Shown in pieces: positions 1 to 64,000 of a stretch of DNA of 64,000 nt. Under the pieces are notes generated by a model. It had not been told where the DNA came from. It worked only from the letters and a program-made list of their open reading frames with translations, and did no database searches. How positions within the stretch are numbered: the first letter of the stretch is position 1; each line of letters starts with the position of its first letter. The stretch is from the IMG/VR virus record IMGVR_UViG_3300011008_002732. One strand, written 5' to 3'. Source of the DNA: an uncultured virus (IMG/VR IMGVR_UViG_3300011008_002732). Its lineage: Duplodnaviria > Heunggongvirae > Uroviricota > Caudoviricetes. The position numbers were made by a program, and so were the translations under genes.

Positions 1-3000
1 ACGGTTGAAGCGGATCTCCGGCACCTCCAGGAACTCCGATATGCTCACCGACCTGAACCGGGCCGCGCCGCTCTCGTCTATCCGCGCACCCCTCTCGGCC
101 CCAGCTATCAGGCCAGGCACATAGTCGCCGAACACCACCGTCCGCATCCTGCCGGTACCACGCACCGCCAGCACCTCGCCGCCCGACTCCTGCGACGCAG
201 CCGTGCCCACCGTCAGACTTTCATGGACAGCAGCCTCGCCGTCTACCTTCAAATCGCCCGTGACATCTGCCTCGCCCATCGTCAGCTTGTAGGGGGTGGA
301 GTCGTCCCGGTCTTTGCGGAGGAATTTTTCTTCAAGTGCGGCAATGGCCTCTTCCAGTGCTGTCCTCACGCTGTTGATGGAGGTCTTGGTACGGAGGGCG
401 GAATACACGTTGCTGTCTGTCTCTTCGATTGTATCTGTCGTCTTGATGATGGTGACAGTGCCGCCTCCCTTGCCGCTGCTTCCGGCTCCTGCCACGGAGA
501 CCTTGCTGAAGCTGATTCCCTTTATGGTGCCGGCCAGTTCCCCGAAGCGTGAATAGGCCGTACATTCGCCTACGTACAGCACAGGGTTGTCCCAGGGGAT
601 GTCAAGCTTGAACTCGCCGCCCATGATGCGGGAGTCGGACAACAGCGACTGGCCTTCCTTCACCCTGACACGCTCGCCCGGCCTGAAAAAGCGGCCTTGC
701 TCAAGCCTGTCCTTTGCGTACCCTGCCATCAGGCTGCAGTCGTACTGGTTGGTATCGATGGCCTTGTACTTCAGGTAAAGCAGCGATGTGCGCACCAGTT
801 CCAGCTCGGCTTCCGTGGTCAGCACCTCGCCGTCGTCGTAGATGGAGGTGTCGAAGCCGTATATGGTGTAGCCGTCTCCGTCGGACGGGTACAGGTCTCC
901 ATTGGGCAGTTCCACGCCGTAGTTCTCGTTCCGCTCTATCTCGAACACTGCCCCTGTGCCGTCCGAGAGGCCCGGCTTGAAGAGTATCTTGAAGGTAAGC
1001 CCTGCCAGCCGGCCGCCGCTGTAGGAACGGCCGTTCTTCTCCACGTCGCCGAAGGTGATGAAGATGTCCTCGCCGCCGATGAAGTATTCTGTGGAGAAGT
1101 TTTTCAGCTCGGTGTTCTTAAACCTATAGTTGTAGTGCGTAAACACCGCGCCGTCCACCGTCTCTGTCTTCTTGGCATCTTCAGGTGCGGTGACGTTCCC
1201 GGCTACTCCCGCGAACGTGGGGTATATGTCCTCGAACACGACGAGACTTTCCACATACTGCTCCTCTTCGAGGCCCCTGACGGATTCTATGCGGCCGGAA
1301 CCGTCATAGACCATCGTGTTGACTACACCTCCCGTGCCGCCGTCGAAGGTGAGGTTGCCCTGTGCATCCTCGTACACAGGCTGCTGGGGAAGCCTGAGGT
1401 TAGAGCTGACGATGCCGTTCAGGTATTCGGACGAGCCGGAAAGGGACGTGAAGAGCCCGCTGTTGGCCTTGCCCTTGGCATAGTCGCGTGACAGCGTGCC
1501 GCCGTCGAAGGTGAGGTTGCCGCCGCCGTCCCTGTAGCAGAAGAGGCCGAGACGCCTGTCCGACAGCAGGCTGAAATCGGACGTCGTTTCCGTACCGTCC
1601 GGCCAGGCTATCTTCTCGATGAGGAAATACTTCGACCTTTCCTCTGTCCTGAAGGCGTGCTGCCAGTTCAGCGTTGCCGTGACGTATGCCTCCACCTCGT
1701 TGCCGTCGCCCAAAAGCGAAAGCGTCGTCTGCATGGAGGGGTTGGTAAACTCTATGGAGGCTGCGAATGAAAGTGTCTCATGGATGCTGCCTGAGTCTTT
1801 CGTGCAGCGTACTTTCAGGTAAACTTCCTCCCCGGCAAGGCTGCCCATCAAATCGGCAGGGAGTTCCGTTTCAAGATAGTTGCCAGTCTGGTTTCCGTCA
1901 CTGTCATACCACCGGTGCTGTCTTCCGTCATAGTCGTGCACCACCCTTACCAGATGCATGTATTCCCTCCCCTGCGAGTCGCTGAGGTAGAAATCGGCAT
2001 AGAACAGGCTTTCACCTGAACGGCCTACAAATGTGCATGTAACCTGGGATATGGCCAGGCGGGCTGTCCCTCCGTGAACCACGGCTGTACCGTTTACCCT
2101 GTCGCCGAACACCACGGTAGTCTCATAGGACGGCGAGGATTCGTCAAGATGTACGTCAATATTCGACCCTGATGCAGGAAATTGAATCTCCTGCCCGGCC
2201 ACCTCGCACCTGTCATAGAACACGGAATAGTCTATATCCCTTGCCGAGTCCCTGTATGTGTCCGAAATGCCCGTCGCGGTTTGCCCGTCTGTGTCGAACG
2301 TCAGCACGATCTCCTTTCTGTACCTGCCCGTGATGTTCCTTGCCGAGCCGAAGGCATACAGGCGGTTGGCAAAGGAGGCAGAGCCTGTCCTTCCCGATAC
2401 CGACTCCAGCTCCGTGCCGATGGAAAGCACCTCGGCGGATGAAGGATGCTCACACCTGCCTATATGGATGGTGCCGCCATCCACCCACCACTCGCATGAG
2501 CCGTTGTCGGGATCTATGGCCTGGCAGATGTCGGAGAGTGCGCCGGTTATGCTCTTTGCCGAGAACGTGACCGCTATGTTCTTCGACGCGAACTCCTCAC
2601 TGATGATATATCCATAGGACTGCCCCCTGTAATGGTAGCCGAGGATGTCAAGGTTGCCGGTGAGCAGGTCCAGGAACACGTCGGGGGTTCCCGTCAGCGA
2701 GAACGAGGCTTCCGCACCGCCAGCCCCGGGGGCGTACCTCAATATCTTGTTCTTCCACTTCCAGTAGTCGGCATCCAGCGTCAGCTCATAGTCGTAGCCC
2801 CCCGTCTTCGTGTTGTACCTCGGCTTATATTCCCCGGTCAGCTCGAACCGCCTGCCCCACGCCGCCAGCACAGGATACTCGCTTGCATAGACAGGTGTCC
2901 CGTTTACCGTCTCGCCGAAATCCACGTAGTCCCCTGCACTGAATACGATATAGCGGCCAAGGCTGAACACAAGCCTGATGCGGTCTTCCTGCATCAGCTG

Positions 3001-3075
3001 GAACCTGTATGTGCTGCCCTTGCAGATGTCTGTACGCAAGCGCACGTTCCCGTTTATGTCGTATATGGTAATCAT
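1..3075 (-). CDS. Large tail/baseplate protein, partial (over 1025 aa, runs off the left edge)
   Basis: Not in the ORF track. Manual translation from ATG at 3075 (MITIYDINGNVRLRTDI...YELTLDADYWKWKNKILRY...ANRLYAFGSARNI...EFLEVPEIRFNR) appears open to position 1; directly downstream of the TMP and Dit-like genes. Confidence 0.85.
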   Translation of the reverse strand, partial: MITIYDINGNVRLRTDICKGSTYRFQLMQEDRIRLVFSLGRYIVFSAGDYVDFGETVNGTPVYASEYPVLAAWGRRFELTGEYKPRYNTKTGGYDYELTLDADYWKWKNKILRYAPGAGGAEASFSLTGTPDVFLDLLTGNLDILGYHYRGQSYGYIISEEFASKNIAVTFSAKSITGALSDICQAIDPDNGSCEWWVDGGTIHIGRCEHPSSAEVLSIGTELESVSGRTGSASFANRLYAFGSARNITGRYRKEIVLTFDTDGQTATGISDTYRDSARDIDYSVFYDRCEVAGQEIQFPASGSNIDVHLDESSPSYETTVVFGDRVNGTAVVHGGTARLAISQVTCTFVGRSGESLFYADFYLSDSQGREYMHLVRVVHDYDGRQHRWYDSDGNQTGNYLETELPADLMGSLAGEEVYLKVRCTKDSGSIHETLSFAASIEFTNPSMQTTLSLLGDGNEVEAYVTATLNWQHAFRTEERSKYFLIEKIAWPDGTETTSDFSLLSDRRLGLFCYRDGGGNLTFDGGTLSRDYAKGKANSGLFTSLSGSSEYLNGIVSSNLRLPQQPVYEDAQGNLTFDGGTGGVVNTMVYDGSGRIESVRGLEEEQYVESLVVFEDIYPTFAGVAGNVTAPEDAKKTETVDGAVFTHYNYRFKNTELKNFSTEYFIGGEDIFITFGDVEKNGRSYSGGRLAGLTFKILFKPGLSDGTGAVFEIERNENYGVELPNGDLYPSDGDGYTIYGFDTSIYDDGEVLTTEAELELVRTSLLYLKYKAIDTNQYDCSLMAGYAKDRLEQGRFFRPGERVRVKEGQSLLSDSRIMGGEFKLDIPWDNPVLYVGECTAYSRFGELAGTIKGISFSKVSVAGAGSSGKGGGTVTIIKTTDTIEETDSNVYSALRTKTSINSVRTALEEAIAALEEKFLRKDRDDSTPYKLTMGEADVTGDLKVDGEAAVHESLTVGTAASQESGGEVLAVRGTGRMRTVVFGDYVPGLIAGAERGARIDESGAARFRSVSISEFLEVPEIRFNR

Positions 3076-3137
3076 GGGCTATCTTATTGCTGTTTCTGTT
3101 TCAAATCACCGAGAAAACACTTAAGGGATGGACTATT

Positions 3138-3599
3138 TTACTCCAAGGCCGCCATCAGGGCCGCGTTCACGTCTAACGCCCTGTCAGACGGGTCGGGCTC
3201 CGTCAGCTTCAGCATGTACTTGCCAAGGCCGAACCTGAACTCCTGGAACTGGGTGCAGCTGCCGTACAGGCACTTGTACTCCGTTTCCGGGATGAACGCC
3301 GTGGATATGTGAATCCAGCCGCACTCCAGAACCTCACTGCAGAACAGCGCGTACTTCCTGAAGAAATCCGCCTTTCCCGTCGCGTGCAGGTTGAAGCCGA
3401 CCGTCAGAGCGCGCTCGTCCTTGCGCTCGGTCGCCTGCGAGGTCGTGACCAATGCGCCGTGACGGGTGCGCACCTCGTTCCTGATGCGCTCCTTGGCGGG
3501 AGCAGGCGTAAGCAGTACAGAGACCGCCGATGCGTCGAAGCTGATGCCGTACCTGACCCGGGCATCGTGACCGTTTATGAAGAAAGTGTCCGTTGTCAT
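3138..3599 (-). CDS. Distal tail (Dit-like) protein
   Basis: 153 aa, overlaps the TMP stop; position between TMP and large tail protein. Confidence 0.65.
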   Translation of the reverse strand: MTTDTFFINGHDARVRYGISFDASAVSVLLTPAPAKERIRNEVRTRHGALVTTSQATERKDERALTVGFNLHATGKADFFRKYALFCSEVLECGWIHISTAFIPETEYKCLYGSCTQFQEFRFGLGKYMLKLTEPDPSDRALDVNAALMAALE

Positions 3600-6500
3600 A
3601 GCCTTTCCGTATTTTCCTTTATCTTTCCGAGGCGGTCAATGATTTCCGTATTCGACCGCCTGATGCTCTCGTACAGGTCTGAAAGGAACCCGTTGCCCGT
3701 TGCTATCCCCTGCCTGATGTCCGTCAGCACGCCGCCCTGCGCCCCCGACAGCAGGCTCGTCATGTTGCCGAGGTTCTGCACCGCCAGCATCACCTGCTGG
3801 CTGATACGCTCGTTGTTGATCTGCATGGCCGTGAATCGCCCGTTCAGTTCATTGGCCGCGTCCTGGCTCATGGTCTTCACGACACCTCCGGCCCCGGACT
3901 GTTGCTGTGCCTCTTCAGTGCCCTGGATGAGACCCTGCTCCTGCAAAAACGAAAGCTGGTCTTTGGCATCCTGCACGTACTGGTCGTACTCCGCACGGAG
4001 AGCGTCTATCTCGCCTGTAGTGATGCCGCCGTCCTGATACACCTTGCTGAACTTCTCATACCACTTCTTGAGCTTGTCCTTGAAGTCCTGACCGACGACG
4101 TTGTTGATGACCATCTTGTTCACCATCTCCTGCCAGCTGGCGGCCACATCGTCAAAGGCATCCTCCGCACCGTTCGCAAACTCATAGACGTTATCCATGA
4201 AGTCAGAGAAGACATCTTCTTCCGTCGTGCCGGAAAGGATTGCGTCAAGCTGTGCCCGGGCATCCTCCAGTTCACTGACGGTGTCCGCCCACTGCTCAAC
4301 CCACTTTCCGATGGCACCCTCGTCATAGCTGTTGTCACGCACCAGCTGATACCACCAGTCCTGATAATTCGTCCGTATGTCATTCAGGATTTCTGCACCC
4401 CTCAGCCCCATGCTCTCCAGCGTGGTGTAGAAGGACTGGAGGCTGTTGTCGCCGAAGCCGATTCCGTAGGCACTGCCGATGGCACTCACCAGGTCCTTGC
4501 CTCCGTTCTTGTTCCTGTGCCACCACTCGCTGTGCCTGCCGCCATAGCGGTCGTCACCTGCGGCCAGTACACCAGTTTTGTAGTAGGAATACGAGCGGTT
4601 AATGCTGTCCGCCAATTCGTTGTATTTGTCAATGGCTGTCAGGCCGAAGCTCTCGCCCATGTCCTTCCTGATGTCCTGCACGTGGTCATCAATCAGGCCA
4701 AGCCTTGCGGTGGCCTCGTTCTGGATGCTCACCATTTCCTCATGGTTGTCAAGCGAGGAAAGAACCATGCCGTACACTGTGTTCCCCAGGCTCAATGCTG
4801 CGGAGGCCGCTGCCGCGTATGGACCGGCGGAGCCCAGCAGGTCGCCCGGTGCGCTGTCCTCGCCGAACATGTCCTTCAGGTCATTGAAGCTCTGAAAGAC
4901 GCTGGTTGCGCTGCCAAGCGCATCACCTATGCCGCCGAGCACGTCGCCCATGCCACTTATGCCGAGCGAGTTGAACAAATCAGTCACGGGGGCGATGGCG
5001 CTCCGCAGGGTCTCGAACTCCTTCGCCAGCTTCGGGATGCTGCCGTCCGTGAGGGCTTTCAGGTTCCTCTCGGCGATGGAAACGCCGCTCCGGGCCTGTG
5101 TGGTGTTCTGCCGTGCAGTTTCCAGGTCGGCTGACGCCCGGGCAACCTGTGCGGCGGTCACGTTGCCTGTGCCCTGCCGCTGCATTTCCTGAAGGGTTGC
5201 GAGCGTGGCCTCCGCCCCCGATTCGGCCAGTTCCGCCCCGACAAGGCGTTTCAGCGCATCCGCCCGCGCCTGTCTTGCACTTGCGATGGACGACAGTACG
5301 CCGCCGCTCTGCTGTATGGCGGCATCCACCGCATTGATGCCCTCCAGGGCACTCCTGCGCACCTCCTCGCCCGCATCGGCAAATTCGGGCGCACCGATGA
5401 AGTCCCTGAGGCTCTGGCGGAGAGACTGGAGCTCTTTCCGCGTCACGCTCGACAGGTCGCCGAAGAGGGCTTCCCAGTTCACCTCGCGCTTCAGCTCCTC
5501 GAAGTTCACCTGCGATATGGCATCCTCCATCTCCTTCTCCAGGCTCAGGGCCTCCATGCTGTCGCCCCTGGCCGTGGCCTCGCTTATCCTGCCGCCGTAG
5601 CTCTGGCGGATGGCATTGATTCTGGTGGCCGCGTCGCCGTACTTCATCAGGTACTCCAGCTCTTCCGTGTCGGCCCTGCTCACTTCCAGCAGCGCCTTCG
5701 CCACCGCCAGGCGGTCTTCAAGAAGGCGTATGGCCTCACGGTCTGCCTCGATGCCCTTTTCCTTCTCTGCATTGACAGCTTCCGTTATGCCCATCACCGA
5801 CTTCTCCAGGGATTCAGTCTTCTCCGCACGCTCCTGCTGTGCCGTGGCAAAGCCGCCCGTCAGCCTGTCAAGCTCCCTGTAATAGTCCAGCCTGTTGTTC
5901 TCATTCTGGCGGATGTACAGAGCCGTCTCTTCGGCTGTGGGGGTGTATCTTGCATCATTGGGGCTGTATGTGAACACCCTGTCCTTGTTGACAGGGTTGG
6001 CCTCGAACAAAGCCCTCTCTTGCGCAATCTTCTGCTCACGCAAGTCCTCATACCCGCGCTTCAGTTCCTCCTTGCGCTTCTCGAAATCTAACCGGGCTTG
6101 TGCCAGCTGCCTGTTCGTGCCTTCATCCATTGCGTCAATAGTGGCCTGTGCCGTGGAGAACTCAAGATCCTTGGCAGCACGCTCACGGTCGAGCCTCTGC
6201 TTGCGTAGTTCTTCTGCATATTTTTGACGAGCCTCGGCTTCTTTCAATGATTCTTTATCTTTGTTTTTTTTGCGAGATTTGTCTTCAATACGCTTCTTCA
6301 AACCTTTCAAGAAGTTGTACTCATCGCTGTCAAACGTGGCTTTGTCTAAAGCCTCGTTAACTTGCTTCAATAAATCATCTACCTTTTTCTGCGAGTTGGC
6401 ACTGTTGAAACGGCTGTTCAACTCATTCTGCGCGAGCATGGCGGGGTCTGTGATGGGGATATTCGGCATCCATGACGTGACTGGCTTGCCGCCATTCATG

Positions 6501-9226
6501 TCAAACACCGGCTTTTGGTTCATAAAATTGAACCCAAGGCCCATGTTCATAGGGGAGTTGCCGCCATTCATCTGCCCCAGTTTCCACATGTTACCCAGCA
6601 GCGTGTTCGTCTGCTGTATGCCGATATTGATGGAGGTGGTGTCGATGAGCGGCTTGGCCGACATTCCGTTAAGCAGGTTTATCTTGCCTTTGGTATCGTC
6701 TGCTGCCGTCCCTGCGCCTTCAATGGAACCGCTGTCAACCGTCGGGCTGACATTGGTATCTCCGAGGTCTGACAACTCCCCACTTGCCTTGCTTGCCTCC
6801 TTTGCGAGGTCTGCAATGCTCATGGTGGTGTAGTCAACCTCCTTCTGCACTTCGGGGTGGGCTTTCTTTTCTTCCTCGAAAGTCTTTATCAAGGCATTAC
6901 GACCCATAGTGACAGAATGCGTAGCGTCTGCGAAATCACGCATTATCTCGATAGCATCCACATCAATATGGAAAAATCCCGAAGCGTCACTTCCGTCGGC
7001 ATTGGTTTTCATAAACCATTTCTCCGACTCGATTCCCATATCCTTGTATGCTTTCTCTATACGACCATTTACCTCCGCAATCTTGGCTTCTAATTCATCA
7101 CCTGTGAGTGTTGCAAGAGCATCACCTTCTGACTGAATGATGGCACCAATAATCTGTGTGAGTTCTTTCGCTCTATCCTGCACTTCGTCGGCGTCCCAAT
7201 CCTCAAACAGGCCAGAACCGTCATATTCAGCCCCTTCAAAAGCAGTCTGTAAAGCATCGCGCATATTGGTGGTTGCCTCTTCAAGGGCATCGTTATACGA
7301 CTGCAGAAGGTTGGCTTTCTGTCTCTCCTCGCCTTCTTTGTGGATGGCATCGGTAACAAGGTCGTGCATGTCCTTCAACTGCTGGAGTTTGTCAATCTCC
7401 TCGTCAATCTTGAAGCCATACTCCTCATATATCTTAGCCAGTTCATCAACGGCATCCTTATGTACCTTGCTCTCCGCTGACGTGTTGTCGATAACAGCCA
7501 TGAGGGTATCAAGGTTGCGAACCTGCTTGACGGCCGACTCACCGAACCTCTCTATCTCTGCATCTGCCTTGCTCGTCTCTTCCGTGAAGATGGGCAGCAG
7601 GGAAATGATGGTCGTGATGGCTGCGATGGCAACACCGAAGGGATTGCTCATCATGGCAACTTTCAGCGAGTTCATGGCTGCTGTAGCGGATTTAGTCATG
7701 GCGACCAACAAGCCCGTGGCCGTTGTCTGTGCCTTGGTCTGCGTGGTGCCTACGGCCTTCTGGAAGTTCGTCAGCTTCTCCTGCGTGGCCTGCTTGCGAG
7801 AGGATGCCGTTTCAAGGTTCTTCTGTGCAGTCAGTTGTGCCTCTGCAGCCGTTTCCTTGTTGCTCTGTGCGGTGGCGAGTGCCTTCTCGGCATTCTCGGC
7901 TTCCGTGGCTGCTGTGTTGTAGTTGCGCTTGGCGGCTTCTATCTCCTGGGCGTCCCCCGACCTGTTGGCGGCTTCCACATCTTCATTGCACTGTGCGAGG
8001 TATTCCCTTGCAGTGTCTGCCTGCTGCTGGAGAACCTCTATCTCCTTGTCAGCGGCTTTCTCCTTCTCGCTGGCAGCATCCATAGCGGCCTGTGCAGACT
8101 CTATGATGGCATCGTAGTCGTCTATCTCTGCGAGCATCTTCCTCTCAAGGGCTGCTATCTGCTCGTCGATGGCTGTGACATTCCCTTCACGGCTGGCGGT
8201 GTTCTGAAGGATGGCAGCGGTGTTGGCTTCCTCTGCCGCTGTCTCTTCACCGATGGCCATAATGTCTGAGTTGTCGGAATACTTGCCGTACAAGTCCTGC
8301 AACTCCTGCTGGCGCGTCTGCTCGATGTTGTTGGCTTGCTTGGCCATCGTCTTCTCGATAGCCTGCGTGACCTTCAATGCGGCCTGGTACTCGCCATAGG
8401 AGGCTATCAAGCCGATAATCACAGACCCTACCTCCTTATAGTGCTCAACGAGCCACGACTCTGCCTTTATCGCGCCCGTGATGAAATCCTGATACTTCTC
8501 GCCTATCTCGTTGTACATGGCGGCGAGGTTATCCTCCAACTGGCCCTGCTCTGCTGAGATATTCGACATCTGATTGAGCATGAGGTCATGGAACATGCCA
8601 CCTTCCTCGGTCACATGGTCAAGCACCATGTTCAACTGCTCGAAGGTCACGGTGGCTCCCTCCACCTCGACACCCATTTCCTTCAGTACGTCCTTCACCA
8701 CAAGACCCTTTGTTGCCCAACTGGCGAGACTCTGGCTACCCACCTCACCGAGGCTCTTGGCCCTGTTGTACAAAGCGACCATTTCCATCAAGTCTGCCTT
8801 GGTGCCAGTGGCGATGTTAGACAACTGGTCAAGGCGTGGGATAATATCATCGACGGCATGGCCGTAGGCAATCATCTGCTTCGATGCGTCGGCCAGGTCC
8901 TTGAACTCGAACATATTGTAGTAGGCGTAGTCCTTCAACTGCTGCGTGAACTCCGCGGCCTTCTGCTGGTTGCCCAAGAATACCTCCATCGAACTCTCAA
9001 TATCTTGGAAGAATGACCTTATCTCTGTCACCTTGCCGATGAAACTCTTGGCTGCATCCAGTGAGAACGCTATACCTGCAGCTGCACCGATGCGCTTGAA
9101 CATATCCTCTATGCCCATGCCGCTCTGCTCGATGTCCTGTGCCGCACGATGAACACCGTCCCTTGCTCCGTCCAACGAACTCAAGAGGTTGCTGTTGTCG
9201 CCCGTAATCTCAAACTTCAATGCCAT
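3596..9226 (-). CDS. Tape measure protein of the helper phage (1876 aa)
   Basis: Very long Ala/Glu-rich helical ORF following tail tube and chaperone; hydrophobic segment NPFGVAIAAITTIISLL; C-terminal MSQD..ELNGRFTAMQ. Confidence 0.93.
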   Translation of the reverse strand: MALKFEITGDNSNLLSSLDGARDGVHRAAQDIEQSGMGIEDMFKRIGAAAGIAFSLDAAKSFIGKVTEIRSFFQDIESSMEVFLGNQQKAAEFTQQLKDYAYYNMFEFKDLADASKQMIAYGHAVDDIIPRLDQLSNIATGTKADLMEMVALYNRAKSLGEVGSQSLASWATKGLVVKDVLKEMGVEVEGATVTFEQLNMVLDHVTEEGGMFHDLMLNQMSNISAEQGQLEDNLAAMYNEIGEKYQDFITGAIKAESWLVEHYKEVGSVIIGLIASYGEYQAALKVTQAIEKTMAKQANNIEQTRQQELQDLYGKYSDNSDIMAIGEETAAEEANTAAILQNTASREGNVTAIDEQIAALERKMLAEIDDYDAIIESAQAAMDAASEKEKAADKEIEVLQQQADTAREYLAQCNEDVEAANRSGDAQEIEAAKRNYNTAATEAENAEKALATAQSNKETAAEAQLTAQKNLETASSRKQATQEKLTNFQKAVGTTQTKAQTTATGLLVAMTKSATAAMNSLKVAMMSNPFGVAIAAITTIISLLPIFTEETSKADAEIERFGESAVKQVRNLDTLMAVIDNTSAESKVHKDAVDELAKIYEEYGFKIDEEIDKLQQLKDMHDLVTDAIHKEGEERQKANLLQSYNDALEEATTNMRDALQTAFEGAEYDGSGLFEDWDADEVQDRAKELTQIIGAIIQSEGDALATLTGDELEAKIAEVNGRIEKAYKDMGIESEKWFMKTNADGSDASGFFHIDVDAIEIMRDFADATHSVTMGRNALIKTFEEEKKAHPEVQKEVDYTTMSIADLAKEASKASGELSDLGDTNVSPTVDSGSIEGAGTAADDTKGKINLLNGMSAKPLIDTTSINIGIQQTNTLLGNMWKLGQMNGGNSPMNMGLGFNFMNQKPVFDMNGGKPVTSWMPNIPITDPAMLAQNELNSRFNSANSQKKVDDLLKQVNEALDKATFDSDEYNFLKGLKKRIEDKSRKKNKDKESLKEAEARQKYAEELRKQRLDRERAAKDLEFSTAQATIDAMDEGTNRQLAQARLDFEKRKEELKRGYEDLREQKIAQERALFEANPVNKDRVFTYSPNDARYTPTAEETALYIRQNENNRLDYYRELDRLTGGFATAQQERAEKTESLEKSVMGITEAVNAEKEKGIEADREAIRLLEDRLAVAKALLEVSRADTEELEYLMKYGDAATRINAIRQSYGGRISEATARGDSMEALSLEKEMEDAISQVNFEELKREVNWEALFGDLSSVTRKELQSLRQSLRDFIGAPEFADAGEEVRRSALEGINAVDAAIQQSGGVLSSIASARQARADALKRLVGAELAESGAEATLATLQEMQRQGTGNVTAAQVARASADLETARQNTTQARSGVSIAERNLKALTDGSIPKLAKEFETLRSAIAPVTDLFNSLGISGMGDVLGGIGDALGSATSVFQSFNDLKDMFGEDSAPGDLLGSAGPYAAAASAALSLGNTVYGMVLSSLDNHEEMVSIQNEATARLGLIDDHVQDIRKDMGESFGLTAIDKYNELADSINRSYSYYKTGVLAAGDDRYGGRHSEWWHRNKNGGKDLVSAIGSAYGIGFGDNSLQSFYTTLESMGLRGAEILNDIRTNYQDWWYQLVRDNSYDEGAIGKWVEQWADTVSELEDARAQLDAILSGTTEEDVFSDFMDNVYEFANGAEDAFDDVAASWQEMVNKMVINNVVGQDFKDKLKKWYEKFSKVYQDGGITTGEIDALRAEYDQYVQDAKDQLSFLQEQGLIQGTEEAQQQSGAGGVVKTMSQDAANELNGRFTAMQINNERISQQVMLAVQNLGNMTSLLSGAQGGVLTDIRQGIATGNGFLSDLYESIRRSNTEIIDRLGKIKENTERL

Positions 9227-9293
9227 AACTCTTACTTTATGATGAAGCCCTCGCGCAAGCGCGGGCTGTTACTTTTGTTTATTTGTCTTTCTC

Positions 9294-10037
9294 TCACTCC
9301 GGGGCCTCGACGCCCTTGCTCTTGAATGCCATGAGAATCTTCTCCGCGTTGGCAGGGTCGCTGGCATCCATGACTGTCGCACCGAGTGTGAGTGCTGGTA
9401 TCTGCTCCATTTCCTCTTTCGTGAGGTACACCGACGTAATCTTGTCCGCGAGCATGAGGCGAAGGTATGTGTACCCCTTCTCGTACAGGATTTCATTGTC
9501 CGAGTACCCCATTTCCTTCAGTTGTCCGATGAAGGTGCCGAATACCGACAGCCCTCCGAAGTTCACGTTGTTGCTGCCGCTCTTGCGCTTGATCTCCATG
9601 ACCTGTGCCATCCTCTCCTTCTCCTTGTCGATGCCGAGGAACTTCATGAACATCTCCGACTTGTCGGCTTCCAATACCATTATCAGCAGGGTAGCCATTT
9701 CCTCATCCGTCAAATCCTTCTCGAAGACGTTCTTTCGGATGGTGATGCTCCTGCGGTCGTACAGGTCCTTGTATGTGTTCGGTGCTGTGTGGTAAGCCAG
9801 TATGTGGCAGCATATCTCCCTGTGGGTCGTCACTAATCTCAATGCTTCCACATACTGGCTCTTCAGAAGAATATCGTAGTTTATTCCCAGACTGTCTATC
9901 TGTCTTCTGAGCAGGTACATCTTCGCAAGCGTTACTGGATAGAGGTTAAACTGCTTGTGCCCTACGGAAAAGCCGTAAGGTCTGCCGATCACAACGTCTG
10001 CGATGTCATATTCGATATTGTACTTCTGCTCATCCAT
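9294..10037 (-). CDS. Tail assembly chaperone (helper)
   Basis: 247 aa between major tail protein and TMP; paralog at 26480-27226 also precedes a TMP. Confidence 0.75.
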   Translation of the reverse strand: MDEQKYNIEYDIADVVIGRPYGFSVGHKQFNLYPVTLAKMYLLRRQIDSLGINYDILLKSQYVEALRLVTTHREICCHILAYHTAPNTYKDLYDRRSITIRKNVFEKDLTDEEMATLLIMVLEADKSEMFMKFLGIDKEKERMAQVMEIKRKSGSNNVNFGGLSVFGTFIGQLKEMGYSDNEILYEKGYTYLRLMLADKITSVYLTKEEMEQIPALTLGATVMDASDPANAEKILMAFKSKGVEAPE

Positions 10038-10039
10038 AG

Positions 10040-10113
10040 AGCGGAGAGGTGGAGTCGAACCACCGGCCTTGACAATGGACTTGCCACGCTCTTGCCGACT
10101 GAGCTATCTCCGC
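10040..10113 (-). tRNA. tRNA-like element, Gly(TCC)-like with a non-canonical anticodon loop
   Basis: Reverse complement GCGGAGATAGCTCAGTCGGCAAGAGCGTGGCAAGTCCATTGTCAAGGCCGGTGGTTCGACTCCACCTCTCCGCT folds as a cloverleaf (acceptor GCGGAGA/TCTCCGC, T-arm GGTGG-TTCGACT-CCACC); loop AGTCCAT lacks U33; no encoded CCA. Confidence 0.7.
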
Positions 10114-10175
10114 GTAATGCAGTTCTCTCCTGCCGAACTGCAAAGGGGTGTCTATCCACACGTCTATTTAGTTGC

Positions 10176-10754
10176 CTAACTACGTGCGTAGTAGGTGACG
10201 CCAGTCTGCGGCGTGGTGTCATGCGACAGAATGTAGTTGCTACCATTCTTGATGTACCAACCCTCAGACTCGGGGTTCTTCCCAGTGGTGTCGGCCACGG
10301 CCGTGTAGGTCGTGCTGCCCTTCACAACGGGAACGACATCGGTGATGTTGCCTTCGTCGTCCATCTCGCCTCCGGTCTTGTACCAGTAGTGAGCCATCAG
10401 ACCGTCCGTAGAGTCACCCTTCAAGGTAATCTTACGGCATACGTTGATGAGTCTGATGCCTACGGCTCCGTTCGTGGGAGGGATAATCTCGATGCTGCCT
10501 GCGTTCTCCACGAAGCCGGGAGTAACCTCGGACTCTGCACCGATGCGACGGTCGTACTCAACGATGTACTTGTCGGCCTGAGACTTCATAGCCTCGGCCT
10601 CACCACCCTCGATAAGGGCCTCGTCCACGCTACCCTCCTCGACGGAAAGGCTTGCGGTGCCTTCCTTGATGTCGGAGTGGGTGATGGCGTTGCCACTTGC
10701 GGGGGTCTGCTTGGCGGTGCACTTGCCCCAGCCAATCAATTTCTTTACAGCCAT
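10176..10754 (-). CDS. Major tail (tube) protein
   Basis: 192 aa starting MAVKKLIGWGKC; between neck genes and tail chaperone; short C-terminal appended module. Confidence 0.75.
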   Translation of the reverse strand: MAVKKLIGWGKCTAKQTPASGNAITHSDIKEGTASLSVEEGSVDEALIEGGEAEAMKSQADKYIVEYDRRIGAESEVTPGFVENAGSIEIIPPTNGAVGIRLINVCRKITLKGDSTDGLMAHYWYKTGGEMDDEGNITDVVPVVKGSTTYTAVADTTGKNPESEGWYIKNGSNYILSHDTTPQTGVTYYARS

Positions 10755-10759
10755 TGTCT

Positions 10760-11155
10760 TTACTCGTTAATTGTTTTGTACTCAATTTTATTGTTAATGA
10801 CATGCTCCTCGGCACCTTCCACCTCAATGACCCTCTGCGAAAGGAGGGTGAGGGTGTACTCCGGGCCGTAGAACTCGCCAAAGAGTGTGTCGGCAAGCGT
10901 GGAAAGGGTGGCAAGCCTCAGAGTGTCTTCTTCCGGCTGGTTGTCGACAATGACATCCTTGACGTAGATGTTCACGTTCACATAGGCTATCTGTACCTGC
11001 CCGTTCTCATTGGCGAGGATGGAGATAACGATGTCCTCCTTCTTCGAGCCTTTGGGACGCTTGCGCTTCGACAGCTTACCCGTCACCGCCTGGTGCAGTT
11101 CCGAGCCCTTGATGAACTTGAAGATGTTTGTCTTTATGTCTTCGTCTGACCTCAT
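10760..11155 (-). CDS. Tail terminator/completion protein
   Basis: 131 aa; position in the neck module. Confidence 0.55.
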   Translation of the reverse strand: MRSDEDIKTNIFKFIKGSELHQAVTGKLSKRKRPKGSKKEDIVISILANENGQVQIAYVNVNIYVKDVIVDNQPEEDTLRLATLSTLADTLFGEFYGPEYTLTLLSQRVIEVEGAEEHVINNKIEYKTINE

Positions 11156-11658
11156 AACCTAACTTCTAATGCTTGGATTTCCTTTTCTGCTTCCTTGATT
11201 GCCTTCTGCAGGTATTTCCCGACTTCTTGCTTGGCATATATCTCCGTGGATGCCAGCACGTCCTTCGACTCCATCGCCTCCACATATTCGGCATATTCCA
11301 TTGCAGCGACCACTACCAGCGCGTATGTGTCCGAGTAGAGCCTTGCAAGTTCAGTTACCATCCTGCGGCCCTTCTCCGAGCCTTCCCCGCCTCCGAGAAC
11401 AGAGTCAAATGTCGATTCTATCTGCTTCTGTCCGTAGGAATAGATGGCATAGCCGATTGAGCTTCTGAGGTTTCCGGTCTGGTCGTACCAACTGTCACCG
11501 CCCTTCCTGTCTCTGATCCTCCTTACGCATGTCAGCCCCAGATAGTTGAGGTTGTACTGGATGCGGTCGAAGATAATCTTCGCAGCCTGTCTGAACAGGT
11601 CGTCGAGGGCCTTGGTCGATGTGACAAACCTTATGTCGCTCATACCCACATCTTGCAT
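11152..11658 (-). CDS. HK97 gp10-like neck protein
   Basis: DQTGNLRSSIGY and MEYAEYVE motifs typical of HK97-gp10 family. Confidence 0.75.
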   Translation of the reverse strand: MQDVGMSDIRFVTSTKALDDLFRQAAKIIFDRIQYNLNYLGLTCVRRIRDRKGGDSWYDQTGNLRSSIGYAIYSYGQKQIESTFDSVLGGGEGSEKGRRMVTELARLYSDTYALVVVAAMEYAEYVEAMESKDVLASTEIYAKQEVGKYLQKAIKEAEKEIQALEVRL

Positions 11659-11978
11659 TGGTGCTGGTAGCGATGGAAGCCTTTCACCGTGAACTCCTTC
11701 TTCTCCTGCAGGGTGCCCTCACCGAAGAATATTACCCGTACCTTCTCTCCGACGACGAACTCCCTTGTACGCTTCGGCAGGTAGATGGTATAGGAGTATT
11801 GCAGTTCAACACCGTCTGGAGTGGTGATTTTGTTCGCCTCTCCGGCAGGGACGGCATCACAGCGGCACAGCCTGTTCCATTCCTCCACCCCAGCGTGGGA
11901 GTCGCCGTTCTCGTCCTCGTACTCATCAGACTTGGTGAGCACTTCGAGATAGTGGGGTTTCATCTTCAGTATCGGCAT
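11640..11978 (-). CDS. Head closure protein
   Basis: 112 aa; position after head-tail adaptor. Confidence 0.55.
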   Translation of the reverse strand: MPILKMKPHYLEVLTKSDEYEDENGDSHAGVEEWNRLCRCDAVPAGEANKITTPDGVELQYSYTIYLPKRTREFVVGEKVRVIFFGEGTLQEKKEFTVKGFHRYQHQCKMWV

Positions 11979-11981
11979 ATC

Positions 11982-12308
11982 TCAGCAGTTGATATAGACT
12001 TTCGGCTCGAAGTCCTCGATGGTCTCTTCGCCTATCTCGTCGTAGATGGAGTTGGCTCTTGCGAGCAGCTTCTTCTTCACCTCGTCCGTCAGAGTGCCTA
12101 CGCTCTTGTCGGCCTCGGAGAAATTCACGGCCTGCACCAAGGCAACAAGGCAATCAGCGAAGCACCCCTTGAAGGTTCTGGAGGTGGCCACATCGTAGTC
12201 GTACTCCAAGTCGCCGTCAAGGTCACGCGCGATCATCTTGTTCTCCACCAGCCCTTCTGGGATGGGGTAGATAATCTCATCGAGCAGTGCTTCTCTGATT
12301 GTCTTCAT
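11982..12308 (-). CDS. Head-tail adaptor/connector
   Basis: 108 aa immediately downstream of capsid gene. Confidence 0.55.
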   Translation of the reverse strand: MKTIREALLDEIIYPIPEGLVENKMIARDLDGDLEYDYDVATSRTFKGCFADCLVALVQAVNFSEADKSVGTLTDEVKKKLLARANSIYDEIGEETIEDFEPKVYINC

Positions 12309-12319
12309 AGTCTCACACT

Positions 12320-13810
12320 TTAAGCGTTAGCAGCCTGCTCGACTGCGATGGTTGCGGTGCGAGTGCCAACGGTCACGGTCACGGTGCCAGTGCGCTTGGG
12401 TGCGCTGTCTGCGCTGTTGGCGGCAACCTTGACGGTGATGGTCTTATCCGAAATGGTCGGAGTAATCCAAGCGTCGTCGGTAGTCACCGTGGCGGCAGCG
12501 ATATTGGCATCGGTGTCGTTGCTTGTCAGCTTCACGGTCTTGCCAGTGCTGTCAGCAGCGGCAGTGAACGAGAGGGTCTTAGGACTTACGGACGGGCAGT
12601 ACACCACGTCAGCCTTGAAGGTGGCCTCGTCCTCGTCGCTCAGAGCATTGAAGGCAGCGATCACGGCAGCGTCAGTAGCGTTGCTGGCTACGCTCTGGCC
12701 GAGAGCCTTCAACTTGGCGATGGCCTCAGACTTCACGTACTTCTTGCCTCCGATGGTGACATAGGTGTCCGCGCTGTCCTCCGTCTCGGCTTCGGTGTCA
12801 ACCACCTCGGCATTGCTCTTGTCGATAGTGTAAATCATATCGACGTTCTCAATGACGGGGATAACCAGGGCCTCACCAGTCGTATGCTCGATGAGAGGCT
12901 TCGTGGTCGAGAACTCCGAAATCAACTTGTACTGGTCAAGTTGAGCGTACTTTACTCCGGCAACGGGGTTGGTGACCTCAGCGAGGGTACCCCATACCAG
13001 CGAGCCTACATCGGTAGAGGACAGGAACACCAGCTTGTCGGCATTGTACGGCTTGACTGGGGTACGCTTGCCGTTCTTCTCGAAGTACACCGTGCGGTCG
13101 ATCTTCAAGAACTGGATGCCGCCGAACTCGGTAGCGAAGGCGTCGTCGAATGCCGTTGCGTTCGGGATGGGCAGCTTCGTAGTTTCCGTGTAGGTGATTT
13201 CCTTTGCATCGGCCACCAACTCACGGGCCCAGCGTTCCTTCTTCATTTCACGGTAGGTCGAGAGGGCAATGACAAGAGTGGTGATAGTCACACCATCAGC
13301 GTTGGCCTTGTCAAGGACGCGCTCGATGTCCTCACGGCTGATATGACCCTTCTCGGTGACACCGAAATGGTTGCCTGGGAACTTCTCGTAACCGAACGTC
13401 ACGCGGAGTGCGGTGCCAGTGTTCTCATCGTCGGGAACGGCCATCACGCCGTCAGAGAGGGCGGTGAGGAAGTTGGCCTCGTTCTTCTCGTCGATACCTA
13501 CGGAGCAGTACACAGCATCGTTGGCGAAGCGCTGGATAATCCGCTGACGCTGGGAAGCGGCAGCGGCCTGGTTGCCTCCGTTTACGCTGGCCTGATACTG
13601 GGCATTCATGATGTTGAGGGTGTTGATGTCGGTCTCACCCTTCTTCTTCTCCATACCAATCTTTGGCAACTTGCCGTTCGAGGTTGCGATGGAGTCACGC
13701 TTCTTCACGGGGAGAGGCGAGTCCATGGCCACCATGTCAGCGGCAACATACACCGTGTTGGCAGAAGTACCCTCCCACTTCTGATCCGCGCTGTACACAG
13801 GGGTCAGCAT
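12320..13810 (-). CDS. Major capsid protein with C-terminal BACON/Ig-like extension; 5' end possibly truncated
   Basis: YSADQKW..VAADMVAMDSPLP..GKLPKIGM resembles Bacteroidales phage capsid proteins; frame stays open 22 codons upstream of the Met (..TYLHKT) with no start codon. Confidence 0.85.
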   Translation of the reverse strand: MLTPVYSADQKWEGTSANTVYVAADMVAMDSPLPVKKRDSIATSNGKLPKIGMEKKKGETDINTLNIMNAQYQASVNGGNQAAAASQRQRIIQRFANDAVYCSVGIDEKNEANFLTALSDGVMAVPDDENTGTALRVTFGYEKFPGNHFGVTEKGHISREDIERVLDKANADGVTITTLVIALSTYREMKKERWARELVADAKEITYTETTKLPIPNATAFDDAFATEFGGIQFLKIDRTVYFEKNGKRTPVKPYNADKLVFLSSTDVGSLVWGTLAEVTNPVAGVKYAQLDQYKLISEFSTTKPLIEHTTGEALVIPVIENVDMIYTIDKSNAEVVDTEAETEDSADTYVTIGGKKYVKSEAIAKLKALGQSVASNATDAAVIAAFNALSDEDEATFKADVVYCPSVSPKTLSFTAAADSTGKTVKLTSNDTDANIAAATVTTDDAWITPTISDKTITVKVAANSADSAPKRTGTVTVTVGTRTATIAVEQAANA

Positions 13811-13876
13811 GGTCTTGTGGAGGTAGGTGCGTGGCTTGCCGTTGTTCTCCTTCTTCTGTTTACTGGTTTCTGCAAC

Positions 13877-13978
13877 TTAGTCGTGCATGAACACGAGTCC
13901 GGGAAGTGCAGTCTTCATAGCGGACTTGATGGAACTCACAGGGTACGGACTTGCGACATCGTTCACCTCACCGTCGTA
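13877..13978 (-). pseudogene. 3' fragment of the head decoration gene (YDGEVNDVASPYP...VFMHD-stop), separated from its 5' part by the inserted element
   Basis: In-frame continuation of the ORF at 34229-34549 through the shared 12-bp repeat (YDGE codons). Confidence 0.9.
13967..13978. repeat. att core, left copy (CTCACCGTCGTA)
   Basis: Identical to 34229-34240; extends to 15/16 matches as CTCACCGTCGTA[G/C]ATG. Confidence 0.92.
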
Positions 13979-14040
13979 GATGTTACACTTTTCTCGTATC
14001 TCGCTGATACACAACGGAAAGCGGATTTTCAAAAATACTC

Positions 14041-14061
14041 GGAGTAACAACGTGGTAACAA
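14041..14061. promoter_or_regulatory. Putative integrase arm-type sites (GGAGTAACAAC-GTGGTAACAA)
   Basis: Tandem GTAACAA repeats matching 34071-34091 near the other end of the element. Confidence 0.65.
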
Positions 14062-14342
14062 AACTGCACGAAAAGCTGTGCAAGCCGGACTCCCAAATCA
14101 TAAAAAAACATAAATCTTTCGGCCGTCACTCAGAATGGACTCCATCTGTGCAAATTTGCATAAACAGGAGGCTCGTCAGAGCTTCAGATGGGATGGTGGG
14201 TGTGGATGATGCCGAATAGTCCTCTTGAACCTCGCTTGGACTTTCTTGGACGCTCTATCTGCACACCTCCATTATGGTCTCAATAAGGGATGGCATGTGA
14301 ACCTCTTAGAACGGCTGTGAACAGGCTTGTAGGCAGGATAGC

Positions 14343-14380
14343 AAAAACCCTCACCCGTGCCTCTCGGCAAAGATGAGGGT
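14343..14380 (-). terminator. Rho-independent terminator at the left end of the element
   Basis: ACCCTCA..TGAGGGT stem preceded by an A-run on + (U-run on -), downstream of the 14452-14655 gene. Confidence 0.5.
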
Positions 14381-14451
14381 CGCAATGGCAGGCAGCACCT
14401 AAAAGCGTAGATTCTGAAGTCAAAAAGTGGTGCCCCGTACCTTCGGCTTCG

Positions 14452-14655
14452 CTAAACCGACATTCTCCAAAACTTGACGATCTCCAGCCCTGTGTAGAAC
14501 CTTCGTCCGTTTGACTTGCGGTACCGACAGCTGATACCTGTCGGGCCGATATTCGTGTATCTGCGCAGCGTGTTCCTGTGGACTCCGAGGATAGCCGCTG
14601 CCTCTTGTATGCTGTATCGTGCCGTTGGTGGCACTTGTGGCTCTTCGTTTACCAT
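14452..14655 (-). CDS. MerR/Xis-like HTH protein (putative excisionase)
   Basis: RYSIQEAAAILGVHRNTLRRY HTH; close to the att site. Confidence 0.7.
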   Translation of the reverse strand: MVNEEPQVPPTARYSIQEAAAILGVHRNTLRRYTNIGPTGISCRYRKSNGRRFYTGLEIVKFWRMSV

Positions 14656-14784
14656 ACGTGGATAGTTGTTAGGGTTGCACTACGATGTCCGCTTGTGGAG
14701 GCTGTGACGCAGCCTGTGGACGCTGTTACTCTCTTGGGATGGGAGGGAAAGGAGGCCGGACGATGCCAGCCCCCCTCCGATGGC

Positions 14785-15171
14785 CTATGCAGGTTCCTCA
14801 TTGCTCGTTGAGGCTGATTCCTCGGTAGCCAGCACATAGGCATCTGCGTTCTCCCTTGCCTCGCTGATGATGGCCGAGTAGCTTACATCGTTGCCGGCAC
14901 TGATGGCTTCGTCGATGCACTTCTCCAGGTTCTCGATGATGTTCTCGACGTGACTGCCAACGAGGTCTCGGTACACTGGCAGTCCGCACTTGCGGTTCCT
15001 GTAGTTCGTGACCTTCGACAGGAGGATGAAGATGTCGCTGACCATCTGCTTCAGCTCCTTGCTCTCGGACTCGTTGATAACGTTCATTACCTTCTCGACT
15101 TGCTCTTTGGTGGTGCAGGGAGCGGACTGCTGCTTGTTTCTTTTCATTGCTCTTGGGTTTTTATAGTTCAA
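14785..15171 (-). CDS. Hypothetical protein (start may be 15147)
   Basis: In operon; AAGAGCAATG leader at the 15147 start. Confidence 0.6.
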   Translation of the reverse strand: MNYKNPRAMKRNKQQSAPCTTKEQVEKVMNVINESESKELKQMVSDIFILLSKVTNYRNRKCGLPVYRDLVGSHVENIIENLEKCIDEAISAGNDVSYSAIISEARENADAYVLATEESASTSNEEPA

Positions 15172-15457
15172 CTTCTGATAACATGTCTATCACGTCCGCA
15201 TACTCGCTGAGTGCCTGCAAGGGCGCCTGCTCCTCTGCGGTGATGATGTCGTACTGCTCCACTGCTCTCGCCCACATCGTGAATGCGTCACAGAGGAATG
15301 ACTTGGCTTCGTCGTAGCCGTTCTCGTCCGTCAGCCTCTCAATGAGTGCTGCCAGCTGCTTGGGGATCATGGCCGATACCATCTGCCCCTTATTCGTGGG
15401 GGTGGGGATTGAACCCCTTGCCCCCGACTGTCTCTTTGGTGTTTCTTGCTTCTTCAT
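15161..15457 (-). CDS. Hypothetical protein
   Basis: 98 aa, AAGAGCAATG leader, in operon. Confidence 0.6.
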   Translation of the reverse strand: MKKQETPKRQSGARGSIPTPTNKGQMVSAMIPKQLAALIERLTDENGYDEAKSFLCDAFTMWARAVEQYDIITAEEQAPLQALSEYADVIDMLSEVEL

Positions 15458-15469
15458 TGCTCTTGCCTT

Positions 15470-16204
15470 TTATGCTAATCTGCAGTTGTACTGCGTGAAC
15501 TCTCTTATTCCGATGCCGAGGCCAGTGGTGACGAACCTGCGCATCTTCATTATCTCCTGCTTCGCTGATGGGATGCCGATGTTGAGCTTGCTGCTTACTT
15601 CGGCTGCACTCATCCCCTGCAGGTACCATACGAACAGGGTTGAGAAACGCTTCCTCCGCTTCTCGGTCTTGATGGTGGCGAACACACCCTTGACCATCTT
15701 ATTGAGCATCCTCGACTCATTGGCCTTGCGACGCTCGACCTCCTCGATGTCCTCCTGCTCTGAACTGAGGCAGTACTCGAGTGCTTCGATGTCGGTTTCC
15801 TGCTGATGCCTCTCAGCCTCGTTGTAGAACTGCCACTTGACCTGTGAGGTGAGGAACGAGTATGCGCTGCTGCTTCCGTCCTCCACGAACTTCTCGTAGT
15901 ATTGCGTGTAGGCTTCCTGTACGAGGTCGTCTGCCATTTCCGTGCAGTGGCACAGGGAGATTGCGTAGGCTCTTATCTTCTCGTACATCTTCAGAGGCTC
16001 GTCCGAGGGTCGGCAGGTCTGCGAACCCCTTGCCTGGTCTGCGTACTGATAGATGAACTCTCCGACCATCTTCTGCTTTCCCGTGAGGCAGTTGCATATC
16101 AGAGTGACCGACACCCCTGCCTTTTCGGCTGCGGCCCTGACCGTCGGGAAGGTGGCGGTCAGTATGCCGTTGGCCGTGTACTGATTGACTTGTCTTGCTC
16201 TCAT
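15470..16204 (-). CDS. NUMOD1-like domain fused to sigma-70/ECF-like domain
   Basis: N-terminal VNQYT..G..TFPTVRAAAEKAGV..ICNC (NUMOD1-like); ADDLVQEAY (region 2-like); C-terminal YLQGMSAAEVSSKLNI (region 4-like HTH). Confidence 0.6.
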   Translation of the reverse strand: MRARQVNQYTANGILTATFPTVRAAAEKAGVSVTLICNCLTGKQKMVGEFIYQYADQARGSQTCRPSDEPLKMYEKIRAYAISLCHCTEMADDLVQEAYTQYYEKFVEDGSSSAYSFLTSQVKWQFYNEAERHQQETDIEALEYCLSSEQEDIEEVERRKANESRMLNKMVKGVFATIKTEKRRKRFSTLFVWYLQGMSAAEVSSKLNIGIPSAKQEIMKMRRFVTTGLGIGIREFTQYNCRLA

Positions 16205-16216
16205 GGCTCCCGTGCT

Positions 16217-16549
16217 TTAGAAGTTGACGCTGATGAGGTTGGCTTTCTTGAAGCAGCGGTACTCCTGCTTCTCGGTGTCGAAGTAGGTCTGCAGGGTCTC
16301 GTTGGACTTCCGACCCGTTCCCTTGGTGGCGGGCAGGATGGAGGCTTGCAGGGTGCCGTAGGCTTCTCTGATGCTTCCGTCAACCTTTTGGAAGTGGAAC
16401 TTGACGATGCGGGTCTGCATCTGGATTCTCAACTTGGCGTTCAGCCATGCTAACTTTAAGGCTTCCGAGAGGGAAAGGCCGTTTTTCTTTACGAATTCCC
16501 ATGCGGTGCTCATTATCGAGCTGAGGGAGGTTTTGAACGTTGCTTTCAT
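16217..16549 (-). CDS. WYL-like SH3 beta-barrel protein
   Basis: VKFHFQKVDGSIREAYGTL and QTYFDTEKQEYRCFKKANL motifs, a common Bacteroidales phage family. Confidence 0.7.
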   Translation of the reverse strand: MKATFKTSLSSIMSTAWEFVKKNGLSLSEALKLAWLNAKLRIQMQTRIVKFHFQKVDGSIREAYGTLQASILPATKGTGRKSNETLQTYFDTEKQEYRCFKKANLISVNF

Positions 16550-16811
16550 CTTTTTGACTTTTAGAGTGAATTATTATTTGTTTGGTGCTGTAAAGGTAGC
16601 AATAAAAAACGGAATAACCAAATTTTACGTCGCAAAAATACTCTAAACACGTTATTTTTAACTTTTGCTCACTTTTAATCGGTCTGAATGACCTTTTTTG
16701 CACAATTTTGAACTTTATAACCCATTCAGATTACTTTTCTGCAAAAACATTTGGTCATTCGGCAAAAAACAACTACCTTTGTGCCATCAAAACATAATTC
16801 ATTCAAAGTAC

Positions 16812-17111
16812 ATGGAGATTACCAAGGTCATCAAGAGACACGGCTACAATCAGACACAGGTAGCCGAGCGAATGGGCATACTGCGCCAGTCCTTTGCCAA
16901 TCAGATCTGCAAGGGCAATCCGCAAGTCAGTTACCTCCGCAGGATAGCGGACATCATCGGAGCGGACATCACCGAGTTCTTCGAGGATGAGGTGCAGCAG
17001 TCCGAGGCACAGCAGCCAGCAGATGAAGGCCAGGCTCTCATCTGTCCTCATTGTGGAAAGGAAATCAAGGCTCACTTCACCATCGAGCCGCTGACAGGAA
17101 AGGAGGGCTGA
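16812..17111 (+). CDS. XRE-family HTH regulator with C-terminal zinc ribbon
   Basis: HTH (QTQVAERMGI..GNP..LRRIADIIG) plus CPHCG; divergent from the 16549 operon; start taken at MEITK. Confidence 0.8.
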   Translation: MEITKVIKRHGYNQTQVAERMGILRQSFANQICKGNPQVSYLRRIADIIGADITEFFEDEVQQSEAQQPADEGQALICPHCGKEIKAHFTIEPLTGKEG

Positions 17112-17113
17112 CA

Positions 17114-17413
17114 ATGGACGTCAAGAGGGTTATCAAGGAGCGTGGCTTCACGCTGACACAGGTATCGGAACTGACGGGCATACACGTCAAGACGCTTCCG
17201 GCCATGATTTCACCGAACCGCAACGTCACGGTCAACACCCTGCGCAAGGTTGCCGAGGCCATAGGCTGCAGCATCACGGACTTCTTCGCTGATGAGGCTC
17301 AGCCGTCCAGCACACCGACTGTCTCTGATGGAGCGGTACCAATCATCACCTGTCCGCATTGCGGCCACCAAGTCAAGGTCTGCGTCAAGGTCGAGCAGCC
17401 GGACACCAAGTAA
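17114..17413 (+). CDS. Second XRE-family HTH regulator with zinc ribbon (tandem paralog)
   Basis: MDVKRVIKERG..TLRKVAEAIGC..CPHCG. Confidence 0.8.
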   Translation: MDVKRVIKERGFTLTQVSELTGIHVKTLPAMISPNRNVTVNTLRKVAEAIGCSITDFFADEAQPSSTPTVSDGAVPIITCPHCGHQVKVCVKVEQPDTK

Positions 17414-17440
17414 GCTTATTCTTTCATCACTATCTCTTGC

Positions 17441-17490
17441 CACCACCTCTCACAAGTCTCTCATGGCTTCGGGAGGTGGTCTTTCTTTTC
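17441..17490 (+). terminator. Rho-independent terminator after the XRE pair
   Basis: ACCACCTCTC..GGGAGGTGGT stem followed by CTTTCTTTT. Confidence 0.6.
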
Positions 17491-18013
17491 CTCGCTGTTG
17501 TGGCTTGTGACGGCATTTCATACATGGGGTGGAGAAATGTAGGTCGGTGGCATAGGAACGGCTTAGAACGGGCATAGGAGGGCTGTGACAGGCTTTGCCC
17601 GTCCTATGGATGGTTAGGATATTCTTTGGAACCCACTCAAAATCTTAGCCTGTCCTGCCAACCCAAGAGGCCATACGGCACCAGGCATAGGATTCGCCAC
17701 CCCCATTCGTAGAGGTGAGGGAAAGGACGTGATTTCGTTCTTAGACGGGTCTTAGGCTCGCGTGGACGCGCTGATGGCATAGGGGTATTATGACCTCGAT
17801 AAGGTCTGCGGTGTGTCAGGCTTAGAACGTCTAAGAACAGTCTTAGGACAGGGCATAAAAAAACCGCCCGAACTTCTCAGTCCAAGCGGTCAGCCTCGGT
17901 GGCTACCAAATAAATAATAATTCACGCCTCAGTCAAGAGACGAAAACATGCCACTCCGGCCTATAGGGAGCAGGAGGCTCCGCTTTCGCGGTACACCCCC
18001 TGCGTGTAGTCCG

Positions 18014-18346
18014 TTACCAAAGGGCAACCTTGCCGATGGCTCCGAAGTCGATGGTGGCTGTCGCTACACCGAGGGCCTGGAACACACGGCTTATCGTCGG
18101 CAGGGTGATGTTGTTGCCTTTCTCCAGCCTTGAAATCTGAGCCTTCTTCACTCCGATGCGCTCACCAAGTTCCTCTTGCGTGAGTTCTTGCTGAAGCCTT
18201 GCTTTCTTGATGAGCTCGCCGATCTCGTATGCCTGTACCGACTTGGCCACCTCTGCCTCAAACTCATCCCTTTCGGGTGTGCCGACCTTTCCGATGCACT
18301 CGTCCAAGTGCTGCTCGAATGGTATCAATTTCATCTTCTTTGCCAT
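18014..18346 (-). CDS. HigA-like HTH antitoxin
   Basis: XRE HTH (LTQEELGERIGVKKAQISRLE) directly downstream of RelE-like toxin. Confidence 0.8.
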   Translation of the reverse strand: MAKKMKLIPFEQHLDECIGKVGTPERDEFEAEVAKSVQAYEIGELIKKARLQQELTQEELGERIGVKKAQISRLEKGNNITLPTISRVFQALGVATATIDFGAIGKVALW

Positions 18347-18349
18347 ATT

Positions 18350-18694
18350 CTATTCTCCTTTTGATTTGAAATACTCTTGTCTGATTCTCTCTGCCTTGGC
18401 TATCTCCTTGGATGGGGTCTTCTGAGTCTTCTTGACGATGCCGTGAGTGGCTATCACCAGCGTTTCCTCCTCAGTGTCCCAAAAGGCGAACAGCCGATAC
18501 TTGACCTTGTTGAACAGGGTGCGGAACTCCCAAATCTCGGTGCCTTCCAGCTTCTTGAACAACTCGGCATTCCTCTCTCCCTGCTGCACTCGCTTGATGT
18601 TGCTGTCAATCTTCTTGGCGGCTGCATGGGGAAGCCCCTTGATGAAGCTGTCCGCTTCCTCCGTCAATACCAAATTGAATATGCTGTTGCTCAT
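18350..18694 (-). CDS. RelE/ParE-family (HigB/Gp49-like) toxin
   Basis: IWEFRT..YRLFAF..THGIVKKTQKTP..EI..A motif; toxin-first gene order. Confidence 0.85.
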   Translation of the reverse strand: MSNSIFNLVLTEEADSFIKGLPHAAAKKIDSNIKRVQQGERNAELFKKLEGTEIWEFRTLFNKVKYRLFAFWDTEEETLVIATHGIVKKTQKTPSKEIAKAERIRQEYFKSKGE

Positions 18695-18951
18695 ATCGGA
18701 TTCCTTTTTTGTCGGTGCAAAGATACTACAAAGTTTACACCCAACGAAACTTTTTCTCGCTTTTTTGTATTCCAGTGCTAACTTTTAACACTTTTCCTGT
18801 GTGAAGTGAGCCGTTTTGCTCTCTGTGAGGGGTCTGTTGTGGCTTGTATGGCCGTTTGCCAGCCCTCGGTGGATAGTTGTAGGGGTGAGGGGCGAAACGA
18901 GCTTGTTGAGGCTTATTTGCCCCTCGGTGTTTCTTATTGCTCTTGCCCGTC

Positions 18952-19245
18952 CTATGCTGCCTGCTTGTAATACTTCTCCAGCAGATCTTCGCTGAAGTCG
19001 TTCTCGGTGTCCTCCCCATCCTCGTCGAAGCTGTCTGCCGATGTGACGCAGAGTGAGCGGCTTGTGACGATGTAGGCTCCCGTGCCGTTCATGTAACCGC
19101 AATGGAAGTCGTCCTCGACATAGCCTTCTTCTTCAGCCTGGTACTCGATGATGAGGGTTTCGCCATCCTTCTCGAACTCTATGGTTCCTGTGCCGACCTC
19201 TATTTGGTCGAGGATGCTTTGGTAGTCTGATTTCGTGAGCTTCAT
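18952..19245 (-). CDS. Hypothetical acidic protein under a helper-type promoter
   Basis: 97 aa; promoter/operator motif at 19287-19319 just upstream. Confidence 0.7.
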   Translation of the reverse strand: MKLTKSDYQSILDQIEVGTGTIEFEKDGETLIIEYQAEEEGYVEDDFHCGYMNGTGAYIVTSRSLCVTSADSFDEDGEDTENDFSEDLLEKYYKQAA

Positions 19246-19286
19246 AACTTCTTGACTTTTTGGTGAATTATTACTTATTTTGGTGC

Positions 19287-19319
19287 TGTAAAGTTAGTCA
19301 TTTTTTTGCAATTTACCAA
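19287..19319 (-). promoter_or_regulatory. Helper-type early promoter/operator copy inside the element
   Basis: TGTAAAGTTAGTCATTTTTTTGCAATTTACCAA, 30/33 identical to the helper motif at 37308 and 58908. Confidence 0.7.
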
Positions 19320-19639
19320 ATAAATCGGCTCAAAAATACTCTAATCAGATTATATTTAACTTTTGCTCACTTTGGAACTTTCTGATTACACTTTTGCTAA
19401 CTTTTGGTTCGCCCGATGAGGCTCGTAATGGCTTCGCAGGGATGGGGATGAGGAAACCGCTCTGAGTCCGGCTGCTGACCTTCATCGGAACAAAATCGGA
19501 ACACTTGCGCATGGCCTGTGCCGATAATGTGCGTTGCTCTCAATCACTTTCAAGGACGGGCTGTCACTTTACTCCCGATTCCTTCCGATTTCTCGATGCT
19601 TTTGCTTATCTTTGCACCCCGATAAATCATAGCAAAACG

Positions 19640-20053
19640 ATGAGCATGAGAAAACTTTTTATTGCACTGTCATTCTGCTTGGCAATCCCGACGCTGTTCT
19701 CCTGTGGAGGCGATGATGGGGATGATGCCATTGACACCGAACAGGCCGAAATCGAACTTTACAAGCAGAAGATTATCGGTTCGTGGGAGCGTTACGAACA
19801 GAACAAAGGAAACAGCACTACTGAGTTCCAAGAGTCCACAGCCAAAGACACGCTGACTTTCTACTCAGACGGCACGAGATATTCCACTATTCTGCAAAGC
19901 CGCGTGACATGGGAAATGTGGTATCGTCAAATCTTTATCGGCTCGTTCATCTACTCCCTCTCGTTTGATGAGGGGTACTCTATCATGCAACTGCGTCAGA
20001 ACCTTGGCTCTGACATCTTCATCTACCGCTATAGGCGAATACCTAATCAGTGA
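19640..20053 (+). CDS. Lipoprotein, possibly lipocalin-like
   Basis: Signal peptide with lipobox (MRKLFIALSFCLAIPTLFSC) then IIGSWE; TATCTTTG promoter element upstream. Confidence 0.7.
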   Translation: MSMRKLFIALSFCLAIPTLFSCGGDDGDDAIDTEQAEIELYKQKIIGSWERYEQNKGNSTTEFQESTAKDTLTFYSDGTRYSTILQSRVTWEMWYRQIFIGSFIYSLSFDEGYSIMQLRQNLGSDIFIYRYRRIPNQ

Positions 20054-20358
20054 GCCTTGCATGGTTCAGCGATGGGAGCAGCCACCTCTCGCAGACGCTC
20101 CAAAGGGATGGTTCTGATGTCCTCGATGGCACACGTCTTACTCAGCCAATCTGCAAAGGTCTCACGGCCATCCGACCGCCAATAATACCTCGAATACAAC
20201 CTCTGCCTGAGCAAGCGCCTCTCCTTGTATTCCGGGTCTGCTTCCTCATGCTTTTTCAACCATGTCAGCTGCCACCTCGACCTGTTACTCTTGAAGCGGT
20301 CATACTGCTCTTGGGTATCGAAGTGCTCACGCTTGTACTTGTACTTCTTCTCGTTCAT
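20047..20358 (-). CDS. Hypothetical basic protein, paralog of helper gene 58987-59277
   Basis: Shared KYKREHFD, LRQRLYSRYYW.SDGR.TFA.WL and IEDI motifs. Confidence 0.8.
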   Translation of the reverse strand: MNEKKYKYKREHFDTQEQYDRFKSNRSRWQLTWLKKHEEADPEYKERRLLRQRLYSRYYWRSDGRETFADWLSKTCAIEDIRTIPLERLREVAAPIAEPCKAH

Positions 20359-20919
20359 GCTCTCTATGTGAAATGATGTGAAATTCTATGCAAAACCAAC
20401 TCAAATGCGGTCATTTTTCGCCAAAATCCTGCCATTTTCGACACTTTGGCAATGATGGGTTGAACTGCCATCGAACTCCTTACCATACAGGGATTTCGTG
20501 CTTCTCCAGCACCTACCGCCTCGCACACACGCGCACATAACGCACGTGCGCTTTGCCGTTACTTTTGTTTCCATCCCTCAGTTATCCGATTCTTCAAGCG
20601 TTGGGTTGTTTTGCTTGTTTGCCAGCATTGTCAGACATTCGCTTGTTTTGGGTTGAATTATCGCTTTTTCAACTCATGCTCTCTCCCCGTGATGGTTCTT
20701 TGGAGTGGGGTTGAGAAACTGGCTTAGAACGGCTGTGTGAGGCTGTGAGGGGGCATTTTCGCTTGGGATGGGTATGTGAGGGTGAATAAAAGGGAGCAAC
20801 CTGCGCTCATACGTCACAGCCTGCTCCCCGAGGCATGGTAAGTAAGTATATCATGACGACACCTGCATCAGCGGCCGTCTCTACCGCATTGAGCCGATCC
20901 TCTGACAGGCAGGAGTGTA

Positions 20920-23900
20920 CTACAGGTTCTTCGTGTTCTTTACGATGTCTTTCAGATACTCGTTGAACTCAATGTACATCTTCTTCGAGTACTTCGCCAC
21001 ATCTTCGAGGTAGCCCGTATCGAGAATAATCAGATTGCGAATTTCATACACGGCATCCTTCATTTCTATGCTCATGGCATCCCTACCTGTCAAGATGGTG
21101 AGGATGGCGGCGACATCGTTGCGTATCATTTCAGCGCTTATCTGCAGGGCGGTAAACCTTCCGTTCAGCTCCTCGCCTGTGTCTTGCGACATGGCTTGGA
21201 AACCCTTGCTGCTTGCCTCTTGCTGATATGCTTCGCTGTTGGCCTTGATGATGCCCAAGTCGAGCAAGGCCTGCCTGTCTGCCAGCATGTCATTGGCGAT
21301 CTGCTCATTCGTGGCTCTGATAGCGTCAGCTTCCTGCTTGGTGATGTTGTCGTCCATAGCCGCGTCTGCTATCATCTTATAAAGTGCATCGATGCGGTCT
21401 TTATACTTGGCCGTCATGAGCGAGTTGAGGATAGCGTTAGACAGCACCTTCTCCATGTTGTCGCTGAAAGCCTCGAAGTCACTACCCATGTCGGTTAGGA
21501 TGGAGGAGAAACTATCTCTGAACCCTTCCCATGAATAGCCTGTCAGCTTCTCGTTGAGTGACGATGTGATGGACTCCAGCGTTCCGGCACGGTCGATGTA
21601 CTGGTTCACGAGGTCTAACGGGTTGCGATGGCCATCGGTGCTGAACAGGCTTGCCCATTGTTCGGGAGCGAAGTCTCTGAGCAACTTCATCTGCTCGGGA
21701 GTCAAGTTCCAAATGGTATCTCTGTTCACCGTGGCATTCTCGCCATGCTCCTTCAGTACCTGTGTGAACTTGTCCCATCCTTCCCATCCATTGCCTGCCA
21801 TATTGGCATTGAACGAGTGCTTGCCACCCAAACCGAGGAACCCATATCCGCTGTTGGCATACTCTCCAGCACGGGAGTCTATGGCCTCACGTTGGTTCTT
21901 CTCCCAATCCTTCTCGGCTTGGTAAGCAAGCTTGTATGCTTCGACCGACTCCGTGTTCGTGGTGTCCTTGCTTGCTATCGTCTCTTTCAGCGAGTCAATG
22001 GATTCAGCAAGGCCCTCATTCGCCTTTGCGAGTTCTTCAATGCGAGCCTCCATTTCTTCCTCGTTGCCACTACCTGCGAAGATGGTGACAAAGGACTTCC
22101 CGAATCCGGCTATGCCATCAAGAACCCCGTTCACGGCTCCAATGATGTCGCCACTCGCAAGGGAGGTGATAGCCGATTGGAACCCTGCCACACCGTCTGC
22201 AAAGCCATGTACCGCATCACCGAAGTCGGTGTTCTCGAGACCAACCTTATCCACGAACTCCGCAAGGCTCTGAGCGTTCTGATTCACGAGGTTGATGATA
22301 CCCATTGCTCCACCACCTGCCGAGTTCTGAGCGTTCTTGAAGATGTCACCGATGCTGCTTCCGCTCAACATGGCGTTTGCATTGGAAACCCTCTTCTTCC
22401 CTTCTGCTGAATCTGCTTCGGCTTTCGTGAGGTCTATGGTGGCCGTCTGCAACTGATCGAAGCAGTCAGTCAACCGCTGTCCGGCTTCAGTAGTGGCATC
22501 GACTCCGAGTTCATTGAACAGCTGAAGCTTGCCCTCGATGCTAATGTCTGTTAGTTCAACGTCCTTGCCGTACAACTCCTTGAGGGCGGCTTGCACCCTC
22601 TCCTGGGCTTCTTGGACTTTGGTCTCAGCGACACCCTGTTCTGCAAGGAGCCTGTTGTACTCCTGCTGTGCTGAGGCTGCTGCACGGGTCAGTCTCTCCC
22701 TTTCTCTGAGGGCAGGGATGATGGAACTCCAGACACTTGTGCGGTCTGAAATCTTGTCTTCGATTTCGAGTATCTTCTGCGAGATAACCTGTGCATCCTC
22801 TGCACCGACACCACCTGCAGCAAGTGCGCCTCTCAGTTTCTCGCGTAGTCCTTTCAGAGCCTCCGTCGATACCCTGTCGAGGTTGTTGAACACGCTCTCC
22901 CAATCGAGGTCATTCTGAAGCTGCTGGAAGTTCAGAGCCTCCAATGCCTGGTCGCGCTCTTGCTCCAATGCAGCTTTTCTGATGGCATTGTCCTCGTCGG
23001 CTATCTTCTGAGCGTACTGGGCGCTGATGGCGGCTTTCTGCTGTTCGACGCTGCCGTACTCCCTCATGTACTCATGCAGGGCTTCTATATTCGCCTTGTT
23101 GACCTCCTCGATGCCACGATTGAACTCTGCGGTGTTGGCTGCAAGCTGTGCTTCGTAGGCTTTCGTCTCTGCCTCAGTATAGGACACATCGACCTTCGTT
23201 GGGTCAAACACTTTGTCCTTGTTCTTGGGGTCTGCCTCGAACAGCTGACGCGCCTTGTCTATCTTGGACTTCTTTAGGTCCTCATAGCCACGCTCGATTT
23301 CCTTCTTGCGCTTGTCGAAGTCGAGGCGAAGCTGCTTGAGGGTCTTCTCCGTCCCGTCCTTCAAGGCATCAATCTCTGCCTGCCTGGTCTCAATCTCCAA
23401 GTCCTCGGCTGACCTTCTCCTGTCGAGTGACTGCTGCTGCTGAAGTTCATCATACCTCTGCTGCTGACGCTGCCTGTCAACCTTGGAGGTCTTGCCGCCC
23501 GTCGTGGTTTTCTTGGTCGTTGTGGACTCGGCATAGCCTTTCTTGTGGGTAGAGAGGGTCTTAGACACCTCGCCTACCTGCCTGTTGTACTCAGTCCATT
23601 CGGAACTACCATACTCGGAGGCATCACGTTTCTTCTTCAAGTCGGTGAGGCGCTTCTCCAGGGCTGCATCTGAGCCGGCAGTCAGCGATGAGGGAAGGAG
23701 GCCGTTTATCTGCTCCAGCAAGTTCTTCAATGCTTCGAGCCGTGAGTTGTCGGACTGAACCTTCACCTCCTTGGCATTGATGGCATCAATCTCACGCTGG
23801 ACTTCCTCTGCCTTGCTCGTCAGCTGCTCGAAGTTCATCTGGTCGATGGCCTCGTTGGTCACGTCCTTCGTGCTGACAGCGGCATTGGCGATACCCTGCA

Positions 23901-26178
23901 ACTGAGCCTTGGTTCGGTCAAGCTCGCTGTATGCCTCGGAGAAACCCTTGGCTGAGTCTTCCACGTAGTCGTGCAGATCATCATGGAACGTCTCTAACTC
24001 ATCGTCCGTGACACCGAGTGAGCGCAGAATCCTCTCGATAGCGGCCACCTCGTCATTGACAGCTTTCTCTCCGTCTGCAGCAGACTGGGCAAAGGCATCG
24101 GACATCTTCTTGGAGTGCTCCATGACCTCCGTCGAAATCATGTTCCAAGTGGCAGACGTTATCTTCTGAATGTTGCGGCTCTGATACTCAACAGGACCAT
24201 ATCCGGGAATCGTCTTTCCGTCACCAGCGTCGATGGAGGTGTACTCAATCTTCGTGTACTTCGCCTTCGATGCCTGCTTGATGAGTTCGTCCATAGCCTC
24301 CTTCTCCTTGGCCATGGCATCCTCGTTGGACTTGGCTACGGCTTCGGCTATGGTCTTTTCGGCTGCTTGCTGTCTGATGGCTTCGGTGAGCGCTTCGTAC
24401 TTGAGCTTCTGCTCCTCCAAGGTGTCGTTCACGTTCAACTGAGCCACGTTGTAGTCACTGGCCAGCTTGTTTATTCCGTTCAGAGCGTCATTGTAGCTCT
24501 TGGTGCCCTTCTCCACATTCGTCAGCACCGCATAGTAGGTGTCAAGGGTCTGCTTCTCCTTCATCACCTTGTCGCGGAACCGCTCCGTGGCATCACTTGC
24601 ATCGTCCGTCTCGGAACTGAACAGCGACAACAGGCCGATGATGGAGGTGATGGCAACCAGCGCGAGGCCGAATGGGTTGCTCATCATTGCTGCCTTGAGG
24701 CCGTGCATGGCAGTCGTGCACATCTTAGTGGCCGCTGCCCACAAGCCCGTTGCCTTGGTGTTGGCGTTCTTCTGAACCGTATCGACCTGCGTCTGAAAGG
24801 TGTTGAGGCGCTGCTGTGCCGTGTTCTTGGCCGTGGCGGCTGTCTGCACTTCCTTGGCGGCAGCGTTCTTCAGTTCTGCTGCACTTGACATGTTGGACTG
24901 CGCTACGGACAACTCCTTCTCTGCAGCAGCTATCCTCTCAGCGTCACCGCTTGCCTTGGCCGCTACCAACTCTGCTTCCGCTGCTGACACTCTCTCTGCT
25001 GCCGACTCCACCATCTGACTTGCAAGGTTGCTGTCCTCGATGGCTGCGTCATGGATGGCCGATGCACTTGCGAGACGTGCCGTCAGCTCCTTCTCTATCG
25101 CTGCCACCTGCTGGTCTATGACTGCGGCATTGCCAGCCTTTGCCTGTGTGTTGGCTTGGGTGGCGGCTGTCTCTGCAGCGATGCTATCCGTTTGGAGTGA
25201 AGCCTCGTACTGATCCACAAGGCTCTGCATTTCCGCTACCCTCTCAGTCTCGATGGTGGCCTTCTGCTTGGAAATCATGTCTTGGTAGGCACTGAGCACC
25301 ATGAGGCTTGCCTTGTACTCACCATAGGCAGCTACCACCGTCATAATGGCCGTGCCGACTGTCTTCCAATTCTCCACTATCGTTGACACAACACCGAGCG
25401 TAGTGTTGATAACACCTTCCTCACTCTTGCCAATCTCATTGAACATCATGTCAATCGAGTCCTCGATGTTCGAGATTTGGCCTTTGATGGTGCGGCTCTG
25501 AGCATCCATCAGTCCGCCGAACTTGCCTCCGGCTTGTGTCATGTTGTCGATGGCTTGTTTCAGCACGTCGGAGGTGACCTTACCCGCAGTCACGGCTTCG
25601 CCCACAGCATCCTTTGTGATGTTGAGAATCTTGGCTATCTCCTCCGCGATGGGAATACCACGGCCTTGGAACTGACGCAAGTCCTGTGTGAACATTCTGC
25701 CCTGCACCATCGTAGTACCATACAGGTACACGAGGTCGTTGAGGGGTATGGAAAGTCCGGCTGCTATATCTCCGAGGTGAATCAGAGTGCCGTTCACATC
25801 TTCTGCCGCTATGCCGTAGGCCAGCAGCTGCTTGGCACCCTCTGCGACACCATGAAGGTCAAAGGGTGTGGTGGCCGCTGTCTTGACAAGCTGGCCAAGG
25901 AGGGCATTGGCTCTCTCCTCGCTTCCGAGCATCGTCTTGAAGGCTACCTCCAGCTGTTGGAACTCACCTCTCACGTTGGCGACTTGCTTCACGAACTCTG
26001 TCACACCGATGCCAGCGACCAATCCCGCAGCCGACCTCTTGATGTTGTCGAACACGTCGCTAAGACGCTTACCTTCTGCCTCTGCCTTGGTGGCCGTGTC
26101 CTTGATGGCCTGGTTGGACTGACTGAGGCTTTCTATCAGTCCGGCATTGTTTCCTGTGATTTCAAACTTCAGTGCCAT
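20920..26178 (-). CDS. Tape measure protein encoded by the element (about 1752 aa)
   Basis: Starts MALKFEITG like the helper TMP; tape-measure N-terminal domain (AATTPFDL..GAKQLLAYG); MMSNPFG hydrophobic segment; MSQD..ELNGRFTALQ. Confidence 0.92.
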   Translation of the reverse strand: MALKFEITGNNAGLIESLSQSNQAIKDTATKAEAEGKRLSDVFDNIKRSAAGLVAGIGVTEFVKQVANVRGEFQQLEVAFKTMLGSEERANALLGQLVKTAATTPFDLHGVAEGAKQLLAYGIAAEDVNGTLIHLGDIAAGLSIPLNDLVYLYGTTMVQGRMFTQDLRQFQGRGIPIAEEIAKILNITKDAVGEAVTAGKVTSDVLKQAIDNMTQAGGKFGGLMDAQSRTIKGQISNIEDSIDMMFNEIGKSEEGVINTTLGVVSTIVENWKTVGTAIMTVVAAYGEYKASLMVLSAYQDMISKQKATIETERVAEMQSLVDQYEASLQTDSIAAETAATQANTQAKAGNAAVIDQQVAAIEKELTARLASASAIHDAAIEDSNLASQMVESAAERVSAAEAELVAAKASGDAERIAAAEKELSVAQSNMSSAAELKNAAAKEVQTAATAKNTAQQRLNTFQTQVDTVQKNANTKATGLWAAATKMCTTAMHGLKAAMMSNPFGLALVAITSIIGLLSLFSSETDDASDATERFRDKVMKEKQTLDTYYAVLTNVEKGTKSYNDALNGINKLASDYNVAQLNVNDTLEEQKLKYEALTEAIRQQAAEKTIAEAVAKSNEDAMAKEKEAMDELIKQASKAKYTKIEYTSIDAGDGKTIPGYGPVEYQSRNIQKITSATWNMISTEVMEHSKKMSDAFAQSAADGEKAVNDEVAAIERILRSLGVTDDELETFHDDLHDYVEDSAKGFSEAYSELDRTKAQLQGIANAAVSTKDVTNEAIDQMNFEQLTSKAEEVQREIDAINAKEVKVQSDNSRLEALKNLLEQINGLLPSSLTAGSDAALEKRLTDLKKKRDASEYGSSEWTEYNRQVGEVSKTLSTHKKGYAESTTTKKTTTGGKTSKVDRQRQQQRYDELQQQQSLDRRRSAEDLEIETRQAEIDALKDGTEKTLKQLRLDFDKRKKEIERGYEDLKKSKIDKARQLFEADPKNKDKVFDPTKVDVSYTEAETKAYEAQLAANTAEFNRGIEEVNKANIEALHEYMREYGSVEQQKAAISAQYAQKIADEDNAIRKAALEQERDQALEALNFQQLQNDLDWESVFNNLDRVSTEALKGLREKLRGALAAGGVGAEDAQVISQKILEIEDKISDRTSVWSSIIPALRERERLTRAAASAQQEYNRLLAEQGVAETKVQEAQERVQAALKELYGKDVELTDISIEGKLQLFNELGVDATTEAGQRLTDCFDQLQTATIDLTKAEADSAEGKKRVSNANAMLSGSSIGDIFKNAQNSAGGGAMGIINLVNQNAQSLAEFVDKVGLENTDFGDAVHGFADGVAGFQSAITSLASGDIIGAVNGVLDGIAGFGKSFVTIFAGSGNEEEMEARIEELAKANEGLAESIDSLKETIASKDTTNTESVEAYKLAYQAEKDWEKNQREAIDSRAGEYANSGYGFLGLGGKHSFNANMAGNGWEGWDKFTQVLKEHGENATVNRDTIWNLTPEQMKLLRDFAPEQWASLFSTDGHRNPLDLVNQYIDRAGTLESITSSLNEKLTGYSWEGFRDSFSSILTDMGSDFEAFSDNMEKVLSNAILNSLMTAKYKDRIDALYKMIADAAMDDNITKQEADAIRATNEQIANDMLADRQALLDLGIIKANSEAYQQEASSKGFQAMSQDTGEELNGRFTALQISAEMIRNDVAAILTILTGRDAMSIEMKDAVYEIRNLIILDTGYLEDVAKYSKKMYIEFNEYLKDIVKNTKNL

Positions 26179-26446
26179 GTCTCTGCATTTTATAGATTTC
26201 ACTTGCCACCAAGGTAGTCTTCACGCAGAAGCCAAGCAAAATGCCTACCACCTCTTCGTTTTCCTCTTTGGACTTCAAGGGGGTGATGGCGAGCTGGCGC
26301 TTCAACGCTGCACTCTCGATGCTGATGCTGTTCAATTCGTCGATTACCTGTGCAGGTCGCATTTCTCCAGACTCCAATGAGGCTTTCAAGGATGCCAACC
26401 TGTCACACCATTTCTTCGCGATGTCTCTGACTACTATCAATTCCAT
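26162..26446 (-). CDS. Hypothetical protein between the element's chaperone and TMP
   Basis: 94 aa, overlaps TMP start; no counterpart in the helper tail operon. Confidence 0.6.
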   Translation of the reverse strand: MELIVVRDIAKKWCDRLASLKASLESGEMRPAQVIDELNSISIESAALKRQLAITPLKSKEENEEVVGILLGFCVKTTLVASEIYKMQRHGTEV

Positions 26447-26479
26447 AACTGCGCTATATTTGAGGGTTACACTTCTTGG

Positions 26480-27226
26480 CTATTTCCAATTATTGTTCTT
26501 TATGAATTCCATCACCTTCTCTGCGTTCGCAGGGTCGGATGCGTCTATCACGTCCGTCTGACCTTCGAGCAGGGTGAATGGAACCTTTTTCATTTCCTCC
26601 TCGCTGAGGAAGATGTTCACGATGTGGTCGCTGTACATCAGCATGAGGTTCGCATAGGACACCTCCCACATGATATGCTCCAGGGACCAGCCGAATGTCT
26701 CTGCAAAGAAAGACAGCAGCGAGCCGTAGATAGACACGCCTCCGAAGTTCACGGAGTTGCCGCCCTTCTTCTTGTACTTGGCGATTTTGGTCTTCCGTTC
26801 CTCCTCATGGGTAATCTTGAGGAACTTCTTCAGATGAAGGATATCCTCTGCATCGTCCTTCAAGATGTGGATTAGGAGGGTGGCCATGTCGCTCAGTTCG
26901 AGGTTCTTCCTAAAGAACTCCATTCGGTTGGCGATATGGTTGGCATCCAAAATCTTCCACTTCTTGTTCGTCGTAGCGTAGGCTATCATGCGAAGCACCA
27001 GGTCTTGCTTCTCTTGGCACACACGCAGACATTCAAGGTGCGGACTGATTTTCACGTTCTCCTCATCGACCTCCAGCTGAGGCTTCATGTTGTCGATGAG
27101 CAGCTTCACTCCGAGCGACTTGGGGAAGATGTTGAAATGCTTCCCTCCTGCCTCGAACTGAATGGGCATTTCTGTCAGTACATCGACCAACAGCTGCTGT
27201 GACTTCATTTTCTCTTTTTCTTCCAT
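26480..27226 (-). CDS. Tail assembly chaperone encoded by the element
   Basis: 248 aa; shares VNFGG.S..G and DASDPANAEK with 9294-10037. Confidence 0.8.
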   Translation of the reverse strand: MEEKEKMKSQQLLVDVLTEMPIQFEAGGKHFNIFPKSLGVKLLIDNMKPQLEVDEENVKISPHLECLRVCQEKQDLVLRMIAYATTNKKWKILDANHIANRMEFFRKNLELSDMATLLIHILKDDAEDILHLKKFLKITHEEERKTKIAKYKKKGGNSVNFGGVSIYGSLLSFFAETFGWSLEHIMWEVSYANLMLMYSDHIVNIFLSEEEMKKVPFTLLEGQTDVIDASDPANAEKVMEFIKNNNWK

Positions 27227-27251
27227 TTCGTTTCTATGCTTTGGTTACTGA

Positions 27252-27503
27252 TTACTGGTCGTTGGCCACCACGACATTGAAGCCGTGACTACGCAGTTCT
27301 TCGATGCGGTACTCCTGCAGGGGACGTGGCTTGCCTCCCTTCCTCTTGCACTCGATGAAGGAGGCGGTGCCGTCTTTCAGCAGCATGAGGTCTGGGATGC
27401 CCGGCTTGTTCGTGAGTATCAGCTTCACGACCATATAGCCCTGCGACTCATACTGCTTGATGATGCGGGCTTGTACCTTGCTTTCCAACTCCCTCTTCTT
27501 CAT
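27252..27503 (-). CDS. VRR-NUC domain nuclease
   Basis: PGIPDL..FIECKRKGGKPRPLQEYR PD-(D/E)xK motif. Confidence 0.85.
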   Translation of the reverse strand: MKKRELESKVQARIIKQYESQGYMVVKLILTNKPGIPDLMLLKDGTASFIECKRKGGKPRPLQEYRIEELRSHGFNVVVANDQ

Positions 27504-27509
27504 GGCTGC

Positions 27510-28901
27510 TTAGATGTTGAGGCTGTTATCATCGACGTACTCCTCATGTACCGCCATTGGGTCTGAGGAAAGTCCTGCCCTGCGAACCGACTCTACATGA
27601 CCTACCAATGGCTTGTCACCGTTGGCTTTCATCCATTTCTCGATCTCCTGCTTCTCGTCGTCTTGGATAAACGGAGTGATGATGTGCTCTACGCTGATGC
27701 TGTCAAGCTCATTCTTCCATTTCACGTTCATCTGACCGAGGAAGGCCTTTATCACATTGCACTCCCTTTCAAGGAACTCTTCCCAAATACCTGCTTCCTC
27801 TCCTATGCGAAGGTGGGCATCCGTGAACATGGTCTGACGTGCCTCATAGCCGATGTTGCCGAGACCCTTCAGGTTCTCAAACGATATGTCGGGCATCTGC
27901 GACTGAAGGAAGAACAGGCGCACCAGCATATCGACATTGTACTTCAGCGCATCGATGGACTGGTTCCACGACACATAGCCTACATCGCCTCCGTTCTGCA
28001 AGCGGAATGCCCTGCGACTGTCGCCCTTGGCTTCTTCTCCCAACACTTGGCCGACAATCTTCAAGACGGGTGCTGAGTTGTATGCTATGACATCGCTGTT
28101 CCTCGACAAGGTGTACTCTATCTCCTCTCTGAGGTTGCTGAGGCCATGGTACACAGGAACGGGTCTTGACAGGTACACACCAGGTATCTTCATAATCGAA
28201 ATCTCCTCACCGCTGACAATCTCACCTTCTTCGGTCATGGCCATTGTGACTTCCTGCCATCCCTTGTCGGTCAGCTTCCAAATGTAGTGCCTGTCCGAAG
28301 TGTATGTCTCGAAGAAGGTCACAGTCCTCTCTCCGTCCTTCCTCGTGTACTCTAAGGACATCGCAAGCATGTTGTCCCTGTCATCAATGAAGGGGTACAG
28401 CTTGTAGCCCTCCATCGGGGAATACGTCTTACATTTCAACTTGTACTGCGAGTCAAAGCCGTAAAGGGTATTCGGCTTGTTAACGGCATACCATATCGTG
28501 AACACCTCGCAGGCTGCATAGTACGCAAGCCCTCTCTTGAGGTTCACGGCATCTATCCTCGCGTGCTTGTAGATGGCCTCCATCGCGCGGACAATCTGCT
28601 TTCTCGTCTCGTCCTCACCTACGTTGGTGTATGACCGCTTCACAGGAATGGAGAAAGTGTATTCGTTGAACCTGTTTGTCAGCAGCTTCTCCATGCCGAT
28701 GTAGATGCGGCTTGCCTTCTCAATGACACCATCCGAGCGTTGGCGGTCTTTACGGCCTATGAGGTCATGCACTATCTTGTGCTTGGTCGGCTCATAGTCT
28801 CTGAGCAGATCTTCCCATCTTGGTACGTCAACTGACTTCTTCCTCAGTTGGTTGATGATTGTGTCGGGGCTTTCGCTCCCTATCAGTTCTTGAATCTTCA
28901 T
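27510..28901 (-). CDS. SPP1-type portal protein encoded by the element
   Basis: 463 aa, colinear and highly similar to helper portal (e.g. YTLSRNSDVIAYNSAPVLKI, EIEKWMKANGDKPLVGH). Confidence 0.92.
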   Translation of the reverse strand: MKIQELIGSESPDTIINQLRKKSVDVPRWEDLLRDYEPTKHKIVHDLIGRKDRQRSDGVIEKASRIYIGMEKLLTNRFNEYTFSIPVKRSYTNVGEDETRKQIVRAMEAIYKHARIDAVNLKRGLAYYAACEVFTIWYAVNKPNTLYGFDSQYKLKCKTYSPMEGYKLYPFIDDRDNMLAMSLEYTRKDGERTVTFFETYTSDRHYIWKLTDKGWQEVTMAMTEEGEIVSGEEISIMKIPGVYLSRPVPVYHGLSNLREEIEYTLSRNSDVIAYNSAPVLKIVGQVLGEEAKGDSRRAFRLQNGGDVGYVSWNQSIDALKYNVDMLVRLFFLQSQMPDISFENLKGLGNIGYEARQTMFTDAHLRIGEEAGIWEEFLERECNVIKAFLGQMNVKWKNELDSISVEHIITPFIQDDEKQEIEKWMKANGDKPLVGHVESVRRAGLSSDPMAVHEEYVDDNSLNI

Positions 28902-28928
28902 ATTGCTTATTCGATTATCGTTTCATGT

Positions 28929-29591
28929 TCACTCCTGGGCATATATCAGCCTACGCCCTTTGGCTGTCTTGGTCCTGCCAATGCAGACGTCACGAATGAG
29001 GGCAGTAGAACAACTTAGGAACTCTCCGGCTTCCCTTGCATTGCTGAACGTGGCTTCGACCTCTCCATCATCAGTAAGCAGCAAAACCCTCTTGCCCTTG
29101 CCATAGCGAGGATGGTTCCGACTGTCTCTCATCCTCTCCTTGGCCTTGCGGCTTATAGAGGCATAGGCTTCCTCCGACAACGGACGCTTCATGCCCTTGT
29201 TCCAAGGCTCATGTCCTTTCGTACCCTCAGACAGGTTGCGCAGGTGGTTCGGGAAATTGCAGTTCTCCTTGGGGGTACACCAGCGCAGGTTCTCCACTCT
29301 GTTGTCGAGCGGATTGCCGTTGATATGGTCCACCTCCAGACTCTCCTCGCTCATGGATGGAGGTAGGGGGATGAAGTGCATGGCCACCAGCCTGTGAACA
29401 AACAGCCGTGTGCCATCACGGCCACCGAGAGTAACGTTCTGATAGACTCCGTTGGTCGAGCAGGAAAGCACCTTCTCGATGGGGTAGCGGAACTTGCCGC
29501 GACGAACGACCTTGGTTCTCCGCACCCTGCCGAGGTTGCTTATCTGATAGGCTCCCTCATAGCCTCGTATGTCCTTCCAATACTCCTGCAT
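28929..29591 (-). CDS. NUMOD4-HNH homing endonuclease
   Basis: EYWKDIRGYEGAYQISNLGRVR (NUMOD4); VHRLVA..VDHING..DNRVENLRW (HNH). Confidence 0.9.
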   Translation of the reverse strand: MQEYWKDIRGYEGAYQISNLGRVRRTKVVRRGKFRYPIEKVLSCSTNGVYQNVTLGGRDGTRLFVHRLVAMHFIPLPPSMSEESLEVDHINGNPLDNRVENLRWCTPKENCNFPNHLRNLSEGTKGHEPWNKGMKRPLSEEAYASISRKAKERMRDSRNHPRYGKGKRVLLLTDDGEVEATFSNAREAGEFLSCSTALIRDVCIGRTKTAKGRRLIYAQE

Positions 29592-30976
29592 TATCGTATC
29601 AGTTTATCCAGCTTCTTCTCACTCCTGGTCTTGCCGACCTTCATCTTCTTCCTGTAGTATGAGAGGGTGAAGTCCTTCTTTCCATGCACGGCTTCGAGGA
29701 TGGTCTCGTCAAGGCCGGGCACAGAGCAAAGGAAGTACACGTCGGCAGCTTCCTCGCGCTCCTTAGAAACAAGCCTGTTGCGACCCTGCTCATAGCTGAG
29801 GAACGAATACTCAAACGAGTAGAACACCAAAGCTTCTGCAGTATCGAGGCGCACACCTTCCCTTGCCCTTCTGACTTGGCAGATGAACACCTTGTCGGAT
29901 GAGGCTTGGAACTCTTCGGGGCTGTCCGTCCAATTCGGGAACCATTGCTTCAGCAGGTCGAACTCCGACTGATAGCAGTAGAACAAGGCCAGCTTCTTCC
30001 CTGCGAACTTCTGCTTGACGTACTCGCACTTGCTTGTATCAAGGATGAGGTGTGTGCCATCTTCGGCTATCACTGTGCCGCCCGAAATCTGATGCAGCTT
30101 GTCAAGCAGCTTGGCAGGGGTGTCACCGAGAATGACATGATCACCGACCTTGGCCACCTTCTTCGAGTAGAGGTCGTGCCAAATGACGCTCGTCCTCATG
30201 GGCATGGGAACCTTGCGGACGTGCTCTATGATGTTGGTGGAGAATCCGGCTTCACCCTGCGTGTACGACACGAACAGGTGGCTCGCATCCTCGTCGATGA
30301 GGCTCTTGTCTGCATCCGAGTAGTCCGTGATGCGATAGCCGTTCACCATCTTCTCCCTCTTGTTCACATACTCCACCGCCCACTTGTAGAACGTCTTGTA
30401 TGCTGCGAATGGCGACCTATCGCTGCACCACAGCTGATGATATATCTGCGAGTAGCTTTCGGGTGTCGGTGTGCCGCTGAGGAACAGCACAGGCTTACCC
30501 TTGCACTTCTCCTTGGCTGCTATCGTCCGCTTGCTTGGCTTGGGGTAGGCACCGAGGCAATGCGCCTCGTCGAGGATGATGAAGTCGTACTCGCCCGAAC
30601 ACTTGTGGACGCTCTCATAGTTCACGACCTCCAGCGAGTATGATGGATTGAGCAAGGCATAGTCCGACTTCACCGACGGGACGGCCTTTATCTTCGTGAC
30701 GAACAGCACCGACTTGGCACCGAACCTGTCTGCCGTGAGGAAAGCCGTGAGCGTCTTGCCCGTCCGGCACTCCATCGACAGGTAGCACAGGCCGAAGTCG
30801 TTCAGTATCTTCACCGCTTTGTCAGCGATGTCGTCTTGATAGGGCCGTATGACCACTTTTTCACTCCCTTGTGGGGTGTTGGTAGGGTTACAGGCAGAAA
30901 CAGGCTTAGACAGGCTGTGACGTGTCTTGTTGAGGCTTGTTGCTCTGGGTGTGGATATGGGTGTAGTCTTCTTCAT
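29591..30976 (-). CDS. SF2 (SNF2-like) helicase
   Basis: RPYQ, CRTGKT, ILDEAH, LSGTP motifs. Confidence 0.85.
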   Translation of the reverse strand: MKKTTPISTPRATSLNKTRHSLSKPVSACNPTNTPQGSEKVVIRPYQDDIADKAVKILNDFGLCYLSMECRTGKTLTAFLTADRFGAKSVLFVTKIKAVPSVKSDYALLNPSYSLEVVNYESVHKCSGEYDFIILDEAHCLGAYPKPSKRTIAAKEKCKGKPVLFLSGTPTPESYSQIYHQLWCSDRSPFAAYKTFYKWAVEYVNKREKMVNGYRITDYSDADKSLIDEDASHLFVSYTQGEAGFSTNIIEHVRKVPMPMRTSVIWHDLYSKKVAKVGDHVILGDTPAKLLDKLHQISGGTVIAEDGTHLILDTSKCEYVKQKFAGKKLALFYCYQSEFDLLKQWFPNWTDSPEEFQASSDKVFICQVRRAREGVRLDTAEALVFYSFEYSFLSYEQGRNRLVSKEREEAADVYFLCSVPGLDETILEAVHGKKDFTLSYYRKKMKVGKTRSEKKLDKLIR

Positions 30977-30987
30977 ACTCTTTCCGC

Positions 30988-31920
30988 TTAGAACTGACCT
31001 TCATAATCATCTGCGCACGTACCCGTGACCTCAGAACCTCTCCTGCGTTCCTGTGCGGCCAGCTTTGCAATGATGCCGGCAGCATCGTTAGCCCTTTCCG
31101 CTCTCCCTGCAGGTGCCGATGAGGGTTGGCGGTTGTCATAGTTGCCCTCCAGCACTTTCGGGAAGTTGTTCGGGCGCATGACCCAATCGAAGTCTGCCAC
31201 CCATGCCCTGTTGTTCGAGCCGTTGAGGAACTTCGAGTCAGCGGCCTTGTCTATGACCTTTCTGATTGCTTCCTTGCCGTACTCGGAGATACGGGCGCTG
31301 ATGGCTGTCTTGCGCTTCTTCGTCACTTGGCGGATGGGAGGTATCTGCTTGCCCGCCATCTTCTCGTTCCAATAGTCGGCCAGCTTCGAGAAATCGACAT
31401 CTGACTGCTTGGGGGCAACTTTCTTGGTTGGCTTGCTCGGTTCTTCACCGAAATCTTCATCAGAATTTGGATTTGGGTCGTTCCCTAACGACAAAACTTC
31501 TGAATGTAATGAAGAAGTTATATCTAAATCTACTCTCTGACTCTGACTCTTATTCTTATTCTTGGTTGAATTATCCAATAACTCAACCGATGGGTTGTTT
31601 TGGTTGTTTTGGGTTGAATTATCCAATAACTCACTATCTTCATCGTGCTTACGGGCATTGGAATTTCCCTTTGGAGCACCGCCCTTCCGTCCGTTCTCAC
31701 GATTGACCTCTGCTCTCTTGTCGGAGCGGAGCCAGTGCCTTTCTGCCTCGATGCACAGACTGATGAACACGGCTTGCGAGATAGGGTCAGCAAGCGTTGG
31801 CTTCACCCCCGTCTCAGCATACTCGAACAGGGCATCAAGGACATCGCCTTTCTGCTCCTGGGAAAGCACGTTCACCAGCTGATGCTTGTCGGAGTGGATG
31901 ATAAAAAAGTCATGTACCAT
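30988..31920 (-). CDS. Replication initiator-like protein (DUF6291-like N-terminus)
   Basis: LSQEQKGDVLDALFEY, NRENGRKGGAPKGNSNA, and C-terminal FLNG.N.RAWVADFDW..PNNF.KVLEGNY; internal direct repeats. Confidence 0.75.
   Translation of the reverse strand: MVHDFFIIHSDKHQLVNVLSQEQKGDVLDALFEYAETGVKPTLADPISQAVFISLCIEAERHWLRSDKRAEVNRENGRKGGAPKGNSNARKHDEDSELLDNSTQNNQNNPSVELLDNSTKNKNKSQSQRVDLDITSSLHSEVLSLGNDPNPNSDEDFGEEPSKPTKKVAPKQSDVDFSKLADYWNEKMAGKQIPPIRQVTKKRKTAISARISEYGKEAIRKVIDKAADSKFLNGSNNRAWVADFDWVMRPNNFPKVLEGNYDNRQPSSAPAGRAERANDAAGIIAKLAAQERRRGSEVTGTCADDYEGQF
31564..31633. repeat. Two 22-bp direct repeats GGTTGAATTATCCAATAACTCA (putative iterons/origin)
   Basis: Copies at 31564-31585 and 31612-31633 in an AT-rich patch inside the initiator gene. 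Confidence 0.6.
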
Positions 31921-31922
31921 AG

Positions 31923-32378
31923 TCAGCCTCCTTTCACCATGAACTTCTTCAGAGAGGTCCAAAATGTCATGTCACCTTCATCGTTCAGTTCCGGCTCCTT
32001 GCCGTAGAGCGCATACTCGTTGAGCCGTCTGACCCAACAGCCGTAGGTCTCGAAGTCATTGCCGATGCACGAGAATATCGTGAACATTCCGTCATAGAAC
32101 AGGTAGTAGCATCCTCTCATCAGCTGATCCCTCGACTGCTTGTCGGTGGCTTCTGTCCTCGACAGCAGGGGCAGGACGCTGACGAAGAATGTCTCAGCCT
32201 TTGGTGAACGGAACTCATCCGGCTTCACTCCCTCTACGCAATAGTTGAACACCGCGTGAATGTACTCACCATATTCCTCGTCATTCAGTCCGAGTGACGG
32301 GAGGAGGTGAAACTCGCTGTAGAACCTGCAGAAACTACTGCGAGGGAAAATCTTGTTTTTCTTACTTACTCTTGCCAT
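31923..32378 (-). CDS. Hypothetical protein with two DUF6291-like repeats
   Basis: LNDEEYGEYIHAVFNYCVEG and YGCWVRRLNEYALYGKEP resemble the initiator N-terminus; start taken at MARVSKK. Confidence 0.5.
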   Translation of the reverse strand: MARVSKKNKIFPRSSFCRFYSEFHLLPSLGLNDEEYGEYIHAVFNYCVEGVKPDEFRSPKAETFFVSVLPLLSRTEATDKQSRDQLMRGCYYLFYDGMFTIFSCIGNDFETYGCWVRRLNEYALYGKEPELNDEGDMTFWTSLKKFMVKGG

Positions 32379-32391
32379 GCCTTTCAAAATT

Positions 32392-32742
32392 TTACCTTGC
32401 CAAGTGGCTCGCTGCCGCCATGTCCGTCTCGTATGTGGATGCGAACCTGTTGCGGCCCATGTACTCGTCCAAGTCCTTCCTGTTGAAGAACAGCTTGCCC
32501 GAACCGCCATCCTCCGGCTTGGAGTATGGCACCTTGCTTTCTCTGACAAGCGCATACATCTTGTTCCTCGAATAGCCTGTGTACTCGCATGCTTCCTTCA
32601 AGGTGAGGAACTGCTTGAACGAACACTCCTTCAGACTGCAGACCTCATCGACCAAAGCCTCGATGATGGGGTTTGCAGCATTGTCGGGACACTCTGATTT
32701 CAGCTGTGCCACCTGTGCTCTGATTCTTGATATTGCGTTCAT
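32392..32742 (-). CDS. Excisionase-like HTH DNA-binding protein
   Basis: LTLKEACEYTGYSRNKMYALV..VPYSKP..KLFFNRKDLDEYM; downstream of integrase. Confidence 0.8.
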   Translation of the reverse strand: MNAISRIRAQVAQLKSECPDNAANPIIEALVDEVCSLKECSFKQFLTLKEACEYTGYSRNKMYALVRESKVPYSKPEDGGSGKLFFNRKDLDEYMGRNRFASTYETDMAAASHLAR

Positions 32743-32902
32743 AAACTTGATATGGGTTTTGTTGGTGCAAAGTTACAAAAAATGATTGAAATAAACGCAC
32801 TTTTTGTGAAAAAATCGCGCAATAGTTATCAATTTTTCACTTTTTTCAAGAAAAAGCGGTCATTGACAACCTGTTTACCCTGCTGATTACGCTAATTGCC
32901 TG

Positions 32903-34054
32903 CTAATCAAACGTAGGGAGCAGCTCGACGGCCTTCCGCTTGGAGGTGTCGAGAATCTTGGCATACACCTGTGTCTGAGTGATGTTCGTGTGGCCGAGCA
33001 TCTTGCTCACCGTGTAGAGGTCGATGCCCTTGCTGAGAGCCAGCGTTGCGAACGTGTGCCGTGAGGTGTGGAACGAGACGTGTTTGCCTATCCCTGCCCT
33101 CTTAGCCCACCTCTCGATGGAGCGGTTCGTGGTAGTCCTCGACACCCTCTGAGTGAACACCAGGCCCTTGCGCTCCTTCGACTTCGGCAGCAGGGCGATA
33201 GCGGCCTTAGACATCGGGAACTCAACCACGCGGCCAGTCTTGACCTGCTTCTTCTTCAGCACATACGTTCCGTCCTCGACGATGGTGATGTCCTCCCATC
33301 GGAGCGTATCGATGTCTGAGTGGCGCAAGCCAGTGGCACAGCCGAACAGGAACTTCTCCCTGCCTTGCCCTCGCATCTTCGTGGGGGTCTGATAGAGCTT
33401 CCGCAACTCGTCCTCGGTCAGATAGGACTTCTCAGCGACCTCCTTCTTCGGGATGAACTCCATCGGTATCTTGCAGATCGGGTTCAAGGGGATGATGTCG
33501 TCTCTGACCGCTCTGTTCAGCGTCGTGTTCAAGATGCAGTAGTACCGCTTCACGGCATTGGGCTTCAGCGTCCGAACCTTCTTCACGGGATGCGTCCTGT
33601 TGTACGCTTTTGGGGTTCTGAGGAAGTCAAGGAAGCCGAGGATGAACTGCTTGTCTATCATGGCGAACGGCAGCACGTTCTTACCCGTGTAGGCTTTCAT
33701 CTTCTTCGCCAGCGTCCCGGCCAGCTGGGTTGTCGTACTGCCATGCTTCTGACTCGCCTTTGAAAGACGCTCCAGGTACTCGTAGAAGTCCATGTTCACC
33801 CTCTCGAATGAACTGAAGCCGAACTGCCCGTTCTGACATTCGACTATGCGTTTCGACTTGATGGCCTCTGCAAGCCGCATGGTGTTCCTGTTCTCAACCT
33901 TTGCCTCCCTCGATGTCTCGGGCAGCAGATACAGGTGAAGGAACTCATACCGCCTCACTCCGAGGTGGTAGATGTCGAGGTACAATGACTGACCTCCATT
34001 CTTCATCGACTTCGAGCGAAGCCTGATGGTGGATTTGCTTTCACTTTTTTCCAT
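32903..34054 (-). CDS. int: Tyrosine integrase (Bacteroidales arm-binding/SAM-like type)
   Basis: SLYLDIY..RRYEFL arm-binding region; TGLRHSD, HTSRHTFA, LGHT..TQVYAK catalytic motifs; about 175 bp from the att core. Confidence 0.95.
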   Translation of the reverse strand: MEKSESKSTIRLRSKSMKNGGQSLYLDIYHLGVRRYEFLHLYLLPETSREAKVENRNTMRLAEAIKSKRIVECQNGQFGFSSFERVNMDFYEYLERLSKASQKHGSTTTQLAGTLAKKMKAYTGKNVLPFAMIDKQFILGFLDFLRTPKAYNRTHPVKKVRTLKPNAVKRYYCILNTTLNRAVRDDIIPLNPICKIPMEFIPKKEVAEKSYLTEDELRKLYQTPTKMRGQGREKFLFGCATGLRHSDIDTLRWEDITIVEDGTYVLKKKQVKTGRVVEFPMSKAAIALLPKSKERKGLVFTQRVSRTTTNRSIERWAKRAGIGKHVSFHTSRHTFATLALSKGIDLYTVSKMLGHTNITQTQVYAKILDTSKRKAVELLPTFD

Positions 34055-34070
34055 GTCAATTTTCAGTTTT

Positions 34071-34091
34071 GGAGTAACAACGGAGTAACAA
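34071..34091. promoter_or_regulatory. Putative integrase arm-type sites (GGAGTAACAAC-GGAGTAACAA)
   Basis: Matches 14041-14061. Confidence 0.65.
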
Positions 34092-34228
34092 CAAAAGTAC
34101 AACTATTGCACAAAATGACCAAATTTTACAAAAGAGGCTTCCGACCTTCACAGGCAGGAAACCCCGACAAATAAACGAATAAGCACCGATTATGCCATTT
34201 TGCTATATCTTTGTTTGCATGGGTGGCT

Positions 34229-34240
34229 CTCACCGTCGTA
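34229..34240. repeat. att core, right copy (CTCACCGTCGTA)
   Basis: Identical to 13967-13978. Confidence 0.92.
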
Positions 34241-34549
34241 CATGATTCCTACAAGAGGATAGTCAACGGGCTTGGTGGCGACTACAACACCGACATACTC
34301 GTAACCTTCGGGCAGAGAAGCATAGTTCTTGCCGCCGTCGGCAACGGGCATGGGCTTGTACAGGGTCTCGTCCTCGGTGCTGCGGATAACCACATGGCCA
34401 GCCTTGATGCACTTGAGGTCAGACGGGAAATCCGTCATGTCAAGTGTACGACCGCCCTTGATACCGGCACCATAATGGCGAATGACGATCGAATCGTTGG
34501 CCGAGTCGATACGCATTCCTTCTTGGTTCAGATTTGCTTGTGCGCCCAT
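34229..34549 (-). pseudogene. 5' part (107 codons) of the head decoration protein gene, interrupted by the element
   Basis: Sits after scaffold; GIKGGRTLD..IKAGHVVI..YEYVGVV..GIMYDGE; joining to 13877-13966 gives a 136-aa ORF directly upstream of the capsid gene. Confidence 0.88.
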
Positions 34550-34555
34550 AATCTT

Positions 34556-35206
34556 TTACTTGGTTTGAGTTTGTGGAGTGCCGCCAGCGAGGGCAATGAT
34601 GTCCGCGTCTGAGAGCACGTCCGGTTGCTGAGTCTCTGGGTTCTTCTTACCTCCTGGGGGTGTCGAGCCGAGCTTCTGCAGCCCTTCGTTGGCACGCTCC
34701 TGATTGAGGTCGTCCAAATCCTTCTGCACCTCGTCGAGGTAGTCGTCAAAGGCATCATCATCCTTGAACGTCATAAGGTCGAACTGCTTCAGTACCGACT
34801 TTCCGAAGGTGCCTGTGTTCTCGACGAGTTTCTTGAGTTTGGTGCGTCTCGTCTCGTGCACGCGGTCGCCTTGGAGGATGTCAATCCGGCCTTTCAAAGA
34901 CTCGATGGCCTCGTTCTGCTTCTTGAGCAACTTCATCAGTTCGCTCTCCTCCGAGTTGTGCTTCTTCGATTTCTTTCCGTTCTTTCCGCGCTGACGGGGG
35001 TTGCGGTCATTCCCCTCATCATCGTTCTGATCATCGTCATCAGAATCATCGTCCTCATCGTCCTCGTCCGGGTCCTGGTGCTGGGACTGGCGACGCTGCA
35101 AAGCGGTTTGGATTGAACGCTGAGCCACGGACTGGCTCACTTCTAAGAACGGGAGTGCTGCATCAATGGCTTCTTCGATAGCCGCCCTTCTCTGTCTCTT
35201 GTTCAT
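34556..35206 (-). CDS. Capsid scaffolding protein
   Basis: Acidic low-complexity linker, coiled-coil character, position before decoration and capsid genes. Confidence 0.7.
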   Translation of the reverse strand: MNKRQRRAAIEEAIDAALPFLEVSQSVAQRSIQTALQRRQSQHQDPDEDDEDDDSDDDDQNDDEGNDRNPRQRGKNGKKSKKHNSEESELMKLLKKQNEAIESLKGRIDILQGDRVHETRRTKLKKLVENTGTFGKSVLKQFDLMTFKDDDAFDDYLDEVQKDLDDLNQERANEGLQKLGSTPPGGKKNPETQQPDVLSDADIIALAGGTPQTQTK

Positions 35207-35430
35207 GTAAACTTAAAAATTTGATGGTTACTACTTCTGCGCAGTGATTACGCATTGCAGATTACCAACATAGAGGAAGTTCTTCTTAGCGCTTCTACAT
35301 ACGCTTTCTTGGCACAAAATTACAAAATCCTTTGCATAATGTGCTTGAAACAGACGCATATTTTGAACAAGTATTCCTGTTTTTATATCTACCATTTTCA
35401 CTTTAATAGCTTTTTTCGTACCTTTGCAGC

Positions 35431-35997
35431 ATGAAAGTAATCAGAACGTTATCATTCATCCTGCTCTCCATGATGGTGATGGGATGCTCAGAGAAAAAGG
35501 ACACCAGGCAGGTGCAGGAGTTCAAGGAATCCGTCTATGGCTATATGTACTCCGCGCAGTCTATGGCCTCGTTCATAGCCGACAACATCGGAAAGTATGA
35601 GAGTGGGATGCACTACTTCGACACCTATAACGGATATGCGAACTACTCCACTGGAGAATACTGCGAAGACGTCAAGGACATGGTGGCCATCATCCGTAAC
35701 CAGTACAGGGAGCAGAAGTCCGTCGATGTCATTCAGAGCTGTGCTTCCGAGGCAAGACGGTTGCTACCTCCAGACAAGTCGGACTTGGCAAGGCTGCTGA
35801 AGCTGGCAGGGGAAATGGAGGATTTGGCCGTGACATCAGAACTGACACATACCTACGGCAACAAATACAAGCTGCTCATAGAAGAGTTCTCCACGGCCTT
35901 TGCCGTTTCCGATAATACCTATCCAAATACCGCTGTAAACTACGATAGCATTCAAGGTGGGGTAATTAGATTACAGGAAACCTTGATGGGCTTATAG
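35431..35997 (+). CDS. Lipoprotein moron
   Basis: Lipobox MKVIRTLSFILLSMMVMGC; opposite strand; TACCTTTG promoter element just upstream; hairpin downstream. Confidence 0.75.
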   Translation: MKVIRTLSFILLSMMVMGCSEKKDTRQVQEFKESVYGYMYSAQSMASFIADNIGKYESGMHYFDTYNGYANYSTGEYCEDVKDMVAIIRNQYREQKSVDVIQSCASEARRLLPPDKSDLARLLKLAGEMEDLAVTSELTHTYGNKYKLLIEEFSTAFAVSDNTYPNTAVNYDSIQGGVIRLQETLMGL

Positions 35998-35999
35998 AC

Positions 36000-36038
36000 A
36001 AAAAGAGAGGTCTAAGAACTGGCTTAAACCTCTCTTTC
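36000..36038. terminator. Bidirectional terminator between convergent genes
   Basis: AAAGAGAGGT..ACCTCTCTTT inverted repeat. Confidence 0.65.
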
Positions 36039-36060
36039 ATTATTTATATATAAGGTGTAC

Positions 36061-36264
36061 TTAAATCATCCTCAGAAGGAACTCATCCAAGTAGTCCGGC
36101 TCAACTCCCATATCGTACATCAGTTCCTCGATGTCCTCGATGTCGCATCCTTCGCTGGTAATCATATCCTGTCCGATACTTGCCTGCTCATCGATGATGG
36201 TGTTGGCCTCATCCTCCGTCACTTCGAGTGACCTGCTAACCATTGCAGTAAGACCCCATTCCAT
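36061..36264 (-). CDS. Hypothetical acidic protein
   Basis: 67 aa, in operon. Confidence 0.6.
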   Translation of the reverse strand: MEWGLTAMVSRSLEVTEDEANTIIDEQASIGQDMITSEGCDIEDIEELMYDMGVEPDYLDEFLLRMI

Positions 36265-36278
36265 AGCGTCCTCCTTTC

Positions 36279-36962
36279 TTAGATGAAGCAGCTGACATTC
36301 GTGATGGCAGAAGCGTTGGTGCGGAAGGCAAACTGACGGAGAGCGTCACCGACCTTGAACACCGTCCACTTCGTGATTTCCTCGCCGACAGGGAGTCCGC
36401 AGGAGGACTTCCAGAAGCTACCTGCAACCCTTACGGTCTTGCCCTTCTTGCCTCCGAGGGCCTTGGTGACCTCTCCGAAGGATTCCCAGCCGAGGCCGTC
36501 CGACTTGACGAACATCGTAGTGCTGATCTTGCGCTCGGTGTCGCTCTCCTGCTTGAAGTACTCCTTGACGATGCAGTAGCGGTTCAGAGCCTTGTTGCCA
36601 TTCTCCAGAAGTTCTCTGATTTCTTCCACGTCGATGATGGCATCCAGTTCCTCGTTGCAGTCGAACTGGTACTCCGGCTCCTCTTCCTCCTTGGGTTCCT
36701 CTGCAGGGAGAATGTCCTCAACGCTTCCAACCTCCTCGTTGGTGATGGTCACCTCCTCGACGGGAGCAAGGTTCTCTTCCTCCTCGATGGCTTCTGTGGC
36801 TCCGGCCTTCTTGCGGTAGTGGCCGACCAGTGCTGCAAGGCTGCGCTTGCCAGCTGCGTTCTCATACTCCTGGAACAAATCCTTGTTCAGTTCCATTGCG
36901 GTTGCAAACTCGTTGTTCTCAAAGTTAGCCTTGATGGCTGCTTTCAAATCTTCTTTCTTCAT
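36279..36962 (-). CDS. Hypothetical protein
   Basis: 227 aa, Glu-rich linker, AAGAGCAATG leader. Confidence 0.7.
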   Translation of the reverse strand: MKKEDLKAAIKANFENNEFATAMELNKDLFQEYENAAGKRSLAALVGHYRKKAGATEAIEEEENLAPVEEVTITNEEVGSVEDILPAEEPKEEEEPEYQFDCNEELDAIIDVEEIRELLENGNKALNRYCIVKEYFKQESDTERKISTTMFVKSDGLGWESFGEVTKALGGKKGKTVRVAGSFWKSSCGLPVGEEITKWTVFKVGDALRQFAFRTNASAITNVSCFI

Positions 36963-36997
36963 TGCTCTTAAAATTAGATGGTGAATAACTATGTTTC

Positions 36998-37273
36998 TTA
37001 TAACTCTACTTCTTCGTAGTCCTTCAACTCTTCCCGTGTGCTTGCGCAGTCGTAGAAGTTGTACTCCTCGACTTCAAGTCTTTCGCTCTCTTCGTTGAAG
37101 ATGTAGTAGTGACCATCCTTACCTTCATCGAACAGGATAGCCACTTCGTTGCCCTTGACCATTGCCTGGAAATCATCCTCGTGCAGGGTTTCCATTGCAA
37201 ATTCTCTTGCTGCCCAAATCAAAGAATCGATCTCGTTCTTGATTGCTTTCTTCAAAACTTCGTTTGTCTTCAT
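36998..37273 (-). CDS. Hypothetical protein
   Basis: 91 aa, first gene after the promoter at 37308. Confidence 0.7.
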   Translation of the reverse strand: MKTNEVLKKAIKNEIDSLIWAAREFAMETLHEDDFQAMVKGNEVAILFDEGKDGHYYIFNEESERLEVEEYNFYDCASTREELKDYEEVEL

Positions 37274-37307
37274 TGCTCTTCTTGTTTATTTGGTTTCTTA
37301 TTTATAG

Positions 37308-37340
37308 TGTAAAGGTAGTCATTTTTTTGCAAATGACCAA
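37308..37340 (-). promoter_or_regulatory. Early promoter with palindromic operator GTCATTT-N6-AAATGAC
   Basis: TGTAAAGGTAGTCATTTTTTTGCAAATGACCAA; identical at 58908, one mismatch at 44821. Confidence 0.75.
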
Positions 37341-37387
37341 GCGTTTTTCAAATTATTTTTCAGCTAACAACTTGATTTTCAAATTGT

Positions 37388-37693
37388 TTAACTTTTGCGA
37401 AACCTCATCAGAAAATGGGGCGCTGGAAGGCTTTCTCCATCACGGACAACACCTTCGCCCTCAATGAAATGAAGCTCCAGAATCTTGTCAAGGTCAAAAG
37501 CCTGCCTGAGCATGGCAATACCTTTGGCACGATCAATGTCAACACCAAACAATCTGCCTTGCTTGATGCGCATTGCTGATGCCAGGTTCTGCACACCTCC
37601 GTACCCTTTGATGAAATAGGTAAGGATTTGGTCTGCAGACAAATCCTTCGATGTGCGTGCTCCGCATTGCTTGATGTATTCTTCCTTATTCAT
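37388..37693 (-). CDS. Small hypothetical protein (candidate immunity protein for the MuF extension)
   Basis: 101 aa directly downstream of extended MuF. Confidence 0.5.
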   Translation of the reverse strand: MNKEEYIKQCGARTSKDLSADQILTYFIKGYGGVQNLASAMRIKQGRLFGVDIDRAKGIAMLRQAFDLDKILELHFIEGEGVVRDGESLPAPHFLMRFRKS

Positions 37694-37734
37694 AATGCAA
37701 AGATATTCATTTCTTGCGACATAGCAAAGTGGTT

Positions 37735-40374
37735 TTACTTATTTAACGCATCCTTTCCACCACGATAGGCGACTCGCATAAGAGAACGTACCTCCTTATA
37801 GAACTCTGAATCAAATGCTTCCCATAATTCATTCGGCAACCAGTAGATTTCATCCATGTGTGCAACGAACTCAGCTAACTGACTAAACTTGTTCTGAACA
37901 GGAAGTCCATCCTTTCCGAGTATCAGCTTTCCATTCTTGTCAGTCATATAATAGTATGTGTCCGAATGACCACCGCTGATTTTCAAATGGTCCTTCCGTA
38001 GTGCTTGAATGACATCTGACATAGAACCGCTTTGTTCACTGATTGCCTTTGTTTCCACCATTACCTCGGCTCCAGGATTTGCTTTCTGCACTACCTTTAA
38101 CCATGCAGCCCAGAACTTGTCTCTAAGCTCCGTTTCGCTCATCGCTTCATATTTTGCTGCATATTTGTCGAACAACGCAGTAATACGCTTAGACCTACCC
38201 CAGTTTTTCTGATGGTCAAGTGCATGGCCATACTCATGATAGAATATCTCCTGCACCTCATACATATTCCCTGCACATCGTCCTTTGGTCTGATCGAAGT
38301 AGGCTCGATTGATAGACACATGTCCAAATCTATAACAACAATGGCCACTGCTATAGATATTGAAATCCTTATCAATGTTCTGCCTAATACCATCATACCA
38401 AGGAACAAATGTCGTCTCGTCTCTGAATAAGAGAGGATTTGGGAGATACTTCAAATCGATGCCCTTTTCAGTGAACACCTCAAACAAGTTCCAAGGTACG
38501 TTGGCATTCAATCTCAGCAGTCCATACTTAATAGCTGCTGGGTGGGTGGATAGCTTATAGATATTGTACGCTCCCTCAATCTGATTGTACACACCTCCAT
38601 AGCCATTCACCTCTATGTCATAGGCTCTGATGTCCTCCATGTACCTGTTGAAAGCTCGATACCAGCGTTTCGGTATCTTTCTCAAATCCGTTGCATTCGC
38701 CAGTTCATTGAGGTGGTCAATACATTTCCATACCGCTCCCTCATCTCGGTCAAGCATTTCTGTAAACTGAAGGCGAATAGAGTCATCCATCTTTCCACTT
38801 GTCACCATGTGGTCAAAGTGGTCACGGAAATCCAAGAAGCCGTAATGGTCTTTTCTTGCCGTACCAACAAAAGCATTGAGTTGGTCACGCACCCTACCTA
38901 TATCACGAGTGATAGTTCCGAATCCAGCCGCTTTCTGAGTGAAGGATGGTTTTACTACGTCCACAAGGTCGCCAGACAAGTAAGACTCATATTCGGTTAT
39001 CATTTCCTCAATGCCACGAAGTCTTTGCCATGATGCCTGCACATCGTACTGAAGCATGTGAGGAATGGCATGTAGCTTCGCAGACAATCTATTTGCGAAA
39101 TTCCTTCCATATTTGGTTTCAATATTATCACTACTGACGATACCAAATACCCTATCCCATTCATCGCTGAATTTATCCTTCTCATACTCAATTTGTGACG
39201 TCAATCTGTACAGCTCTCCGTCAAGCTGCGTATCTCTGACTCCTTTTGTAAGAAGCAATTTCTCGAAGCGGCTTGTGTCAATGTCAAGACCTTCCTTCCA
39301 TCTTTGGACCCTCTTCCATTCTTCTCCGGCCTCATCATCATATGAAACAAGCCTGCGCCAGTTCTCCCAACGTGTCGTATTGACATACTGAGCATTGTCC
39401 GTGTACCAATAAGGGAGAGTGTCATTCTCAGCAGCCTTGTCGATGCGCTCCGCATTTGCCTCCAGCCAGTCGGTGAAGTTCTTAGGAGGCTCGACAATTT
39501 CCGATACGTCCTCGTCATTCCAAAACTGCTCCTCTGTTTTTAGGATGGGAATGACATAGCACATGCAGTTCGGGTGCCAGCCCATGAACTTAAAATCCTT
39601 GGGGTACTTTCCTGCAAGATCATCGCAGATGTCCGGCACATGGCGTCCGTTCTGGGTGAGCTTAACCTCATACCCCAACACGAAGTCAAACTGCTTCCAC
39701 CTCTCCTGCTCGGCCGTGCGGTAGGCCATGTTTATCTCCGACCGTGCAAGTCGGATAGAACGATATTCGCAGTCTTGGCAAGTGACAGCCTTGCCAAACT
39801 TCTCCTTATAGTCATGCTTGAGTGATGGGAAGTCCTGCAGGTACTTACTCAACCTCTTCGATAACTTGACAGCAGACGTGCCCTTCTCGATGGCAGAAGA
39901 AATGGCAAACTCCATTTCCTCCCTATAGCCCTTCGACTGGTTCCACAACCTCTCTGACAGTCCGAGGCCATCATCCTTCCTTCTTTGAAAGGCTTTCAGC
40001 GCATCGCTATTCGTCTGATAATAGACTCGCGCCCTCTTGCTGTTGCGCTTAACCCCGTAGAACTTCAGCGCATTGTCGGCAAGCAAGTCCTGCACGAGGT
40101 TACTCTCCTTCCACTCTGCACTCGTGCCACTATAAATGAGGGAGCGCAGGTCACGCACAAAAGCGGCCTGCACCTCCTCAAACTTCTTTTTGGTAAGTGG
40201 GTAGTCTGAGAAGCGGAACGGCTCCGAGCCATCGTAGCCAGCCCTAACAACGGCACTGGCCACTTCCCTGTTCAAGGTGTCATAGACAGACTGCACCCTG
40301 TCCGCATAGCCTGCGAGACGGATGGAATGCGCCCTCCATCGGGCCTTCTGGTTGACACCCCTTGGCTTTGCCAT
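37735..40374 (-). CDS. MuF/gp7-like minor head protein with C-terminal HExxH metallopeptidase-like extension
   Basis: RLARSEINMAYR..DICDDLAGKYPK..GWHPNCMC (MuF); FYHEYGHALD and downstream AEFVAH. Confidence 0.8.
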   Translation of the reverse strand: MAKPRGVNQKARWRAHSIRLAGYADRVQSVYDTLNREVASAVVRAGYDGSEPFRFSDYPLTKKKFEEVQAAFVRDLRSLIYSGTSAEWKESNLVQDLLADNALKFYGVKRNSKRARVYYQTNSDALKAFQRRKDDGLGLSERLWNQSKGYREEMEFAISSAIEKGTSAVKLSKRLSKYLQDFPSLKHDYKEKFGKAVTCQDCEYRSIRLARSEINMAYRTAEQERWKQFDFVLGYEVKLTQNGRHVPDICDDLAGKYPKDFKFMGWHPNCMCYVIPILKTEEQFWNDEDVSEIVEPPKNFTDWLEANAERIDKAAENDTLPYWYTDNAQYVNTTRWENWRRLVSYDDEAGEEWKRVQRWKEGLDIDTSRFEKLLLTKGVRDTQLDGELYRLTSQIEYEKDKFSDEWDRVFGIVSSDNIETKYGRNFANRLSAKLHAIPHMLQYDVQASWQRLRGIEEMITEYESYLSGDLVDVVKPSFTQKAAGFGTITRDIGRVRDQLNAFVGTARKDHYGFLDFRDHFDHMVTSGKMDDSIRLQFTEMLDRDEGAVWKCIDHLNELANATDLRKIPKRWYRAFNRYMEDIRAYDIEVNGYGGVYNQIEGAYNIYKLSTHPAAIKYGLLRLNANVPWNLFEVFTEKGIDLKYLPNPLLFRDETTFVPWYDGIRQNIDKDFNIYSSGHCCYRFGHVSINRAYFDQTKGRCAGNMYEVQEIFYHEYGHALDHQKNWGRSKRITALFDKYAAKYEAMSETELRDKFWAAWLKVVQKANPGAEVMVETKAISEQSGSMSDVIQALRKDHLKISGGHSDTYYYMTDKNGKLILGKDGLPVQNKFSQLAEFVAHMDEIYWLPNELWEAFDSEFYKEVRSLMRVAYRGGKDALNK

Positions 40375-40782
40375 TTACTTCTCATCTGTAAAATCTGGTT
40401 CCGGCATTCTCATCAGCCTGTAGGCTTTCACCGTGCTTACACCGTCCACGATGGCATGGCACAGGCGATGGTTGCCGTCTGCCACCTGTCCTAAATCGTC
40501 AAGGATGATGGGGTTGTTCTCATAGTCCGCTGCAAGCAGACGTCTGACTTGCCAGCAGAAATCATCCATGTTCTCCAAAGAGAAATACCTGTTGCTCATG
40601 TCGTATGCAGCAACAGGATAATCGAAAGGTTCAAGTTCCTGGTCTTTCACCGCCTTCTGCAAGGTGGTGGCCATCCAACACTTATTACCTCTATGGTATC
40701 GGCTCTCCTCGAACTCGAACTTGGCAAACGAAAGGACAGGTGCTTCGCTCATATCTATTCTTCCTTGGTAAAGGCCGGACAC
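40375..40782 (-). CDS. ParB/Srx-like small protein
   Basis: PIILDD.G.VADGNHRL motif. Confidence 0.65.
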   Translation of the reverse strand: MSGLYQGRIDMSEAPVLSFAKFEFEESRYHRGNKCWMATTLQKAVKDQELEPFDYPVAAYDMSNRYFSLENMDDFCWQVRRLLAADYENNPIILDDLGQVADGNHRLCHAIVDGVSTVKAYRLMRMPEPDFTDEK

Positions 40783-41399
40783 CAGTCGGACACCTCGCCT
40801 GTGACGGCATCGATGAACAGCACGTTATGTGTGTCGCCTAACGTCCATTGGGGATTGCACTTCAATGACCCGACAGGCACACGTAGCGTAATATATCGTG
40901 CCTTGGGCAGTATGCCATTCCATTCCTTCAGTCGCTGTAGAGCATCCTCGCAAGTCAGTACAATGGGCGCATCACTCAGATCATCGTCCTCTATCCAAAT
41001 GTCATTGATGGGATAAGGAACCTGCGTGCCTCGCTTCACGTTAACATTGACATACTGCACCTGTGGCCCCTTCTCGTTGTCCCAGTAGTAGAACACGTCG
41101 TTGATGTCGGTGACATGGAGGTCGTCGATGTTCTCCAGCGTCAGCGTGTCGCTGAAAATGACACGGCTGTTACGCCATTGGTAGCGGTCTGTCTTGTCGT
41201 GAATGACAGAGTAGGCCGTCTGGCGGTGAAGCGACTGAATGTGCGCAACACCAGCAGTGAAATCCTGCACCACGCCGTCATAGTCGTGGTACACCACATC
41301 TTTCGTTTCCTGTTTTGCTTTGTCGGAATGACAGGAGGAACACCCCGTGAGTGCAATGCCAACCAGCATCAGCAAGCTCATAAAGATTACACGTTTCAT
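40755..41399 (-). CDS. Lipoprotein
   Basis: MKRVIFMSLLMLVGIALTGC lipobox; C-terminal FIDAVTGEV (PepSY-like). Confidence 0.7.
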   Translation of the reverse strand: MKRVIFMSLLMLVGIALTGCSSCHSDKAKQETKDVVYHDYDGVVQDFTAGVAHIQSLHRQTAYSVIHDKTDRYQWRNSRVIFSDTLTLENIDDLHVTDINDVFYYWDNEKGPQVQYVNVNVKRGTQVPYPINDIWIEDDDLSDAPIVLTCEDALQRLKEWNGILPKARYITLRVPVGSLKCNPQWTLGDTHNVLFIDAVTGEVSDWCPAFTKEE

Positions 41400-41410
41400 A
41401 TTATTCTCGC

Positions 41411-41614
41411 TTATGCGATTCTCATCTTGAAATTGGCACACGCCCTCTGACTGAGCAGCATACTCTTCGACTCCTTCCAATGCGGACACCTGCCGAGCGT
41501 GGGCTTTCCCTCGATTGACAGGAGGTTGGTAGGTTCCCACACCTCCGTACAATGGACGCACTCCCTACAGTAGTGGATAACGTCAGGACTCTTCTGTTGC
41601 TTTCTTGGGGACAT
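41411..41614 (-). CDS. Small Cys-rich hypothetical protein
   Basis: CRECVHC..CP..C. Confidence 0.55.
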   Translation of the reverse strand: MSPRKQQKSPDVIHYCRECVHCTEVWEPTNLLSIEGKPTLGRCPHWKESKSMLLSQRACANFKMRIA

Positions 41615-41939
41615 AGACCTTCAATTCTCCGGACACGCGGAAGCCTCCGTTCTCCTCCTTGGTGACATACTCTATGAGGCGGTTTGCGTCGATGCTGCCG
41701 ATGATGTGCTTGCGAATGTTCTTACACGCCTCGTTCAAGATGCCGCGCTTACCCTCTCTCAATGACATCCTCGCACCGTCCCTGTAGCGGAACTCCTTCA
41801 CGTCCTTCTTGGTGATTACATAGGTCAAGCCGACCTTCTGAGGCTCATAGTCTATGACCTCTAGAACATTCTCGATGTTGGCCTGTGGGTCGAGTCTCTT
41901 GGCGACCAGCAGGAACCATTGGGCTAATCTCTTTCTCAT
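41583..41939 (-). CDS. Hypothetical protein
   Basis: 118 aa downstream of portal. Confidence 0.6.
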   Translation of the reverse strand: MRKRLAQWFLLVAKRLDPQANIENVLEVIDYEPQKVGLTYVITKKDVKEFRYRDGARMSLREGKRGILNEACKNIRKHIIGSIDANRLIEYVTKEENGGFRVSGELKVYVPKKATEES

Positions 41940-41957
41940 AATATATGGGGATTGTAA

Positions 41958-43403
41958 TTACTCTGCCGAAGCACCGCCGAAGATGTCATTCACCCTCTGC
42001 TCCATGGAAGCGTTCTGCTCACGCTCATACTCCTCATAGGTGGCATCCGGGTCTTCAGACACACCAGCCTTGCGGATGGACTCCAAATGGCCGACCAGCG
42101 GCTTGTCACCGTTGGCCTTCATCCACTTCTCAATCTCGTACTTCTCGTCGTTCTGGACGAACGGAGTGATAATATGCTCGACATCTACGTTGTCAATCTC
42201 CTTCTCCCACTTCACGTTCATCTTCTTCAAGAAAGCCTTGATTACGTTGCACTCACGCTCCAGGAACTCAATCCATGGGCCGGCCTCGTCACCGATCTTC
42301 AAATGAGCATCCGTGAAGAGCGTCTGCCTTGCATCATAGCCGATGCTGCCCAAGCCCTTCAAGTTGTCGAAGGAAACGTCCGGCATCTGGGCCTGCATGA
42401 AGAACAACTTGACAAGCATTTCTATCTGATACTTCAGAGCCTCTACAGACTGGTTCCATGACACATAGGCCACATCACCGCCATTCTCCATGCGCCATGC
42501 GCGTCTCGACTCTCCCTTGTCTTCCTCGCCAATGACCTTGCCCGAAATCTTCAGCACAGGAGCCGAGTTGTAGGCAATGACATCGCTGTTGCGAGAAAGG
42601 GTGTACTCCATTTCCTCGCGCAGATACGAAAGGCCGTGATAGACTGGAGCGGGTCGCCACAGGTAGGCACCAGGTATCTTCAGTATGTTGATGGACTCTC
42701 CGCTCTGGGTCTCGCCATCCTCAGACTCTTCTTTCAGCACCTCACTCCACCCGTCTGGACTCGCGCTGTCCTGCTTCCATAGATAGTGTCTGTCCTCCGT
42801 GTATGTCTCGAAGTAGGTGATTGACCTTTCGCCGTCCTTCTTCACATACTCAAACGACATGGCAAGCATATCGTCCTTTTCGTCGATGAGAGGGTACAGA
42901 AGAACACCGTCCATCGGGGAGTACGTCTTACACTTCAGTTTGTACTTGCTGGGGAAGCCGTAGAGGGTGTTCTCCCTCTCTACCGTGTACCATATCGTGA
43001 AAATCTCACAGGAGGCATAGTAGGCCAGTCCACGCTTGAGGTTCACCGCATCGATGCGGGCGTGCTTGTAGATGGCCTCGATGGCATTGGCAATTTCCTG
43101 TCTTGTCTGATTTTCCTCGATGTTGGAATAGGCACGCTTTACTGGCAGGGAAAAGGTGTACTCGTTATATCGGTGCGAGAGCAGCTTCTCCATGCCGATG
43201 TAGATACGGGCCGCTTTCTCCAGAACTCCGTCGGAACGCTGTCTGTCCTTACGGCCAATCATGTCCGAGCAGATCTTGTGTTTCGTCGGCTCATAGTCAT
43301 TCAGCAGGTTCTTCCATTCGGGAACCGTCACAGACTTCTTTTTCAACTCCGTGATGATGGCGCCTGTGCTACCGGCACTGAAAATTTCTTTTATCGATGG
43401 CAT
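41958..43403 (-). CDS. SPP1-type portal protein (helper)
   Basis: About 481 aa from MPSIKEIF; between terminase and MuF. Confidence 0.9.
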   Translation of the reverse strand: MPSIKEIFSAGSTGAIITELKKKSVTVPEWKNLLNDYEPTKHKICSDMIGRKDRQRSDGVLEKAARIYIGMEKLLSHRYNEYTFSLPVKRAYSNIEENQTRQEIANAIEAIYKHARIDAVNLKRGLAYYASCEIFTIWYTVERENTLYGFPSKYKLKCKTYSPMDGVLLYPLIDEKDDMLAMSFEYVKKDGERSITYFETYTEDRHYLWKQDSASPDGWSEVLKEESEDGETQSGESINILKIPGAYLWRPAPVYHGLSYLREEMEYTLSRNSDVIAYNSAPVLKISGKVIGEEDKGESRRAWRMENGGDVAYVSWNQSVEALKYQIEMLVKLFFMQAQMPDVSFDNLKGLGSIGYDARQTLFTDAHLKIGDEAGPWIEFLERECNVIKAFLKKMNVKWEKEIDNVDVEHIITPFVQNDEKYEIEKWMKANGDKPLVGHLESIRKAGVSEDPDATYEEYEREQNASMEQRVNDIFGGASAE

Positions 43404-43515
43404 GCGCAAAAATGTTATAACGCTGCAAAGATACAAAATATGATTGAAACAGACACACTTTTCTTAAAATTATGCGCTGTTCCAAGCAATTTTTATACTT
43501 TTTGCTAAATCGGGG

Positions 43516-43809
43516 CTATTTTGCCTTCAATTCCGCGTATGCCTGTTTGAATTGTACCGACTTGCTGAGCAGGTCTATCAACTCCTGCTTCTTCCTCATA
43601 ATATATGGGAGTCCGCTGAACTTGTACGGCACAAACCCATATCCCTCGCGTCTGCTTGTCTCAATGTACCACTTTGAGCCGTAGTAGTGGGTTATCCCGT
43701 TCCAATCCTCCGTGATGGCTCTACGGGTGGCAATCAGACGGAACTCTCCGTTGTCGCTGTAGATGTACACCTTCTTGCTGGTGTTCTCGAATACCTTTGC
43801 CATAGTCAA
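43516..43809 (-). CDS. Hypothetical protein
   Basis: 97 aa in small-gene island. Confidence 0.6.
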   Translation of the reverse strand: MTMAKVFENTSKKVYIYSDNGEFRLIATRRAITEDWNGITHYYGSKWYIETSRREGYGFVPYKFSGLPYIMRKKQELIDLLSKSVQFKQAYAELKAK

Positions 43810-44054
43810 TCGTCTATCTCGTTAATCTCCGTGTAGAACTCCGTTATGCCATACTCCTTCAGCCGCTCGTCTGCGAACTTCTGAAGGCTCTTGGCTGCTT
43901 CATCGTCATAGCCGACCTCATATCGTCCGGCCGAATACCAAACACCGCCACCTTGGTAGTCAAACTCTTCCCGAATGACCGCATCCCAGTTGAGGTGGTG
44001 GTTCGCAAGGGCTTCCTGCCCTGCCATTATATGAATTTCCACTTGTAGTCTCAT
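43806..44054 (-). CDS. Hypothetical protein
   Basis: 82 aa, overlapping next gene. Confidence 0.6.
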   Translation of the reverse strand: MRLQVEIHIMAGQEALANHHLNWDAVIREEFDYQGGGVWYSAGRYEVGYDDEAAKSLQKFADERLKEYGITEFYTEINEIDD

Positions 44055-44156
44055 ATCCTTCTTCTTTAGATGGTTCTGAAAAAACTATGCCTATCTTCCC
44101 AGACCAGCATAGGGGTCTTCATCTATTGAAGAGCAATCAAATTGCTCTAATCGCGA

Positions 44157-44546
44157 TTATAGGTTATACTTCTCTCTCAGATAATCTCCCAACTCGTAGG
44201 GGTCGAGGAACAAGTCCTTGAACTCATTCAACTCCCTCACACAGCCTTTGTATGCCCTGATGCACTCCGACACCTTCTCGTAGCAAAGTTCGCTGTTGAA
44301 GTCGTCGATGGTCATATCTCCGTATGTGGCATCCATGCACATGGTTTCAAGGACCTGTCTGAGGTCGCTTGCCTTCATCTTGCTATCTGGTTGCCAGTAG
44401 TCCTCCGTGAACTTACGTCCACCACACTCCACCGTAATCTTGAAGTGGTGTTTCTTATGTCCGTGCGCCCACTCCGGGGTGTCGATGCCGATATGTCGGC
44501 TGCTTACTTGGATGGTCTTGTCATTCCACTTGATCTTCGTTTTCAT
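44157..44546 (-). CDS. Hypothetical protein
   Basis: 129 aa, AAGAGCAATG leader. Confidence 0.65.
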   Translation of the reverse strand: MKTKIKWNDKTIQVSSRHIGIDTPEWAHGHKKHHFKITVECGGRKFTEDYWQPDSKMKASDLRQVLETMCMDATYGDMTIDDFNSELCYEKVSECIRAYKGCVRELNEFKDLFLDPYELGDYLREKYNL

Positions 44547-44570
44547 TGCTCTTTAATTTTAGATGGTGAA

Positions 44571-44774
44571 TTACTTAATTGCCTCTTTATAGGCTTTTGT
44601 CATCAACTCTGATATTTCAGACTTCTTCATTCCCGAAAAACGATGTGGCTGTGCTAAGACACCCTTCGAACTCACTTGTCCTACGAATGTGAACGAACTG
44701 GTTATTAAAGCTACTTCGTTACCTGTTACGAAGATAAAACTTCCAAAACTTGTGCTAAACGTTCTTGTCTTCAT
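44571..44774 (-). CDS. Hypothetical protein
   Basis: 67 aa, AAGAGCAATG leader, first gene after promoter 44821. Confidence 0.6.
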   Translation of the reverse strand: MKTRTFSTSFGSFIFVTGNEVALITSSFTFVGQVSSKGVLAQPHRFSGMKKSEISELMTKAYKEAIK

Positions 44775-44820
44775 TGCTCTTCTCTTTACTTAGATGAATA
44801 ATAATGTTTCTTATATTTGA

Positions 44821-44853
44821 TGTAAAGGTAGTCATTTTTTTGCAAACGACCAA
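44821..44853 (-). promoter_or_regulatory. Early promoter/operator copy
   Basis: TGTAAAGGTAGTCATTTTTTTGCAAACGACCAA. Confidence 0.75.
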
Positions 44854-45044
44854 ATAAAATCGCAATTATTTTCATGCCGAACCTCTTAAAATCAAAGATT
44901 TAACTTTTGCTCACAAATATCAAAAAACCAGCCCGTAGTCTCACGACTTGGACTGGCAAGAGCAATGAAAACTGCATGAAAGCAGCTTCATTATATAAGA
45001 AACAGGGGCAAAGGTACAACAATTTTTCCAAACGGCTGCAAAAT

Positions 45045-46553
45045 TTAGAGGAAATCTTTGAAAATCTCGTTGTCCTGCACCACAATATAGTCATTCGGGT
45101 AGAAGGTGTTGACAACGGCATCGAGGTAGTCCGGCGACCTTCCGAGACGTTTCTTGATGTCTTCCTTGCTCTCCATGATTATCGATCCGCTGCTCTGGAA
45201 CTTCCAATGCACCTCCGTACACTCCTGCATGAAGAAATCGTTGGGCGGCACGGCAGCGTCGAAGCCGTTCTTCGGGTTGAGCCAGTCCCTCAATGCCCAA
45301 TACAGGTATGCCCTCATGTTCGCAAAGGTATAGACCTCCGTGACATCGTGAAGTCCATTCGCACTCTCGCTGAACTTGCAGGAGTAGGCTTGCTCGTACC
45401 CCAACTCCTTCAGACGCGAATAGACTCCGGCGCCCTCTCCGATGGTATCGACAAAGGCTTTCACTCCCTTCTGATTGAGATAGGAGGTGGTCATTCCTGC
45501 AACATGCATGTGGTCGGCCACGCCTGCCGAGTTGTGCACCTCGAACTCTCCGAGGAAATTGCCATAGCGAGGTGCCAGCACAGAAGAGTCTCGACCCATT
45601 CCGGCCACATCGACACCAAGGCGGCATTTCTTCTTCGGTTTGAAACCTTCCTCCTGTAGTTCCTTCCACCGCTCATTGGCCAGTTCCACCCATTCGTATG
45701 GTATCAGCACGTCCTCGGCAACCTTCGGGAACATTCCAAGCACCTTGACACGAAAGAGATCATTTGGGCGATACCAGCATCCTTCCCACTCAAAGTCACC
45801 CTCTCCCTCATTGACATCTTCCTCTCTGATGGGGATGCACCACGTCTCGACCTTATCCTTCACCCATTCATAGTCAACCTGGCCTGGTATTACATTCTCC
45901 TTCTTGACCACGTTCTCCGCATGTAGGCTGTTCAATCGGAACTTCGTGAAACGGGACGATTTCATCGCCTTGGCGGCATAGCCAGTAGTGATGTTCGGGT
46001 TGAACACTATCAACAGACGCGAGTTGCCCTGCAAGTTACCCTCTATGGCATTATATATGGTTTCCGAGATACCCGAAGCCTCCGTGACCACGAACATCGT
46101 ATTGACGGCATGGAAGCCCGACCATGCCTCCGTGTTGTCGGAACTCGACTTGAAACCCGTCAAGAACCATTCCTCGTGACTCGTTCTGATGTCATAGGAA
46201 ACCAAACGGCCCGGCAGCACCTTCGCGGCCTTGAACAGACGTCTTACCTCCGGCACCATGATATTACCCACCTGTCTGTCCGTAGGGGCAGTCATGGCCA
46301 CCTTGGTATTCTTCACCAGCACACCGCCCTTCCATCTGGGAGTGAGGTACATGAAGCACAGACAAGCGACAGCAGCGATATAGTCCTTGCCTCGGGCTGT
46401 ACCCGACGCAACGGCAACCATACGCTCGTTCTGAACGGCACGCAGTATGGCCTTCTGCTCATCGTCAAGTCGAGCGTGTAGAACCTGTTTGGCGAATAAA
46501 CACCAGTCGTTTCTCCACGCTCGCATCTTCTTCTGCCACTTGTCGTTGCCCAT
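45045..46553 (-). CDS. terL: Terminase large subunit
   Basis: SGTARGKD Walker A variant, VVTEASG Walker B variant, LGVDVAGMGRD nuclease motif, RSPDYLDA. Confidence 0.92.
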   Translation of the reverse strand: MGNDKWQKKMRAWRNDWCLFAKQVLHARLDDEQKAILRAVQNERMVAVASGTARGKDYIAAVACLCFMYLTPRWKGGVLVKNTKVAMTAPTDRQVGNIMVPEVRRLFKAAKVLPGRLVSYDIRTSHEEWFLTGFKSSSDNTEAWSGFHAVNTMFVVTEASGISETIYNAIEGNLQGNSRLLIVFNPNITTGYAAKAMKSSRFTKFRLNSLHAENVVKKENVIPGQVDYEWVKDKVETWCIPIREEDVNEGEGDFEWEGCWYRPNDLFRVKVLGMFPKVAEDVLIPYEWVELANERWKELQEEGFKPKKKCRLGVDVAGMGRDSSVLAPRYGNFLGEFEVHNSAGVADHMHVAGMTTSYLNQKGVKAFVDTIGEGAGVYSRLKELGYEQAYSCKFSESANGLHDVTEVYTFANMRAYLYWALRDWLNPKNGFDAAVPPNDFFMQECTEVHWKFQSSGSIIMESKEDIKKRLGRSPDYLDAVVNTFYPNDYIVVQDNEIFKDFL

Positions 46554-46903
46554 TACTCGTCGTCCTCGGTGTCCTGCATCAGTTGTTCAAACGCATTGAT
46601 ATTGACATCAGTCTCGGTCTTCTCGACATAGCCTCGCTTCTTGCCCTTGGTTCGGAGGAAGAATATCAAAGCCTGCAGATCATTGTTGTCGATATGTTCC
46701 TTCAACTTGCTCTCAGCCCAGTCGAGGATGGACTCGTCAACCTCTTCCAGTCCCTCAGCGAGCTTCTTCTTCTTCTCCTTCCATTCGTAGAAGGTCTTTC
46801 GGGAGATACCGAGCGCAGTACAGGTTGCCGTGATATTGCAACCCTTCTTCTCGTAAACTTGGATAATCTTCTCTATTGGTATATTCTTAGCCATTTTATT
46901 CAA
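46553..46903 (-). CDS. terS: Terminase small subunit (HTH)
   Basis: NITATCTALGISRKTFYEW HTH; ALIFFLRTKGKKRGY; coupled to terL. Confidence 0.75.
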   Translation of the reverse strand: MNKMAKNIPIEKIIQVYEKKGCNITATCTALGISRKTFYEWKEKKKKLAEGLEEVDESILDWAESKLKEHIDNNDLQALIFFLRTKGKKRGYVEKTETDVNINAFEQLMQDTEDDE

Positions 46904-47177
46904 GTGGGATTGTTATTACTTTTCTCAACTCATCAAATGCCTCAGAAATCTTCGGCTTAATAGCAAGCTCGAGCTTGACCAACTCTTCATCATCTATATT
47001 GATTCCAAGCTCTTCGGTATTACAGATAACGTCATGAATGATTTTATACTCAACCTCGCCTTGTCCGTATTCAAGCCATTCGGCACATTTCTTGCGTCGT
47101 GGCCAGTAAAATCGGTTCCAAAACTTAACCCACAACTCTCGAGGTGTGTAGAGTGTTATCTTTATCTCCTTAGCCAT
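46896..47177 (-). CDS. Hypothetical protein
   Basis: 93 aa in operon. Confidence 0.55.
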   Translation of the reverse strand: MAKEIKITLYTPRELWVKFWNRFYWPRRKKCAEWLEYGQGEVEYKIIHDVICNTEELGINIDDEELVKLELAIKPKISEAFDELRKVITIPLE

Positions 47178-47181
47178 ATCT

Positions 47182-48039
47182 CTACTGGTTTATCGCTGAC
47201 AAAATAAGCATCTTCATAGTATCTGCATAGGAGAAATTCTTCGTCAGCAGGAAACACTTGGCGAAGTGGTCTATCGGACCGAGGCCGGGCAGCAGGTTCA
47301 CGTCTATCACAAAGACGTTACCATCGCTATCCCTGCGGAAGTCGATACGGGCATGGTGCTTCAATCCAAGAGCCTCAAACACCTCCAAGGCTACAGATTC
47401 CAGCTCCTCGCTGTCCTGTGCCTCTGAGCAGTATTCCTTGAAGCCTACTTTGCAGTCACGGGTCTGAATACCTTCAGTCTCGTCGCACTCCACCTCGATA
47501 GCAGCTGTGGCGATACCCTCTCCGAGGAAACAGCAGGCCACGGTGCAGTCCTTGCCCTCTATGAACTCTTCGATGATACTCTCATACCCAAGTTCCTCCA
47601 GACGCATGACTTGAAACTTCACGTCTGCCTTAGTTCTGCAGATATTATGGATGGTGATGCCGAAGCTGTCACTACCATAGCGAGGCTTCACGAAATACGT
47701 CTTGCCATCCTCCACCTCATCAATGGTGAACTGACGGGGAACCTGTATCTCATGCTCCTGCAAGAAGTCTGCGAATGTAGCCTTGTCCTTAATCGTCTCG
47801 TAGGCTTCATAGCTCTCAGCTGTACTCTTGATGTGCTTCCTCTCGATGGTGTCTAAGAGAGGTTTGCTTGCCGTTCTCAGCAGAACGACATCATCCGGAC
47901 CTACGAAGTCCAGTTCATCATCCTCATCCACGACTGCAAGCTTGATATTCTCCTTGCCGAGCACTTCACGATAGAAGCGGAACACAGGGCTTGTACCGAA
48001 GCCCTCCATTTCTGATTTACTTACTACACTCCAAATCAT
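47182..48039 (-). CDS. ATP-grasp ligase (D-Ala-D-Ala ligase-like fold)
   Basis: FVKPRYGSDSFGI, EEFIEG, ARIDFR, IDVNLLPGL. Confidence 0.85.
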   Translation of the reverse strand: MIWSVVSKSEMEGFGTSPVFRFYREVLGKENIKLAVVDEDDELDFVGPDDVVLLRTASKPLLDTIERKHIKSTAESYEAYETIKDKATFADFLQEHEIQVPRQFTIDEVEDGKTYFVKPRYGSDSFGITIHNICRTKADVKFQVMRLEELGYESIIEEFIEGKDCTVACCFLGEGIATAAIEVECDETEGIQTRDCKVGFKEYCSEAQDSEELESVALEVFEALGLKHHARIDFRRDSDGNVFVIDVNLLPGLGPIDHFAKCFLLTKNFSYADTMKMLILSAINQ

Positions 48040-48740
48040 TGCTTATCCTCCTTGATTTCTTCAAGCCTCTCCTTGGCCAGCTCCAGTAGCTTGGCAAACG
48101 TGATGGAAGGCGACTTGATGTTATACTGGTTACCGATCTCCTGCTGAAGCTTCAGCAAGAGCATTTCATTATTCTCCTGGTCTGCGAGAATGAGCGCATC
48201 ACTCTTCTTTGCCTGTTCACGAATATCTCCGTACAGCTCATCCAAGTTCTCGAATGAGTTAGGATAGAGGATAATCGTAAACACGAAGTTCTCCTTCAGA
48301 GCGAAGATGCTGATACCATCCGTACTGATAGGACTAACCTCATCGATATTGATGTGGGCGAACTTCTTGAAGTCGATGCTCTGTATCTGCTCGAAGAGCT
48401 TCTTCAAGATACTCTGGTTGTCCTGCCCGTGCAGCGAGTTATGGCTAAGCTGGATGGCGATAATCTCGTCCTTGCTCAGTTCGCTCTCGTCACACCATAG
48501 AATGCCGATTTTCGCATAATGCAGCTTCTTACAGGCCCTCAATCTATGATGACCACTAATCATGCCATACCTACCATTTGACTTCTTGTAACAGCATGGC
48601 ACGCTACTTAGTCCGGACTTGCCGATATTATCAACCAGCGCAGCAAAATCCTCGCCAGTCATTTCATTGGCATTCAGTTCTGCCTCATCGATGAGGTTGA
48701 TGTCAACGACATCGTATTTCCATCTTTCTTCAGTTTCCAT
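48036..48740 (-). CDS. ParB/Srx N-terminal domain protein
   Basis: NANEM..LVDNI..ISGHHRLRA..LSHNSLHG. Confidence 0.85.
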   Translation of the reverse strand: METEERWKYDVVDINLIDEAELNANEMTGEDFAALVDNIGKSGLSSVPCCYKKSNGRYGMISGHHRLRACKKLHYAKIGILWCDESELSKDEIIAIQLSHNSLHGQDNQSILKKLFEQIQSIDFKKFAHINIDEVSPISTDGISIFALKENFVFTIILYPNSFENLDELYGDIREQAKKSDALILADQENNEMLLLKLQQEIGNQYNIKSPSITFAKLLELAKERLEEIKEDKQ

Positions 48741-50820
48741 TGTTCTTTATCATTTTTTGATACTTCTCGATTACTTCCTTATTCGTCTTGTACTTGCCAA
48801 GCTCTCCCTCGTATGCGAGGTATGATGATGTGCAATGCTCCTTCACCTTCGTATAGACACCCCTGTACTTCATGCTGACAGGCTTGTGCGTGTAGGCACA
48901 GGAAATGACCTTCTCACAGAGCTTGTGCATCCTACGGCTCAATTCAATCTGTACTCCGACTGTCTGAATACACAGCAGTATCAGCTTAGCTAATCGTGGA
49001 ATATCGTTGTTCGTACAGAAGTCCGTCAGCTGGAACAAATCATAGCCCTTGTGCTGAGGGAGGGTGAAGCCGAAACCTCCAAGCGTGTACTTCTCATACA
49101 TCACAACAAAGGCATAGGTGCACATGCTCACCTGGTCCACTTTCTTGATGTACTTCTTCTGGAGGCAATGTAGGTATGTCGAGCTGACCCTTACAATCTT
49201 TAGGCTGTTGGGGTTGTCGATAGTCAAATCAGCAGGAGGCACAATCTCGTTGACCTCTACATGGTTCGACTTGTACGACGTGCTGACTTGATTGCTGTTG
49301 CTCGGCTTGTTGCAGTACAGGAAACGACCTGCAGACCATCGCTCTCCACTTGACGAGTCCCACATGGCCAGCTTGTGCATATTCTTCAGATACGGACTGT
49401 TGCTGATGAAGTAGAAATACGACTCCTTCGGCAGGGTCTCGATGACCTCGTAGTAGTCGTTCCTCTTCAAGTCAAACTCCATATCCAAATCAGAGTTTTC
49501 CTTTATCAGCTTGAACGTGCGCTTCTGCGTCTTGTCCTTGCCGTAGTTGAAGAAAATCACCCTCTTCTGAGGGATGGCATCCTGCAACGTGCCTACATGG
49601 TAGTCGCAGGTTGTCAAGAGGCGCATCAGTCTCTCAGAGGCTTTCTCGGTCTTGTCGATGGACTCCTTGGCTCGCATCTTCACCGACTCGATGATGGCAT
49701 CGTTCCTCGATGACTCGCTCATGGAGAACTTCTGAAGCTTCTCGGCATACAATGCCAATGCCAGTTGTCTCGATGGGTTATCCGAATTGAACTCCTCCAG
49801 CCATGACAGCTTCTCCTTGTACTTCAGCGTAATCTTTCCATTGGCCAGCATGTACAACAGGTGGCAGTACGGGTCCTGAGCATAGATACTCACCTTCACC
49901 TTATCCATGAAGAACAGCTCATAGTAGTACATGAACCCGTTCACGATGCAAAGCTCCTTGTGGTCATGCTTCTTGACCGCATCCCACAAAGCTGATGCCT
50001 GTTTTGAGTTGTACGGCAACGACTTTGTTTGGAACGTCTCGATGGCACTATACGGGTTTCCTTGATAGAGTAGTGGCACCAATTCGGGCGGTGTGGTGTA
50101 TTTGAGCTTCGTGAGGCGCAAGAAGTCCTCGTATGAGGATATGGATTGGAAGTCTTCCACGTTATGGTTTACGGCATAGTAGAAAATCCTGTAAGCAGAA
50201 AACACGCAGTTCAGCGCAAGGTAGAAATCGTCCGTAGCGTGGAACGTGCGGAACTCGATCGTCTTCGTTTTGAAGTACGCAGAGATATTCACAGCATGGC
50301 GGATGAAGCCTTTCTTCGACTGGTTCGTGAACAGCTTATTGATGTCATCGAATGACTGAGCATTGAGCACTCCATCATAGAACTTCTCCGTGGGTCTCGG
50401 CTTGCAGTTGAACGTCAGCTCATCCCAGTCCGATATGTGGGCATACCGCTTGAAGTACGGATAGCAGATGTAGAAGAAAAGCCAGACCTTCTTCAGCTGC
50501 TCCACCTCCAAATCGCCGACGTAAATGTGCACATGGGTATCGATGCTCCACTTCATCCTTCCTCCGGCATTGACCATCGACTCATAGACACTCTTTAGGT
50601 CATGGAGGTCTTTCATGCTACAAAGACTGAGTGGAGGGGTATTGACCTCTCCACCATATTTCTTGTTCTCAGAACCATCGGTGTTCACGATGTCCTCATC
50701 CTTGCTCCATGAGTAACCATCGGGTAGCGTTACAAGCTGCCTGTCGAGATTGCACATTTCTATCTCTATGCCGAAGGTTCTGGTTCTGAGGTCACTATTG
50801 GCATCCATGTTTTCTTCCAC
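48730..50820 (-). CDS. Amidoligase-domain protein fused to C-terminal phage GNAT-like domain
   Basis: N-terminal RTFGIEIE, EVNTPPL, THVH, TIEFR (amidoligase); C-terminal LTDF..RLAKLIL..PVSMKYRG as recalled for ParB-associated phage DNA-modification proteins. Confidence 0.7.
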   Translation of the reverse strand: MEENMDANSDLRTRTFGIEIEMCNLDRQLVTLPDGYSWSKDEDIVNTDGSENKKYGGEVNTPPLSLCSMKDLHDLKSVYESMVNAGGRMKWSIDTHVHIYVGDLEVEQLKKVWLFFYICYPYFKRYAHISDWDELTFNCKPRPTEKFYDGVLNAQSFDDINKLFTNQSKKGFIRHAVNISAYFKTKTIEFRTFHATDDFYLALNCVFSAYRIFYYAVNHNVEDFQSISSYEDFLRLTKLKYTTPPELVPLLYQGNPYSAIETFQTKSLPYNSKQASALWDAVKKHDHKELCIVNGFMYYYELFFMDKVKVSIYAQDPYCHLLYMLANGKITLKYKEKLSWLEEFNSDNPSRQLALALYAEKLQKFSMSESSRNDAIIESVKMRAKESIDKTEKASERLMRLLTTCDYHVGTLQDAIPQKRVIFFNYGKDKTQKRTFKLIKENSDLDMEFDLKRNDYYEVIETLPKESYFYFISNSPYLKNMHKLAMWDSSSGERWSAGRFLYCNKPSNSNQVSTSYKSNHVEVNEIVPPADLTIDNPNSLKIVRVSSTYLHCLQKKYIKKVDQVSMCTYAFVVMYEKYTLGGFGFTLPQHKGYDLFQLTDFCTNNDIPRLAKLILLCIQTVGVQIELSRRMHKLCEKVISCAYTHKPVSMKYRGVYTKVKEHCTSSYLAYEGELGKYKTNKEVIEKYQKMIKNNGN

Positions 50821-51874
50821 TTAGATGGTCAATGAATTTTACTGCACCAAGACTGTAGATACTACGTCCTTCGTGACGGAAATCTACTCCGAGAGCTGCC
50901 CCTGCAAGGTCAATCAACGAGGTTGTTACGGGCACATCAATGCCTACTCGATGGGCAATACTCTCAAGCAGAACCAATCCCTGCGACACGTCCTCCGTGA
51001 TGTATCTCGAACGTATGGAGGTGGGGCTAACGGCCCTGTCCTCTGACTCGGAATACTCATAGAAGCTCTCCATGCCTTTAAGGAAACCTCCTGCCTCCAA
51101 GATGTCAATGGCTCTGCTGTTGAGTGCTATCAGAACCTTCTTCTTTTCCTCATCCAGCTTGAACATCACATTGAGCGTGGCCTGATTCTTATGGCTGTAA
51201 GCCTCGCGGTACATGCAGAAGTTTCCGTCGCTGTACTCGATGCGAGGAATGCTCATGACGGCTCCTACGGTGTGTATCACCAAGTTCGGGTTTAGCAATG
51301 CTGACTCGATAACCGAGAGGCTATCATTCAGTCCCACATACAGGGCTTTCAGCTTCTCCATCGTCTCTGCCCTGCGATGCTCATGGAAGATGCTCAGAGG
51401 GCTATTTGTGAGCCTGCAACCTACACGGAACACGACCTCACCAGGCTTATCATTCAGTTCTACTCGTCCTTCAAGATACGGGCCTGTGGCCTCAGCGATG
51501 GATGGCAATTCTTGGCAGTACTTGGCAAGGTAGAACGACGACATATAGCTGCAGATGATGAGCACCGTCTGATCTCCTCTGAGGTACTGGCAGATGTTAC
51601 GATACAGCTCATCGTGATAGATGCTCTGGATGGTGACGATTACCACCTCTGCCTTTTCTATCTCGCTGAGCAGATTCGTGACTTTACTGATATGGGTCTC
51701 CGTGTAAATCCCATCCTCCTTCAGATAAACGCGATTGCCGTTTTCCAGTAACCGCTCATAAGCCTTTGACTTCACAGAGGACGTTTTGACCAAGGACACA
51801 TCATGCCCTTGGATGGAAAGGTCTGCCGCTATGGCAACACCTACATTTCCTGTTCCAATAACTGCTACTTTCAT
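50795..51874 (-). CDS. NAD(P)-dependent opine (octopine/nopaline) dehydrogenase family protein
   Basis: VIGTGNVG Rossmann motif; LNPNLVIH; SRYITEDV..GLV. Confidence 0.85.
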   Translation of the reverse strand: MKVAVIGTGNVGVAIAADLSIQGHDVSLVKTSSVKSKAYERLLENGNRVYLKEDGIYTETHISKVTNLLSEIEKAEVVIVTIQSIYHDELYRNICQYLRGDQTVLIICSYMSSFYLAKYCQELPSIAEATGPYLEGRVELNDKPGEVVFRVGCRLTNSPLSIFHEHRRAETMEKLKALYVGLNDSLSVIESALLNPNLVIHTVGAVMSIPRIEYSDGNFCMYREAYSHKNQATLNVMFKLDEEKKKVLIALNSRAIDILEAGGFLKGMESFYEYSESEDRAVSPTSIRSRYITEDVSQGLVLLESIAHRVGIDVPVTTSLIDLAGAALGVDFRHEGRSIYSLGAVKFIDHLSGRKHGCQ

Positions 51875-51897
51875 TTCAAAAAACGTTTCTGATTTGT

Positions 51898-51921
51898 TGC
51901 GGAGACAGGACTCGAACCTGC
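51898..51921 (-). other. tRNA 3'-half remnant
   Basis: Reverse complement GCAGGTTCGAGTCCTGTCTCCGCA is a T-arm plus acceptor 3' strand, with no matching 5' half nearby. Confidence 0.5.
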
Positions 51922-51996
51922 ATACTTGTTAACATTAACATCTAACTTCCTTTTACTCACCTTGAATAACAAAGCCCCTACTGGAACTTCAACCTG

Positions 51997-52070
51997 CGGA
52001 TGGAGAAGGGCTCGAACCTCCGACTTCCTGTTTAACAGACAGGCGCTCTAACCATCTGAGCTATCCATCC
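51997..52070 (-). tRNA. tRNA-Asn(GTT)
   Basis: GGATGGATAGCTCAGATGGTTAGAGCGCCTGTCTGTTAAACAGGAAGTCGGAGGTTCGAGCCCTTCTCCATCCG; canonical cloverleaf, G73. Confidence 0.92.
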
Positions 52071-52150
52071 AAAACCTGCGTATCTTCACAGACGGCAGGA
52101 GTACATAATCAATAACCTTTTATTTAATCTATCAATCGTATGACTTACTG

Positions 52151-52549
52151 CTAATCAAACAACGATAGCTGTTGCGTCTGCTCCTTCTTCTCCTCCGGCT
52201 CCCATTCCTTGACATCGTAGCCATTCTTTCTGAGCCATTCGGATAGGAGGTGGCGGTGGCAGAAGTCGCCAGGCTTCTCGTAGCAACAGAGGGCGACGTC
52301 CTGCCCTCGGCTTATCCTTGCAACAACCTCCAGCACTGCCGCAGGTTGAAGCCTGTTCAGTATCTCTTCGTACTTCTTCAGATATTCCTCATGGCTGCAA
52401 GCACCGCTGAGCATGTACCCTGTCGGGGAAACATCTGTATATCGAGGCCCATTGTACCACCTCGGAGAGTAGCGAGCAATGCTGATTGGCATGATGCCGG
52501 CCTTGCTCAACTGCTTTAGATTTCCAAAATAACTCGTATAAACTTTCAT
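52151..52549 (-). CDS. DUF488-family protein
   Basis: MKVYTSYF..ALCCYEKPGDFCHRHLL. Confidence 0.75.
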   Translation of the reverse strand: MKVYTSYFGNLKQLSKAGIMPISIARYSPRWYNGPRYTDVSPTGYMLSGACSHEEYLKKYEEILNRLQPAAVLEVVARISRGQDVALCCYEKPGDFCHRHLLSEWLRKNGYDVKEWEPEEKKEQTQQLSLFD

Positions 52550-52872
52550 CGGTTGTATGTATTTGGTAATGCAAAGGTACAAAAAACGCTTGAGATAAAC
52601 GCATATTTTGCCCGAAAATCGCACCATTTAAGATTTATTTAACATTTTTCTGCTTGTTCTAAGAGGTATTGTCGCCTCTCGCATGACCCCAGTAGTCGGT
52701 GGAGGTCGGCTACATGACGCTGTTCAATACCGACCTTCTCACTTTCCGGCCACTACTTCTTACTGAAGATGACAGCCACTTCTTCACATCGCTTCGGAAG
52801 GTCAAAAGCCCTCTCCCTGCAGACGAACAACTTCTTACTTTCCGCTTTCGATAACTTCTTCATATTTCTTGC

Positions 52873-53214
52873 TTATTTATAGGTTGTGCATTTTACAATT
52901 CTCACTCTATTGTATTTCAATCTTCCTGCAATCTTCTGAGCCTGCTCCTTCGGACACTTCAAGGCTATCCTGCAATCATGCGTCCAAAAGAACTCTTTAC
53001 TTTTTCTTCTATCGACAAGCATCAGTGAGCCTGTGCCTTTACGGCAGTCCTGTATGATGAAATACAATCCTTTGGGGGTGTTACCATACTTATGCTTCAA
53101 TATGTTCCTACCGTGTTTTATGCCGCCAAGGAAAAACTCACTTTGGTGGTCATAGCATTCACACCCTTCATAGATGTCAGCCAAAGCCTCTGCTTCTGTT
53201 ACATAATCACTCAT
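52873..53214 (-). CDS. Hypothetical protein
   Basis: 113 aa overlapping the ThiF stop. Confidence 0.55.
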   Translation of the reverse strand: MSDYVTEAEALADIYEGCECYDHQSEFFLGGIKHGRNILKHKYGNTPKGLYFIIQDCRKGTGSLMLVDRRKSKEFFWTHDCRIALKCPKEQAQKIAGRLKYNRVRIVKCTTYK

Positions 53215-53987
53215 ACCTTCTCTACTTTTATCGGGTTCAACTTCATTGTTTCAAGGTTCAGAAACGCTCCATGCGTTTCCAGCACTCCCTTGGTGAACAT
53301 CTTCCACAGCAAGGCCATTCCTACCTGTGCGAGGGTGGAGTTGATGAACAAGTCCTGCTTGCTCAACGCCTCAGCCAGCGAACAACTTGGCCCGCTATCC
53401 TTCTCGTTGACTTCCTTGAGGTCGAAGATGTCCGTCACACACGGCAACTTGCCGACATTCTCCTTCCTTTTGTTCTGACAGATGTCGTGCATGGTTCCGA
53501 GTATAACCTGTCCTGTGTTCACCGTATTGCCGAAGTCCATCCAGTAGTAGTTCTTCTGCATATCATAACCGTTCAGCCCTCGCTCGCTTGGCCTTTCGAG
53601 GTTACTCTTGATGGCAAGCCTCGATGCAACCGTATCGACGCAGGAGATAACGATATTCGTGTGCTCCGACTTCTCTCCGTACATTTCCGGGATGCTCTCC
53701 CAAGACGTACCGAAAAACATGTTCAACTTCGTGACCAGCACCTCTGCCTTGTTGCGGCCTACCTCTACTGGAGAGAACAACTGACGGCCACAGTTGGCAG
53801 GTGTCACGATGTCGGAGTCATACACTTTCACATGGAGGCCGGGATGGCCCAACTCCCTCAATGCGTAGTTCATCCTACCGAGGGAGGTCAACACCTGCGA
53901 GCCAGTGCCGCCAGCACCTACCAGTGCTATCGACAGCGGATGCGCAGGGTCTAAGATGTAGGAGTGAACAAAATGCTTGTACTTCAT
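53211..53987 (-). CDS. PRTRC-system ThiF/E1-like adenylyltransferase
   Basis: VGAGGTGSQ, DSDIV..ANCGRQLF, SCVDT, WMDFGN, PSCSLAEAL..QDLFIN. Confidence 0.9.
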   Translation of the reverse strand: MKYKHFVHSYILDPAHPLSIALVGAGGTGSQVLTSLGRMNYALRELGHPGLHVKVYDSDIVTPANCGRQLFSPVEVGRNKAEVLVTKLNMFFGTSWESIPEMYGEKSEHTNIVISCVDTVASRLAIKSNLERPSERGLNGYDMQKNYYWMDFGNTVNTGQVILGTMHDICQNKRKENVGKLPCVTDIFDLKEVNEKDSGPSCSLAEALSKQDLFINSTLAQVGMALLWKMFTKGVLETHGAFLNLETMKLNPIKVEKV

Positions 53988-54265
53988 TTCTTGCTATACA
54001 TTACGTTAAATCTTATTCTAAGTTGGTTTCGCCTCACGCTAATCACATAGTCGTCAGCCTCCAGTCGCTTGCGCCAATTCTCAAGTACCGGGCTGGTGTA
54101 GTCGAACTTAGTGCTGAGCGTCAAGACTACCGCAAAACCCGTCTCACGTGCTGTTTCCATATTGCACAATTTCGGAATTTCGTAATCCTTGATTACTTCG
54201 TCCTTGACTTCTGCCTTGATTTCTTTCAGAACACTGGCAGCATGTTCTATTGTTTTCTTACTCAT
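53984..54265 (-). CDS. Hypothetical protein within the PRTRC cassette
   Basis: 93 aa, coupled to the ThiF start. Confidence 0.6.
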   Translation of the reverse strand: MSKKTIEHAASVLKEIKAEVKDEVIKDYEIPKLCNMETARETGFAVVLTLSTKFDYTSPVLENWRKRLEADDYVISVRRNQLRIRFNVMYSKK

Positions 54266-54272
54266 AGTTCTT

Positions 54273-54980
54273 CTACTTCTTATATAGTGATTGTAATGTC
54301 GTCTTTGTTGCTTTCATAGAATCGAGTGGAAACGGCTTGTGACCGCTTATGCACTCCTTCATTATAATGGATAGGTTGCCCTTCACAGGATTGCCGCCCA
54401 TGAGGTGGGAAAACTCAGTCTTCCAAAACAACTCCTCCCAGTAGGCCATCCAGTTCGCGTAGGTCTGATCCTTCGGTTTTGGCAGCTTCCCACTGCCGAG
54501 GCAGACATTCGTACTCGTATTGAAGAAGGGTGCTTGATACAACAACCTCTTCGGCTTCAGACCCTTGAACGCATATATTGACAGGGAACTGCCATTCGTC
54601 ACATAGACAAGGCCAGGAACCAAAACCTCGCCATTGGGTATGCCAAGGCTTTCGGAGAAATAGAACATCCTCTTCTCCGGCTTCCTGTACCATACCAGTT
54701 TGTAGGAGTCGATGCTCGTGCTGGCATACAGCAGGTTCTCCGGTATCTCTCCGTGAAGAGAGGCCATCGACGTGGTTCCGTGCGCATACTTATCGACCGT
54801 CTTCAGCAGCTTCGCTATGACATCGATCTTCAGAGGCTTGCCTGCACACATGGCTCCGTTTCTGATTGGACGATGCTCCACATACGCGCCCCCATTGAGG
54901 CTGCTCTTGTAGAACACCAAAGCATCGGTAGCCTCCAGCTTCTCATTCAGTATCTTGCTTAGATTTCCCATACAGGTCAA
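54273..54980 (-). CDS. PRTRC-system protein B (prokaryotic E2-like)
   Basis: IPENLLY..LVWY..VPGLVY..LYQAPFFN..VCLG..WEELFW.TEFSH. Confidence 0.8.
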   Translation of the reverse strand: MTCMGNLSKILNEKLEATDALVFYKSSLNGGAYVEHRPIRNGAMCAGKPLKIDVIAKLLKTVDKYAHGTTSMASLHGEIPENLLYASTSIDSYKLVWYRKPEKRMFYFSESLGIPNGEVLVPGLVYVTNGSSLSIYAFKGLKPKRLLYQAPFFNTSTNVCLGSGKLPKPKDQTYANWMAYWEELFWKTEFSHLMGGNPVKGNLSIIMKECISGHKPFPLDSMKATKTTLQSLYKK

Positions 54981-56148
54981 ATTTTTCGGTTGTCCGATCG
55001 AACGTTCTCAGCCACTTGTCGAATGACGCGCACAAATCCTTGCATCGCATAAACTCGAGTATGTCTGTCTTCTTTATCTTCGGTGACAACCATTGATGGA
55101 TATTCCAGCCAGTCATCATGATACCGGCATTCACTTCATTATTCACGCTGTCGAGCAGGGCATCTGATATGCCGTCATGCTCTGAATAGAGGATGGCCGA
55201 GGCGAACACGCTGCTTGCATATCCGTCCGAGCCATAGTTGCCATATTTGTCTTCGATACCATCATCGTCGGGGTTGAACTCGAACCAGTAGCAGTTCATG
55301 TCCTTGACAATATCGATACCTTCCATCATGGCTTCCACAAGTTCCGTCTCATTGACTGGGCATTCGTGAAGATACTCCTCCAATGCCTCATACAGATCCT
55401 CCGGCTTCTCTCTCGACAATCCGTTGATTTCGTCGAACAGGTTCCAAAACTCTCCGTCCACCTTGTACTTTTCAAGGACAGGGTCTTTCTCCTTCACCTC
55501 TTCCTCATCATCTTCGTAATGGTCGAAGTCGTCCTCCTCGTACATATTCATGATGCAGTCGAGATAGAAGTTCTCCGAGTGCTCCGGGATGCCGAGAGGT
55601 ATCTGAGTGCTGTCTGAGACGAACTTCATAAACCGCTTGTACATCTGACTGCCTGCTGGTGACAAATATCTTGCAGGAGCGCAGTAGAGGATAACGATTG
55701 TGTCCTCCAGCTCTCTGCCCCATCGATAGACTGCACATTCAAGCACATCGGTTTCTGAGCCTTGGCAGTCCTTCTTGCTGACTACAATACTCAGACCGAG
55801 AGGTTCAACCTTGCTCTCGAAGTACTCTATCAGTTCTCCGAGCTTCTGTGACAGAGAAAGTCCAGCTTTAGGCTCATAGTCAAACTCTATTCCGACGAAC
55901 TTCAGAAAACGCTTGCAGCAGGCAAGGATAAAGGCATAGCTCTTGTCGAGCCTGATGCCAAACCTGCCTGCTGCATCCTTGTCATTCGGACGTATTGGCT
56001 CAATCTTTGAGGTCAGAAAAGCAGGGGCGCTGAGGGAGGGAGCAGCGGTTGCCGCTCCTCGTCCCTTGCGCGAAATTCCTGCCTGTGCTCTGACTCCAGT
56101 ATTGAGTACAAAGCCTTGTGGAACTCTTGTCGTTCTTTGGGTTTGCAT
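54943..56148 (-). CDS. Hypothetical protein at the PRTRC protein F position
   Basis: 401 aa between proteins C and B; assigned by gene order only. Confidence 0.5.
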   Translation of the reverse strand: MQTQRTTRVPQGFVLNTGVRAQAGISRKGRGAATAAPSLSAPAFLTSKIEPIRPNDKDAAGRFGIRLDKSYAFILACCKRFLKFVGIEFDYEPKAGLSLSQKLGELIEYFESKVEPLGLSIVVSKKDCQGSETDVLECAVYRWGRELEDTIVILYCAPARYLSPAGSQMYKRFMKFVSDSTQIPLGIPEHSENFYLDCIMNMYEEDDFDHYEDDEEEVKEKDPVLEKYKVDGEFWNLFDEINGLSREKPEDLYEALEEYLHECPVNETELVEAMMEGIDIVKDMNCYWFEFNPDDDGIEDKYGNYGSDGYASSVFASAILYSEHDGISDALLDSVNNEVNAGIMMTGWNIHQWLSPKIKKTDILEFMRCKDLCASFDKWLRTFDRTTEKFDLYGKSKQDTE

Positions 56149-56155
56149 GACTTAC

Positions 56156-56368
56156 TCATCCTTTCGTTCCAACTGTTGTCTTGAACTCATACACGGCTCT
56201 CTGCTTGTCGTCAACCTTTGGGCCGTGCACATTACTTGTCGTCAGTTCGGGATAGGTGGCAGAGTAGAACTGCATCACCTCATCTGGTGTCATGTTCTTA
56301 TCGGGGTCTTCCAACTCGCGGTTACCATACTTGAACACGCGCTTCATTCCTGTTACATTGAGTGCCAT
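56156..56368 (-). CDS. PRTRC-system protein C (ubiquitin-like)
   Basis: RVFKY..LEDPD..PDEVMQFYSATYPELTT..VGTKG with C-terminal Gly. Confidence 0.88.
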   Translation of the reverse strand: MALNVTGMKRVFKYGNRELEDPDKNMTPDEVMQFYSATYPELTTSNVHGPKVDDKQRAVYEFKTTVGTKG

Positions 56369-56371
56369 AGT

Positions 56372-57022
56372 CTATTCCTCCTCTTCTTCTTGGTTGTCAT
56401 TGTCATTGTCGTCTAACTCCATAGCCTCCTTGAAGGCATCGTCTGTAGCGTCTGTAGGAGTTTCCTCCTTCTTGGTGGGAGCCATGCTGCCGATGTTCTG
56501 ACCGTCAGACATATCCTCCTCGCCACCGAACATGTTACCGACACCGCTGGCATCGTCAATCTCCTTGCGAACCTTTTCGATGATGGCCTTCTCAGCCGAC
56601 GGGAGCGCCTGTGCCTTGGCCAACACCACCCTTGCATCCTTGAACTTGTGCTCGTCCTTGTTCTTGCGGGCAAGGGCGATGAGGTCGTTGAAATCCTTCT
56701 TCTGCTTGGCAGCTTCATCCTTCAGCTTCTTTGCCATTTCGGACTCGCGCTTGGCTTTCTCGGTGCTCTCCTCGAACTCCTTGATGTTTGACACAAGCCC
56801 CTGTGCTGCTGCCAGCGGCTTGAGGGCATCCTTGAAGCCTTCCTCAAACTCGTCGGGGGTTCCGCTCATGACCAGCGGAGTGATGTTCTCTACTGCCTTG
56901 TCCTTGACACCTCTGTTGTCGGGCAAGATACTCACTGCGATGTTGTCACCGCTTTTTCTGATGGCCATCTGAAGTTGCTGGCCGTCCTGCAGAAATTCTG
57001 CGATCGTCTTGAAAAAATCCAT
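56372..57022 (-). CDS. PRTRC-system protein E
   Basis: MDFFKTI..VSILP..PLVMSGTPDEFEEGF. Confidence 0.75.
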   Translation of the reverse strand: MDFFKTIAEFLQDGQQLQMAIRKSGDNIAVSILPDNRGVKDKAVENITPLVMSGTPDEFEEGFKDALKPLAAAQGLVSNIKEFEESTEKAKRESEMAKKLKDEAAKQKKDFNDLIALARKNKDEHKFKDARVVLAKAQALPSAEKAIIEKVRKEIDDASGVGNMFGGEEDMSDGQNIGSMAPTKKEETPTDATDDAFKEAMELDDNDNDNQEEEEE

Positions 57023-57054
57023 AAATCTTACTTTAATGGTGAATAACTATGTAA

Positions 57055-57753
57055 CTAAAACAATTCATCGTCTGTCTGTTCCTCCACCTGTTCCTTGATG
57101 GTGGCTATAATGTCCTCAGTCAGTTCAAACTTGCTGTTCCACATGTCATTGATGAACTGGCAGCGTGAGAGGATAGTCCTCACACCCTCCGTTACCATGC
57201 TGACGAGGAAACGCTCGATATTATCGAAGGGATTGCTTCTTTCACCGAAGTTGAACTTCTCATATTCGGAATACTCTCCGGCATCACTACACCACTCCTG
57301 GAGATACTTCTTCGATTTCTCCGTGGAATAGGTGAACGTGCCGTCGCAGCACATCCCTTCCGTCATTTCTATCCCGAAGTCACAGGCATATACGTCCCGG
57401 CCCTCGTATTCGTCTATCTCGTCGAGGATGAACTGCTTGCAGTAGTCGAAGAACGGCTCCACATCTTCTTCCTCATCAACCTCGATGGGGTACAATTCGT
57501 CCACATCAACGAACAGCAACTCCTTGTTATCATGGGCATCCTTGAACTCATTGCCGTTGAGATACCACCCTTCAGCAATTCCCTTAGTCTTGACGTACTG
57601 GCAAATCCAGTAGTGCAATTTCTCGTCGAGACCTCCGTAACCTCTTACAAGATACGAGTGGATTTCCCTGCCGTTCAGTTCGGGAACTTCCTCCGGCCAC
57701 TTGTGCCTGCAGGCATCGTCATTGATTATCAGTTTCTTCATCTTCGTCCTCAT
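57055..57753 (-). CDS. Hypothetical protein
   Basis: 232 aa acidic ORF in operon. Confidence 0.65.
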   Translation of the reverse strand: MRTKMKKLIINDDACRHKWPEEVPELNGREIHSYLVRGYGGLDEKLHYWICQYVKTKGIAEGWYLNGNEFKDAHDNKELLFVDVDELYPIEVDEEEDVEPFFDYCKQFILDEIDEYEGRDVYACDFGIEMTEGMCCDGTFTYSTEKSKKYLQEWCSDAGEYSEYEKFNFGERSNPFDNIERFLVSMVTEGVRTILSRCQFINDMWNSKFELTEDIIATIKEQVEEQTDDELF

Positions 57754-58150
57754 CTTCTTCCAAGTGGTCTTCTACATACTTCTGAAAATCCTGCTTAACG
57801 TCCTCATCGGACATATTTTCAGCAGACTCGTCAGATACCCACTCGTCGATTAGTTCTTTAAAATCTTCGTCATACTCCTCTTGAAGGATGCTGCGGTAGT
57901 GGTCCTCCCAATCCTCATCATCTTGATTGGTCAGCGCCTCATAGTTCCGATAGCCGAGCAGATCAGCAATCTGGTCTCGCTCTAACCACAGGAAATCATT
58001 CAGTTCCGTGTCGGTGATGCCATCGGGGTACATTTCCTCGATGTGCTGCTCCAGCCTTTCACAATCGGAATGGCTCAAATCGTCCAAGGTGTCCTTTCCA
58101 CCCGACCATGCCTCAAAGTTTTCAAGGCTTTCGTAACAGATAATCTTCAT
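57719..58150 (-). CDS. Hypothetical protein
   Basis: 143 aa acidic, AAGAGCAATG leader. Confidence 0.7.
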   Translation of the reverse strand: MKIICYESLENFEAWSGGKDTLDDLSHSDCERLEQHIEEMYPDGITDTELNDFLWLERDQIADLLGYRNYEALTNQDDEDWEDHYRSILQEEYDEDFKELIDEWVSDESAENMSDEDVKQDFQKYVEDHLEEDEDEDEETDNQ

Positions 58151-58270
58151 TGCTCTTTACTTTTTACATTTCTTATATAACAAAGAGGGGGGAGGGGGTC
58201 TGCTTTTACGTCTGCCTTATCCCTCATTTGCGATAGCCGACGAACGCTATCTTTCGATCACACCCAGCTC

Positions 58271-58660
58271 TTATTCCCTTATCTTATTCATTTCCGATAC
58301 CAGCCAGTCTATCTCTGCCTCTGTCAGCGGATAGCCCTGCTCTCTCCTGAAGTTGATGATGAACAACTGACCTACGGCATCCAACAGGCGGTCGTAGATA
58401 TTGGAGGGGATGGCACCTTCAAAGTCGGCTATCAATCCCTTCACGAAGTTCTGCTTGCTTTCCTTGGCTTTCTTCTTCTCCTCCTGTACCTGCTGCTCAT
58501 AGATGGAGGCTTTCTGATAGAACTGGCAGCAGTACTCCAGCCCGAAATCATTCTTGATGTTCTCACACATCTGGTCGATGTCGTGCGCTCCGAAGAAATC
58601 TTGGAAGTAGGTGTCACCTTTGAGTGACTGCAAAATCTGAATTTCTTGTTTCTTATCCAT
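58271..58660 (-). CDS. Hypothetical protein
   Basis: 129 aa, AAGAGCAATG leader. Confidence 0.7.
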   Translation of the reverse strand: MDKKQEIQILQSLKGDTYFQDFFGAHDIDQMCENIKNDFGLEYCCQFYQKASIYEQQVQEEKKKAKESKQNFVKGLIADFEGAIPSNIYDRLLDAVGQLFIINFRREQGYPLTEAEIDWLVSEMNKIRE

Positions 58661-58689
58661 TGCTCTTTTCTTTATAGATGAATACTCTC

Positions 58690-58872
58690 TTAGTTGAAGT
58701 ACGCTGTTCTGATGGCTTTCTTCACCGTCCTTTCAGCGTGGATATAGCCACCTCCGCAGAGTCTTTTGATTTCACCATTCTCGCTTTCTGCGAAAGTGCC
58801 TCTCTGAATGAAGTCAGACCAAACCTTGAATTGCTGACCCTTTACTTCGATGTTTCTTACGTTTGCTTTCAT
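58690..58872 (-). CDS. Hypothetical protein
   Basis: 60 aa from MKANVRN, AAGAGCAATG leader. Confidence 0.6.
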   Translation of the reverse strand: MKANVRNIEVKGQQFKVWSDFIQRGTFAESENGEIKRLCGGGYIHAERTVKKAIRTAYFN

Positions 58873-58907
58873 TGCTCTTCTTTGTTTTATGAGGTTCTTT
58901 AATTTGA

Positions 58908-58940
58908 TGTAAAGGTAGTCATTTTTTTGCAAATGACCAA
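58908..58940 (-). promoter_or_regulatory. Early promoter/operator copy heading the operon that runs into the PRTRC cassette
   Basis: 33/33 identical to 37308-37340. Confidence 0.75.
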
Positions 58941-58986
58941 ATTTCTCGGGCATTATTTTCGCTATAAAAACATAATAATCAATGAT

Positions 58987-59277
58987 TTAACTTTTGCTTG
59001 CACAAGACCTTAAATCAGACAAGGAAACCTGCTTGATGTCCTCAATGGAATACTTCTCCAGCAGCCATCCGGCGAATGTCTGTCGCCCGTCGGAGTGCCA
59101 GTAATATCTCGAATATAACCGCTGGCGCAAGATTCTCCTTTCGCGCTTCTCTGGGTTTTCCTGCTCACTCTTTTGGAGCCATTTCTTCTGTGCTTCAGCA
59201 CACCTCCTTCTGAAGTGAAGGAAATCGTCCTGGCTGTCGAAGTGCTCACGTTTGTACTTGTTCTGCTTCTTTGTCAT
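58987..59277 (-). CDS. Hypothetical basic protein (paralog in the element at 20047-20358)
   Basis: KYKREHFD..LRQRLYSRYYW. Confidence 0.75.
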   Translation of the reverse strand: MTKKQNKYKREHFDSQDDFLHFRRRCAEAQKKWLQKSEQENPEKRERRILRQRLYSRYYWHSDGRQTFAGWLLEKYSIEDIKQVSLSDLRSCASKS

Positions 59278-59442
59278 ATCAGTCTCTATTGATGTAACCT
59301 ATTCTGTCCTCACCATAATCATCCATCCATGTGTGAGGGCCATCGTCTAACTTAGCCTTGCCTCCGTCAATGTATCGGACGCAATGCTCCTTGAGGGCGC
59401 AACGGTAAGCGTTGCAGTAACAAAAAATCTGTCTTCATATCT

Positions 59443-59880
59443 TCATTTCTTGATTTTGTCTAACCAAACATTATCATTCTCAAAGTAGAAGCGATAGCCC
59501 ATGTACTTATGGTCGGTATTCACGGCTCCATTCCTGTCAAGCGTTCCACGCTGGTTCTGACGACAGCAACGGGCAACATTGTATCTGCTACCATTACACC
59601 ACTGAGCAGCGGCATCCACATAGAAAAAGAACAGGAACTTACCCTCATCCGTCACGGCTATAACTGCTTTCTTAGGCCGGCCCGAATTAGGTCCGCCTCC
59701 GTTGTTCCTGTGCAGTTCAAGGTTCTTCCAGCCTTTGGAGCAATTCTTCTGCTTATGCTTTGGAAGGTACTCGCTCCATTTCCTGCCCTTGTTCGCAGGG
59801 GTGTGGCCTTTCAAGAAGCGTCCGTTGACAGGGTTCCTGTAACTTCTTTCCGATTCTATGTACAATTCTCCGTAACTCAT
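59443..59880 (-). CDS. NUMOD-type DNA-binding motif protein
   Basis: GRFLKGHTPANKGRK; KAVIA..AAAQW..VARCC. Confidence 0.55.
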   Translation of the reverse strand: MSYGELYIESERSYRNPVNGRFLKGHTPANKGRKWSEYLPKHKQKNCSKGWKNLELHRNNGGGPNSGRPKKAVIAVTDEGKFLFFFYVDAAAQWCNGSRYNVARCCRQNQRGTLDRNGAVNTDHKYMGYRFYFENDNVWLDKIKK

Positions 59881-60356
59881 AAGTCTTCAAATAATTCCAG
59901 TTGTCTGATTGGTTCCTTGTGGTCCCTATGCTCGCTCATGTACCATGCGCGAAGTTCATTGGCAATCCTCGTTCTCTCAGCAATGCTGACATTCTTCTGA
60001 TCTGCAAGGCTGTTTGCTCTGAGGGCGGCTTCAAGGCTACCGCCAATCTTCTTGTCGTCGAGAAACACCATGTACTCCGTAAACACTCTGTTGGTAGACT
60101 TGGCATCCTCAGCCTCACCCTCCGTCTGGTATCTCCAGCATACCGTGTACTGAGCACTCCGCATTGACTTGCTCATACGATGGTGGTCAGCCACCCCCTC
60201 TGTATTCTCGTAGATGATACTGATACCTTCGCGCTTTCTTATCTTGCCGAGTTTGGCCCAGCCGTAGTAAACACGAAGACGAGACGGCTTCTTCTGAGTT
60301 TGAGGATTCTGCTTCAACTCAAGCCTCTTCAACTGGTCTATGAGGACGGTATTCAT
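59877..60356 (-). CDS. Hypothetical protein
   Basis: About 159 aa from MNTVLID. Confidence 0.6.
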   Translation of the reverse strand: MNTVLIDQLKRLELKQNPQTQKKPSRLRVYYGWAKLGKIRKREGISIIYENTEGVADHHRMSKSMRSAQYTVCWRYQTEGEAEDAKSTNRVFTEYMVFLDDKKIGGSLEAALRANSLADQKNVSIAERTRIANELRAWYMSEHRDHKEPIRQLELFEDL

Positions 60357-60703
60357 AACTTGCTGTTCTTTCTGGTCTCTGCCCTGTGCTTGGCATCGTA
60401 CCTGTTGTGACATGCCTGGCACAAAGCACGAAGATTATCTGGGTCGCAATTCTCTGGCTGATGGTCGAGGTGGGCGACTGTCAAAACGATATGAGCAAGT
60501 TTCCCTGTTTTCTCATTCCAACGGTCGGTGTGATTCTCAACACCGCAGAACTCACAGCGGTTATTGGCTCTCTTCAATATAGATGCTCGTATCTCTTTCC
60601 AGTTGGCAGGATAACGGCTCTTATTCTCTGGTCTTATTGGGTGCTCATCACGATAGACTTGCATCTTCAAAATAGCACGTTTCAGTTCGTCACCTATTGT
60701 CAT
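60353..60703 (-). CDS. HNH endonuclease-like protein
   Basis: CEFCG..LTVAHLDHQPENC..NLRALCQACHNRYD. Confidence 0.8.
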   Translation of the reverse strand: MTIGDELKRAILKMQVYRDEHPIRPENKSRYPANWKEIRASILKRANNRCEFCGVENHTDRWNEKTGKLAHIVLTVAHLDHQPENCDPDNLRALCQACHNRYDAKHRAETRKNSKL

Positions 60704-60847
60704 ACCTTATTCTACGTTTTTTGTTAGACTTTTTACGATGTTCGTATTTTGTCTGGTTTCTGGCAATGTCGCAAGGCTTAGTGCCTTGACAGATGCAGTG
60801 ATTTCCATACATCTTACTCTTTTGGTAATACTTACATCCAGTACACT

Positions 60848-61063
60848 TCATTTTGAACCTCCTTTCTCTTTAACATTCTGGAGTTTCTTTCCAGTCATGG
60901 GGCATATATCACCAACAGGAGCGGCACCGTCTTTCAGTCCAAAGTCGCAACTCTGAGTATCTGCGCCTGTACGGTTCCATCCATCGACTGGAGTATAGCC
61001 ATGCTCACAATTCAAACACTTACGCTTCATACTATTTGGAATAGAAATTACACCAACGTTCAA
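60848..61063 (-). CDS. Small Cys-rich hypothetical protein
   Basis: CLNCEH..C..C; start uncertain. Confidence 0.45.
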   Translation of the reverse strand: MNVGVISIPNSMKRKCLNCEHGYTPVDGWNRTGADTQSCDFGLKDGAAPVGDICPMTGKKLQNVKEKGGSK

Positions 61064-61436
61064 AATAGACTATACCATAGAATGGTTCTTTTATCTTTGC
61101 CCACACATCACTGAAAGTCTCTGGGATATTCCTCATTATGAAACCATCACCAGTGCTACCGTCTGCATACTCGTAACCGCTTTTCTTTTCATCCTGCTTG
61201 CAGAGGAATTGAACAATTATTTTTGCAACGATGGAAGCATCAAAATCAAACTGGTACTGTTGCCACCCTTTTATGTCGCTGTCACCTTTCCAACCTATGC
61301 AGTATTTACCATCATCTGTTGTCTGGAAGACAATTTTGCTATGGCTATTTTCAGAAAAGGACAACGCAAATCGTAACACCTCTTCTAACAGTTCCATGCG
61401 ACCAGATATTTGAAAGACTTGATTACTTGGAAACAT
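61032..61436 (-). CDS. Hypothetical protein
   Basis: 134 aa. Confidence 0.6.
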   Translation of the reverse strand: MFPSNQVFQISGRMELLEEVLRFALSFSENSHSKIVFQTTDDGKYCIGWKGDSDIKGWQQYQFDFDASIVAKIIVQFLCKQDEKKSGYEYADGSTGDGFIMRNIPETFSDVWAKIKEPFYGIVYFERWCNFYSK

Positions 61437-61555
61437 CTTACTTTCCTCCTTTCACAAAAATCACATTCTTGCCATCTGACCTATAATCTTTGTGGCAATG
61501 ACCACTAAACTTGCAATCATCACCTCCAGCAAGAAAAGCGCAACCGCTACAGTCT

Positions 61556-61912
61556 TCATTGTCGGTTTTCTCGACACACAGCAAATGCTCCCCCAATTAG
61601 AGCATCAGCAAACGACACAGCGGATGAGGCACAAACTTCTGCTAAAGTCTTTCCTTCGGCATCATCACCCAAACTATGACCTGACATCAATATGGAGCGA
61701 GAAGTTTCAGCGGCATAAGGCAGCATTTCCCTTGCTATCTCATATCTACGCTGTTCCCAATCCACACTTGCAGGAAACTCAAACATTTCTGTCGGAATAA
61801 TGATTTTGTTAGAATCTTTTGGGTCGAAAAAACCAATAACTTTCGTTTCCTGTGCATCAAAGCACGGAATCATATCGACCATCTTTTCTTCTGCTCTACT
61901 ATATACTTTCAT
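61556..61912 (-). CDS. Hypothetical phage protein
   Basis: DWEQRRYEIARE..AVSFADALI motif common in Bacteroidales phages. Confidence 0.65.
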   Translation of the reverse strand: MKVYSRAEEKMVDMIPCFDAQETKVIGFFDPKDSNKIIIPTEMFEFPASVDWEQRRYEIAREMLPYAAETSRSILMSGHSLGDDAEGKTLAEVCASSAVSFADALIGGAFAVCRENRQ

Positions 61913-62084
61913 TTCTTGATTATCTCTTTAATTGAGGTTGTGGCAAACCTTTCGGCATCCACTTCCACGAATTTAACCATTCCTACTATTAAATTCTTGA
62001 TTACAGGATTGTCGGTCTGACTTATCAACATGCGTCCGTCTTTCGTTACCAGTGTTATCTGGCAGGTTTCAATATCAGCGGTAG

Positions 62085-62267
62085 TCATAGATGGTCATAT
62101 TCAATTTCCTGCCAATCCTTACCATTGAATGTAACTTTGTCGGCAGCGACATCAATAACACAGTTGATTGTCTCACCATTCCACATATTTTCGTAGGTGT
62201 ACCAGTCAGTCCAAAATGCTGTCTGATCTTTGCATATTACCAAATACTTCATATTATCTGTATTCAA
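62085..62267 (-). CDS. Hypothetical protein
   Basis: 60 aa, coupled. Confidence 0.55.
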   Translation of the reverse strand: MNTDNMKYLVICKDQTAFWTDWYTYENMWNGETINCVIDVAADKVTFNGKDWQEIEYDHL

Positions 62268-62476
62268 AGCGTTTTAACCTCTTCTTCGATTTCTTCATTG
62301 CGCTCAAATAGTGCTTTCAGAATCTTATCTTTCGTTTTGCGGTCATGGACACAGGCGAAAGTGTCATTTCCATAAACCTTAACCATACCATCACCTTGTA
62401 AGAAACTGACGGCAGTTTTCAATTCTTTCAATTCATTGGCCAGTTGGTTGGCCCTCTGTAAATTCCGTATTTCCAT
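62264..62476 (-). CDS. Hypothetical protein
   Basis: 70 aa, coupled. Confidence 0.55.
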   Translation of the reverse strand: MEIRNLQRANQLANELKELKTAVSFLQGDGMVKVYGNDTFACVHDRKTKDKILKALFERNEEIEEEVKTL

Positions 62477-62478
62477 AA

Positions 62479-62940
62479 TTAAAATAATCTTGACCTAATA
62501 CGATTCCAATAATTCTTTTTCGAGTAGTTCCTACGCTTATCGTAGGCATAGAGTTTTGAACGGTATGGGGGCAATTCCCTCTCTGGCTCATTCAGAATGG
62601 CAGCATCCATCAACTGTATCTCTGGCGGTTCTGGCATGGTCAGAACATGACACGGCACAGCTTCCGTTACAACCTCAATGGCACGAAACACCTCTTCACT
62701 GACTTCAATATGCACGTCAACGGTCTGTTGCTCCACGTCAGGCGCAAGCTGCTCACTCTGGAACTCTAACCATGTGTCGATGTCAGAGCGAGAGACACGG
62801 CCCACACTCAACGCTTCTACAAACTGACACAAAGAATCATATCCAGTACCAATGCGCTTTTTGAGCATTCCGTATCTGGCATAGATGGTGCCAACTTTGA
62901 ATCTTATCGTATATTCCAGTTCTGCCATGTTGCCAGTCAA
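62479..62940 (-). CDS. Hypothetical protein
   Basis: 153 aa, coupled. Confidence 0.55.
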   Translation of the reverse strand: MTGNMAELEYTIRFKVGTIYARYGMLKKRIGTGYDSLCQFVEALSVGRVSRSDIDTWLEFQSEQLAPDVEQQTVDVHIEVSEEVFRAIEVVTEAVPCHVLTMPEPPEIQLMDAAILNEPERELPPYRSKLYAYDKRRNYSKKNYWNRIRSRLF

Positions 62941-63521
62941 CTCAATTTGAACGTGAACACATAAACATAAGGGTTACTATCCCATGTTCCCTTACCGCTA
63001 ACCTTATCAATGAGGGAAGAGAACGCATCCTTTGGGGTACGATACCATTTTGATTTCCCCTCTCCAATCCGATAGCCATATTTAGCCACGCCTTTAGGGT
63101 CATACATTATTCCCTCTGCCAGACAATCTTCATCCGAAATGTCCTGCAGACGTTCAAAGTCAACTCCAGTTATCTTGATTCTGACAGGCATATATTCAGC
63201 CTTGACGAACATCTTATTTCCCCAACCTGGCGATTCAGTTATAAACTCATCACCAACCATTTCAAAGTCTGAATCTGGGTAGATTTCTCTATACCTCTGC
63301 GCAACGGCAATAACCTCACCGACCTTGATAGGACACACTTTCAGAGCAAACTCTTTCAACGGCAATTCACGTTGGGTTGGATTTCCGAGAATACCTGTCA
63401 ACTCTTCTGCAATATCCCACTGCCGGACTACTCTTGACGCAATCCGTCTGGTCTTACTTTTTGCTCCATGAATGACAGATGCGGTCAAGCCACACCTGTC
63501 ATTGAACATCATCTTTCTCAT
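62937..63521 (-). CDS. ASCH/PUA-like phage protein
   Basis: KSKTRRI..MPVRIKITGV..ERLQDISDEDCLAEGI..WDSNPYVYVFTF. Confidence 0.7.
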   Translation of the reverse strand: MRKMMFNDRCGLTASVIHGAKSKTRRIASRVVRQWDIAEELTGILGNPTQRELPLKEFALKVCPIKVGEVIAVAQRYREIYPDSDFEMVGDEFITESPGWGNKMFVKAEYMPVRIKITGVDFERLQDISDEDCLAEGIMYDPKGVAKYGYRIGEGKSKWYRTPKDAFSSLIDKVSGKGTWDSNPYVYVFTFKLS

Positions 63522-63793
63522 ACCTCCTTGATTTCAAAAACGTGGAACACCAGTTTACCTTCATACATCTGGACGGTGCCGATGTAGTTTTCAATGATGC
63601 TGTCTTCGACAGGGTAGCCAGTTCCGGCTATGCGGAACCAGCGTTCCTCCAATGTCATTTTGTTTGGGTCAACAGCTGCCCAAAGGCAGGGTCTTCCGTT
63701 CTGAACTTGAACGGAAAGAACCCTTGCGCCCTTTGGCATCATGACTACCACTTCGTCTTGAATGTCGAGCGGATATTTGTACACCCTTTTCAT
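63518..63793 (-). CDS. Hypothetical phage protein
   Basis: VYKYPL..MPKGARVLSVQ..GTG..YIGTVQ..VFHVFE. Confidence 0.65.
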   Translation of the reverse strand: MKRVYKYPLDIQDEVVVMMPKGARVLSVQVQNGRPCLWAAVDPNKMTLEERWFRIAGTGYPVEDSIIENYIGTVQMYEGKLVFHVFEIKEV

Positions 63794-64000
63794 TCCTCAG
63801 CCTCCTTTCTGTTGAATGGACCAACATAGTCAGCCCAAATCTGGATGAACTGCTTACCGAAGTAGACGGCCAGTTCATCTGACTTGACAGCAAGGCGAGA
63901 GCCGATGNNNNNNNNNNNNNNNNNNNNNNNNNNNNNNNNNNNNNNNNNNNNNNNNNNNNNNNNNGAGATATTGGCAGTTCGGCTTAACTCATCATATTCC
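63790..64000 (-). CDS. Partial phage protein ending IGSRLAVKSDELAVYFGKQFIQIWADY, interrupted by an N gap (63908-63963)
   Basis: Manual translation; stop overlaps next start (ATGA). Confidence 0.55.
   Translation of the reverse strand, partial: EYDELSRTANIXXXXXXXXXXXXXXXXXXXXIGSRLAVKSDELAVYFGKQFIQIWADYVGPFNRKEAEE

Follow-up and report, generated by a model that had tools for sequence, protein, structure and literature searches.

A split gene for a probable decoration protein

Why are the two ends of one phage head gene found 20 kb apart, and what does the DNA between them do to the phage that carries it? The gene lies in the window, the whole 64,000-nucleotide stretch that was analysed (IMG/VR record IMGVR_UViG_3300011008_002732). 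The surrounding phage, here called the helper, is an uncultured and probably temperate siphovirus of about 74 kb, a phage of Prevotellaceae or Bacteroidales. The initial annotation held that an integrated element splits the head decoration gene in frame and that excision would restore it. The relevant features are:

34229..34549, minus strand: 5' portion of the head decoration gene, comprising codons 1-107, with GIMYDGE as its last residues
13877..13978, minus strand: 3' fragment of the decoration gene, YDGE...FMHD and stop codon
34229..34240: core repeat at the integrase-proximal junction, CTCACCGTCGTA read on the plus strand
13967..13978: core repeat at the distal junction, CTCACCGTCGTA read on the plus strand
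13979..34228, minus strand: embedded element, 20,250 bp, with all annotated ORFs but one on the minus strand

Both reading frames described in the initial annotation, 107 residues ending GIMYDGE (34549-34229) and a fragment ending FMHD and a stop codon (13978-13877), were confirmed. Positions 13978-13880 of the minus strand encode YDGEVNDVASPYPVSSIKSAMKTALPGLVFMHD and the stop codon is 13877-13879, such that the rejoined gene has 107+33-4 = 136 codons and is interrupted at codons 104-107 by the 20,250-bp element (13979-34228). The claim that the core covers the YDGE codons and that joining gives a 136-residue ORF agreed with both profile registers and alignment. The reading frame of the 5' fragment continues through 12 element-derived codons beyond GIMYDGE to give a 119-residue product, the last 12 residues of which are unrelated to the decoration protein, and the hybrid ORF at the distal junction likewise has an unrelated N-terminus. 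The 119-residue ORF matched positions 1-109 of the 138 positions of the phrog_38330 profile (E 2e-30) and the C-terminal fragment matched positions 104-138 (E 2.5e-7). In an alignment with nine full-length homologues the two fragments tiled the protein, duplicating only the four core codons. The element is inserted inside the presumed head decoration gene.

The 12-bp direct repeat CTCACCGTCGTA is present in exactly two copies within the window, both on the plus strand, but the window contains 1,938 repeat pairs of 12-mers and a repeat of this length is not significant alone. It carries weight because of its register in the split gene and because independent contigs hold attP and attB forms (below). 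At the integrase-proximal junction nine other alleles retain their own Ala codon, which places the crossover in or 3' of GGTGAG (gene orientation). The attP sequence provides no replacement for the displaced gene end and thus the decoration gene stays disrupted until excision.

The designation as a decoration gene was also examined. The predicted model of the 136-residue protein (pLDDT 83.3, pTM 0.77) was compared with the PDB by Foldseek, and each of the top 10 rows was an entry for lambda gpD, phage 21 SHP or a capsid (probability 0.66-0.98, TM 0.40-0.57, E 0.02-0.14, none reaching E 0.001). The best matches were the lambda gpD and phage 21 SHP cement proteins, to which sequence identity was only 10-19%, and one homologue is named 'Head decoration protein' in UniRef. 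The split gene is thus predicted to encode a gpD-like decoration fold, a weak but consistent match. In lambda, gene D is located between the scaffold and capsid genes, and the 136-codon gene similarly sits between the scaffold-like and capsid genes of the helper:

34556..35206, minus strand: helper scaffold-like gene, with 126 bp (42 codons) missing at about 35185
12320..13810, minus strand: helper major capsid gene, HK97-type, with a C-terminal BACON domain

These two genes carry deletions in the window's helper copy that the initial annotation overlooked. In addition to the 126 bp of the scaffold-like gene, 77 bp of the capsid gene are missing at about 13851, a loss that takes away the start codon and some 22 codons. 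All four of the other records covering this stretch have the 77 bp, and sister contigs retain both the 77-bp and 126-bp stretches. As the capsid gene lacks a start and the scaffold gene lacks 42 codons, excision alone might not yield a working helper from this copy.

Intact genes, attB-like sites and an attP junction

Full-length uninterrupted homologues were abundant, some of them with YDGE. The decoration gene is whole in 33 relatives (8 viral, 7 genome and 18 metagenome loci). An uninterrupted gene followed by the capsid gene was found in 8 of 10 viral loci (of the other two, one comes from the sample of the window itself and one is a contig end), in all seven genome loci and in 18 of 19 metagenome loci, the remaining one ending at a contig edge. 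Locus L137 has the YDGE allele in a whole gene together with a capsid protein 94% identical to that of the window, and one element-free relative, a record of 74,120 bp, has terminal repeats and a completeness rating of 100%.

Runs X4, X5 and X6, which come from three other studies, contain contigs about 98-99% like the element. The comparison used the contigs of four public metagenome runs, from which depth and rare forms are not quantifiable. An X4 contig joins window positions 34199-34228 (30 exact letters) directly to 13967, the attP expected of a circular or tandem junction; it could derive from a tandem or from assembly of a circle. Depth on the helper bins in X4 was about zero at ≥90% likeness and the element may persist or spread there without the present helper. 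In X5 a 19,465-bp contig (depth 20.9) spans the distal junction and represents the occupied form, and a second one, of 371 bp and depth 4.2, passes from the capsid side across the core to a stretch that matches 34249-34266 with one mismatch. This is an attB-like empty site, although a never-occupied helper could yield the same contig. Run X6 has the element at the same site, with contigs that also cross the distal junction, in a helper only patchily 90% alike. An attP junction and an attB-like site, as predicted for excision, were recovered from runs other than that of the window.

Gene content of the element

The element is co-oriented with the helper late genes, the minus strand carrying its integrase, Xis-like and replication genes alike. 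Its order of zones is integrase plus HTH_17 protein, replication zone and captured late genes:

32903..34102, minus strand: tyrosine integrase, Arm-DNA-bind_5 (E 4e-27), Phage_int_SAM_5 (E 1e-12) and Phage_integrase (E 2e-12) domains, phrog_1
32392..32742, minus strand: HTH_17 excisionase-like protein adjoining the integrase, E 6e-11, phrog_66
30988..31962, minus strand: replication initiator, DUF6291, DnaD-like/O-like PHROGs
29591..30976, minus strand: SNF2/ResIII-type helicase (family matches)
28929..29591, minus strand: NUMOD4-HNH homing-type endonuclease (family matches)
27510..28901, minus strand: portal protein, a captured allele with 72% identity to that of the helper (41958-43436)
27252..27503, minus strand: VRR-NUC nuclease (family match)
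26480..27226, minus strand: phrog_11996 protein, 36% identical to helper 9294-10037
20920..26202, minus strand: tape measure protein, 1760 residues (helper counterpart, 1876 residues)
19423..20077: variable cargo spot, 653 bp whose place is taken in X5 and X6 by about 2,160 letters
18014..18694, minus strand: Gp49 (HigB-like) and HTH_3 pair, toxin-antitoxin-like cargo (family matches)
14452..16549, minus strand: distal block of WYL_2 protein, sigma-like HTH protein, small ORFs and HTH_17/MerR-like protein

The integrase domain set is typical of Bacteroidota integrases. The closest full-length relatives (46-48% identity) are the integrases of elements in two proviruses, G007 and G008, and the best match among GenBank phage records (38.5%) is from human faecal contigs. 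The helicase shares 64-65% identity with its counterparts in the G007 and G008 elements, and 65-66% with those of the ordinary phages L099 and L102. The phrog_11996 protein would be chaperone-like by position only, as its helper counterpart immediately precedes the tape measure gene. The N-terminus of the element tape measure protein is 55-60% identical to those of uninterrupted helper relatives, and the gene order of the distal block is also found 3' of TerL in the ordinary phages L156, L159 and L160. The structural genes are ordinary helper-family alleles; the ancestry of the element is ambiguous and a reduced prophage also fits.

Family and profile searches recognised no capsid, terminase, tail/tail-tube or lysis family among the 25 element ORFs, of which 10 lack any family match, and no recognisable terminase or packaging site common to the helper was found in the window's element. 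With this gene content the element fits a satellite, which, together with its co-orientation inside the late operon, agrees with the initial annotation.

Element ends and late transcription

The initial annotation described matching tandem repeats at 14041 and 34071 and a terminator-like hairpin at about 14343 that would block read-through into the capsid and tail genes. The end features are:

34071..34092, plus strand: two exact tandem GGAGTAACAAC units, immediately 3' of the integrase promoter-like box
14041..14062, plus strand: one exact GGAGTAACAAC and a degenerate unit, distal end
34130..34165, minus strand: terminator-like hairpin with U-run, located after the truncated decoration ORF and ahead of the integrase promoter-like box
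14343..14381, minus strand: terminator-like hairpin (stem 14381-14348) and U-run (14347-14343) 3' of the last gene of the element
32766..32789, minus strand: promoter-like 24-nt motif upstream of the Xis-replication genes

The repeats form an exact pair at the right end, but the second unit on the left (14052) is the degenerate GTGGTAACAAA. The three exact copies of GGAGTAACAAC (14041, 34071 and 34082) compare with 0.78 expected, and three were reached in 2 of 100 shuffles. In the G007 and G008 elements, too, a TTGTTACT-type word recurs at either end. The window's repeats are candidate arm-type integrase sites.

The distal hairpin has the stem and U-run claimed for it and its 50-nt fold gave -22.9 kcal/mol, but a simple terminator scan did not flag it; the 81-nt fold had a z of -1.88, with 9 of 200 shuffles equally stable. 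At the corresponding place the L153 contig has a hairpin of different sequence (-17.6 kcal/mol), G007 has only a weak one and none was found in G008. The proximal hairpin (34165-34134) has 13 base pairs in two stacked stems followed by UUUUG and would act as a terminator. We take TAnnTTTG to be the Bacteroidota-type -7 promoter box, and none of the 16 minus-strand boxes falls within 1-13978, which comprises the 14 kb of downstream capsid and tail genes. The hairpins at both ends and the lack of a downstream -7 box support, at the motif level, the proposed polar block, and it is plausible that the integrated element impedes capsid and tail transcription in this way. The competing prospect, that a promoter in the left end of the element transcribes these genes regardless of excision, found one outward-facing full match (14030-14037), but its TA is lost in all three other variants of the element (X4, X5 and X6).

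The 24-nt motif also occurs at helper sites 43424-43447 (before the portal gene) and 52570-52593, giving three matches versus 0.01 expected, and precedes the portal genes of L005, L006, L010 and L129.

Other alleles and related elements

At least nine other decoration-gene alleles are fused to the same element end as in the window. In nine distinct proteins from outside the window the C-terminus is the element-derived SHPCKQRYSK(MA/LT), with YAGE in eight and YDGE in one, and three further clusters are cut after GE and carry other tails. The G007 element (20,273 bp, 26-bp direct repeat) and the G008 element (19,745 bp, 17-bp core with one mismatch) split the capsid gene at AADYVA, the decoration gene being intact. 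The G008 element carries TerS/TerL-like genes and the tape measure gene of G007 is split (360 + 1260 residues). In the single contig L153 a related distal end abuts scaffold codon ~44, and this type apparently splits the scaffold gene. The window, G007 and G008 elements, of 19.7-20.3 kb, have a common core gene order with protein identities of 46-66%, key genes are co-oriented with the interrupted gene also in G007, G008 and L153, and all insertion sites seen fall in head genes.

A model and its alternatives

Given the junctions, intact homologues, attP and attB forms, recurrence in other alleles and related elements, all observed in silico, we consider it likely that the 20,250-bp DNA is a site-specific integrative element that depends on the surrounding phage for particles, which fits a satellite embedded in its helper. 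The element tyrosine integrase would recombine the 12-bp core in codons 104-107 of the gpD-like decoration gene. Integration would truncate that gene and, through 20 kb of DNA and two terminator-like hairpins, part the scaffold-decoration promoter region from the capsid, connector, tail and tape measure genes. Upon induction the integrase and Xis-like protein, from an operon bearing the promoter-like motif also present at the helper portal operon, would excise the element as a circle, re-forming the 136-codon gene and reconnecting the late operon. The element would then replicate with its own initiator and helicase and be packaged in helper-made particles, possibly with its own portal and tape measure alleles. 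The interpretation given in the initial annotation is thus partly supported.

It seems unlikely, although by no means far-fetched, that the element is instead a reduced or defective helper relative or another selfish element whose insertion merely inactivates the prophage, with no evolved coupling of excision to virion production. The ordinary helper-family origin of its portal, chaperone-like and tape measure genes, the synteny that links its replication block and distal block to ordinary phages (L099, L102, L156, L159 and L160), the split G007 tape measure gene and the presence of the element in X4 without a helper 90% alike would all suit such a relic, as would the further lesions in the window's helper, but the 77 bp of capsid start are present in all four other covering records. 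Decay also sits poorly with three elements that keep core order at 46-66% identity, with an end joined to at least nine further helper alleles, with the existence of attP and attB forms and with sites that are in every case in a head gene and co-oriented.

Co-orientation with the late genes, the promoter-like motif common with the helper and a similar G+C content could also be those of an intervening sequence that a single phage excises during development, rather than of a separate parasite. This is very improbable given the 33 helper relatives that lack the element, including the 74,120-bp record, and the near-identical element found in diverged helpers and alone as attP. Finally, the IMG/VR region consists of two contigs meeting inside the integrase gene and 12-mer repeats are common by themselves, but a chimera of two unrelated contigs fused at a short common word is scarcely credible: independent contigs hold each junction (G001 the distal, _000354 (L003) the proximal), X5 and X6 contigs from other studies span the distal junction, and the fragments tile the gene to the codon.

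Comparison with known systems

PICIs have integrase, regulator and replication modules plus some phage morphogenesis or packaging genes, the helper supplying the remaining particle. Classical PICIs and cf-PICIs integrate at chromosomal sites, and cf-PICIs encode a full capsid set. The likely satellite described here has no capsid gene, and the captured genes are portal and tape measure (in G008, TerS/TerL-like). Gene-splitting switches include B. subtilis skin in sigK, Listeria phi10403S in comK and SpyCIM1 in mutL. In these, as here, precise excision repairs the interrupted gene, but they interrupt a bacterial gene whereas the present element interrupts a structural gene of another virus. This class of switch has been termed 'regulated gene integrity' (PMC10111431, section 22).

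For the HE-PICIs of Enterobacterales, the concept of a helper-embedded satellite has been in print since 2023, the prototype being Eco567.11capE in prophage 50icd (Tommasini, Mageeney & Williams 2023, PMC10111431). According to the available part of that paper, the survey covered proteobacterial genomes only, the elements studied were enterobacterial and matches outside Enterobacterales fell below the cut-off; 'Bacteroid', 'Prevotella', 'decoration' and 'tape measure' each have zero occurrences in that text (PMC10111431). Three traits of the HE configuration as defined there are seen here: integration in a late gene, co-orientation and an attP without replacement sequence, such that the target gene is truly disrupted and excision would restore it (PMC10111431). 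As with HE-PICIs, several different late genes serve as sites for related integrases, late genes of the helper have been captured and an HTH excisionase-like gene adjoins the integrase (PMC10111431).

The present element nevertheless appears to belong to a separate Bacteroidota lineage, and it sits in a large gut-bacterium phage of a Prevotella-type lineage unrelated to the E. coli phages. Unlike the HE-PICIs as described in the same part of the source, it has an integrase with Bacteroidota-type arm and SAM_5 domains, conserved capture of chaperone-like and tape measure genes, a size of about 20 kb versus 11 kb for 11capE, and a DUF6291/DnaD-like initiator with an SNF2 helicase in place of a primase (PMC10111431). 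The four-zone layout of Gram-negative PICIs consists of int-AlpA, a Bro-N/immunity zone, a primase replication zone and a late zone, and searches of the element at E ≤ 0.001 gave no match to a Phage_AlpA, Bro-N or primase family. Terminator-like hairpins are present at both ends of the element, whereas the available text on HE-PICIs proposes helper late read-through into the satellite (PMC10111431).

An element splits the decoration gene of the helper in frame

The initial annotation held that an integrated element splits a head decoration gene of the helper (the surrounding phage) in frame, and this was borne out. The core CTCACCGTCGTA is found in the whole window solely at 13967-13978 and 34229-34240. 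The 5' fragment of the gene (34549-34229, - strand) codes for 107 residues, the last being GIMYDGE, and its frame extends 12 codons into foreign sequence to give a 119-aa ORF. The 3' fragment (13978-13880, - strand) codes for YDGEVNDVASPYPVSSIKSAMKTALPGLVFMHD followed by a stop codon. Both fragments match phrog_38330 (138 positions), over profile positions 1-109 and 104-138. Upon alignment with nine natural full-length homologues the fragments tiled the protein, with the four core codons as the sole duplication. As the window holds 1,938 pairs of 12-mer repeats, the core repeat by itself means little; its weight lies in its position in the gene and in the independent evidence from intact relatives and from contigs carrying attP (the joined ends of the element) or attB (the empty helper site).

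An AlphaFold model of the decoration protein (52-sequence alignment) had a pLDDT of 83.3 and a pTM of 0.77. The best ten PDB matches of the model comprised solely entries for lambda gpD, phage 21 SHP or the capsids of YSD1 and Sf14; probabilities were 0.66-0.98 and TM-scores 0.40-0.57, but E-values only 0.02-0.14. The gene lies between the scaffold-like and capsid genes. Given the model matches and this position, the product of the split gene can reasonably, if not conclusively, be called a gpD-like decoration protein.

Relatives of the helper were sought in IMG/VR, species genomes and JGI metagenome contigs by use of the N-terminal decoration fragment or an alignment. Full-length uninterrupted homologues of the joined 136-aa protein were found in all three collections.

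Loci of helper relatives found with the decoration protein
IMG/VR: 10 loci; 8 uninterrupted (136-aa gene), 1 from the window's own sample, 1 ending at the contig end
Species genomes: 7 loci; 7 uninterrupted, with the capsid gene directly after in each
JGI metagenome contigs: 19 loci; 18 uninterrupted, 1 ending at the contig end

One of the seven genome loci is from a Prevotella sp. MAG (82% identity) and the others are from Parabacteroides faecalis, Muribaculaceae, Paludibacteraceae, Segatella copri and two contigs of a bin labelled Bifidobacteriaceae. One uninterrupted metagenome locus (L137) shares the YDGE allele of the window, and its capsid protein has 94% identity to that of the window. 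A search of proteins gave 318 decoration homologues at E <= 0.001 among 329 candidates, mostly of 130-136 aa, one of which carries the UniRef name 'Head decoration protein'. The helper relatives are 68-74 kb in size; one of 74,120 bp has terminal repeats and is rated 100% complete, and three related records are classed as proviruses. An ORF of ~405 aa with a weak integrase match was present in each of five relatives, scoring above the Pfam cut-off in one. The best identity of the helper TerL among GenBank phage records was 30.6%, and by this measure no characterised phage is close to the helper.

Layout and gene content of the element

The element (13979-34228, 20,250 bp) contains the following features, reading along the - strand.

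34165-34134, - strand: terminator-like hairpin, the first feature
proximal end, before the integrase gene: promoter-like box, then two exact GGAGTAACAAC units
after the GGAGTAACAAC units, - strand: tyrosine integrase with Arm-DNA-bind_5 and SAM_5 domains
after the integrase, - strand: HTH_17 Xis-like protein
after the Xis-like gene, - strand: DUF6291/DnaD-like initiator, then SNF2-type helicase
after the helicase, - strand: NUMOD4-HNH endonuclease
after the endonuclease, - strand: portal protein, 72% identical to the helper portal
after the portal, - strand: VRR-NUC nuclease
after VRR-NUC, - strand: phrog_11996 protein, 36% identical to the protein preceding the helper tape measure gene
after the phrog_11996 gene, - strand: tape measure protein of 1760 aa, 34% and 26% identical to the 1876-aa protein of the helper
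19423-20077, after the tape measure gene: variable spot
after the variable spot, - strand: Gp49/HTH_3 pair
distal block, - strand: WYL_2, sigma-like HTH protein and HTH_17/MerR-like protein
14381-14343, - strand: strong hairpin with U-run, at the distal end

Among the 25 element ORFs scanned there was no match to capsid, terminase, tail-tube or lysis families, and 10 ORFs had no match at all. A PADLOC search of the element for defence systems gave only generic HTH, homing-endonuclease and weak matches, and in a blastn comparison aimed at a packaging site common to element and helper, the two shared no more than the portal gene, one small gene and some promoter-like stretches. The G+C content of the element resembles that of the helper. 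The N-terminus of the element's tape measure protein shares 55-60% identity with the corresponding part in four uninterrupted relatives, and the tape measure of one locus (L007) is a mosaic of element and helper types. The structural genes of the element are ordinary alleles of the helper family.

At the variable cargo spot (19423-20077) 653 bp are replaced by ~2,160 other letters in contigs of two runs from other studies (X5 and X6), and contigs of the source-sample run (X1) also break nearby, around 18422-20351. The spot adjoins the sole annotated plus-strand ORF of the element (19505-20053, no family match). A 54-nt stretch, 83% identical between 19271-19324 and 44807-44858, precedes one small ORF of the element (start 19245) and one of the helper (start 44774) and may be a second regulatory sequence common to the two.

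Junctions in other runs and in other proteins

Four runs, X1 and three of other studies (X4, X5 and X6), were compared as Logan contigs. The junctions lie 20,274 bp apart; loose contig ends at one junction were searched, and uncovered parts of a run were not counted as absence. The X1 run contained a contig crossing the distal (capsid-side) junction. In X4 (2025) a 6,038-bp contig of depth 24 covers 13967-18549 and runs on leftward into exactly the 30 letters of window 34199-34228, which is the attP junction and would denote a circle, tandem or concatemer; the X4 helper bins at >=90% likeness were about empty. X5, a faeces study of 2020, gave both forms of the site: a 19,465-bp contig (depth 20.9) crosses the distal junction, and a 371-bp contig (depth 4.2), which starts on the capsid side, passes the core and ends in 18 letters that match 34249-34266 with one mismatch, giving the empty site. 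X6 (2019) contains a 48-kb contig with the element ~98-99% alike at the same site, the helper being only patchily 90% alike. By shared words the element was recognised in runs from 17 studies, mostly of animal gut, four runs being those compared in contigs; it may hence be a common player in Prevotella phage ecology.

Nine distinct proteins from outside the window have SHPCKQRYSK(MA/LT), a tail derived from the element, at their end; the contigs with such 119-aa junction proteins include ones of 195,801 (the longest), 123,619, 96,314 and 82,007 bp. In three more protein clusters the break follows the same GE, but the tails differ (RYPN, KYPA). As the helper's own Ala codon is kept at the proximal (integrase-side) junction, the crossover must take place in or 3' of GGTGAG. 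The Ala allele (YAGE, codon 105) was considered as an escape from integration because Ala is found in all eight uninterrupted viral relatives, as against Asp at the two junctions of the window. This idea was rejected: eight of the nine junction proteins with the element tail have YAGE (the other has YDGE), and uninterrupted YDGE alleles exist (the homologous proteins P0053 and P0065, and L137).

Related elements in other head genes

A search with the helicase led to two IMG/VR proviruses, G007 (75,116 bp) and G008 (84,582 bp), in which the decoration gene is intact and the capsid gene is split at the codons AADYVA. The G007 element is 20,273 bp long with a 26-bp direct repeat, and that of G008 is 19,745 bp long with a 17-bp core having one mismatch. 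Their integrases are 46-48% identical to that of the window over the full length, other IMG/VR integrase matches reaching at most 40% over part of the length. With the window integrase alone as an IMG/VR query, nothing but its own contigs and relatives of no more than 40% identity came up, and an alignment of the three integrases found only the same three records. The three elements share the order integrase, HTH_17, initiator, helicase, VRR-NUC, chaperone-like, tape measure and WYL_2, and TTGTTACT-type words are repeated at both ends of each. The G008 element lacks the portal gene and has in its place DNA-modification genes (TAGT glycosyltransferase, ParB_N), a TerS-like gene and a 505-aa TerL-like gene. 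A Segatella copri prophage has a decoration protein sharing 77% identity with that of G007.

The tape measure gene of the G007 element (L100:12391-17116) consists of overlapping 360-aa and 1260-aa ORFs, that of G008 being one 1601-aa ORF; the split is likely a frameshift or sequencing error.

On a metagenome contig of 158,283 bp (L153, positions 1-2500) a related distal block (sigma-like 64%, HTH_17 73%, a hairpin with U-run and a TTTGTTACTCC word) directly adjoins the scaffold gene near codon 44, with an intact decoration gene downstream. From this one junction, scaffold would be a third target gene of the element family. The sigma-like distal gene as query matched itself only. WYL_2 as query gave 335 relatives with no new embedded case in the 80 loci kept; it is widespread among phages and no specific marker of the elements.

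Promoters and terminators

Bacteroidota promoters have the consensus TAnnTTTG (-7 box) with an upstream TTTG. By this consensus there are 16 -7 boxes on the - strand and none in 1-13978, the last before the split gene being at 35315-35322, before the scaffold gene. In the IMG/VR record nearest to the window (G001) a gap of 35 nt separates the stop codon of the decoration gene from the start of the capsid gene. Given this spacing and the lack of a -7 box in 1-13978, the capsid, tail and tape measure genes probably need promoters upstream of the insertion, and two putative terminator hairpins intervene. The proximal hairpin, as a putative terminator, would shield the integrase gene from helper read-through. 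The sole outward-facing full promoter motif (14030-14037) was downgraded because it loses its TA in X4, X5 and X6, where the first -7-box base differs, and no such motif was found at the distal ends of the G007 and G008 elements.

The 24-nt motif TCAAnCnTnTTTTGTAnCTTTGCA has three sites in the window, versus 0.01 expected: before the Xis-replication genes of the element, before the helper portal gene and at 52570-52593. Similar motifs precede the portal genes of four of the 19 loci scanned (L005, L006, L010 and L129).

The initial annotation had gone on to propose that excision restores the gene and that the helper cannot express its structural operon normally until then. The split gene itself is confirmed, and the structural interpretation is supported by the intact relatives and the attP and attB contigs; the regulatory interpretation, from sequence features, is plausible. 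We infer the polar block, timing, packaging and satellite status of the element.

Relation to helper-embedded PICIs

Embedding in a helper is not new in principle. Tommasini, Mageeney and Williams (2023; PMC10111431) described helper-embedded PICIs (HE-PICIs), with 491 enterobacterial elements mapped to 14 sites in nine lambda-cognate late genes. These elements share the orientation of the late genes, bring about 'regulated gene integrity' and carry captured late genes. The element of the window matches the HE-PICI configuration as presented there, that of embedding in a helper late gene, a likeness of layout that need not mean membership of the HE-PICI integrase clade or the PICI family. The same source proposes helper read-through into the satellite, whereas the proximal hairpin seen here would do the opposite. 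A search of the literature by terms and passages found no Bacteroidota helper-embedded satellite.

A joint reading, which we put forward tentatively and consider rather doubtful as a whole, is that helper-embedding arose independently in Bacteroidota, in a clade of ~20-kb satellites of Prevotellaceae siphoviruses whose integrases would have been repeatedly retargeted to head genes (scaffold, decoration and major capsid). Terminators would insulate the elements and leave the helper capsid-to-tail operon silent until exit, and a copy of the helper portal-operon promoter would time excision. The chaperone-like and tape measure genes always carried, plus portal or terminase genes, would serve satellite-specific particles, and with a gpD-like cement protein as target, stable packaging may be further biased in favour of the small genome of the satellite. 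The satellites described to date inside a helper late gene are all from lambda-like prophages of Enterobacterales. Another lineage, unrelated to these and living in Bacteroidales of gut and rumen, differing in integrase type, helper type, size and cargo, would make the strategy general and convergent, beyond one integrase clade. For virome annotation, 75-95-kb composite "proviruses" in which portal or tape measure genes are duplicated and the capsid or decoration gene looks "broken" would then be two nested elements rather than damaged phages.

Deletions and other features of the helper

Relative to otherwise identical sister records the window has two deletions, of 77 bp and 126 bp, which may be rare variants or assembly faults; if real, they impair the window's helper copy regardless of the element. 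The 77-bp deletion at ~13851 (between 13811 and 13876) takes the capsid gene start codon and ~22 codons, and what is left of the capsid ORF follows the decoration stop codon in the reading frame of the decoration ORF. The missing stretch is present in G001, X1, X5, X6 and five relatives. The 126-bp gap at ~35185 is in frame, removing 42 codons of the scaffold-like gene (34556-35206), and the stretch is present in an otherwise 100% identical IMG/VR contig (_000354, L003) and in relatives. This gap ends ~20 nt from where the L153 element abuts the scaffold gene.

The helper major capsid protein (12320-13810) has a C-terminal BACON domain (residues 441-493, 27.1 bits versus a cut-off of 25). In the 879-aa head-morphogenesis protein (37735-40374) the C-terminal 550 aa are without a family match, and for the N-terminal third there is an additional match to a PHROG labelled 'Bxa ADP-ribosyl transferase' (E 1.7e-57). 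At 47182-57022 lie genes for ATP-grasp, a ParB-like nuclease, a 696-aa amidoligase/DAM-like/GNAT-phage fusion and an octopine-dehydrogenase-like protein, and further for DUF488, ThiF, a prokaryotic E2, Prok_Ub and PRTRC_E; by these matches the region resembles a module for DNA hypermodification together with a ubiquitin-like PRTRC module. In G001, ~6-7 kb past the left end of the window, a 480-aa reverse transcriptase (L092:3326-4768; RVT_1, E 8e-10) is encoded among the helper distal tail genes and may be part of a diversity-generating retroelement. The helper also has genes for tRNA-Gly(TCC) and tRNA-Asn(GTT), at 10039-10113 and 51996-52070.
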